Position numbers and translations under genes: made by a program. A DNA stretch of 38,315 nucleotides. Origin: Candidatus Hydrogenedentota bacterium. Its GTDB lineage: Bacteria; JBFMHD01. The stretch is from the NCBI GenBank assembly GCA_040752395.1, contig JBFMHD010000002.1:1-38315 (forward strand), written 5' to 3'. Positions 1 through 38,315 of the stretch are shown in pieces. Every line of letters starts with the position of its first letter. The first letter of the stretch is position 1. The notes under the pieces were generated by a model that saw only the letters and a list, made by a program, of their open reading frames with translations, made no database searches and was not told the origin of the DNA.

Positions 1-124
1 AATGAAGATGATCCCCGTTATATAACTCTATCCCTTCTGAAATACCCAAAACCGCTTCCTCATATCTCTCCCAATCTGATATCCAGATAGTTTCTTCTTT
101 AACTGTTCGTATTACTCGTTCTGT
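1..124 (-). pseudogene. IS3/IS481-like transposase fragment (C-terminal part of integrase core), 5'-truncated, runs off the window edge
   Basis: Not in the ORF track. Manual minus-strand translation gives TERVIRTVKEETIWISDWERYEEAVLGISEGIELYNGDHLH, matching the ER..RT.KEE...W...YN...H signature of the rve_3 region. No upstream DD part is visible before the repeat at ~148. Confidence 0.7.
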
Positions 125-147
125 ACGGAGCTGATAGAAAAAACTTT

Positions 148-247
148 GTGCCTCTGTGCCTTTGTGCTTCTTTTCCTCCCCTTTAAAGTGTCTCGCGTTT
201 CACGGGAGCAGTATACACGTTTCAGAGGAGCACTATAAAGCAGTATA
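148..247. repeat. Repeat A: copy of the 69-bp-family element plus stacked extra termini
   Basis: 159-215 (cctttgtgcttcttttcctcccctttaaagtgtctcgcgtttcacgggagcagtata) matches 10123-10179 and the reverse complement of 17214-17270. It is followed by cacgtttcagaggagcactata and agcagtata. Confidence 0.9.
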
Positions 248-273
248 ACATATCTTTCTTTTGATATTTAAGT

Positions 274-1029
274 TTATCGGGTAAAACTTCTTCTGTTTTT
301 TCCCCTGGCAAGGTTATACCCACGGGGTGTAATCATAAACTTACCTTTTACATAAGTTTTGGTATTGCCCACAATTATAGTTGTAGACATATCGATTATC
401 TTTGAATTAAGCATATCCTTTAGGTTTGTAATTTCCACCTTTTCATTATCTCTATAGGCGTTTTGCACTATTCCCACAGGAGTATGAGATGATTTATATT
501 TCATCAAAATTTGCCATATTCTCTCGAATAGCAATCTTCGTTTTTTACTTTTTGGGTTATAAAAGACAATAATGAAGTCAGCCTGGCAGCCTAATCTCAC
601 CCTCTTTTCGATCAATTCCTTATCTGTCAAAAGGTCACTTAAAGAAATTACCACAAAATCGTGCATTAATGGTGCACCTAAAAGGCTGGCACAAGCTGAA
701 ACAGCGGGAATCCCCGGAATAAATTCAATTTTGATCCTATCCTTTTCTTCTTTATTTAAAAGTTCTAGAATAAGACCAGCCATGCCGTAGATTCCAGCAT
801 CCCCTCCGGAGATGACACAAACATCCTTACCTTGCGATGCCTTCTTTATAGCCAGTTTAGCCCTTTTTATCTCGTCATGCATATCCAACGAGATTACCTT
901 TTTATCATTTACTAAATTGCCAATGAGTCTGGTATAGGTTTTGTAACCGATAACTACTTCACAGTCACCTAATGCAGCCAGAGCTTGTTGAGTTAGAAGG
1001 GCTATATCTCCTGGACCAATCCCTACCAA
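274..1029 (-). CDS. cbiH: Cobalt-precorrin-3 C17-methyltransferase (CbiH/CobJ)
   Basis: VGIGPG, SGGDAGIYGMAG, LGAPLMHDF..ISLSD and YNPKS motifs, C-terminal MITPRGY. The start is uncertain (see findings). Confidence 0.93.
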   Translation of the reverse strand: MVGIGPGDIALLTQQALAALGDCEVVIGYKTYTRLIGNLVNDKKVISLDMHDEIKRAKLAIKKASQGKDVCVISGGDAGIYGMAGLILELLNKEEKDRIKIEFIPGIPAVSACASLLGAPLMHDFVVISLSDLLTDKELIEKRVRLGCQADFIIVFYNPKSKKRRLLFERIWQILMKYKSSHTPVGIVQNAYRDNEKVEITNLKDMLNSKIIDMSTTIIVGNTKTYVKGKFMITPRGYNLARGKNRRSFTR

Positions 1030-1031
1030 GC

Positions 1032-1781
1032 TTAACTTTCCCTGGCAATTGCCACGGTAACGCCGTTTATGATTTTTTTCTTGAGTATTAATTTTGTCCT
1101 CCTGCCCGCAAGTAAAGCACAGGGTTCACATACACCCTCTAAACCAATGTTACGTTTAACAATCTCAGAAGAAGATACTGGACCCTGAAAATTATCAACA
1201 CTTTCTTTGGGGATAAACACCAATGGTAACCCTAATTCTGATGTAGCTTTTATTAGACCTTCTTCATGTTTCTTTAAATCAATAGTTGCTGCCAGGCGTA
1301 TCTGATCTAATTCAATATTTTTCTCTTTTAAGGCAGTAAGAATGGCTTTTTTAACTTTATTTACACTAACACCTCTTCTACAACCTATTCCTATTATGAT
1401 CTTTTTGCGGGTCTCTTTGCCTGTAGTAATAATAGGTAAGGCATCCAAACAACGGGCTACCAAGTATGAAAGCCAGTTTGCACCTCCTTCGTGACCAGAT
1501 AAAACACTTATAGCGAACCGTCCAGCAGTATCTACACATACAACTGCAGGGTCTTTGAATTTATCTTTAATGAAAGGGCTGATAATACGTACAACAATTC
1601 CTAAAGCGGCAATAAATATCAAACCTTCGTATTCGTTGAAAATCTTCCCAACAATATTGGACAACGTCTCGGTTCCACTTCCTCTTTGTATTTTGAAAAT
1701 ACTCGCATTTTCAAAATCTTTCTTTAATAGCTCTGCTATGCTTTCACCATATCTATTTACAGCTATAATTGCGATCTTCAT
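1032..1781 (-). CDS. cbiG: Cobalt-precorrin-5A hydrolase CbiG (short form)
   Basis: DKFKDPAVVCVD, SVLSGHEGGAN, GIGCRRG, GVCEPCALL and VTVAIA motifs. Confidence 0.92.
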   Translation of the reverse strand: MKIAIIAVNRYGESIAELLKKDFENASIFKIQRGSGTETLSNIVGKIFNEYEGLIFIAALGIVVRIISPFIKDKFKDPAVVCVDTAGRFAISVLSGHEGGANWLSYLVARCLDALPIITTGKETRKKIIIGIGCRRGVSVNKVKKAILTALKEKNIELDQIRLAATIDLKKHEEGLIKATSELGLPLVFIPKESVDNFQGPVSSSEIVKRNIGLEGVCEPCALLAGRRTKLILKKKIINGVTVAIARES

Positions 1782-2533
1782 CTTGCCCTTCTGTAAGAAT
1801 GTGAAAATGTTTTATTATAAAGCTTACTTTTTTTAAACCCTTTTTTCCGCAGTACTTCACCGACAAAAACTATCGCCTGCTTTCTAATTCCCTCTTTCTT
1901 CAACTTATCGGCGATATCTTCCAAAGTTCCTCTGATTATCTTTTCATCCGGCCAGGAAGCTCTGTAGACACAAGCCACAGGTGTAGATTTAGGATATCCA
2001 TAAAGTAGTTTATCAACAACTTCCTTTATCCTGTCCACGCTTAGAAAAATTATAAGTGTAGCTTTTATCTTTGAAAGTCTTTTTAAATCTTCTTTTGGAG
2101 GTACTTTTGTCCTTCCTGAAATTCTCGATATTATAACTGTCTGGCTTATCCCCGGAAGAGTTAGTTCCTGTTTTAATGAGGCGCTAGCGGCACAGAATGA
2201 GCTTACCCCGGGTACAACTTCATAATCGATGTTCTGTTTCTGACACCATTCTATCTGTTCCTGAATAGCGCTATAAATCGACGGATCTCCGCTATGGAGC
2301 CTTGCGATTATCTTATCAGTAGATTTAGCATTTTCTATTACTTTTAAAATCTCTTCGAGTGTCATATTAGAAGAATCATAAGTAATTGCGTGTTTTTTGG
2401 TGAACTTAAGGATATCTTTATTTATTAAAGAGCCTGCATAAATAACAATATCACTTCTACTAATTATCTTTTTTGCTTTTATTGTTAAAAGTTCATAATC
2501 TCCCGGACCAGCGCCTATAAAAAAAACTTTCAT
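1778..2533 (-). CDS. cbiF: Cobalt-precorrin-4 C11-methyltransferase (CbiF/CobM)
   Basis: FIGAGPGD.ELLT, YAGSL, ARLHSGDPSIY, ELTLPGISQT, ASWPDE and SKLY...FSHSYR motifs. Confidence 0.95.
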   Translation of the reverse strand: MKVFFIGAGPGDYELLTIKAKKIISRSDIVIYAGSLINKDILKFTKKHAITYDSSNMTLEEILKVIENAKSTDKIIARLHSGDPSIYSAIQEQIEWCQKQNIDYEVVPGVSSFCAASASLKQELTLPGISQTVIISRISGRTKVPPKEDLKRLSKIKATLIIFLSVDRIKEVVDKLLYGYPKSTPVACVYRASWPDEKIIRGTLEDIADKLKKEGIRKQAIVFVGEVLRKKGFKKSKLYNKTFSHSYRRAR

Positions 2534-2539
2534 TTTTTA

Positions 2540-3283
2540 TTATCCACCCCTTTTCCTTAGCTTTACAATTACAATCGAAAGATAGCCTGACGTCTTTTTA
2601 TTTAGACTAGAAATATCTCCACCAACTAACTGCTTGCTAAGTCCTGCTCGACTAACAAAGAATGCTTGTTTTTCAAGACCTTCTTTTTTAAGAAATTTAA
2701 CCAGTTTACTCAGAGCATTTCCTATTTTTAATAAAACTACTGTATCAAAGAGTGAAAAAATACCTTTTAATTCTTTTAAATTACCCGGCATAGGTATAAC
2801 TGCAAACTTTTCATCTGAACAAGCTAAAGGTATTTCCAACAAAGATGATGCAGCATTAATTGAGCTTATTCCGGGAACAGTTACAATTTTTAAATTTTTA
2901 TTTAATCTTCTAATTTCGCGCGATAGATAGATATAGGTGCTATAGACAAACGGGTCACCCATCGTTATGAAAGCAACGTCTTTACCAAGAGAAATTTCTC
3001 TATAAATTTTTAATGCAGCCTTTTCCCAAAAATTTGCTAATCTTTTTTTATCTCGAGACATAGGAAAAATGACTTCCCTTATAATACTATTTTTCGGGAT
3101 ATAAGGTTTAATTATCTCAGCGGCCAGGGAGTCAGTTTTTATTCGTGACTTAGGAGCAAATATGATATCTACCTTTTTTAAAATCTCTATTGCTTTTAAA
3201 GTTAAAAGCTTTGGATCGCCGGGTCCGATTCCTATCCCAAAAAAGGTTCCTTTTGGTTTTACTTCTTTATGAGCATTACGCAT
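2540..3283 (-). CDS. cbiL: Cobalt-precorrin-2 C20-methyltransferase (CbiL/CobI)
   Basis: GIGIGPGDPKLLTLKA, FPMSRD, FITMGDPFVYSTY and VVLLK motifs; operon context. Confidence 0.92.
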   Translation of the reverse strand: MRNAHKEVKPKGTFFGIGIGPGDPKLLTLKAIEILKKVDIIFAPKSRIKTDSLAAEIIKPYIPKNSIIREVIFPMSRDKKRLANFWEKAALKIYREISLGKDVAFITMGDPFVYSTYIYLSREIRRLNKNLKIVTVPGISSINAASSLLEIPLACSDEKFAVIPMPGNLKELKGIFSLFDTVVLLKIGNALSKLVKFLKKEGLEKQAFFVSRAGLSKQLVGGDISSLNKKTSGYLSIVIVKLRKRGG

Positions 3284-3885
3284 AATTCATTCCAGTTATC
3301 TTTACTGTCTTTGATAGTTTCAACATCCGTTTTGATAATCTCTTCATCGCCAAGTGATAAGTTTTTAAACACGAATACTTTTCTTTTTCGTATCCCTTTT
3401 CTAAACAAGAAAGAGGCAATATCTCGGGGATTATTCTTTTTATCCGTCAAAAGAAATACTTTTTTATGTCCTGAAACTGCGTCTTTTAAGCCTCTTTTTG
3501 TCCGTCCGTGGAGGCTAAATATAATAACATCTTCCCAGGATTCTCCGATACGGGCAAAGGATAGTTGTAGTGAACTAATTCCCGGGACAACTTCGTATTC
3601 ATACGGTTTTAATCTTTTAGTAATTTGAGCAGAGAAACTAAAAATTCCGGGGTCACCTGAAACTAAAACAGCTAAATTCTTTTTGTCCTTATTTTGCAAA
3701 ATAAATTTTAGGACTTTAGAATAATTTTCCTTAAGATAGATAGTCTTTTTTTTAAATTTACTAAACAAGGATAGATGCCTTCTTGCCCCGATTAGGACAT
3801 CGGCTTTTTGAATAACTTTTAAAGCTTTTAACGTCAAATAATCTCTCGAGCCTGGTCCTAGTCCAACGATATGAACTTTTCTCAT
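3259..3885 (-). CDS. cbiE: Cobalt-precorrin-7 C5-methyltransferase CbiE (no fused CbiT)
   Basis: VGLGPG, LVSGDPG, PGISSLQL.FAR, SLHGR, LLTD and NLS..DE motifs; 208 aa. Confidence 0.9.
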   Translation of the reverse strand: MRKVHIVGLGPGSRDYLTLKALKVIQKADVLIGARRHLSLFSKFKKKTIYLKENYSKVLKFILQNKDKKNLAVLVSGDPGIFSFSAQITKRLKPYEYEVVPGISSLQLSFARIGESWEDVIIFSLHGRTKRGLKDAVSGHKKVFLLTDKKNNPRDIASFLFRKGIRKRKVFVFKNLSLGDEEIIKTDVETIKDSKDNWNELCVMLIKK

Positions 3886-4961
3886 TTGTTCTTCTCTAAT
3901 AAGTCTTTTGGTGCTGTACCTAATATTTCACCTTTGAGTGATAAAAGGATACAGGCGATTTTCAATTTACCACCACAGAGCTCTTCCGACCTCTGGACTA
4001 CTCTTTCAGCTATTCTTTCAAATGTAACCTCAAGTTTGTTCTTCTTTAATACCTCTACAGTTTCCTCTGCCAATTTCATATTCAAAATTTTATTTACTAG
4101 TTCCCTTTTTGCTCCGCAGGAAGCTGCAAAAGCTGCGAGCGTCTCAAGTCTTGCATCTCCAAATTTGCTATGAGTATTGAACATCCCAGCTGCTACTTTA
4201 ACCAGCTTTCCAATATGACCTACCAATACTACATTAGAGATATGTTTCCTAACGCACTCTTCCAACATAAATCCAACATGGTCCCCTATCTTAATAATCG
4301 ATTTCTTGCTTACTTTGAATCTTTCACGAAGAACTCTCTCACCAATATAGCCAGAGCAAAGATTTATAACTTTATTGCCATTAGCCTTAGCAATGTTTAA
4401 CTCTAAAGATAGCGAGGCCTTGTATGCATCTATAGAGTTCGGCTCGACAATACCTGTGGTTCCAATAATCGATATGCCACCTTTAATTCCCAATCTGGGA
4501 TTGTAAGTCTTCCTGGCTATCTCTTCTCCCTCTGGCACAGAAATTTCTACAACAAAACCTTGTTTTTTTATAGGTAATATTTCGCTTACATTCCTTAGTA
4601 TCATCTTCCGTGGGACAGGATTAATTGCATACTCACCTGGAGGTACAGCCAAACCATGTTTTGTAACTATACCAACGCCCTTTCCACCTTTAATGCTTAT
4701 GCCTTTAATAGAAGCCTTTCTGATTTCGCAATAAATTTTAATGCCGTCAGTAACATCATCTTCGTCTCCTGCATCTTTTTTAACCCCGCATCTGGCATAA
4801 TCCTTATTGACTTTCTGCTCCAAAAGAGTAAATTCCTTGTTTTCTCCGTTAGGAAGTTGAACCTCAACAGTTTCGATTATCTCTTTTTGAGCTAACATCA
4901 ATGCACAAGCTTTTGCTGCAGCTTGAGCACATGCTCCTGTAGTTACGCCTTTTCTTAACAT
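3882..4961 (-). CDS. cbiD: Cobalt-precorrin-5B C1-methyltransferase CbiD
   Basis: LRKGVTTGACA, KDAGD..DVT, AINPVPR, NPRLGI.GGISIIGTTGIVEP and GH.GKLVK.AAG.F.THS motifs. Confidence 0.96.
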   Translation of the reverse strand: MLRKGVTTGACAQAAAKACALMLAQKEIIETVEVQLPNGENKEFTLLEQKVNKDYARCGVKKDAGDEDDVTDGIKIYCEIRKASIKGISIKGGKGVGIVTKHGLAVPPGEYAINPVPRKMILRNVSEILPIKKQGFVVEISVPEGEEIARKTYNPRLGIKGGISIIGTTGIVEPNSIDAYKASLSLELNIAKANGNKVINLCSGYIGERVLRERFKVSKKSIIKIGDHVGFMLEECVRKHISNVVLVGHIGKLVKVAAGMFNTHSKFGDARLETLAAFAASCGAKRELVNKILNMKLAEETVEVLKKNKLEVTFERIAERVVQRSEELCGGKLKIACILLSLKGEILGTAPKDLLEKNK

Positions 4962-4965
4962 AGTA

Positions 4966-5592
4966 TCACCTGATAGCTAACTTAATAATGGCATTTATAA
5001 TTGCGCAGGCTACTGCACTTCCTCCTTTTCTGCTTTTATTTGTGATATATGGAACCGAAATTTTGCGTAAAGCTTTTTTGGATTCAGCTGCTCCAACAAA
5101 TCCCACAGGGGTACCGATAACTAATGCTGGAGAAACCTTCCCTTCTTTAATCAAGCTAAGCAATTCAAAAAGTGCAGTAGGTGCATTCCCGATAACAACA
5201 ATGTTATCATCAAGATGTGAGGCAGCCCGGCGTATAGCCAAACGAGCCCTGGGTAAATTTTTATCCTTAGCCTCTTTTTCAACTTTTTCATCGTTTAAAA
5301 AACAAAATATTCTATTTCCAAAATTTTTAAGCTCCTTTATTCGAATCCCTGCTTTAACCATCTCCACATCAGTTATAATATCTCTACTTGTTCTAATAGC
5401 CAATATACCCTTTTCTATGGCCTGAGGATGAAAGATGATTCCTTTTGCAATCTCAATATCTGCTGTGGCATGGGCAACACGCATGATAATTTCTTTTTTT
5501 TCTCTGGTTACGCCAAGATTACCCACTTTTGACTCTATAATTTTTAAACTTTTCTTTTCAATCTCCTTGGGGCTTAAGAACTGTTTTAACAT
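4966..5592 (-). CDS. cbiC: Cobalt-precorrin-8 methylmutase (CbiC/CobH)
   Basis: P.EIE..S, R..HATAD, TDVEMV, IGNAPTAL, PVGFVGAAESK and RKGGS motifs. Confidence 0.95.
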   Translation of the reverse strand: MLKQFLSPKEIEKKSLKIIESKVGNLGVTREKKEIIMRVAHATADIEIAKGIIFHPQAIEKGILAIRTSRDIITDVEMVKAGIRIKELKNFGNRIFCFLNDEKVEKEAKDKNLPRARLAIRRAASHLDDNIVVIGNAPTALFELLSLIKEGKVSPALVIGTPVGFVGAAESKKALRKISVPYITNKSRKGGSAVACAIINAIIKLAIR

Positions 5593-5963
5593 CCTGGCTC
5601 CTCTATGATACGCTCGACTATAATCTCTGATATTCTTTCATCCGGCCAAAGCGTAATAGAAAGAGAAATTTCTAAATCTGGTAAATTCTCTTTTATTTTT
5701 GAAATTGCCTCTGGTATATCTTTATTTATATGCATACCTTGAAAAAGAAATGCAGGAATTATTCTTATTTTTTTATAACCTTCCTGAGCAAGCTTACTTA
5801 AAACATTTGGTAAATTATATTTTGAAAACTGGAAAAATGCTGGTTCGATTCTGTAAGACGGCAATTTTTCACTTACAGAATTGACAAGCTTTAAAAATTC
5901 CTCTTTTGCCTGGCTGTTTCTACTGCCATGAGCTAAAATAATAATCGCTTTATTTTCGTTCAT
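5586..5963 (-). CDS. cbiX: Short sirohydrochlorin cobaltochelatase (CbiX/SirB family)
   Basis: ILAHGSR, P.FLF.G.H...DIP motifs. I prefer the ATG at 5963 (MNENK), just after the cobN stop, over the overlapping track start at 6020. Confidence 0.85.
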   Translation of the reverse strand: MNENKAIIILAHGSRNSQAKEEFLKLVNSVSEKLPSYRIEPAFFQFSKYNLPNVLSKLAQEGYKKIRIIPAFLFQGMHINKDIPEAISKIKENLPDLEISLSITLWPDERISEIIVERIIEEPGC

Positions 5964-5967
5964 ATTT

Positions 5968-8900
5968 TTATCGTTTTCGGAGCCATCCTGCAATAAGTAA
6001 ACCCAAAAACCCGAGAACAATAATCGTTACTGTCCAGGCAGCTCCAGAACTAACCAGCTTTGTATCCTCTTTTTTTTCCTCAATCATTTCGTAACCTTCT
6101 ATTTTTTTCTCTTTCTCTTGTTCTTTGCCTTTAACTACTTCCTCTTCCTGCTGAATCTCTTTTTCTTGTTCTTTGCCTTTAATTACTTCCTCTTCCTGCT
6201 GAATCTTTTTGGTAGTCTGGCCAAGCCTCTCCTGTAATGCCTTTCTTTGTTCTACCGCCTTTTCTATATTCATCCCCACTGTTTTAGAGACAACGAGCTT
6301 AAATTGATTAACTAATTCAGGAGAGAGTAAACCCGGGATAGAGATGATATTGACAACCATCTGATTCAGGAGGGGGTTATTACAGGTATGGTGACAACAA
6401 GCAAGACCTTTTTCAATAACGCTAATTGCATATTTTACAGCTAAGTTCTTTTTAATTTTATCCGGGGCGTCCCAGTAATCTTTCCGTATCGCTTCAAGCA
6501 TCCTGGCCTCAATAGACTGCATTGCCCAGGGACTGGCTTTATCGAAAAATTCTTTGATTTTAAGTTTATACTTATCCTTAATGTAAACCTCATAGACCTG
6601 TTCCCACTTTGTTTTATCAACAGCAAACGGCGTGACTACCTGCCAGCCCCACAAATACTCCACGAATTTATCCATCTCTCTTGCTCCAGCATAATCTTCT
6701 TTCGTCATTCCTTCAATCCATTTTGGGTTCAGATAACGAGCACGTAGCTCCTCGCCAATGGTCCTTTCGATATCCTCAATACGGGCTGTATCCGAATCTT
6801 TCTGATCAGAGATAACGACATCCGGATATTTGCCAGTGATACTCTTTACTGCCAGAGAAAGCCCACCTAAATAGGCAAAAACATCATCATTGTCAATTAC
6901 TCCGTAAACATTAGAAGAATTCGTATGCATAGTCATTTTTACATCCTCAAGACTCTTTTTATAAACGTTTTTCAATTGATCTCCCCATAGATTCTTGCCA
7001 TAAGCAAACGAGACATTATGAATAAAAACATCTGCAAGTTCTTCATCACTTTCCCAGATTCCACTATGGGGAACCAGTTCCTGAAGTTTGGTCATATATG
7101 CACCCTGTGCTTCGCTAAAGACACGTGTATAACTTAGTTTTTCTGCCTTATCTTCGTTGTATCCTTTTTCAATAAGATATTCTTTTATCTTTTGACTGTG
7201 TTTTGCAATAAAATTCTCTACATCTTTAATCTGGGCTGACTGACGTACTGCTTCATCTAAAAGAATCATCACATTAGGAAAAGAATCCCGGAAAAGTCCT
7301 GAAGTTTGTAGATGGACATCTATCCTGGGTCTGCCAAGCAGTTCACCCGGAATTGGTTCAACACCACGTACACGATTGTTTTTATCCCAGATAGGTTTCA
7401 TTCCCAAAAGATAAAGTGCAACACCAACCTGGACTCCTTCGTTGCGATGAACTTCAGTTGCCCAGAAAATAAGCCCAATCTTATCCGGATACTTACTGTT
7501 TTCATTTAAGTATTTCTGAATCATCTCCTCGGCCTGCTTTTTGCCCAGAGTGTAAGCGTCCTTTGAAGGAACTTTTGCAGGGTCAAACCCGTAAAAATTT
7601 CTACCTGTTGGGATAGCATCTGGATTTCTTAAAGGATCGTTACCTTCACCTGATACGATGTATTTACCTTCCAGTCCAGCGACAAGCTTATCTAATTCCA
7701 GATGGCAGAGACTTAGTTTTTCTTTAATTTCAGATAAAGGAGTATTTTCGTTTCTATCTTTGATAAGCTGGCTGATCTCTTCTAATGCCTCTCCTTGTGG
7801 TGATACTCCAAAAGTATGCAGACCATAAGGTACATTAACTTCTTGTAGTTCTATTAGGTAATGTTCGATTTTTTCAATAGCATCTTCATCGATTTTTTCT
7901 AAAAGCAGATCTTTATCTAACCCAAGTTTTTTTACCATAATTACTATCCTCTTAAATTTTTCTTCAGCTAGTTTTTCGTCACGAGACAAAGCATCATTGT
8001 ATTCATCTATCAAGACAGCCAGTTCCCGATACTCCTGATAAATTCCAGCCTTTTTTAAAGCTGGAATAAGATGGTCAATAATTACACCTCGTCCACGACG
8101 TTTTGCCTGTATACCCTCCCCGATATTATCTACAATATAAGGATAGAGGTTGGGTAGGTCTTGTATGAGCACCTCTGGAGGACAGGATTGACTTAAACCT
8201 GCCTGTTTTCCCGGAAGCCATTCATGAGTGCCATGCTTGCCCAGTGAGACAATGGCGTCAGCCTTGAATTCATGCTTAAGCCAGAGATAAAAGGCAGTAT
8301 ATTGATGATGTGGGTATATATTGGGGTCATGATAGAGTTTCATTGGGTTATCACCCCAGCCCCTTGCAGGTTGAGGTAGAAGAATAACATTACCAAGAGG
8401 AACGCAGGGGATGATGAAATCATTGTTTTTGACCATAATCTTAGAATCTTCGGGCTTTCCCCATTGTTCCTCTACCTTTTTACGGTAATCTGGATCGAGT
8501 TCGCAATAAAATTTTAAATAATCGGATACCGGCCAATGGATAACCCTTTTACTTTTGAGTAAATCATCGAGTTCACCTGGGGTCCAGGAGCTGATATTGC
8601 GGCCGCTTTTCAATACAAGTTCCTTAATCTCTTCTTCCGAAGGAAGTTCCCCTTCTATAGAATAACCTTCATCTCGCATTCGCTTTAGAATTACTTCCAG
8701 GCTTCTAAAGACATTAAGGTAACTTGCTCCAACATTTTGTTTACCAGGGGTATGATTCCAATAAATAATGGCAATTTTCTTATCTTTGTTTGGTTTTGTC
8801 TGTAAATTTCTCCAGGTTTTTATCCGTTTAATTATAAATTCAATATTTTCCATAATTGGCCTGGGTTCATAAAACTCTTTACCTGTACGCTCATCCTTTA

Positions 8901-9900
8901 AAGCTACCCGACCTCCTAAAACAGAAGGCTCAATTAAACCATTGAATTCCGGTACACATATCTGCCATGTAATCTCATCCGTGCTTAGCCCCTGCGGCGA
9001 CTTTCTCCATTCAGAAATAGTCCTCTGAATTCTTATGAGGTTAAGAACAGGGAGCCCTAATTTCATGAATTTCTCTCGTGTTTCCTCAGTAGCAGTAGCA
9101 GACATCTTAAAGCAAAGTCCACAGATGAGGTCAACAAGTAAATTACCCTCTCTATCAAAAAATAGGTCCTCAGGTTTAGAAGGATAGGCAAAGCCAGCAA
9201 CTACATTGATATTATTCTTTTCCAAAGAGAGAATTAGAGCACTTACTATCTTGCCTGTTTCTCCGGGATTGGCATAGGATGAATAATCAGCCACTCCGAC
9301 CCAGAAACCGTCTTTTTTATAGAGTTCTTGCTTTTTATACCAGGATAAATACTCATCAAAGGTGTCAAATATCCCGCCTGCCAGGGGATGAAAAAAACCT
9401 TTTTCAGGCAGTTTTGAGGGTTCTTCATAACTAACTTCAATATGACCGTCCCTGTGGAGAAGAAAGAGGAGAAGATTTTTTATATTCTTTTTACTGGCCA
9501 GCGAATAATAACCTTTTACTTTTTCATCAGAGATTATGTTTTTTGTTTCTCCATTCCTCTGCCGTACACCGTAGACCTTTGTCATTCTGAAATCTACGTT
9601 CTGTAAGACGTAATCGGCCAGTTCCCGATACATAATATCAACGATTAAAATCATGGACCGGCCAATAATCTCATGGTCAACCCTTCCAAGGTTCACATCC
9701 TCGTTGGTATATAAATAAAAATCATAATCTTCGGCTACTGTCCGGAGCTCTAATACCTCAGAGACAGCCTGTCTCACTTTATAAGACTCAGATCCGGCGA
9801 TGAGTAGTGTAATCTTTTTCTTTTCTTTAGCTATGGCTGGTAAAACTATAATTGTTAGAAACAAAAAGCAGAAAATAGCTCTTTTCCACACTAATGGCAT
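5968..9900 (-). CDS. CobN/Mg-chelatase-H-like protein (HmuS/BtuS type) with N-terminal signal peptide and C-terminal membrane anchor
   Basis: PEFNGLIEP, GKHGTHEWLPGK, EGIQAKRRG, PTGRNFY, GRPRIDV, SGLFRD, LNPKWIEGM and CCHHTCNN motifs; hydrophobic N-terminus ending A-I-A; C-terminal TM segment followed by RKR. Confidence 0.9.
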   Translation of the reverse strand: MPLVWKRAIFCFLFLTIIVLPAIAKEKKKITLLIAGSESYKVRQAVSEVLELRTVAEDYDFYLYTNEDVNLGRVDHEIIGRSMILIVDIMYRELADYVLQNVDFRMTKVYGVRQRNGETKNIISDEKVKGYYSLASKKNIKNLLLFLLHRDGHIEVSYEEPSKLPEKGFFHPLAGGIFDTFDEYLSWYKKQELYKKDGFWVGVADYSSYANPGETGKIVSALILSLEKNNINVVAGFAYPSKPEDLFFDREGNLLVDLICGLCFKMSATATEETREKFMKLGLPVLNLIRIQRTISEWRKSPQGLSTDEITWQICVPEFNGLIEPSVLGGRVALKDERTGKEFYEPRPIMENIEFIIKRIKTWRNLQTKPNKDKKIAIIYWNHTPGKQNVGASYLNVFRSLEVILKRMRDEGYSIEGELPSEEEIKELVLKSGRNISSWTPGELDDLLKSKRVIHWPVSDYLKFYCELDPDYRKKVEEQWGKPEDSKIMVKNNDFIIPCVPLGNVILLPQPARGWGDNPMKLYHDPNIYPHHQYTAFYLWLKHEFKADAIVSLGKHGTHEWLPGKQAGLSQSCPPEVLIQDLPNLYPYIVDNIGEGIQAKRRGRGVIIDHLIPALKKAGIYQEYRELAVLIDEYNDALSRDEKLAEEKFKRIVIMVKKLGLDKDLLLEKIDEDAIEKIEHYLIELQEVNVPYGLHTFGVSPQGEALEEISQLIKDRNENTPLSEIKEKLSLCHLELDKLVAGLEGKYIVSGEGNDPLRNPDAIPTGRNFYGFDPAKVPSKDAYTLGKKQAEEMIQKYLNENSKYPDKIGLIFWATEVHRNEGVQVGVALYLLGMKPIWDKNNRVRGVEPIPGELLGRPRIDVHLQTSGLFRDSFPNVMILLDEAVRQSAQIKDVENFIAKHSQKIKEYLIEKGYNEDKAEKLSYTRVFSEAQGAYMTKLQELVPHSGIWESDEELADVFIHNVSFAYGKNLWGDQLKNVYKKSLEDVKMTMHTNSSNVYGVIDNDDVFAYLGGLSLAVKSITGKYPDVVISDQKDSDTARIEDIERTIGEELRARYLNPKWIEGMTKEDYAGAREMDKFVEYLWGWQVVTPFAVDKTKWEQVYEVYIKDKYKLKIKEFFDKASPWAMQSIEARMLEAIRKDYWDAPDKIKKNLAVKYAISVIEKGLACCHHTCNNPLLNQMVVNIISIPGLLSPELVNQFKLVVSKTVGMNIEKAVEQRKALQERLGQTTKKIQQEEEVIKGKEQEKEIQQEEEVVKGKEQEKEKKIEGYEMIEEKKEDTKLVSSGAAWTVTIIVLGFLGLLIAGWLRKR
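6108..6206. repeat. 48-bp in-frame tandem duplication within the CobN-like gene
   Basis: IQQEEEV(I/V)KGKEQEKE occurs twice; the DNA units start at 6108 and 6156 and are nearly identical. Confidence 0.9.
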
Positions 9901-9915
9901 TAATCTTCGAGCTCC

Positions 9916-10179
9916 CTCCTCTGAAAAACGCTGTAACTCTAATAATTCGGGGTACAGGCTACGGGCTACGGACTACAGCCGGCTGGAGCCAAAAGCCAAA
10001 AGCCAGCTGAAAAGTCTTGAGTCTTGAGTCCTGTTTTGACTCACGACTCTCGACTCCCGACCCCTAACCCCTAACCGCCGCCCCCTAATATACCCCATCC
10101 CCTATGACCAATCCCCTAATATCCTTTGTGCCTCTTTTCCTCCCCTTTAAAGTGTCTCACGTTTCAGGGGAGCAGTATA
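9916..10179. mobile_element. MITE-like composite element (repeats F+B) with inverted termini
   Basis: Left end CTCCTCTGAAA, right end TTTCAGGGGAG(CAGTATA). The left part recurs at 38100-38239. The right 69 bp recur inverted at 17214-17282. Confidence 0.7.
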
Positions 10180-10204
10180 CCAACATATATTTTGTCTTTT
10201 GCTG

Positions 10205-10552
10205 TTAATCTTCCGGTACATAGATCATCCTCCCATCTTTTAGTTGATAAGCTATACCTATTCTTACTCCTTCTTCGCCACCTATCTTTTTATCCGTTAC
10301 CTTCTCAATCTTAACCTCTTTACCTTTTTTAGTAATAATCTCCATCTGGCCTTCTTCATTCTTCTTCATAATAGTAATCTCACTCTTTTCAGAAAAGAAA
10401 TCCATAACATGATAAACAGTCATTAATGCTAAAAATAGTCCAACAATAAAGACCAATCCTACATCAAAAAGGTTAGCCACGCCACTTAAAGGGTCATCAT
10501 CACTGCCAAGATCTCTGGAAGTAAATAAACGCCTTTTTCTAAGATATCTCAT
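10205..10552 (-). CDS. DUF2149 family protein (HmuV-like)
   Basis: DDPLSGVANLFD, MEII.KKGKE and GIAYQLKDGRMIYVPE motifs. Confidence 0.88.
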   Translation of the reverse strand: MRYLRKRRLFTSRDLGSDDDPLSGVANLFDVGLVFIVGLFLALMTVYHVMDFFSEKSEITIMKKNEEGQMEIITKKGKEVKIEKVTDKKIGGEEGVRIGIAYQLKDGRMIYVPED

Positions 10553-11175
10553 TTACTTTCCTCCTTTACCATCGCTTCAGTAATCAACTCAATATTTCTC
10601 ATATCCTCTTGTACCCACCTACTCTTTATGGTGGTAAAAAAGTAAGCTAATATACCTAATGCCAATCCCACTACCGTGGTAGTAAAGGCGATAATTAAAC
10701 TGGAGGTCAGCTGGGTAAGGTTACCTTGGCTTAAGGCAGCCAGTCCTGTCCCCATAGGAATTAGTGTACCCATAAGGCCAAGGCTCGGCCCGATACGGAC
10801 AACCAGCCTGGTGCGATCTACCTCTTTTGTTAATTTCATTTCCTTTTCTTGAATTAGGGCTTCCACCTTCTCCTGAAAAAAATCATCTTTGGTTTGTAAA
10901 AGGGAAGTAAGTTTTTCTGCATAGGTGCGAACTCGCATAGGTAGCTGCATCTTTACACTCTCTGGCAATTCTTTTTCTCTTTGAATCTGACTCAAATACT
11001 TAGTGATATCCACATTTTTCTTCAAGCGCAATCTATCTATCCATTCAGCAAAAAAACCTCCTGCAAAAATTACCATCCATGCAAATAAAATAATCAATAA
11101 CACCATCACTGGATAGAGAAGGCTGGAAGAGATACCATAAATAATCGTCTGCAATAAAGCTAATGGATTTACCAT
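10549..11175 (-). CDS. MotA/TolQ/ExbB proton channel family protein (HmuU-like)
   Basis: GPSLGLMGTLIPMG..L..L and AFTTTVVGL motifs. Confidence 0.9.
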   Translation of the reverse strand: MVNPLALLQTIIYGISSSLLYPVMVLLIILFAWMVIFAGGFFAEWIDRLRLKKNVDITKYLSQIQREKELPESVKMQLPMRVRTYAEKLTSLLQTKDDFFQEKVEALIQEKEMKLTKEVDRTRLVVRIGPSLGLMGTLIPMGTGLAALSQGNLTQLTSSLIIAFTTTVVGLALGILAYFFTTIKSRWVQEDMRNIELITEAMVKEESK

Positions 11176-11179
11176 AATC

Positions 11180-11926
11180 TCACTCCTTTGTTTTCAACAG
11201 GTTACGAAAAAAACCAATTCCAAAAAGAATGGTAACTGTAGCTAATATGGCCAAAAGTGACATTGAATCCTGCGTCCCTCCTTCTGCATTTCGGGAAGCT
11301 AAATTATAAACATCCAGAGTCTCCTGATAGATAGGGGCAATGATTATAGTAAGGAGGAAATAGGCAGCCACGATCAACATTGTAATCCCTATAAAAGAAC
11401 CTGTTGAATCTATTATTTTTCTGCGAAAGGGAATAGTAGTAAGCAGGGTCAGTAAAGAGATACCCAAAAATACTCCCAAAAGAATTCCTGTGGTAGCAGA
11501 CAGAGAGATGGAAAACAAGCTATAACCAAAAGAAAGAGTAAGCAAAATCGCGGTTGCGCAAACCGGGCATGGAAAGATGAGCAGAAACGAACCTCTATAG
11601 TCACAAATGTTCGACCCCTGAGGAGGCAGCAATAACCTCACACCCCACAGAATAAGTCCTGAAGCAATTAAAAGATGTATAAGCATACCGTAGCGAAGAG
11701 CCTCCAAAAACCGGTCCAGATAATTCAATAACTGAAAATGAGCTACTAAAATATAAAGACCTCCGAAAAGAAGAAGATAGATTGTAAAGATCCCTGAGAG
11801 AAACAGAGATTTTCTTCTGAGACTAAGATTCTTGTTGTAACATATTCCCGCTGCACCCAGACCAACCTTGATACCAAATATGGAAAGAGTAAAAAGTATT
11901 CCAGCAATCCAGAAAGGTCTAATCAT
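11180..11926 (-). CDS. DUF2162 family membrane protein (HmuT-like putative transporter)
   Basis: GILF...IFGIKVGLG and PCPVC motifs; multiple TM segments; context. Confidence 0.8.
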   Translation of the reverse strand: MIRPFWIAGILFTLSIFGIKVGLGAAGICYNKNLSLRRKSLFLSGIFTIYLLLFGGLYILVAHFQLLNYLDRFLEALRYGMLIHLLIASGLILWGVRLLLPPQGSNICDYRGSFLLIFPCPVCATAILLTLSFGYSLFSISLSATTGILLGVFLGISLLTLLTTIPFRRKIIDSTGSFIGITMLIVAAYFLLTIIIAPIYQETLDVYNLASRNAEGGTQDSMSLLAILATVTILFGIGFFRNLLKTKE

Positions 11927-11954
11927 AAAATCTCTCCTTTTTTAAAACTTTTCA

Positions 11955-13940
11955 TTAAAACTCATACCTCAAACCAAGAGAAAAGCTCCTTTCTGGCATA
12001 GGGAACCCTTTTACGTATGCATAATCCTTATCAAAGAGGTTCCGAATCTCACCTTTCATGCTCAAGGTTCCGCGTTTTTGAAATTCAAGAACCTTTTTAC
12101 TAACTGTTAAATTGGCAACCGAAAAACCTGCTTTCTTTATTTCAGGGTAGGGCCAACCGCTTTCGTAATCTGTTATTGTCTGCTCCCCGACATAAGCAAA
12201 TCTAAGAGCTGTAGAAAATCCCTTAAAATCAGGAACAGTAATCCCGTATGTAAGGTGAAGTTCAGAAATATATTGAAGGTCTTCGCCAGCCTCTTCATCC
12301 TTGAACTTTGTAAAATCGACAAAACCAAGATATGGTCTCACCTTAATCCGTCCAAAAAGGTCTCCTGTATAAGATAGATTACCTTCAAATCCTGCTATAG
12401 TTGCCTTACCTACATTTTCCCATGTCTTATCCCCGGCAGTGGTTGTTGTAGTCTGTATCTTATCTCTGTAGTCGGTATGAAAGTAAGTAAGGTCAACGTT
12501 AAAAGCACTATAACTTATGTCTATGCCCCCTTCGAATGTTTTACTTTTTTCAGGCTTAAGAGCCGGGTTCCCAACATAATGAGTGGACCAAGAAGTAAAG
12601 TCTGCTGCCAGTTGTTTGGGCGAGGGCATCTTGAATGCTTCTCCGTAGTTAGTCCTGAGTTTCAGAAAGTCACTCAGAAGATAAGCAATACCAATTCGGG
12701 GTGAGGTATGATGACCACTCTCCTTTCTTCCTTGACCTTTCTTTATTTCTACTTCATATTCATCATATCTAAACCCACCGGAAATGATAAATCTTTGGTC
12801 AAGAAGTTTCGTTTTAGCCAGAAGAAAATAAGCAGGATTCTCATGCTCTGATTCCTTTGGATCCCAGGTGGTTTCAATTTCGTAATCTACCCAGTCAAAG
12901 CCTGCTGTAAATGTTGAGTCTTTCCGGTGTAAAGAGACCTGTGCCTGTGCTCCTTTCTGATCTGTTTTCTGCTCTGATGGATTTCCATCATCCCTGCCAT
13001 CAGGATTACTTTCTTCAGGATCGACCCATTTATTCTTATCCTCACCATCAAAATATCTTAATTTCCAAGAATAAAGGTTGTCTTGGGTCCCTCCGTCATA
13101 AACAAGGTCAATGGACTCAATTTTCTTATCGGAGTAGTCGTCTAAATCGTTTTTGCTCATGTAACCTGGTGAACCTGCATGATTTGCATCAAAATAATGG
13201 TAAATGAGCCCAATACGATTTTCTGGTAAGAATTCATAACCAAGATTTAAACTGCTGTTTTGGTTTTTATCAATGCCCGTGTTATAGTATCTTTCACCAT
13301 CTCCAACATCGTAGTCATCCATGGTTTGCGATGTATAACTACCTGAGAAATCAAATCTCTTATTCTTCCCGGAAAATTCTATGCTTCCTTCCCTATGTTC
13401 AAAACTTCCGTACATACCTTCCAAAAATACCTCTGGTTTTCCCTCTCCCTGTTTGGTAATCACGTTTATGACACCGCCCATAGCCGCAGAACCGTATTGA
13501 ACTGAGGCAGGTCCTCTAATAATCTCAATCCTCTCAATATTTTTTGTCATAATCTTAGCAATATTTCCTGTTCCTGCCCTTCTGCCGTCAAGAAGAACAA
13601 GGACATAGCCCTCAAGATCGTTACCATGTGTTTCTGTTCTGAATCCGCGGATGCCAACAGAGGTCAAAGTGCCAGGGTATTTGTGTATATGACCTATACC
13701 TTTTTCTGCCAGTAGTTCACCTAAATCCCTGGCTGAAGAATGGCTAATCTCTGCCTCATCGATCACTGTGACATTGGCAATAACTTCTCTTTTGGGTTCT
13801 TTTTCCCTGGATGCAGTTACTACAATCATGCCTAATTCAGTAACCAGTTCCGTATCCTCCTGCGCAAACGCTTCTAAGGTAATTACTAAAAGGGCTATAG
13901 GAAATCCCAACCCAATATATTTTAACATTCTTTTAATCAT
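11955..13940 (-). CDS. TonB-dependent outer-membrane receptor (BtuB/HmuR-like)
   Basis: Signal peptide, TonB box IVVTASR, plug motif IERIEIIRGPASVQYG..AMGGVINVITK, NPALKPE, NLFDKDY, C-terminal YEF; SD AAGGAGG upstream. Confidence 0.92.
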   Translation of the reverse strand: MIKRMLKYIGLGFPIALLVITLEAFAQEDTELVTELGMIVVTASREKEPKREVIANVTVIDEAEISHSSARDLGELLAEKGIGHIHKYPGTLTSVGIRGFRTETHGNDLEGYVLVLLDGRRAGTGNIAKIMTKNIERIEIIRGPASVQYGSAAMGGVINVITKQGEGKPEVFLEGMYGSFEHREGSIEFSGKNKRFDFSGSYTSQTMDDYDVGDGERYYNTGIDKNQNSSLNLGYEFLPENRIGLIYHYFDANHAGSPGYMSKNDLDDYSDKKIESIDLVYDGGTQDNLYSWKLRYFDGEDKNKWVDPEESNPDGRDDGNPSEQKTDQKGAQAQVSLHRKDSTFTAGFDWVDYEIETTWDPKESEHENPAYFLLAKTKLLDQRFIISGGFRYDEYEVEIKKGQGRKESGHHTSPRIGIAYLLSDFLKLRTNYGEAFKMPSPKQLAADFTSWSTHYVGNPALKPEKSKTFEGGIDISYSAFNVDLTYFHTDYRDKIQTTTTTAGDKTWENVGKATIAGFEGNLSYTGDLFGRIKVRPYLGFVDFTKFKDEEAGEDLQYISELHLTYGITVPDFKGFSTALRFAYVGEQTITDYESGWPYPEIKKAGFSVANLTVSKKVLEFQKRGTLSMKGEIRNLFDKDYAYVKGFPMPERSFSLGLRYEF

Positions 13941-14125
13941 CGAGTAGATACCTCCTTTTTTTTGATTTCCTTTAAGCCCACAAAGCAGAAATACATTTTT
14001 TTATTTCTTGCAAAAATCTATTATAATTTTCTTTTGTCCATATATAATAAACAAATCTTTCTATAACTATAGCTAGCGCTATAACCGAACAAAAGAATAT
14101 AGGGTACATTACCCATGCACCTTTA

Positions 14126-14812
14126 TTAAGTAATCCTAACATCAGATCCCTTGTTTTTGATTCTCTTTATTAAATCTAAAAACCATTGTTTGTTCTTCAA
14201 CATCTTCTTTCCAATATCAAACTCTACGGGCTTATTAAAAATAGGACCATCATAAACAAAGGTGTGGTATTCGCCATTTTCGCCGCAGAGATCGACATTG
14301 TTCATAACTTTTAAATCTTTTATAAAAGCTTCATCTATTTTCCGACCCAACCACTCCTTACTCAAAAGATCAGCTCGGCAGGATACGACAATAGCCTTAA
14401 ACCCTGTTTGAATAAACTCTTTAAGTAGTTCTTCTCTTTTCCCATTCCACAATGGTAGTAAAGGTTTTATATCTATGTCCTTGCAAACCCTTTCTATCCA
14501 ATCTCGGTGTTCTTGCAGGTCAATATCTCCAAATACTCCTGCTTCAATATCTTCTTTTTTAAGATCAGAAATAGCTCTTTTGAACTCTCCTTCATAAGTC
14601 TTCCATGTGGTTTTTTTCTGGATAATCGGAATCCCGATGGATTCTGCCTGGAGTCTCATAAAGTCTACGCCAACACCATGAGAACGAGAATGTTTGCCAT
14701 CTTCAGAAATCATATTTAAAAGATAAGCGACTTCGAGATCCAGATTCTGCATCGTCTTATATAAAGCGAGGACGGTCTCTTTACCTCCACTCCAGCTACA
14801 AAATGCCTTCAT
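14126..14812 (-). CDS. Diphthine-ammonia-ligase-like PP-loop ATP-binding protein (Dph6/DUF71 family)
   Basis: SWSGGKET, SRSHG, VFGDIDL, PLW and D.CGENGEYHTFVYDGPIF motifs. Confidence 0.85.
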   Translation of the reverse strand: MKAFCSWSGGKETVLALYKTMQNLDLEVAYLLNMISEDGKHSRSHGVGVDFMRLQAESIGIPIIQKKTTWKTYEGEFKRAISDLKKEDIEAGVFGDIDLQEHRDWIERVCKDIDIKPLLPLWNGKREELLKEFIQTGFKAIVVSCRADLLSKEWLGRKIDEAFIKDLKVMNNVDLCGENGEYHTFVYDGPIFNKPVEFDIGKKMLKNKQWFLDLIKRIKNKGSDVRIT

Positions 14813-14813
14813 T

Positions 14814-15737
14814 TTACGGCCTCCAGTCTAATGTATATCCACATACCTTGCAGTGGAAACCTCTTAACTTTATTCCAGCTCCACAACCAGGACATGGTTT
14901 TTCATCACTACCTGGTTTTTGGATTTCTCCTACAACATCTTTGTATACCTTATAATAATAAAGATGTTCCTTATTTATAAACTTCATAGGATATCTATTC
15001 TCCTTAAACTCTTCGTCAGTTATTTTGCGAGAGATAATCTCTCGAATCTTACTCATCCCTGATCCAATTTCCAAAGCCCTTTTGTTTTGCCATATAATCT
15101 CCTTGGGCAAAATATCTTCAAAAGCCTTACGCAAAATCCATTTCCCCCAGATTTTTGTGTTCTCCCTTCTTAATTTGAGTTCCGGATTTATTGATAAAGC
15201 GAACTTAATAATTTCGTTGTTCAAAAAAGGTTGGACTACTCTTATCCCCAAAAAATTTCCTAAAATATTAGAGCTGAATCTCATATCTTGTGATATTTTT
15301 TTAATATAGCCTTCCATGTCATCTATCTTTTGCATAAAATTATAGCCAGCAAAAAGTTCATCAGCCCCATCGCCTGTCATCACCTCAGTTATTCCCAGCT
15401 CTTTCGCAAATTTTAATCCAAAATAAACAACAATATCATTGGGGATTGCTGGATCGAAGCTTTTAAGTATCCGTACCACTTCTGGAATTGCCTTTATAGC
15501 CTCATCGATATGTACGCTTCTATAAAAATATTCTATGTTAAGAAGATTCTTTACTAAATTGGAATACTTAATATCCTCACCATATGATTCCAGGCTTATA
15601 GTAATCGCTTTTGCGTCAGGATTAATCGCAGCTAAAATACTTGTATCCAGCCCGCCGGAGAAAAGTAAACCAGTAGTTGCGTTTAGCTTTATAACATCAA
15701 AAAGTCTTTTTTTCAGTTGTTCAGTAATGTCTTTCAT
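14814..15737 (-). CDS. Asparagine-synthase C-terminal (synthetase) domain protein with C-terminal Zn ribbon
   Basis: LLFSGGLDTS, TGDGADELFAGY, PFL and KWILRKAF motifs, CPGC...CKVC; no glutaminase domain. Start set at ATG 15737 because the track's extension runs through the terminator. Confidence 0.82.
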   Translation of the reverse strand: MKDITEQLKKRLFDVIKLNATTGLLFSGGLDTSILAAINPDAKAITISLESYGEDIKYSNLVKNLLNIEYFYRSVHIDEAIKAIPEVVRILKSFDPAIPNDIVVYFGLKFAKELGITEVMTGDGADELFAGYNFMQKIDDMEGYIKKISQDMRFSSNILGNFLGIRVVQPFLNNEIIKFALSINPELKLRRENTKIWGKWILRKAFEDILPKEIIWQNKRALEIGSGMSKIREIISRKITDEEFKENRYPMKFINKEHLYYYKVYKDVVGEIQKPGSDEKPCPGCGAGIKLRGFHCKVCGYTLDWRP

Positions 15738-15739
15738 AT

Positions 15740-15775
15740 AAAAAAAAAATCCCCAACCCAATTGGTTTGGGGATT
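15740..15775 (-). terminator. Intrinsic terminator, probable riboswitch attenuator
   Basis: Minus strand AATCCCCAA-ACCAATTGGG-TTGGGGATT hairpin running into a 10-T tract, between the aptamer and the first CDS. Confidence 0.85.
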
Positions 15776-15843
15776 CCCCTGTTTTTATCCAAAAACACAA
15801 ACCTTATCACCTTCTTCTTTACCATCGAAGATTATCGGTGAAT

Positions 15844-16027
15844 ATGCGTGGGCAGGTCTTCTGACTCCCGGGTCACTCTACTAACTACGCCTTCCCATCC
15901 ACTTTGTCTGCTTTTTGCAGAACAGTGAACAGTGGACTTGTGTAGCTTTCGTCTCCGGTTACAGCGGCGGGTCCGTAGCAAATGCACTTCCCTATTATAC
16001 CTTTAATGCCAAGGTCACCCATGCACA
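15844..16027 (-). promoter_or_regulatory. Cobalamin riboswitch
   Basis: Minus strand carries GGTG...AATAGGGAA...CCCGCCGCTGTAA...CCACTG...GGGAAGGC...GAGTCAGAAGACCTGCC (B12 box). P1 is TGCATGGG/CCCACGCA. It lies upstream of cobalamin genes. Confidence 0.93.
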
Positions 16028-16044
16028 ATATTTTATTTGATTGT

Positions 16045-16073
16045 AAAATAATAAATATTTTTTTCTTTGTCAA
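16045..16073 (-). promoter_or_regulatory. Sigma70 promoter of the B12 operon
   Basis: TTGACA (16073-16068), 17 nt spacer, TATTTT (16050-16045), just 5' of the riboswitch. Confidence 0.7.
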
Positions 16074-16165
16074 GCTAAATTATCAATCAAATACCACTCA
16101 GCCCGATTCCTCAAATGGATTTTAAAATCTGTTTCATTTTGTCTATTGCTTCAATAAAATCAGGT

Positions 16166-16585
16166 TTACGATATGTATTTCTTAATTTCTAATACAAAAG
16201 CGTCTATATCCTCTATATTGTCCTTAATCAAATTAAAAAGCAGAAGGTCGTCGCATTTCCAGTAACCGTGCAATAAATACTCGTTTCTTAATTTAACTAA
16301 AAACCTGAGTTTTTCTGATAAAACAAGGGTTAATATTCCATATGCCCCTGCTTTTGTTAAAGCGTCGTTGTAACTCTGTATTACAACTCGTTTTTCTTTT
16401 GCAAGTATGTGCTGTAAAATGTTTAACATGGATTCAACAATAATTATAATAGAATATTTTGTTGCCCGAATAACTTTTTGATCCTGTAAAAATTCTACGG
16501 CTTCTTTTAATATGACCTCTTCTAATAATTTCTTCTCCTCTTGTATTTTAGAAATAAATCTTGCGATAGTATATTTTTGAATCAT
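16166..16585 (-). CDS. HepT-like HEPN ribonuclease toxin (DUF86)
   Basis: LRNEYLLHGY (Rx5HxY) motif; size; overlaps the upstream MNT gene by 4 nt. Confidence 0.8.
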   Translation of the reverse strand: MIQKYTIARFISKIQEEKKLLEEVILKEAVEFLQDQKVIRATKYSIIIIVESMLNILQHILAKEKRVVIQSYNDALTKAGAYGILTLVLSEKLRFLVKLRNEYLLHGYWKCDDLLLFNLIKDNIEDIDAFVLEIKKYIS

Positions 16586-16983
16586 ATTTTTAATACTCGC
16601 TCAAGGTCTTCTATTTCCTGCGCCCTGAAATACATAGTCTCTATGGATTTCCGCGATAAATCCTCAAGATAATCTGTATAAATATCATCATTTACGCAAT
16701 ATACAAGAATACTTTCGGTTATGACCTGTAACTGAAATGAGAGAGGAGCCTCATTTAATACTACTACATCAGGTTTAATTAAAAGTATTTTTTTTAATTC
16801 ATCGCTAATTGCATCTGTTAAAATTATATTTTTACAATAGTTATTATTCTTTAAATATACGGCAATATCAATATCAAGTATCAGGGCTTCTTTTCTTGCA
16901 TAAGACCCAAATACTAAAGCAAATAAAATTTCAGGATATTTTACCAATACTTCTCTTATTCCATCGAATGCCGTATCTTTCAT
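16582..16983 (-). CDS. MntA-like minimal nucleotidyltransferase antitoxin
   Basis: FGSYAR.....DIDIAVY and DVVVLNEAP motifs; ATG at 16983 preferred (track start 17019). Confidence 0.85.
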   Translation of the reverse strand: MKDTAFDGIREVLVKYPEILFALVFGSYARKEALILDIDIAVYLKNNNYCKNIILTDAISDELKKILLIKPDVVVLNEAPLSFQLQVITESILVYCVNDDIYTDYLEDLSRKSIETMYFRAQEIEDLERVLKI

Positions 16984-17213
16984 ATTTTGAAAAATATAGC
17001 ATATTATTCTATCTGTCAATTATCTTTTTTTGTGATTCAGACAGTATACACTATAAGGTGATTACCGACAAAAAATCAGGAGAAAAAATATTTCCTTTAT
17101 TTTTAATAACAAGTGTTTAACTTTCCTTGCCTGCATACGTCCCTTGTTCCTGAACATAAATAAAGACCGTCTCCTTTATTGTCAATTCCTCAAGAGGAAT
17201 TAGATGGTATCAA

Positions 17214-17282
17214 TATACTGCTCCCCTGAAACATAAGACACTTTAAAGGGGAGGAAAAGAAGCACAAAGGATATTAGGGGAT
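17214..17282. repeat. Repeat C: inverted copy of 10111-10179
   Basis: 66/69 identical to the reverse complement of 10111-10179 by manual alignment. Confidence 0.93.
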
Positions 17283-17291
17283 GGCTGAAAT

Positions 17292-20200
17292 TTATTTACC
17301 AATAGCACCGAAATTGAGACGGATATACTGAAGGTCTAAATAGTTTACAACATTGTCTTTATTTATGTCAGCATTTGTATCATAAGTAGAGTTGTCTATG
17401 CATATCTTTACTAACGCTGCGTCAAGCAGGTTTATCATATTGTCCTCGTATGCGTCACCACCTGAAAGTGTAATACTTGTTATATAGGTATCAATATTGT
17501 TTGTTACTGAAAAATTATCTGTTTTTGTCTCTAAAAACCCACTCTTTCTTACCCTGAGGTAATAATCTCCAGAGGCTACATTCACAAAACTAAAGAAGCC
17601 ATTTTCTCCTGTGGTATAAACCTGTGTCTCTGAATTGTCTGATTTAATTAAATATACAGTCGCACCACCTGTGCAATATGTTAAATCTTCAAGATTTATT
17701 TTTCCTGATACACAACTACTATCAAAAAAATTTATTATGCTTCTCATAACCTCGTTTCGTGCAGCCGTATCATTTATTATTTCGAATGCAAACCCGAGAT
17801 GAACAAGTTTACATACACTATCGCTTGTCTCGAGTCCACCTGCAAACTGAATCCCGGCAGCATAACCTGTCTCTGATTCATACTGCATCGCAGTTTGAGA
17901 ATTGTTATACCCGGTTGTTGTGAAACTGAACCGATCAGGCCATTTTGCCTGATACGCTGATATACCCTGCGTAGAACCTGCATCGTCTGTGTAAATATTT
18001 ATCAATAGGTTATCAAATATACCGCTATCTGAACCCACTACTTTATATTTTAATGAATCATCAGCTCCATAATCAGCTTTTAAGTAGTTGTTGTAAAAAG
18101 ATTGACCATTGTTTTTGTAATCAAGGTCATAACCTATCTCATTCCCGCTTACAAATAGATTGCCGCCATCTTCTAAATACTCGATGATTTTTGCTTGTTC
18201 GTCCTGATAAAATGTTCCCTCACCCCAGTTTGAGTCTTTAGAAGTAAACCATATCACTTTATCATAATCAAGTAATGAGACATAGCCATCTGCGATTGCT
18301 TCTCTTGAACAACAATTAAAATTATATGAGAATGAATCCAGCGCTTTTGCATAATTGATTATATAATCATTTGAGCCATAGCGATTATCATCCTCAACTA
18401 TAAGTAAATCAACAGGGTTTGCGGTGGTGCGAACCGCATACATATCTGAAAAATCACTCTCGGTATCAACATTATTGAGACCTTTTAATCGAAAATAATA
18501 AAGAGTATTATTCAATCGTCCGGTTAGAGTTGCGCTCGTCTCAGAATTAAAGATAGTATCACTTAAAATAAAGTTTGATCCATCAGTGCTTTGATAAATC
18601 CAGTATTTACTTGCATACGTATCATCATACCAGCACAGATTAACACTTGTTCCTGTTAGATTATTCACAATGTATTGGAATATCGGTGTATCTGGTTTAT
18701 AAATCGATTGAATTAAAACAACTATACTAACCGTATCAAAATAACCATCAGAATCCTCAACCCTTAATGTAAAAGTATCACTACCAACACCTGTAGTTTT
18801 CTGATACAACGTTAAATAATCAGTTTCACCCTCGGTAATAACCATGCTGTCCCATAAAGTTGCATCAGTATCAAATAGAGACCAATTAAGATAAAGAGTA
18901 GTATCCTGATTATCAGTTGCGACTAAATTAATAGTCCAGGGTGATGCTGCTTGCTGTTTGGTGTATTGTAATGGTGATACTAAAATAACAGGAGTGTCTG
19001 TAGTTCCAAGATTAAAATATTCCATTATTTTCTGGATAACAAGTTTTCGGTTTGGGGATGTCGTAATACATTCAAACGGGAACCCAAAATTTACGACCTT
19101 ACAAGTTTCTGATCCTGCTGGAACGGTCCCGCTAAAATTAACACCTGCACCTTTATAATTTGAGTATAAAAGATTAAGAGAACCATCTCCACCTGGATAA
19201 ACGCCAATAGAATCAGGGTACGTAGCGTCGTAAGCACCGCCATCATTTATACCATTATCAGCATCGATAGCGAAACTAAGACCATCAAAAATACCGCCAC
19301 TTATCCCATTTACACTTACATTGTTACCAGCATCATCCGCTGAATAAAACGATTTTAAATAGTTAAAATAAAAATCTTCACCTAAATTCTGACCATCAAG
19401 ATCATAACCTATTTCCTGGCCTGTAGTAAAAAGGTTGCCACCATTTTTTAGATAATTTCTTGCTTTTGTCTCTTCATCATCTGTAAAAGTTATATAACCC
19501 CATTTAGAATCTCTGGAAGTAAACCAGATAACAGCAGAATACGAATCCAGAAATATAGTATCACCGACAACAGCTTCTGCTGATGCGTTATCAAAATAAT
19601 AACCTGCTTCTCTTAAACTTTCACCATAATATTTCGAATAATTATTAACACCATAACGATTATCATCTTCAACGATAAGAATAGGTGCTGTGTCGGTACT
19701 TATTCGTATGCAATAGGTATCGCTATTTGTGCTTTCATTACCAGAACTATCAACTATAGTTAAAGCAAAATAATATAAAAGAGAGTTAGTAAGTCCTGAT
19801 AGATTAGTAGTTAAATTTAGAGCTGGTTGTGTATCAGAGACTGAGAAGTTAGAGCCGTCTGTACTTTTATAAATTTTTATATACGAGATATCAGTATCAG
19901 CAGGATTTTTCCAGCGGATAGTTATACTATCGTTACCATTATTAGTTAAAGATAAAAGAGTAGGTTTTGCTGGTGCTATAACATCATAAAAAGTGGTCTC
20001 AGCAGCGAAATAATCCATAATCTTTTGTATTACACTGATACGTGCGGTTTCTGTTGTTATTGTCTCAAAAGGGAACGCAAAATGAACTAATCTGTATGTA
20101 TCGTTGAAATTCACTCCGGCACCAGAACCAGTTGAATATCGTAAGCATAGAATGCCACCACCATACGCTGAGATCGAATCAGGATACGTAGCATCATAAG

Positions 20201-23200
20201 CACCTCCACTATCACCTCCATTATCATCCCTGTCTATTGTAAAACTTATACCGTCAAAGATACCGCCGGCCACACCACTAACAGCAAGACTGTTTCCAGC
20301 ATCATCAGCACTATAATCTGCTTTTAAATAGTTATTATAAAACGCAACACCGCCACCTTGATAATCAAGGTCATAACCAAGCTCCTGACCTGAAACAAAA
20401 AAATTACCACCACTATCAAGATAACTTTGTACCCGCGTCTGTTCCGCACTTGTAAATGTTCTGCTGCCACCAGTTGAATCCCTGCCTGTATACCAGATTA
20501 CTACATCATAATCAGAGAGAAGAATAATATCATTCACAATCGCATAACTATCGCAGTAATCAAACGAGTAATTATTATTATAAAGTGGCCTGGCATAAAA
20601 TTGTGCATAAGCACTTTTTATATAACGGTTATCATCAGCTACAACAAGCACAGTCGGTGTTCCGCTCGTTACAGAGACTGCAAAGATTTCACTCTTTCTG
20701 CTCTCATTATTACCTGTATCAACAGCTGTTACCGCGAAATAATAGAGATTACCATTTGTCAAACCTGAAACATCATAAGTGTTAGTAGGATTATTTAACG
20801 TAGCAACAAGTGAAAAATTTTCACCATTAGTACTTTGATAGACCCTACTTTTATCAAAATCAGATTGAGTGGGTAATAACCAGCTCAATCTAACCTTTCC
20901 ACTACCGATATTCTTTGCATAAATCAGCACTGGTGGCGAGGGTGTACCGAAATAATCTTCAATAGCTTGCCATAATTCTGTCTTACTACCATCATAACCA
21001 AGTGCCCACATACCAGCACCACGCAGGTCTTGAGCCTTTACCATATCGCTATATTTTAATCTTATACTTTGACTATCATCGTACCAGACCTGGCGTGTAT
21101 CAGATGGTGCACCATACTTATACCACGGTGTTGATGAGATAGGGTCCCAGATCCTGCCCCAGGAATCAGCAGCGTTCTTTGCATTTGTATATGTAATAGA
21201 AGAAGCATTAGCCCGCTTTGTTCCTGGTGTATCATAATCAGTGCTTGGCCAGTTATAACCATAATAAGGGATACCAAGGACCATCGTACAAGAAGCCTGA
21301 ACACCTATTTTCTCCTGATAATCTGTTACCGTATAGGAATCATTATAGACCGTGCTCCAAAAAGTGCTTGGATAAAGTGGTGCCACAGGACCAGGGTCGC
21401 CGCCTGACCAGTGATAATCATAAGCCATAATAAAGATATAATCACATCTATCAGCAAGTGCATCATAATCATAACCATAACCGCTGCCTATTGCAGGACC
21501 AGCCATAGTGATAATATAATCAGGGTTTTCATTTTTAAAAGCATCACGAAGCTCGGTCATAAAGGTTGTGAAATTATTTTTTGAAGATGAAGAGACATAT
21601 TCGAAATCTATACAAACACCTTCAGCGTTACCATTCTTTACCTGGGTTTTTAGATTATTTATTAGATTAGAACGATATGTTGAGCTTGCAACAAGTGTAG
21701 CTATGTTTGTGCCGCCAAATAAAGTACAGGTTAAAACTATCTTTATACCTTTCTGATGAAGAGTAGTAAGAATAGAATAATTTGGCCAGCTATTAAGGTC
21801 AGTTAAAGAACCATCACTTGCAGCCTCAACTGAAAAGAAAGAAACAGTGGAAATTAAATCGTAATTCCAGTTGCTTGTAGAAGCCCAGTATGGATAGAAC
21901 CCAAATATCTCTTTATTTTCAGATATTCTTGGTTGCGATTTTGCAGTATTAAGTGGGGGAGGCACCTGTTTAAAAGGTATCACAGGCTCATAGGGTCTGT
22001 ATTTATCAAGCTCTATTTTGTGAATGCTCTCTTTTTCTATTTCGTAAGTCTCTATAACAGAAGATAGGAAATAAGTTGTAGAATTAAAAGGTATGATATT
22101 TTCAATCTCATCTACTATATTGTTTATGATTAGTTTATATGTTTCAGCTGGTTTTTGATTTTTAGTTTTTAGTTGTATTGTACTACTATCAAATAGAGTG
22201 GATGAGATAACTTGCAAAATAGATGAATCTGATTCGCTAATAATAGTATAGTTTGATAAATCTGTAATACTGTTGGGATTTAGATTGTGGGAAAAGATAA
22301 TATTTACAGTGTTTGTATCTATAGAGATAGCTTCTTCTATTTTGAATTTATCATAGACTTTTAACGATATTTTTTCATACCAGACATTTTTATTATTATC
22401 GCTTATTAAAACAGGTAACTCGATTATTTTTGTTTGAAAGAGCGAATCAGAGATAGAGATTATAAAATCGTTTGAGATATTACTTTTTTGTGGTTCTATA
22501 TTACCATAAAAACCCTGATTATTTAGAATTTTTAAATCGTTATCAGTAGAACCTATCTCTGCTGCAACCTCAGTCAAGGTATTATATCCGATATTTTTTA
22601 TCTCTATAGTGAGTGATAATTTTTCGTTATATTCAGGTACGTTGTTATTATTCCCTGTAATCTCTGAAACTCCGAAAGATATAATAGCAGGCGGTCCTGG
22701 TGCTGTTTTATATATCAATGAGATTGTATCAGAAACAGAACTCATATTTGAGAGATATATACAGGTATATTCATTGTTATTAAGGATTGTTCCCGGGGTT
22801 GTGAATGGTGATATCTCGCCATTATTAGTAGTATTATCAAAGCAGGCGAATTGTTTATAATAATCTGATGGTTCAGGCGAGATTAGATTTATTCTGTAAG
22901 GTTCCTCAGAGTTAAAAGAGCCGTATCTTTCAGGGATGGATTCATCAATATGCCAGATACATAATCCCTCATCCGGGAGATATGAATCATAATTTTGTTT
23001 CTTGCGAAAATCACATAAAAAATATTCAGAAGGGTTTTGGGTATTAATACGATAAAGTAAAGGTAGTGGTAGTTCAGTCCAGCCTGAAAGCGGCTGAACT
23101 TGTAGAAATCTTGTTATGCTGTCTGATATTTCAACAGGTGCGAGCCAGCCTGCATAACCATTTGAAGCGTCAGCATCTATATCCATTTTTAAATACGAAC

Positions 23201-24335
23201 AGATATTAGATGGAGTTTTACCATCATTAAGCCAGACACCATAAGACATAAGACAGAATTCACTAACAGGGAAACCATCAAAATCAAAATCATATAAATC
23301 CGGTGCTCCTAAATCATGAAAAAACTCGTGAGCGATCACACCGAGTGGTGAATATTCGGAGACCATTATGTAGTTCTTTACGTAAACTCCATCAACCGGT
23401 TCGCCGCTATCAGGAAGCCACCACGAATGAGACCAGATATCAGTAGATACAGCGTTCTCAGCCTGATCATAACCTGAATGAATAATTATAAGATGGTCAA
23501 CTACGCAATCGTTATTTTTATCGTATTTAGAGAAATCTACATCTTTATCAGCAAGTCTTACAGCTTCTCGTGTTAGCTCATAAATCGGCGTATTTGCATT
23601 ATCCGGATACCAGTTATCGTCTTCCCCATAAAATTCCATTTTAAAAGAACTATGATAATAATCATTTCCCGATATATCGCCTGCTATGACAAGGTTACCA
23701 TAAGAATTCTCATAAAAATAATGTTTCAATGATCCGTTTTGGTTTCCGAACAGGAGTTCTCTATGTATATTTTGTGAAACCTCACCTTTCTTATCTGTGA
23801 AATCAATCCTGATAACCAGAATATTTTCTATAGGATCAAGGATAGTGTATTTATGTGATGATTCGTTCTGCTTTATAGAATAATTATTATATTCAGTTTT
23901 AATTTTTGATTTTATAAAATTGACCCATCTATTCTTTTTTTTATTATCCGGTAATTTTTTAAAAATATTTTCAGTTTTTTGTATTTCAGTAATTTTAGGT
24001 CTATTTTTATGATTTATTTTTAGCGGTTTTTTAGTTTGTTTTAGATATGGTACTAAATTATCAGGTTTATGTATATTGACTTTTAGGTCAGTAAATTGGA
24101 ATTCATCTTTAAGGTTAGTTGAGAGATATTTAATCCAGCCGTCCTGGTCTCTTGCTACAATATAACCATCTTGAGTTTCAAAATATGCATAATTTTCATC
24201 CCCGATTTGTTTTACATTTACAGGAGTATTATCAGGTTGTCTTAATTGATGTAATTGTTGTTTAGCAGGGACAGCATAGATGTTATGAGCAGATATTAAG
24301 ATATAAACCAGAAAAACCAGTACTTTTTTTGCCAT
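17292..24335 (-). CDS. Giant secreted multidomain hydrolase: M6 (InhA-like) metallopeptidase, GH18, three FN3-plus-alpha/beta modules, carboxypeptidase-regulatory-like domain and dockerin-like C-terminus
   Basis: Signal peptide; QPD..GDE prodomain; IWSH and HEFFHDLGAPDLYD; GH18 motifs EGVCIDFEY, IMAYDYH, LGIPYYG, G.GMWALGYD; three repeats of DDNRY..VIW.T...GGN.F..G.E.GYDLD..YLK..Y.ADD..F.FE; paired GD..D..IN..D / ADINKDNVVNYLD. Confidence 0.85.
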   Translation of the reverse strand: MAKKVLVFLVYILISAHNIYAVPAKQQLHQLRQPDNTPVNVKQIGDENYAYFETQDGYIVARDQDGWIKYLSTNLKDEFQFTDLKVNIHKPDNLVPYLKQTKKPLKINHKNRPKITEIQKTENIFKKLPDNKKKNRWVNFIKSKIKTEYNNYSIKQNESSHKYTILDPIENILVIRIDFTDKKGEVSQNIHRELLFGNQNGSLKHYFYENSYGNLVIAGDISGNDYYHSSFKMEFYGEDDNWYPDNANTPIYELTREAVRLADKDVDFSKYDKNNDCVVDHLIIIHSGYDQAENAVSTDIWSHSWWLPDSGEPVDGVYVKNYIMVSEYSPLGVIAHEFFHDLGAPDLYDFDFDGFPVSEFCLMSYGVWLNDGKTPSNICSYLKMDIDADASNGYAGWLAPVEISDSITRFLQVQPLSGWTELPLPLLYRINTQNPSEYFLCDFRKKQNYDSYLPDEGLCIWHIDESIPERYGSFNSEEPYRINLISPEPSDYYKQFACFDNTTNNGEISPFTTPGTILNNNEYTCIYLSNMSSVSDTISLIYKTAPGPPAIISFGVSEITGNNNNVPEYNEKLSLTIEIKNIGYNTLTEVAAEIGSTDNDLKILNNQGFYGNIEPQKSNISNDFIISISDSLFQTKIIELPVLISDNNKNVWYEKISLKVYDKFKIEEAISIDTNTVNIIFSHNLNPNSITDLSNYTIISESDSSILQVISSTLFDSSTIQLKTKNQKPAETYKLIINNIVDEIENIIPFNSTTYFLSSVIETYEIEKESIHKIELDKYRPYEPVIPFKQVPPPLNTAKSQPRISENKEIFGFYPYWASTSNWNYDLISTVSFFSVEAASDGSLTDLNSWPNYSILTTLHQKGIKIVLTCTLFGGTNIATLVASSTYRSNLINNLKTQVKNGNAEGVCIDFEYVSSSSKNNFTTFMTELRDAFKNENPDYIITMAGPAIGSGYGYDYDALADRCDYIFIMAYDYHWSGGDPGPVAPLYPSTFWSTVYNDSYTVTDYQEKIGVQASCTMVLGIPYYGYNWPSTDYDTPGTKRANASSITYTNAKNAADSWGRIWDPISSTPWYKYGAPSDTRQVWYDDSQSIRLKYSDMVKAQDLRGAGMWALGYDGSKTELWQAIEDYFGTPSPPVLIYAKNIGSGKVRLSWLLPTQSDFDKSRVYQSTNGENFSLVATLNNPTNTYDVSGLTNGNLYYFAVTAVDTGNNESRKSEIFAVSVTSGTPTVLVVADDNRYIKSAYAQFYARPLYNNNYSFDYCDSYAIVNDIILLSDYDVVIWYTGRDSTGGSRTFTSAEQTRVQSYLDSGGNFFVSGQELGYDLDYQGGGVAFYNNYLKADYSADDAGNSLAVSGVAGGIFDGISFTIDRDDNGGDSGGAYDATYPDSISAYGGGILCLRYSTGSGAGVNFNDTYRLVHFAFPFETITTETARISVIQKIMDYFAAETTFYDVIAPAKPTLLSLTNNGNDSITIRWKNPADTDISYIKIYKSTDGSNFSVSDTQPALNLTTNLSGLTNSLLYYFALTIVDSSGNESTNSDTYCIRISTDTAPILIVEDDNRYGVNNYSKYYGESLREAGYYFDNASAEAVVGDTIFLDSYSAVIWFTSRDSKWGYITFTDDEETKARNYLKNGGNLFTTGQEIGYDLDGQNLGEDFYFNYLKSFYSADDAGNNVSVNGISGGIFDGLSFAIDADNGINDGGAYDATYPDSIGVYPGGDGSLNLLYSNYKGAGVNFSGTVPAGSETCKVVNFGFPFECITTSPNRKLVIQKIMEYFNLGTTDTPVILVSPLQYTKQQAASPWTINLVATDNQDTTLYLNWSLFDTDATLWDSMVITEGETDYLTLYQKTTGVGSDTFTLRVEDSDGYFDTVSIVVLIQSIYKPDTPIFQYIVNNLTGTSVNLCWYDDTYASKYWIYQSTDGSNFILSDTIFNSETSATLTGRLNNTLYYFRLKGLNNVDTESDFSDMYAVRTTANPVDLLIVEDDNRYGSNDYIINYAKALDSFSYNFNCCSREAIADGYVSLLDYDKVIWFTSKDSNWGEGTFYQDEQAKIIEYLEDGGNLFVSGNEIGYDLDYKNNGQSFYNNYLKADYGADDSLKYKVVGSDSGIFDNLLINIYTDDAGSTQGISAYQAKWPDRFSFTTTGYNNSQTAMQYESETGYAAGIQFAGGLETSDSVCKLVHLGFAFEIINDTAARNEVMRSIINFFDSSCVSGKINLEDLTYCTGGATVYLIKSDNSETQVYTTGENGFFSFVNVASGDYYLRVRKSGFLETKTDNFSVTNNIDTYITSITLSGGDAYEDNMINLLDAALVKICIDNSTYDTNADINKDNVVNYLDLQYIRLNFGAIGK

Positions 24336-24406
24336 CTTATCAATTTTACAAATATTTTACTTTTAGTGCTCCTGGGTAATATAATACACTTAGCTGGCAT
24401 TGCCAA

Positions 24407-25117
24407 TCATTTTTTCCTTAATTTTCTTACAATAAATACGTCACGTGAGGTTTTTAATATGCGTTTAAATAAATTGATTTTACTTTTTCCACATTTTCGT
24501 GGTCTGTGATTTATCGGCACTTCTTTTATTTTATAACCCTCTATTCGTAGTAAAGTTGGGATAAATCTGTGCATGCCATTAGAAAGGTGGATTTTTTTAA
24601 TTACACTACTTTGATAAATACGCATAGTTGAGGAACTGTCTTTTATTGACTCACCGATTATTAAGTTACGTAAAAGATTACCTGTTTTTGATAATACTCT
24701 TCGTATAAAATTGTCTTTTCGTTTTCTACGCCAGGTAACAACAGCATCGTAACCATCTATTTCCTGTAGCAGACGATGGATATCACGAGGATCATTCTGT
24801 AAATCGCCATCCATACTTATAATTAATTTACCAGAGGAGCTTGCGAACCCTTTTTCTAAAGCAGCTGAGATTCCTGAATTTTTCTCTATAAATATCGGTT
24901 TAACAGTTATGTCATTCAATTTTAGTAATTCGTCTTTAGTTCCATCATTTGAGCCATCATCAACGAATATTATTTCATAGGTTTTATTTATCTTTTCTAA
25001 TTCTGTTTTCAATTCTTCATAAAGGGGTTGTATATTTTCTTTTTCATTGAATACAGGGATAACAATTGAGAGTAGTGGTGATTCGTAAACCGGGCTTACT
25101 TCACTCTTTATGTTCAT
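24407..25117 (-). CDS. GT2 polyprenyl-phosphate glycosyltransferase (DPM1/ArnC-like)
   Basis: LSIVIPVFNE, FVDDGSNDGT, MDGDLQNDP, HRFIP and HRPR..GKSK motifs. Confidence 0.9.
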   Translation of the reverse strand: MNIKSEVSPVYESPLLSIVIPVFNEKENIQPLYEELKTELEKINKTYEIIFVDDGSNDGTKDELLKLNDITVKPIFIEKNSGISAALEKGFASSSGKLIISMDGDLQNDPRDIHRLLQEIDGYDAVVTWRRKRKDNFIRRVLSKTGNLLRNLIIGESIKDSSSTMRIYQSSVIKKIHLSNGMHRFIPTLLRIEGYKIKEVPINHRPRKCGKSKINLFKRILKTSRDVFIVRKLRKK

Positions 25118-25128
25118 TTATAACATCC

Positions 25129-25215
25129 CTTGTAGTGCTCCCTGTTTGTCGAGACATTTTTTAGTAAATTTTCGGCACATTTTGACCTGACCATTCTAAT
25201 CAGGGGAGCAGTATA
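25129..25215. mobile_element. Repeat D: ~85-bp MITE-like element with terminal inverted repeats flanked by TA
   Basis: TA-GTGCTCCC...GGGGAGCAG-TA; 86/87 identical to the reverse complement of 32523-32609. Confidence 0.8.
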
Positions 25216-26114
25216 TCCCTCTTCTCTATAAGATAAGAGATACTACCTAAAAATACTTCTGTTATTATTATTATTATCCGAAAACTTACAACTATTGGAG
25301 AGATAATATATACAGGGATATAATCTTTTAACAACATAATTAATATCCCTTCACGAACGCCTATACCAGCTGGTGCGGTATAAGTTATGAATCCTATAAC
25401 ATAGGCTATACCCGTAGTAGAGACAAATACCGGCAACATTGTTAGTTCTATCTCTATAAGTGATCTGGTGTACATAAATAAAGCTGTTCCTAACAAAGGC
25501 GCTGGTATTAAATAGTAACATATAAATTTTATTAATTCATAAGTTTTATAACAGGGTTCGAAATCCTCTATTTTTAATATTTGTATTTTTTTAAGTATTC
25601 TTCTAAAAAAGTTAAATAAACCAGAAATTATTACAAGAATAATTATTATTGAAAAGATAGCAAAAAGGCTTTTTAAAGAATAAATACTCGTATATTCTCG
25701 ATAATAAAAATAACCGATCAGATAAATAATTGTAAAGGCACTTATTAAACAAATAGACTCAATAACAAAGCATTGCAGCAACCAGACTTTATCAACATTA
25801 TCTTTCACACCGAAGTAGATTCTTGTTAAAGGATGCCAGACCCCGCCTGGAACATAACGAGGCAAACAGGAGATAAGCCAGCTACGGATTAAGCGGCTAA
25901 TCTTACCCCTTTTACCACCCGAACGAACAATCAGCATCCAGCACGCTGATAAAAGTAAACAGTATATTACTAATATTAAAAGAGTCACTGATAAATAATA
26001 TAGATTAAATCTCCACTGGAACTCTTTTATTTTTTCGAGATTGATGAAAATAATCCTGAAGATAAAGATAAAAATAACAAGAATAATGGCTGATAAAAAA
26101 ATCTTTTTTTTCAT
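25200..26114 (-). CDS. Lysylphosphatidylglycerol-synthase TM / UPF0104 flippase-like membrane protein
   Basis: RYVPGGVW and PAGIGVREG motifs; about 8 TM segments; next to a GT2 gene. Confidence 0.8.
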   Translation of the reverse strand: MKKKIFLSAIILVIFIFIFRIIFINLEKIKEFQWRFNLYYLSVTLLILVIYCLLLSACWMLIVRSGGKRGKISRLIRSWLISCLPRYVPGGVWHPLTRIYFGVKDNVDKVWLLQCFVIESICLISAFTIIYLIGYFYYREYTSIYSLKSLFAIFSIIIILVIISGLFNFFRRILKKIQILKIEDFEPCYKTYELIKFICYYLIPAPLLGTALFMYTRSLIEIELTMLPVFVSTTGIAYVIGFITYTAPAGIGVREGILIMLLKDYIPVYIISPIVVSFRIIIIITEVFLGSISYLIEKRDILLP

Positions 26115-26179
26115 TTGTTAAATTCTTAAATCAATGATATTCAATTGTCAAATAAAAACGATGCTTATTTGGTTTTTTT

Positions 26180-27886
26180 ATGACAAAATCTGAAAAAATA
26201 GTTATTGTTATATTTATTCTATTCATAATATCTGGAATTATATTTTTTCATCTTGAACGTTTTGGCGATGCATCAAATTATTATCTAATGACAATAAGTT
26301 TATTAAAAGATGGGGACCTTGAATTCAGTCAAAAAGATTTTAATCGTATAAAAGAGAACCCCTTTTCTGATGTGCCCGCAGGAACGATACTTATTTTTTC
26401 AAATGGTAAATATTACTTTGGCAAACCTTACATCTATGCATTATTAAATGTCCCTTTATTTTATTTTATTAAAGAAAAATCATTTCTCTTTGTGAACCTG
26501 TTTTTGTTTTTTACTATGGTGTTTCTTTCCATACGATATCTTCTTAAAAAAAACAGCTTTTTTCGTTCAGCTGTTTTTACGATTTTTTATTTCTTTTTAT
26601 CAATTGTCCCTTTTTATATTTTATGGATACATGAAGAGATATTCAATTTTTTTATTGTCTTTATATTCTTCTATTTTTTGTTAAATTTTAAAGCTACTGA
26701 TAAAACTTATTATCTGTATTTAGCAGCCGTGTGTTGTGGCATAGGTTCTGCAATAAAATTGATTAATTCTCTTTTAATCTTACCACTACTTTTAACACTT
26801 GTGCGAAAAAATATTAAAATAATTACAAATTTTATTATTGTAATGTTGTTACCTGTATTTATTATCCTTGGCCTGTTTTATATTCATACAGGCATACTAA
26901 CTTATTTCAGTGGTGATATCCGGGAGATGTATTATAAACTTGATGATATGCCGTATTCTAATCCGTTGTATCCTTATAAAACTCATGGTAGAGATGTGAA
27001 ATTAGATGAGATGGTTCCGCCTGTTAATAAAAGTTTTGTTATTCCAAATATATTTTATTTTTTGTTTGGCAGGTTTACTGGTATTTTATGGTATTTTTTC
27101 CCTTTAATAACAATTTTATTTTTTTACGATAAAAGATCCCCTTTACGGTATCATCTTCTCTGTCTTTTTATTTTATGGGTTGTCTGTCTGTGTGTAGGGA
27201 GGTGGTACAATTATTATGGCGGAGTACCTCTTGGTAATAGATATTTCCATTTATATCCTGCTTTTATTTTTCTTGTAGCTAATATCAGATTCAAGAAAAT
27301 TTTTACTGTTTTAGTGGTATTTGCTTGTGTGTTGATTCTGCCATTATATGCTCATCCCTATCTCCATTCTTCAATGCCGTACTCGCATACTGTTTATTTC
27401 CCCTATAATTTAATGCCTGTAGAAAAGAATCAGTTACCCGGTCTCCCTTTCTGGGGTAAACCAATCAAACCGTTTTGGTGGGTAAGATATGATAATACGT
27501 ATGTACAAAGAAAGGCTTACTATAGTGACATATTTTTCTTTGTTTTGGATTTTTCAGGCGAACTTAGAAAAGACTCTATATTCATAAAAGAGAAAGAGAG
27601 ATTTAAAGCCTTAATCGAGATACCTGAAGATGTTTCGCCTCTTTTTAAGATTGTATTTTGTCCGCTAAGAAATCAGGTGATCAACGAGGACAGAGTTGCT
27701 TCTGTAAAAGTGTCCTATAATAATCAGCATTACAATGTAGTTTTAGAGAATGATAAAGAAGCTTATCTTATCTTAAGACGGCCTGATGATAAACCCATAA
27801 AGCGAATCGAAAAGAAATGGTATCAGACAGAATTAAATATCAAACCCGAGGCTTGTGATATTTTTCTAAAGATTATTACTTTCTGA
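26180..27886 (+). CDS. Multi-pass membrane protein, probable GT-C fold glycosyltransferase
   Basis: GD...YY.M..SL..DGD first loop, many TM segments, GG..LGNRY motif, soluble C-terminus; context. Confidence 0.6.
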   Translation: MTKSEKIVIVIFILFIISGIIFFHLERFGDASNYYLMTISLLKDGDLEFSQKDFNRIKENPFSDVPAGTILIFSNGKYYFGKPYIYALLNVPLFYFIKEKSFLFVNLFLFFTMVFLSIRYLLKKNSFFRSAVFTIFYFFLSIVPFYILWIHEEIFNFFIVFIFFYFLLNFKATDKTYYLYLAAVCCGIGSAIKLINSLLILPLLLTLVRKNIKIITNFIIVMLLPVFIILGLFYIHTGILTYFSGDIREMYYKLDDMPYSNPLYPYKTHGRDVKLDEMVPPVNKSFVIPNIFYFLFGRFTGILWYFFPLITILFFYDKRSPLRYHLLCLFILWVVCLCVGRWYNYYGGVPLGNRYFHLYPAFIFLVANIRFKKIFTVLVVFACVLILPLYAHPYLHSSMPYSHTVYFPYNLMPVEKNQLPGLPFWGKPIKPFWWVRYDNTYVQRKAYYSDIFFFVLDFSGELRKDSIFIKEKERFKALIEIPEDVSPLFKIVFCPLRNQVINEDRVASVKVSYNNQHYNVVLENDKEAYLILRRPDDKPIKRIEKKWYQTELNIKPEACDIFLKIITF

Positions 27887-29287
27887 TTTCTTTATATAAA
27901 CGAATCTGCCTTTCTTATATTCTTTGATAAGTTCATAATTTGTTCTAACATATTTTATAAACTCTTTTAACTTTACAAAACGGCTGCTTGAGATAATCAC
28001 CATTTTTACGTTATATTGTTTACAAGCATCTATAAGCATCTCAGAGGAAAGATATTTTGTAATTATTCTGTAATTTGATGTATCAACAAAATCAGAGGGT
28101 AATCTTTTATTGGCAAAGAATGAAATAATCTGTTCATCGGTTAAGATATATTCATTTTCATTTACCCGACTTGAAATCACTTTAACTACATCAACATAAT
28201 AAGGATTATCATTTTGAGATATAAAATCGATATCTTTTTTTATTAACCACATAGAATATATACCATAACTTAAAAAGATTATAAAAAGTATACCTCTTCT
28301 TATTTTAACCCGTGGTATGGTAAAGAGGTAAGAAATCCCTATCCCGCTTAAAATGGACATCAAAGGGATTAAAATAGTTGTATGATGTGGGAATAAAGCT
28401 CTGTAAAATAAACAAAAGAGAAAAAAAGCGCAACTGAGTATTACAATAAATATACCATCAAATCTTTTTTTCATAATACAAAGAACCACACCTGCTATAA
28501 ATGAAATAAACAAACCAATATCTGAGTTCAGTGTTTCCCAGATCCATAATATTCTATCAGAAAATTTATAAATTGCTGGTTTTGAAAGATGATAAATAAT
28601 CATCTGGTCTATCATCTTATTAAAATTAAAAATTGGGAGTATAAGAAGAGGGATAATACAGCCGGCAATAAAAAATATTGCTCCCCTGACTCCTTTGCTT
28701 GTTATAAAGCATCCGATTATCAATACCAAAGCGATACCCACATTTAATTTCATCATAATGCCAAGAGAGATAAAAATACCGCTTATAAAATAATACAAAG
28801 GGTTATTGTATCTTCTGGCTCTTAAAAATAATAAGACGCCTAAAAGAACAAAAGCTATTGATGGGACCTCGGATTGGACTATTCTGCTCTGGTTGACAAA
28901 GAGCGGGGATATAGATAGAAAAAAAGCTGATAATAATCCCGCACAGTTATCAGATGGCAGAACGGCTTGAGACCCTGCTTCTTTTGCTATAAAATATACA
29001 CTCATAATACAGAGTAAAGATGTTAAAACAATAAATAGTCTTGCAGAAAAAATATTTATGCCGAGTAATCGAAAAAAAACTCCGATTAAAATACTGAAAT
29101 GTGGTGGTTGACCACTGAAAAAATCATTAAATGGTAAATAACCGAGTGCAACCATCTTACCACTCTCAGCATATACTCCTTCATCATAGTTATAGCTATA
29201 CATACCGCCGAGCCTATAAACTCTTAAATAAACAGCCAGACAGAGTACAATAACAAATAAACAATAAGATAATATCTTTTTATTCAT
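27866..29287 (-). CDS. ArnT/PMT-family (GT39/GT83-like) glycosyltransferase
   Basis: YDEGVY loop, QPP, ARL, SP.F...SR....E and MMKL motifs; many TM segments. Confidence 0.8.
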   Translation of the reverse strand: MNKKILSYCLFVIVLCLAVYLRVYRLGGMYSYNYDEGVYAESGKMVALGYLPFNDFFSGQPPHFSILIGVFFRLLGINIFSARLFIVLTSLLCIMSVYFIAKEAGSQAVLPSDNCAGLLSAFFLSISPLFVNQSRIVQSEVPSIAFVLLGVLLFLRARRYNNPLYYFISGIFISLGIMMKLNVGIALVLIIGCFITSKGVRGAIFFIAGCIIPLLILPIFNFNKMIDQMIIYHLSKPAIYKFSDRILWIWETLNSDIGLFISFIAGVVLCIMKKRFDGIFIVILSCAFFLFCLFYRALFPHHTTILIPLMSILSGIGISYLFTIPRVKIRRGILFIIFLSYGIYSMWLIKKDIDFISQNDNPYYVDVVKVISSRVNENEYILTDEQIISFFANKRLPSDFVDTSNYRIITKYLSSEMLIDACKQYNVKMVIISSSRFVKLKEFIKYVRTNYELIKEYKKGRFVYIKKSESNNL

Positions 29288-29497
29288 AATACTTTGTTCT
29301 TTATAATATAGTGTGTTCGATTAAGATGCAATATTTTTTTGGGCCAGACTTGCTTCGACTGGCCGCAAGGGTCACTATAATTAATGACATACAATTTAAC
29401 AATTCTTGGTTCTTGACGATTAATTCTTGCTTCTGTAACATTTTTAATTAGGGAGACGTCCCATATTTACGAGGAGACAGGAGACAGACTTCTTGCT

Positions 29498-29544
29498 TCT
29501 TGCTTCTACTTGATATTATTATAGTTACAGCGTTTTTCAGAGGA
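29498..29544 (+). repeat. Repeat I: upstream-type element end directly before the sulfatase-like gene
   Basis: tcttgcttctacttgatattattatagttacagcgtttttcagagga, nearly identical to 31702-31748; the core is the reverse complement of the left ends at 9916, 34451 and 38100. Confidence 0.9.
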
Positions 29545-29550
29545 TAGTTT

Positions 29551-30888
29551 ATGAATAAGCAGATTAATTTTTTAGGAGTTATTTTAACTATCATAATTAT
29601 TGTTGTTTTTTCATTTATGTTAAATTATGTTATTGAGTTCTGTTACAGACATTCAAAAATAAATGTTATTTTAATTTCGATAGATACTTTAAGAGCAGAC
29701 CATCTTGGTTGTTATGGGTACCACAAAAATACAACGCCAAATATTGACTGTTTTAGTAAAGACTCGGTTTTATTTAAAACAGCCATTGCTCAATCCTCTT
29801 CAACAGCGCCTTCGCATGGTGCGATATTTACTTCGCTTATCCCTTCTCATAATTTAGCATCAAGAGCAAGATCTCAAGCTATGCCTGAAGCCATTACAAC
29901 GATGGCTGAAATTTTAAAAGATAATGGTTACAGGACTATATCATTTAATGGTGGTGGACAGGTATCAGCTGATTTCGGTTTTTCTGCTGGGTTTGAGATA
30001 TATAATAGTTCTTATACTAATTTTAATGACAAGGTCGATTCAGCTATCGCCTGGATTTCAAATAACAAGGATGAGAAGTTCTTTATTTTTCTGCACACCT
30101 ACGAGGTTCATCACCCCTATACACCTGATAAAAATTATCTTGAATTGTTTGAGAAAGATTATAGAGGCAGTTTACCAAAGGATATTTCAAGAGAGTTGCT
30201 AATGGATATCAATTACAAAAGAAAAAAGATAACTAAAGAAGACAGAGAACACATTATTAATACCTATGATGCTGAGATATATTCAATAGATAAGTCATTT
30301 GGGTTACTTATCAGTTATCTTAAAAAGAATAATTTATATGACAATACGATAATAGTTTTTACTTCGGACCATGGCGAAGAGTTTGGTGAGCATGGGTGGT
30401 GGGGCTGGCACGGCCATACACTTTATGATGAACTACTTAAAGTCCCATTGATCATAAAATTTCCTGATTCGATTAATACATCTAAAGTTGTTTCTAAAAT
30501 GGTAAGAAGTATTGATATTCTTCCTACTCTGCTGGATTTTTTAAATATAGAAACTACAAATAATTTTGAGGGTATGAGTCTAATCAAATTGATAGATAAA
30601 AAATCAGACATTCAGCTATATTCAATCAGTCAGCTGGATGCTACTTGTTTAATACTACCCATAGCAGTGAGAACAGAAGAATGGAAATTGTATGAAGGGA
30701 AATTATTCAATTTAAGATTGGATTCAAGAGAAAGGTATGATATAGCAGTGAAGCATCCTGATGTTGTTAAAGAATTATCAGAATACTCAAATAAATTTAT
30801 GAGGGAGAACAGGCCGCAGACATCTAAGACGATCCTGTTAAAAGAAGAAACCATCGAACAACTCAAAACACTTGGGTATCTGCATTGA
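29551..30888 (+). CDS. Membrane-anchored sulfatase/alkaline-phosphatase superfamily protein
   Basis: LISIDTLRADHLGCYGY, TAPSH, H.PY, YDAEI, TSDHGEEFGEHG, VPLII, DILPT and LKTLGYL motifs; N-terminal TM segment. Confidence 0.88.
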   Translation: MNKQINFLGVILTIIIIVVFSFMLNYVIEFCYRHSKINVILISIDTLRADHLGCYGYHKNTTPNIDCFSKDSVLFKTAIAQSSSTAPSHGAIFTSLIPSHNLASRARSQAMPEAITTMAEILKDNGYRTISFNGGGQVSADFGFSAGFEIYNSSYTNFNDKVDSAIAWISNNKDEKFFIFLHTYEVHHPYTPDKNYLELFEKDYRGSLPKDISRELLMDINYKRKKITKEDREHIINTYDAEIYSIDKSFGLLISYLKKNNLYDNTIIVFTSDHGEEFGEHGWWGWHGHTLYDELLKVPLIIKFPDSINTSKVVSKMVRSIDILPTLLDFLNIETTNNFEGMSLIKLIDKKSDIQLYSISQLDATCLILPIAVRTEEWKLYEGKLFNLRLDSRERYDIAVKHPDVVKELSEYSNKFMRENRPQTSKTILLKEETIEQLKTLGYLH

Positions 30889-30993
30889 AAATATTATTAG
30901 AGGCGCTATGGCAGTCAGCGTTTTCATAGCCATCCTAAAGTTTCAAGATTTTTTAAGTTTTCATACTTGAATGCATCGCCCGGCAAGTGTACA

Positions 30994-31263
30994 TTATCCG
31001 AAAACGTCCTTTTTATACACTTCTTTACCATGAGCAACTCTCAATATTAGTATTTCGTTATTAGAAATAATAGAATATATAATTCTATAATCTCCAATCC
31101 TGTATGAAAATAAACCTTTAAAATCGCCGACTAATTCTTTTCCTTTTCGTGGATATAAAGAAAGTTCCTTCTCTATTTTATTTAAAAGCCTTCGGCATTG
31201 TCTCTTGTCGATTTTATCCAGATCTTTAGTAACTGATTTTTTATAATTAATCTTATAAACCAA
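30994..31263 (-). CDS. RelE/ParE family toxin
   Basis: YKI......KDL.K, YRIGDYRIIY and V.H.KEVY motifs. Confidence 0.9.
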   Translation of the reverse strand: MVYKINYKKSVTKDLDKIDKRQCRRLLNKIEKELSLYPRKGKELVGDFKGLFSYRIGDYRIIYSIISNNEILILRVAHGKEVYKKDVFG

Positions 31264-31471
31264 GATTTTTCCTCATTTCTTTTGATGAAATTATCTTGTC
31301 GTCTTTATCATTAAATCTGTCCAATGCTATTTGATAATCGGCATACTCAATTAAATAATTTTCGATAGCTTTTTTAATGATAAAAGTCTTAGACCGTTCT
31401 AAATCCCTACATAATTTATTCAAAGGTGTCGCTATTTCATCTGGAATTCTTACTGATAATGTTTGGGGCAT
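31253..31471 (-). CDS. RelB/CopG ribbon-helix-helix antitoxin
   Basis: LSVRIP, RSKTFIIKKAIE.YL.E..D motifs; SD AGGAGG upstream of ATG 31471; overlaps the toxin gene. Confidence 0.88.
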   Translation of the reverse strand: MPQTLSVRIPDEIATPLNKLCRDLERSKTFIIKKAIENYLIEYADYQIALDRFNDKDDKIISSKEMRKNLGL

Positions 31472-31482
31472 ATAAATCCTCC

Positions 31483-31529
31483 TGTAATATATGTAATACA
31501 ATTATACCATTATATTAATAAATCGTCAA
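31483..31529 (-). promoter_or_regulatory. Sigma70 promoter and probable autorepression operator of the relBE-like pair
   Basis: TTGACG (31529-31524), 17 nt spacer, TATAAT (31506-31501) with TGn extension; followed by TGTATTACA-TAT-ATTACA. Confidence 0.8.
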
Positions 31530-31564
31530 TAGATATTTCTTGCTTTTTGTAATGCCTAAGTTAT

Positions 31565-31749
31565 AAGTAGAATGAAGAAGCAAGAGACAGATAACGGAAA
31601 AGAAAGATAACGAAAGAGGCAAGAAGCAAGGTAATGGAAAACTGTTGTAGGACCGAAAAAAAACCTTGTGCCTCTGTGCCTCTTGTTTCTTGCTTCTTGC
31701 CTCTTGCTTCTACTTGATATTATTATAGTTACAATGTTTTTCAGAGGAG
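31565..31749 (+). repeat. Repeat J: heptamer-based imperfect inverted repeat plus upstream-type element end
   Basis: gaagcaagagacag...gaggcaagaagcaag opposite cttgtttcttgcttcttgcctcttgcttctactt; ends attattatagttacaatgtttttcagaggag. Confidence 0.8.
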
Positions 31750-31768
31750 ATAAAATAATTACAAGATT

Positions 31769-32479
31769 ATGCAAATAAAAGTTATAGCAGTTGGCACAAA
31801 GAGATGGGAACGATGGCTTAGGCGTTGGGGAATTTCTTTTTTAATTGAAGAAGACATTTTGTTTGATACCTTTGGAGACGCTTACGTTTTCTTGCGTAAT
31901 CTTAGACAGATGCAAGTAGACATCTCTAAAATAAAACACATAATCCTTTCACATTCCCATTGGGACCATATCAGTGGTCTTTGGCACATTATAAACAAGC
32001 ATAAAGATATTAATGTTTATATATGTCCAAATTTTAAGCAAGAAATAAAGGAGAAGATACGAGCCTCTGGGGCAAATGTAATTGAAGTAGGCAGTTTTTT
32101 GAACATCTGTGGTAATGTATATTCAACCGGTGAGATCTACGGCAAGCAGAAAGGAAGTGATATTTACGAACAGGCGATGGTAATAAAAACTCAAAAGGGA
32201 ATAAGTATAGTTTGTGGCTGTGCTCACCCTGGAATATTAAATATAGTTAATGAAGTCAAAAGATTCTTTAAAGAAAATATATATCTGATTATTGGTGGTT
32301 TGCATTTAAAAGAAAGTACGCAAGAACAAATAGAAGAGGTTGTTCATCGATTAAAGTTGGAGAGGATTATAAAAATTGCCCCTACGCATTGTACTGGTAA
32401 GATTGGAACAAATTTATTAGCGAAAGAGTATGTAGATAACTTTGTTCAAGTAAAACAAGGCTGCGTAATAGAAATATAA
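31769..32479 (+). CDS. MBL-fold metallo-hydrolase
   Basis: ILFDT.G, LSHSHWDHISG, GCAHPGI, IGGLHL and P.HCTG motifs. Confidence 0.88.
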   Translation: MQIKVIAVGTKRWERWLRRWGISFLIEEDILFDTFGDAYVFLRNLRQMQVDISKIKHIILSHSHWDHISGLWHIINKHKDINVYICPNFKQEIKEKIRASGANVIEVGSFLNICGNVYSTGEIYGKQKGSDIYEQAMVIKTQKGISIVCGCAHPGILNIVNEVKRFFKENIYLIIGGLHLKESTQEQIEEVVHRLKLERIIKIAPTHCTGKIGTNLLAKEYVDNFVQVKQGCVIEI

Positions 32480-32522
32480 CCGCTAAGTAAAAATTAATGA
32501 TTGGCAAGATAATATACTGCTC

Positions 32523-32609
32523 TATACTGCTCCCCTGATTAGAATGGTCAGGTCAAAATGTGCCGAAAATTTACTAAAAAATGTCTCGACAAACGGGGAG
32601 CACTACAAG
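32523..32609. mobile_element. Repeat E: inverted copy of element D, preceded by a partial extra terminus at 32513-32522
   Basis: One mismatch against the reverse complement of 25129-25215; tatactgctc is duplicated. Confidence 0.8.
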
Positions 32610-33496
32610 AATGAGAGGTCGGTAAAATTGTGATTAAAGATTGGGGTAATATCGTAATCCCACTTAAGATGAGCGTAATGTTTTTTAGCATAGTTTAAAC
32701 AGCAAGAAATAAACTGGAGATAAAAATCATTTTTTTTCACACGGTACTGGTAAGCGAATGTGCCGATGGCTTTAATATTTCTCTGCAGCGCAACTACTCT
32801 TAAATCTGAATATTCATCCCACTTTTTTATCAATCTACCACGTAGATTATTACCGATATTAACATAAGCATCGTATAAAAACGAGGCGATATCATATAAT
32901 GGATGCGCAAAACGTGCATCCTGAAAATCTATTAAATAAAATTTATTATTATGTACTAAAATATTTCGCGAGTGATAATCTCTGTGAGCAGGTATCAGTT
33001 TTGTTTTTGATGCAGATAGCGCAAGTTTTTTGTAAAAAGGTAATAATCTGTCATCACCTCTATTATCGAAGTAATATCTATGGAAATGTAGAAGTTCTTT
33101 TTCTAATGCTTCGGCATTTAAGCAGAGGTGTTGAGGAAAGATACTTATTTCTTTTGAAGCAGCGATTCTTAATAAGTAGTCTGTTAATATTTCATAAGCT
33201 TTCTCTATCTCGATTTTATCTGCTTCTTTAAGCCAATCGAAAAGCAAGACATCACCCAGGTCTTCAAGTAAAAATGTTAAGCCATCAGGAGATATATCAT
33301 AAATCTCAGGTACAGGTATATCGAGTTTAGATAACCAATCCCTGACAATGCCAAATCTTTTTGCCTGCATTATATATGGTTCTTCATCCGGGAATACCAT
33401 TAATATTATATGTGTTTTATTTTTCTTAATCCTATAAAATGACCGGCTTGATGCGTCACCTTTAAGACGAACCGCATCTTTGGGGATCTTAAACAT
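32603..33496 (-). CDS. amgK: AmgK-like anomeric MurNAc/GlcNAc kinase (APH family)
   Basis: GDASSRSFYR, LLEDLGD, HRDYHSRN, IDFQDA, YD.AS.L.D and QR.IKA.G.F motifs; adjacent to a MurU-like gene. Confidence 0.78.
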   Translation of the reverse strand: MFKIPKDAVRLKGDASSRSFYRIKKNKTHIILMVFPDEEPYIMQAKRFGIVRDWLSKLDIPVPEIYDISPDGLTFLLEDLGDVLLFDWLKEADKIEIEKAYEILTDYLLRIAASKEISIFPQHLCLNAEALEKELLHFHRYYFDNRGDDRLLPFYKKLALSASKTKLIPAHRDYHSRNILVHNNKFYLIDFQDARFAHPLYDIASFLYDAYVNIGNNLRGRLIKKWDEYSDLRVVALQRNIKAIGTFAYQYRVKKNDFYLQFISCCLNYAKKHYAHLKWDYDITPIFNHNFTDLSFL

Positions 33497-34443
33497 TAGA
33501 AATTCCTGATCCTACCATGAACATAAACACTATTAATTAAATCTCTATCCGGGTTTCCTAAAACAATGGAATCTTTAATAACTATATCTGATTTTATATA
33601 AGAGTCTGATAAAATAATAGAGTTCGATATTTTTGCATTATCGCAGATTACTACATTATCACAAATTATACTTTTATCCCCTATCTTTGAATCACCAATT
33701 TTACTTCTTTTTGATATGTAGCTTTTAAGTTTTTTTAATTCAAGCATTTTGAAATTTGTCTGCAGATAGCCTTTTAATGTTCCGGGATCAGCACTAAACC
33801 AATAGTCATTTTGTATATAAGCAGAGATTTTCTCTTTATTTAAAAAAGCATTTTTATAGAGGCCATTAAAGATATCAAAAATTTTTAATCGTTTATCAAG
33901 AAATTTCAGGATATCAGAGGTTAAGATATGAACACCTAAAAAGACATAATCTCTGCCACCACATCCAAAAATATTTTCTACCCTGCAGACATACTTTCTC
34001 TTTACACCAACAGGATTATATGTCTCATAACTCTTTTTTGGTCTCAGTGCCAGGGTGGCGCCTGTTTTGTGGGCTTTTACCATATTTTTAAATGAGAAAC
34101 CAGAAGGTATAAAATCACAGTTCACAAGAAAAAATGGTTCGTTTAGATAGTTTAATGCGTTTTTTATAGCTCCACCTGTGCCGAGGATTCTTTTTTCCTG
34201 TAAAAAAATAATCTGTATTTTATTTTTTTTAGCATAGGCTTCTAAATTATCCCTTATCTCTCTGAAATGCACAAAAAGATTTACAATAAATTTTTTTATC
34301 CCGATGCATCTTAATTCATCAAATACATAACAAACCATAGGTTTATCAACAACAGGCAAAAGACATTTGGGTATATATTCTGTTATGGGTATCAGTCTTG
34401 TGCCTTCACCAGCACATAATATGTATGCGAGTTGCGGAATCAT
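33496..34443 (-). CDS. murU: MurU-like sugar-1-phosphate nucleotidyltransferase with C-terminal hexapeptide-like region
   Basis: ILCAGEGTRL.P.T...PK.LLPV, E..ILGTGG and VNCD motifs; coupled to amgK. Confidence 0.7.
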   Translation of the reverse strand: MIPQLAYILCAGEGTRLIPITEYIPKCLLPVVDKPMVCYVFDELRCIGIKKFIVNLFVHFREIRDNLEAYAKKNKIQIIFLQEKRILGTGGAIKNALNYLNEPFFLVNCDFIPSGFSFKNMVKAHKTGATLALRPKKSYETYNPVGVKRKYVCRVENIFGCGGRDYVFLGVHILTSDILKFLDKRLKIFDIFNGLYKNAFLNKEKISAYIQNDYWFSADPGTLKGYLQTNFKMLELKKLKSYISKRSKIGDSKIGDKSIICDNVVICDNAKISNSIILSDSYIKSDIVIKDSIVLGNPDRDLINSVYVHGRIRNF

Positions 34444-34450
34444 TGTTTAT

Positions 34451-34523
34451 CTCCCCTGAAAAACGCTGTAACTCTAATAATTTCACGAAGTGAGAAGTAA
34501 GAAGTGTGCCTCTGTGCCTTTGT
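34451..34523 (-). repeat. Repeat H: upstream-type element end plus heptamers
   Basis: ctcccctgaaaaacgctgtaactctaataatt matches 9916-9947; followed by gaagtga/gaagtaa/gaagtgt and gcctctgtgcctttgt. Confidence 0.88.
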
Positions 34524-34587
34524 AAATGCATCTAAAGACGCTCACTACATTTTTTCACAGGTTCTAAGTGGTTACAATTATAAAAGT

Positions 34588-35940
34588 CTAATTACTATAA
34601 AGGAGATACTTTTTGCGTTTTTTCTGGAATGCGGTAAGTTTGGATTGCCAGGATTCGATTATCTTCTCTGGTTTTATCCCTTCATTAATAGATTTTCTGA
34701 CCATATCTGTTCCCCAGGCACGGTCAACCTGCAAAAGAGTTAGAGTATCACCTTCTGGCGCCCATTGAAATTTATCAGGCCATAATTTTTTTATATGATA
34801 TAATAAATATAAAGCTGTTTGCACTGGTTTATATTCATTAGGTTTAACATATATTTGTACACCATTAACAGATTCACCAACAAACCTGAAATAAAATGGT
34901 TTAACTGTTAAAGGACGAAACATAACACCAGGAAGTTTTGGTAAAGAGTTTGTAAGTGTATAACCATCGATCCATGGGGCACCTACAAGATGGAACGGCA
35001 TTGGCGTACCCACACCCTCGGATAGTGTTTTCATCTCGCCAATCAGACCCGTAACAGGGTAAAGAAAACAGGATTCTGGGGTAGGGATATGTGGCGAAGG
35101 CGGGACCCATGGAAGTTTTGTATCCCTGAATATCATTTTCCTTTTCCAGTTCAACATTGGAACGACTAAGAGATTTGCATTAATATTACATTCTTTATTA
35201 AAATAAAGAGCAAGCTCGGCAATAGTCATACCATGAACAACAGGTATCTCTGCTATACCAATAAATGATTTGAATTCAGGCTCAAGCACAGGACCATCAA
35301 GTGTGATGCCACCAATCGGGTTTGGTCGGTCAAGCACAATGACCCCTTTATTATTTTTCGCACAGGATTCCATAGCTAAATACATAGTTGAGATATATGT
35401 ATATGAACGCGAGCCAATGTCCTGTAAATCAATGATAAGATAATCGATATTTTTTAACATATCCGACGTAGGAGATTTAGTTTTACCATATAAAGAATAA
35501 ACAGGTAACCCTGTTTGAGAATCGATTGAGGAATCTATTTTTGTGCCTGCCAGGAGACTGCCGCGTATGCCGTGCTCAGGAGAAAATAAAGCTATGAGTT
35601 TAAAGTCAGATCTATTCCGAAGCAGATCAATAGTTGATTGTAGTTGTCTATCAACGCCTGTAGCATTTGTAAGCAGCCCAAGCTTTGCATCTTTTACAAC
35701 TGAATAATATTTTTTTTCAGAAAGGAATACTTCTATACCAGGGAGAACACCCGTTATCTTTTTAGTCTCTTTATTAGGGATATATACATCTTTTACGTTG
35801 ATAATTTGTTTTTGCAGTATGGCATAGCAGTCAGCAGGTGGTAGGATGGTTTGAGGGGTTGCCTCAGTATAAATAAAAAGAATAAATAAAAAAACGAATG
35901 AAGTCTGGTATTTTGAGTTTTGCATTTTGAATCTTTTCAC
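34588..35940 (-). CDS. namZ: Exo-beta-N-acetylmuramidase NamZ (DUF1343)
   Basis: GLLTNATG, FSPEHG, SLYG, DLQDIGSRSYTY, LDRPNP, HGMT..ELA, WVPPSPHIP and SEG.GT..PF motifs. The start may be ATG 35925. Confidence 0.9.
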   Translation of the reverse strand: MKRFKMQNSKYQTSFVFLFILFIYTEATPQTILPPADCYAILQKQIINVKDVYIPNKETKKITGVLPGIEVFLSEKKYYSVVKDAKLGLLTNATGVDRQLQSTIDLLRNRSDFKLIALFSPEHGIRGSLLAGTKIDSSIDSQTGLPVYSLYGKTKSPTSDMLKNIDYLIIDLQDIGSRSYTYISTMYLAMESCAKNNKGVIVLDRPNPIGGITLDGPVLEPEFKSFIGIAEIPVVHGMTIAELALYFNKECNINANLLVVPMLNWKRKMIFRDTKLPWVPPSPHIPTPESCFLYPVTGLIGEMKTLSEGVGTPMPFHLVGAPWIDGYTLTNSLPKLPGVMFRPLTVKPFYFRFVGESVNGVQIYVKPNEYKPVQTALYLLYHIKKLWPDKFQWAPEGDTLTLLQVDRAWGTDMVRKSINEGIKPEKIIESWQSKLTAFQKKRKKYLLYSN

Positions 35941-35986
35941 TCGACCTCACGTCTTGCTCGTTCTTGCTGCGGCATTTTTCTGTCTG

Positions 35987-36064
35987 TCAAATCCCTGTTC
36001 GCTTTTTCTCGCCGACATAATATTTCTTATCTCTACTGCTTTTTATAATATAGACATACCACCT
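35987..36064 (-). pseudogene. Truncated GIY-YIG endonuclease remnant
   Basis: Manual translation (R)WYVYIIKSSRDKKYYVG, then EKKRTGI-stop. AGG stands where an initiator ATG (MWYVYI) would be expected. Confidence 0.72.
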
Positions 36065-36077
36065 AATATTTACAATT

Positions 36078-36115
36078 GGCCTGCCATCCGAAGCTCCGAA
36101 GGAGCGCAGGATGGC
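36078..36115 (-). repeat. GC-rich palindromic element fused to the tRNA 3' end
   Basis: Minus strand GCCATCC-TGC-GCTCC-TTC-GGAGC-TTC-GGATGGC-AGGCC. Confidence 0.7.
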
Positions 36116-36186
36116 TGGGGGTCAGGGATTCGAACCCCGACTAGCGGAGTCAGAGTCCGCCGTCCTGCCAGTTAGACGAACCCCCA
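36112..36186 (-). tRNA. tRNA-Gln(CTG)
   Basis: Acceptor stem TGGGGGT/ACCCCCA with G-CCA end; anticodon arm GCGGA-CT-CTG-AC-TCCGC; T loop GGTTCGAATCC; 75 nt. Confidence 0.96.
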
Positions 36187-36238
36187 AGGAGAATTAATAC
36201 CAGGTCATTTACTATAATTTTTTATACATTAAATTTAG

Positions 36239-37513
36239 TCAAGATAATAATCTTGCATTATGTCTTCTAATATCTGCACTGAGTTTTGTATAAAAATCAT
36301 AATCGTCGTATACTGATAATGTACAATTATGTAATAAGGGTTCTATTGATATTTGGGGGTTCTTTTTAACTGAATATTCAAAATCAAATGAACCAGGAAC
36401 AGGTGAATATAAAGCAAGAAAAATCTTAAGCCCCAATTGTTTAATAAATTCTATTGTTTTTAAAACAGATTGTTTACTTATAAGTGGCGAGCCGTACATT
36501 GTATATACACCTATATCACTAAAACCAGGTTTCTTTAAATATCTGACTGCTTGTTCTATCTCGTGAGTATAAATTTTGCCACCGCTTGATTGCTGGAACT
36601 CAGTATCTGTGGTCTCGAAACCGAGACGTATAGTCTTAAAATTTGCTTCTTTTAAGAGATGTGCTATATCGTGATTGATCTTTCGAGCGTGGATAGCATT
36701 TGGGAGATGAAACCGTGCATTTTTAAATTTGCTTAAGGCTCTTAAAAATCTCTCTATATCGTTGTGATATAAAAGGGCATCATCTATAAATGAAAAATCT
36801 TTTACTCCTTTTGATACACCGTTTTCTATCAACTCTAAAACCGGTTCTATGGGTAATGAAATAAAATCAGGCTGGAGTAATTTTGTAACGCAATAGGAGC
36901 AATTAAATGGGCAACCCTCAGTTATTCTTATCTGATAACTCTTTATATTTTTATAGCAGCTGTAATCAGGGATAACATAATGCAAATCTACATCTAAATC
37001 CATCCCTAAAAATTCACCTAAATCAGTGGTATCAATAATTATTTGGTCTGCTCCGCTATATTTTTCAGAATGTTCTTTACAGAGGGTTGCGTATATACCA
37101 CCAAGACCGACAGGACCCTCATTAAAATATTTACGTACTAAATCTATTATCAATTTCACACCATCATACCAGTAAGTCATATACGAGGTTATTAGTATTT
37201 TATCAGGGTGCGGAATAGATTTAAAGAATTCCAGGACCAGTTCCTGATAGATACCGTAGATACCATATCTGCGTGGAATATTTTTTAAGATTTCGGGTTT
37301 AGGAATAAACTTTTTATAAAATTTACCAGAACCATTGCCGCGCTCATTTAAAAATATCATTCCGGGATAATATCTATCAAGACAATCAAGAAAAGAAGTT
37401 TCCATACCTTTCTCGTCAAGGACTCGTTTAATCTTTAAAAGACCGTATGGTTTCATCCAGAAATCAAACGCGGCAAAATCTGTTATCCAGGGGTTAATCA
37501 ATAAAACATGCAT
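36239..37513 (-). CDS. B12-binding-domain radical SAM protein
   Basis: N-terminal LLINPWI.DFAA.D.W.KP.GL, TS.MTYWY.G and LGG.YATL motifs; GCPFNCSYC; F.DDALL; R.GFET. Confidence 0.88.
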   Translation of the reverse strand: MHVLLINPWITDFAAFDFWMKPYGLLKIKRVLDEKGMETSFLDCLDRYYPGMIFLNERGNGSGKFYKKFIPKPEILKNIPRRYGIYGIYQELVLEFFKSIPHPDKILITSYMTYWYDGVKLIIDLVRKYFNEGPVGLGGIYATLCKEHSEKYSGADQIIIDTTDLGEFLGMDLDVDLHYVIPDYSCYKNIKSYQIRITEGCPFNCSYCVTKLLQPDFISLPIEPVLELIENGVSKGVKDFSFIDDALLYHNDIERFLRALSKFKNARFHLPNAIHARKINHDIAHLLKEANFKTIRLGFETTDTEFQQSSGGKIYTHEIEQAVRYLKKPGFSDIGVYTMYGSPLISKQSVLKTIEFIKQLGLKIFLALYSPVPGSFDFEYSVKKNPQISIEPLLHNCTLSVYDDYDFYTKLSADIRRHNARLLS

Positions 37514-37520
37514 AATAAGT

Positions 37521-38093
37521 TCAGGAGTTCAAGTGTTCAGGAGTTGAGGAGTCAGAAAGCTGAGATTTATACTTTTCTCGAACCCTATTAAAAAAAGTAG
37601 TAAATTCCAGAGTACGATAGTCAGGATATGTCCATTCAAGCGGCGTGTAAGATTTGTTTTTGTAAATCAGCGTGACCTCACAATGTATGCCTCTGCCAAG
37701 ATAAATTCTGTGTGAATAATCTTTTGTCGTAAGAAGAGCAATTTTTGAGAGTGTCAGATAGCCAGGGTCTAAATTTACCATTCGTTTGAAAGACCGGCTT
37801 TGATCTCCCTCCCTGCAAAACTCTTCTTCAATACTGTTTGTTTTGATCTTTATTTCCGGGAGTTTTTCAGGATTTATAAGGTTTGCAAAAGAATATATTA
37901 CTTTATTAAGAGTGCTGCCCATCTCTTCATTATAATAATCTGTATACGTGAATTCTATTTCATCGCTTTTATCATCAATTTCACCGAAGACAGTAATCAA
38001 TCTCGATTCAATATCAGGTAACGATATGGTATGTGTATTATACATCAGACTGCAGAACAATTTGTAATTTTGTTGGAATCTAATATTTCCCAT
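37521..38093 (-). CDS. DUF4416 family protein
   Basis: T.YY..EMG, K..TN..E, R.VNLDPGY, L.TTK...HRIYL..G and WTYPDY motifs. Confidence 0.85.
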   Translation of the reverse strand: MGNIRFQQNYKLFCSLMYNTHTISLPDIESRLITVFGEIDDKSDEIEFTYTDYYNEEMGSTLNKVIYSFANLINPEKLPEIKIKTNSIEEEFCREGDQSRSFKRMVNLDPGYLTLSKIALLTTKDYSHRIYLGRGIHCEVTLIYKNKSYTPLEWTYPDYRTLEFTTFFNRVREKYKSQLSDSSTPEHLNS

Positions 38094-38099
38094 AATTTA

Positions 38100-38254
38100 C
38101 TCCTCTGAAAAACGCTGTCACTCTAATAATTCGGGGTACAGGCTACAGGCTACGGACTACAGCCGGCTGGAGCCCAAAGCCCAAAGCCTGCTGAAAAGTC
38201 TTGAGTCTCGAGTCTCGAGTCCTGTTTTGACTCACGACTTGCGACTTGTGACTC
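38100..38254 (-). repeat. Repeat G: direct copy of 9916-10056 with altered heptamer copy number
   Basis: ctcctctgaaaaacgctgt(c/a)actctaataattcggggtacaggctac...gagtcctgttttgactcacgact is shared with repeat F. Confidence 0.92.
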
Positions 38255-38315
38255 TTTTCATATCATCTTTAGTTTTTCATGCTTTGTGTAGAACGCAAAA
38301 ACGCAATAACCCAAT

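Follow-up and report, generated by a model that had tools for sequence, protein, structure and literature searches.

The window, i.e. the whole stretch of 38,315 nucleotides that was analysed, carries short repeated blocks between its genes that share the terminus CAG(A/G)GGAG. What kind of DNA are these blocks, and how do they come to lie at gene boundaries? The original prediction considered them an active family of non-autonomous elements with the short terminal inverted repeats and TA flanks of IS630/Tc1-mariner-type MITE. The source genome is a draft MAG (349 contigs, 2.8 Mb, 93.8% complete) of an uncultured, deep-branching bacterium. The genes are crude longest-ORF calls, and ORF starts were counted for ORFs of at least 50 codons.

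The family of CAG(A/G)GGAG-ended elements in the window is real. The motif CAGRGGAG has 11 exact matches, against a shuffle expectation of 1.05, and no shuffle out of 100 gave as many. Of these matches, nine fall in the predicted loci (positions 223, 9916, 10165, 17221, 25201, 31742, 32530, 34451 and 38100); the other two, at 24832 and 28681, lie within ORFs and are probably chance matches. At the locus 29498-29544 the terminus takes the one-mismatch form CAGAGGAT. The blocks named in the prediction are all true repeats. The 87-nt block at 25129-25215 is 99% complementary to the one at 32523-32609, and the 69-nt blocks at 10111-10179 and 17214-17282 match at 96%, with a further copy at 159-215. 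The 32-nt block occurs in three direct (9916, 34451, 38100) and two inverted copies (29515, 31719), and a 115-nt repeat (9916-10030 and 38100-38214) is 95% identical. Period-7 arrays are present at all listed loci, and repeat islands are found in 10 of the 15 window spacers that exceed 60 nt, as judged from the genome-wide repeat map and the ORF calls.

Table. Repeat features of the window with their gene context and composition.
Feature	Position	Strand	Gene context	Composition and details
Island	127..247	-	3' end of tetrapyrrole-methylase gene, stop at 274	TGTGCCT-type short repeats; copy of the 40-nt stop-side end module at 159-215; 22-nt tandem duplicate of the stop-side end at 216-237, carrying CAGAGGAG
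Complete 264-nt element	9916..10179	-	Fills spacer from DUF2149 gene stop (10205) to CobN start (9900)	In + coordinates: stop-side end module 10140-10179; G-rich heptamers 10055-10122; hairpin C 10006-10060; hairpin B 9948-10005; 31-nt gene-start module 9916-9946, its terminal GGAG 15 nt upstream of CobN ATG
69-nt block (stop-side end module)	17214..17282	-	9 nt past stop (17292) of 2347-aa gene	CAGTATA end faces away from that gene
87-nt element	25129..25215	+	Covers final 16 nt of ORF 25200-26114 (-) and provides its stop codon	13-nt imperfect inverted ends
Heptamer array and type-A gene-start module	29472..29545	+	5 nt upstream of sulfatase ATG (29551)	Ends CAGAGGAT
Long heptamer hairpin and type-A gene-start module	31565..31749	+	Module end 19 nt upstream of ATG 31769 (metallo-beta-lactamase-fold gene)	Ends CAGAGGAG; sigma-70-like match TTGCCT-18-TATTAT at 31697-31726
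87-nt element, second copy	32523..32609	-	Convergent spacer; covers final 7 nt (stop) of ORF 32603-33496 (-)	10-nt tandem duplicate of the element's end at 32513-32532
Gene-start module, CAGGGGAG variant	34451..34523	-	7 nt upstream of ATG 34443 (nucleotidyl-transferase gene)	Preceded by short heptamer and octamer arrays
Gene-start module (38100-38131) in longer element	38100..38315	-	6 nt upstream of ATG 38093 (DUF4416 gene)	Also hairpin B, hairpin C and the beginning of more modules; element continues past contig end

These loci probably belong to one genome-wide, polar and mosaic family of intergenic repeats that acts as gene-boundary DNA. The dense modular family seen in the window is not confined to it, as 1255 repeat islands make up 5.2% of the assembly. 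The interchange of modules is borne out by comparisons across copies, and the location at gene junctions by islands that often lie flush with stops and starts: 249 of 610 stop-to-island and 247 of 640 island-to-start distances are within about 20 nt. In the nusG-rplK spacer on C13, the island starts approximately 4 nt past the stop and finishes 5 nt upstream of the ATG. Period-7 arrays number 1904 genome-wide, with 1591 in islands, and period-6 arrays 155. The heptamer arrays form inverted pairs, i.e. imperfect hairpins stacked upstream of the gene-start module, and heptamer numbers differ between copies by slippage-like steps. Hairpins lie close to both ends of the elements. Along a 483-nt island, the copy number climbs from about 22 to about 320 and higher toward the gene start. 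The mean folding advantage of the sense over the antisense strand is only 2 kcal/mol (161 of 266 copies, which are not independent). The module sequences have no match in Rfam, plasmids or phages.

The most abundant component is the gene-start module, for which the pattern TTTTTCAG[AG]GGA has 345 copies in the genome. In 241 of them, all in one fixed orientation, an ORF start (at least 50 codons) follows the GGAG by 0-13 nt, most often by 5-8 nt, and in a further 17 it lies 14-59 nt on. The remaining copies are followed by another repeat module (18) or by the continuing island (22), lie at contig ends (14) or on tRNAs (2), or fall in none of these groups (31). The shared terminus, predicted to be the end of the element, is mostly the point where the repeat meets the Shine-Dalgarno GGAG of the gene that follows. 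A constant repeat end joins this ribosome-binding site a few bases upstream of about 250 start codons, with the Shine-Dalgarno at native spacing. In the information profile (316 copies, anchored upstream), values of 1.0-1.6 bits run through CAGAGGAG and drop to 0.26 at the following base, and the letters of GGAG are conserved at 87-91%, equal to the element's own last letters. The base that follows GGAG is a G in 50% of 197 module copies and in 38% of 342 native GGAG sites, with a background of 18%, so the Shine-Dalgarno runs on into unique DNA. The junction motif TTTTC[AG]N[AG]GGAG, with 448 copies, terminates several different modules, and other modules share a CTCC joint (C70, C290, C296, C80). 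After CAGAGGAG comes a unique spacer and then the start codon.

The genes behind these modules have little in common. Module identity is about 95% over 31 nt in some 300 copies, and 20 randomly picked module-preceded genes are unrelated housekeeping genes, e.g. those for RecA, L11, L15, RNase Y and polyphosphate kinase. Co-directional (199 of 1709) and divergent (38 of 406) gene starts carry the module at similar rates, with no context preference. Type A (199 copies) contains an extended -10-like TGnTATTAT, type B (95 copies) has no promoter match, and both occupy the same contexts. Among the 42 tRNAs, four start with GGAG. Two of these (Ser on C28 and Tyr on C175) are preceded by ...TTTTTCAGA fused exactly to the tRNA's own GGAG, and none of the other 38 carries the module. 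A second end, CAGGGGAGCAGTATA, has 33 copies genome-wide, mostly facing gene stops, and modules are also found at gene ends and in reverse orientation. The R module (102 copies) contains GTAG-headed palindromes and has an ATG 4-7 nt after GGAG in 86 copies; its open frame has no constant length (10, 23, 31, 32, 50 and other numbers of codons).

The best reading of the family is a GGAG-anchored, copy-and-paste gene-boundary repeat, a new variant within the range of BIME, BOX, MIRU and STRR. It behaves as a gene-boundary cassette, unlike an ordinary jumping element. Seen from the sense strand of the gene that follows, a typical element consists of a stack of imperfect tandem-heptamer hairpins and then a gene-start module of 31-45 nt, unstructured and U-rich, whose last letters ...TTTTTCAGA join GGAG as the Shine-Dalgarno, 5-8 nt upstream of the start codon. 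The rarer end module ...CAGGGGAGCAGTATA usually abuts the stop codon of the preceding gene. Pasting of modules may take place at a GGAG/CTCC joint that serves as target site or as microhomology, and the family would therefore land on or rebuild ribosome-binding sites and not insert at random. Spread would proceed by copy-and-paste from the gene-start end, with variable upstream reach and no target duplication. In the mRNA, the hairpins may stabilise the transcript, mark processing sites or terminate transcription. The module would supply a strong ribosome-binding region, to which the 199 type-A copies may add an extended -10-like promoter, to judge from the consensus match. We infer insertion, its joint and its direction alike.

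A bolder form of the GGAG-anchored reading, which can be proposed only tentatively, is a mobile element with the Shine-Dalgarno itself as its homing site. Such an element would be pasted 5' of any GGAG and leave the ribosome-binding site and the gene intact. Every gene, even a tRNA gene that starts with GGAG, would offer it a place to land that is transcribed and does no harm. The leaders, perhaps also promoters and mRNA ends, of about one tenth of the genes would thus be standardised, and the same GGAG/CTCC joint would be the site of module shuffling. On the other hand, GGAG could be carried by the element instead of being its target, as its conservation equals that of the element's last letters. 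Selection for a strong ribosome-binding site would likewise enrich G after GGAG, and the tRNA argument consists of two cases only.

Polarity and a fixed tetranucleotide also characterise single-strand (HUH/Y1) elements, either IS200/IS605-PATE or REP/RAYT, which would recognise subterminal hairpins and insert beside the bottom-strand CTCC, i.e. GGAG on the gene strand. IS200/IS605 elements insert beside a fixed tetranucleotide, have no inverted ends and produce no duplication. The family resembles them in its fixed orientation to a 4-nt anchor with no duplication seen, in the hairpins near both ends and in the GTAG-headed palindromes of the R module and the 87-nt element. The sharp end at GGAG and the fusion to the native GGAG of two tRNAs would be consistent with the PATE type as well. 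However, Y1_Tnp/RAYT (PF01797) and TnpB (PF07282) have no match in the 93.8%-complete assembly. In place of short guide hairpins there are long heptamer arrays, and the copy-number gradient resembles 5' truncation, which is atypical of IS200/IS605 or REP/RAYT elements. This origin is rather unlikely.

The functional position of the module, with its Shine-Dalgarno at native spacing, would also suit a shared regulatory leader that does not move. The leader would be a promoter with a translation-initiation region, or the site of one regulator, kept alike by selection and gene conversion between spacers, with arrays growing by slippage. The slippage-like steps in heptamer numbers agree with this, and the TAACTGA repeats of Ca. 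Maribeggiatoa have been read as possible sites of a post-transcriptional regulator (PMC4679880). Against a leader stand the identity of about 95% over 31 nt in front of some 300 unrelated genes, the sharp boundary common to all copies and the modules at gene ends and in opposite orientation. Two copies, moreover, precede tRNA genes, which need no ribosome-binding site. A non-mobile leader is an unlikely explanation.

The predicted IS630/Tc1-like family, moved by a classical DDE transposase with inverted ends and TA duplication and with its positions shaped by purifying selection only, is very unlikely. Terminal inverted repeats hold for the 87-nt element, which has 13-nt inverted ends with two mismatches, a GTAG-headed palindrome at one end and 14 near-identical full copies (98-100%). 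They do not hold for the main family, since an end of the CAGAGGAG type lies within 700 nt of a CAGGGGAGCAGTATA end in only three of 33 cases and about 300 gene-start modules have no partner end, although over about 13 nt the gene-start end is similar to the inverted stop-side end. Next to the 19 listed 87-nt copies there is no shared dinucleotide and no TA or other duplication. The TA after the terminus is not a flanking duplication, because CAGGGGAG is followed by a conserved CAGTATA in 33 of 33 copies genome-wide and CAGAGGAG by the unique spacer. No transposase occurs in the window, as predicted, and none bounded by the family termini, RAYT included, was found in the assembly; the four transposase genes present (three DDE_Tnp_1 and one IS110) lack these termini. 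The profile of DDE_3 (IS630, PF13358) had no match in the 93.8%-complete genome but matched control genomes, an absence that in a draft MAG is not proof, as transposase genes are often missing from MAGs; rve and reverse transcriptase were not found in the assembly either. Random insertion followed by selection would, moreover, leave many copies further upstream, whereas 241 of 345 have a start codon 0-13 nt away, in a single orientation.

An artefact of assembly or binning that wrongly joined repeats to unrelated contigs, as the 275 of 698 contig ends within islands and the N runs in some islands might suggest, is hardly credible given hundreds of contig-internal copies that are flanked on either side by unique coding sequence and have a start codon at the spacing of a Shine-Dalgarno, and a reversed-pattern control search with 0 matches. 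Integron attC cassettes, promoterless units arrayed next to an IntI integrase, were rejected: the islands lie between housekeeping genes genome-wide, and only three tyrosine-recombinase matches occur, two in frames of Xer-like length (297 and 291 aa) and one in a 202-aa frame with an internal stop.

Several known repeat systems share part of these properties. The mycobacterial interspersed repetitive units (MIRU), reportedly described by Supply et al. in 1997, are said to be tandem intercistronic units of 40-100 nt that hold small ORFs coupled to neighbouring genes. The present family is likewise intercistronic, fixed in orientation to the flanking genes, flush with stops and starts and variable in unit number. 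It differs in its heptamer-hairpin body, in the constant 31-45-nt end fused to GGAG and in about tenfold more copies per Mb, and its sole mini-ORF-like piece is the R module. BOX of Streptococcus pneumoniae and BIME of enterobacteria are not known to be anchored to start codons or Shine-Dalgarno sequences, and BIME are mobilised by RAYT. Both are, as here, intergenic mosaics that combine a few kinds of module in varying number, fold strongly as RNA and encode no transposase themselves, whereas the module sequences are unrelated and no Y1 gene was found in the present genome. Short GTAG-headed palindromes combined in mosaics typify REP/BIME-REPIN; here such palindromes occur in the R module and at one end of the 87-nt element, and the bulk of the family consists of heptamer arrays. 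In Correia elements, inverted ends come with a TA duplication, a combination not seen here. IS630/Tc1-mariner MITE are also short, non-coding and multi-copy, with the 87-nt member and its inverted ends as the closest counterpart; the present family differs from them in that it shows no TA duplication and no IS630 transposase but strong polarity with GGAG anchoring. Most families of putative mobile promoters are pairs, in a survey that covered positions -150 to -50 (Nijveen et al. 2012, PMC3575422). These and the Correia elements resemble the present family in placing highly similar DNA, possibly with a promoter, upstream of unrelated genes, whereas here about 300 members occupy 2.8 Mb and the similarity reaches 5-8 nt from the start codon. 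In Ca. Maribeggiatoa (Beggiatoaceae), direct repeats of the heptamer TAACTGA closely precede start codons (MacGregor 2015, PMC4679880). Like these and the STRR of cyanobacteria, the islands hold tandem heptamers in spacers. Unlike them, the arrays form inverted pairs, and a non-heptamer module that carries or joins the canonical GGAG lies between arrays and start.

If the GGAG anchoring holds, the family would be a naturally occurring example of DNA, selfish or domesticated, that has the ribosome-binding site as its address, and this would explain a very high repeat density in a compact genome without gene breakage. One mobile sequence would set the translation-initiation regions, and possibly the promoters and mRNA hairpins, of hundreds of unrelated genes. 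The family also provides a way into the heptamer repeats of the STRR and TAACTGA type, which occur at gene boundaries in several phyla and have long lacked an explanation. In practical terms, 275 of the 698 contig ends are assembly breaks at these repeats, and the 31-nt module is a ready binning marker for the lineage.

The terminus CAG(A/G)GGAG, which the original prediction placed at about ten intergenic loci, is over-represented in the window, one complete contig (C112; 38,315 nt), with 11 occurrences against 1.05 expected and none of 100 shuffles reaching 11. Nine of these matches fall within the predicted loci and the other two are internal to ORFs. A repeat search of the window retrieves the blocks of 87 nt (99%), 69 nt (96%) and 32 nt (three direct and two inverted copies) as true repeats, together with a further repeat of 115 nt (95%), and arrays of heptamers with period 7 are present at all the predicted loci. 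The motif excess, the confirmed blocks and the period-7 arrays uphold the observation, and the reading of the repeat family that was built on it is partly supported.

Positions of the repeat-related and other features on the contig (one tRNA gene lies on contig C157)
Position	Strand	Feature
6108-6210		CobN ORF, 3' part: 48-nt unit repeated 2.2 times (94% matches), encoding tandem repeats of 16 residues
9901-10204		304-nt island used for folding
9916-10179		one of three complete stop-side/gene-start pairs
10055-10122	sense	TTAGGGG/GGGGTTA-type G-rich heptamers
15834-16037	-	cobalamin riboswitch (86 bits) ahead of asparagine-synthase-like and diphthamide-synthase-like genes
16166-17019	-	toxin-antitoxin pair, HepT and nucleotidyltransferase (MNT type)
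17214-17282		CAGGGGAGCAGTATA-type end, inverted to the next
25129-25215		CAGGGGAGCAGTATA-type end, inverted to the previous
24832		CAGRGGAG internal to an ORF
28681		CAGRGGAG internal to an ORF
25200-26114		ORF with stop codon provided by the 87-nt element
32603-33496		ORF with stop codon provided by the 87-nt element
26180-27886	+	568-aa ORF without Pfam match; surroundings (26-27 kb) very A+T-rich, 26% G+C
29498-29544		CAGAGGAT
30994-31501	-	toxin-antitoxin pair, ParE and ribbon-helix-helix protein
31697-31726		TTGCCT-18-TATTAT, flagged by promoter scan
38255-38315	-	R module
C157:2258-2351	-	tRNA-Ser

The gene-start module, the U-rich 31-45-nt end of an island, is in most copies fused to the Shine-Dalgarno sequence of the gene that follows. 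All five window copies of the 32-nt block are directed towards the next gene and end shortly upstream of its ATG, at 15 nt for CobN, 5 nt for a sulfatase, 19 nt for a metallo-beta-lactamase-fold gene, 7 nt for a nucleotidyl-transferase and 6 nt for a DUF4416 gene. Across the draft genome (349 contigs, 2.84 Mb, 34.8% G+C, 93.8% complete) the pattern TTTTTCAG[AG]GGA has 345 copies. In 241 of them an ORF of 50 or more codons begins 0-13 nt downstream of GGAG (mode 5-8), and in 17 such a start lies at 14-59 nt. Another repeat module comes next in 18 copies, the island continues past GGAG in 22, contig ends interrupt 14 and two adjoin tRNAs; the remaining 31 are without explanation, and 30 of these have no Rfam match at E <=0.01.

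When the copies are aligned by their upstream letters, conservation is kept through CAGAGGAG and falls from 1.26 to 0.26 bits at the following base, which places the terminus at the junction with the Shine-Dalgarno sequence. The native GGAG before other genes shows a spacing peak at 6-11 nt, a range similar to that of the module. The base following GGAG is G in 50% of module copies (n = 197) and in 38% of native sites (n = 342), against a background of 18%, and this enrichment indicates that the ribosome-binding site extends into unique DNA. The Shine-Dalgarno sequence is a translation-initiation signal, and GGAG at native spacing with a U-rich stretch before it would constitute a strong translation-initiation region, as read from the sequence and from textbook knowledge.

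The 343 gene-start modules comprise 199 of type A, with TGnTAT(T/C)AT, and 95 of type B; 42 others have another module ahead of TTTTTCAGAGGA and seven are of other kinds. Type A contains an extended -10-like TGnTATTAT, and the promoter scan flags a match at 31697-31726, which suggests that the type-A module may carry a promoter; the scan of type B gave nothing similar. A division into promoter-bearing type A and operon-internal type B was rejected, since the contexts are common to both types.

By crude gene calls, a stop codon lies no more than about 20 nt from the island onset in 249 of 610 cases, and a called start no more than 20 nt from the island end in 247 of 640. Among gene starts, 199 of the 1709 co-directional and 38 of the 406 divergent ones have the module upstream; these similar rates indicate no preference of context and a module that is often inside operons. 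An apparent depletion in divergent spacers, obtained by counting gaps >100 nt, was dropped in favor of these per-start rates, because such a gap is produced by the island itself. Such operon-internal cases are the nusG-rplK spacer, with a tandem pair of modules, and rplO. A sample of 20 random genes downstream of a module has unrelated functions (e.g., RecA, L11, L15, RNase Y, polyphosphate kinase and PilO).

Selection at the RNA level was also considered. The 304-nt island has a folding energy of -102 kcal/mol (z -2.98) for the sense RNA and of -74.8 kcal/mol (z -2.61) for the antisense, a gap that is mostly compositional, since its shuffles likewise give -87 and -62. Over 266 copies the sense strand folds better by only 2 kcal/mol on average, a weak signal, and the inference of selection from it was rejected.

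The GGAG terminus is not confined to protein-coding genes. Four of the 42 tRNA genes start with GGAG, and two of them, tRNA-Ser (contig C28) and tRNA-Tyr (contig C175), have a module upstream whose ...TTTTTCAGA is fused to the tRNA's own first GGAG, the segment that pairs with CTCC of the acceptor stem. All 38 other tRNAs lack a module upstream. Different modules have the common ending TTTTC[AG]N[AG]GGAG (448 copies), and other modules are spliced at a common CTCC on contigs C70, C290, C296 and C80. These few cases point to GGAG/CTCC as a putative joint, either as target or as microhomology. A third tRNA starting with GGAG, on contig C157, has a different T-rich heptamer array that reaches its first base.

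The islands, defined by 16-mers occurring at least five times, number 1255. Together they span 146,754 nt (5.2% of the assembly) and take in 275 of the 698 contig ends. They contain 1591 of the 1904 period-7 arrays; period-6 arrays number 155. On the sense strand of the gene, long islands show a recurrent order of heptamer modules, R module, short connector, hairpin C, hairpin B, CTTGCTT heptamers and gene-start module. The copy number climbs in the direction of the gene start, from ~22 at the far end to ~55 in the following segment, ~150 for the R module, ~200 for the connector, ~230 for hairpin C, ~320 for hairpin B and about 165-470, depending on the 18-mer, for the CTTGCTT heptamers with the gene-start module. 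This polar gradient would be compatible with a copy-and-paste process initiated from the gene-start end, with truncation at the 5' side, with copying by a rolling-circle or one-ended route, with conversion tracts, or with the subsequent loss of dispensable upstream parts.

The R module consists of GGAG, 5 nt, ATG and a GC hairpin, and resembles a decoy for, or a relic of, a gene start. Genome-wide, the ATG lies 4-7 nt past GGAG in 86 of 102 copies, directly followed by the hairpin, which is headed by GTAG on the opposite strand. The open frame begins MSA(V/G)CALH and runs for 10, 23, 31, 32, 50 or other numbers of codons, and this varying length argues against a real peptide. The G-rich heptamers of the window recur on the sense strand of other islands and could form G-quadruplexes; quadruplex-forming heptamers of Xanthomonas and Nostoc are the subject of PMC4692102.

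A second terminus, CAGGGGAGCAGTATA, ends a 40-nt hairpin module and likewise the 87-nt element. The nearest gene boundary is a stop codon in 22 of its 33 copies, often overlapping or a few nt away, and a start in 10, usually at greater distance. This end and the gene-start end are alike when inverted, and a single master element running from one to the other was ruled out, as only 3 of the 33 copies fit. Full copies of the 87-nt element number 14, at 98-100% identity; its inverted ends of 13 nt are imperfect, one subfamily has an exchanged right half, and no duplication was seen at the flanks. The layout of 17214-25215, where two mutually inverted ends of this type flank 8 kb, resembles that of a composite transposon; this stretch encodes a secreted-type protein of 2347 aa (M6 peptidase, GH18, fn3, dockerin) and a family-2 glycosyltransferase.

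The classification as MITEs of the IS630/Tc1 type fails on TA duplication, transposase and polarity. Profile searches of the 93.8% complete draft gave no match to Y1_Tnp, TnpB, DDE_3, RVT_1 or rve, only one Y2_Tnp fragment (34 residues, 22 bits) and only a resolvase fragment containing stops. Three DDE_Tnp_1, one IS110 and three tyrosine recombinase genes are present; no family termini occur at the DDE_Tnp_1 and IS110 loci, and the search for a transposase bounded by the repeat termini found no cognate enzyme in this genome.

A 30-nt module pattern (<=2 mismatches) occurs 319 times in the genome and is absent from the reversed control and from the 40 nearest genomes compared, whose kinship is at domain level only. 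The genome is the sole one of its phylum among the species representatives compared, and its assembly lacks the 16S rRNA gene. Plasmid and phage collections gave no match to the repeat modules. Scans of a sequence collection retrieved contig L007, whose ends are the same repeats (about 87-100% identity) around an interior not found in the genome, and contig L008, with a 23-nt match without repeat context.

MIRU are intercistronic, oriented repeats, and BOX and BIME are mosaic repeats; these are the nearest to the present family in working. The island body resembles heptamer repeats that occur in cyanobacteria and Beggiatoaceae. For Ca. Maribeggiatoa, 169 TAACTGA sets are reported, most of them immediately upstream of start codons (PMC4679880). 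Similar upstream DNA at unrelated genes has been termed putative mobile promoters (PMC3575422), whose families, in contrast to the present one, are mostly pairs. Among the families compared, the present one is set apart by a constant module that is not built of heptamers and joins GGAG, by the presence of this module at ~1/10 of all genes and by the tRNA fusions. The titles and abstract openings retrieved by literature searches describe no such family, and the motif strings matched only unrelated primers, with supplements outside the search.

Rfam matches over the whole window (E <=0.1) are limited to the cobalamin riboswitch and a tRNA. The diphthamide-synthase-like gene behind this riboswitch is followed by genes for a TonB-dependent receptor, DUF2162, an ExbB-like protein and DUF2149, and then by CobN and the cbi operon.
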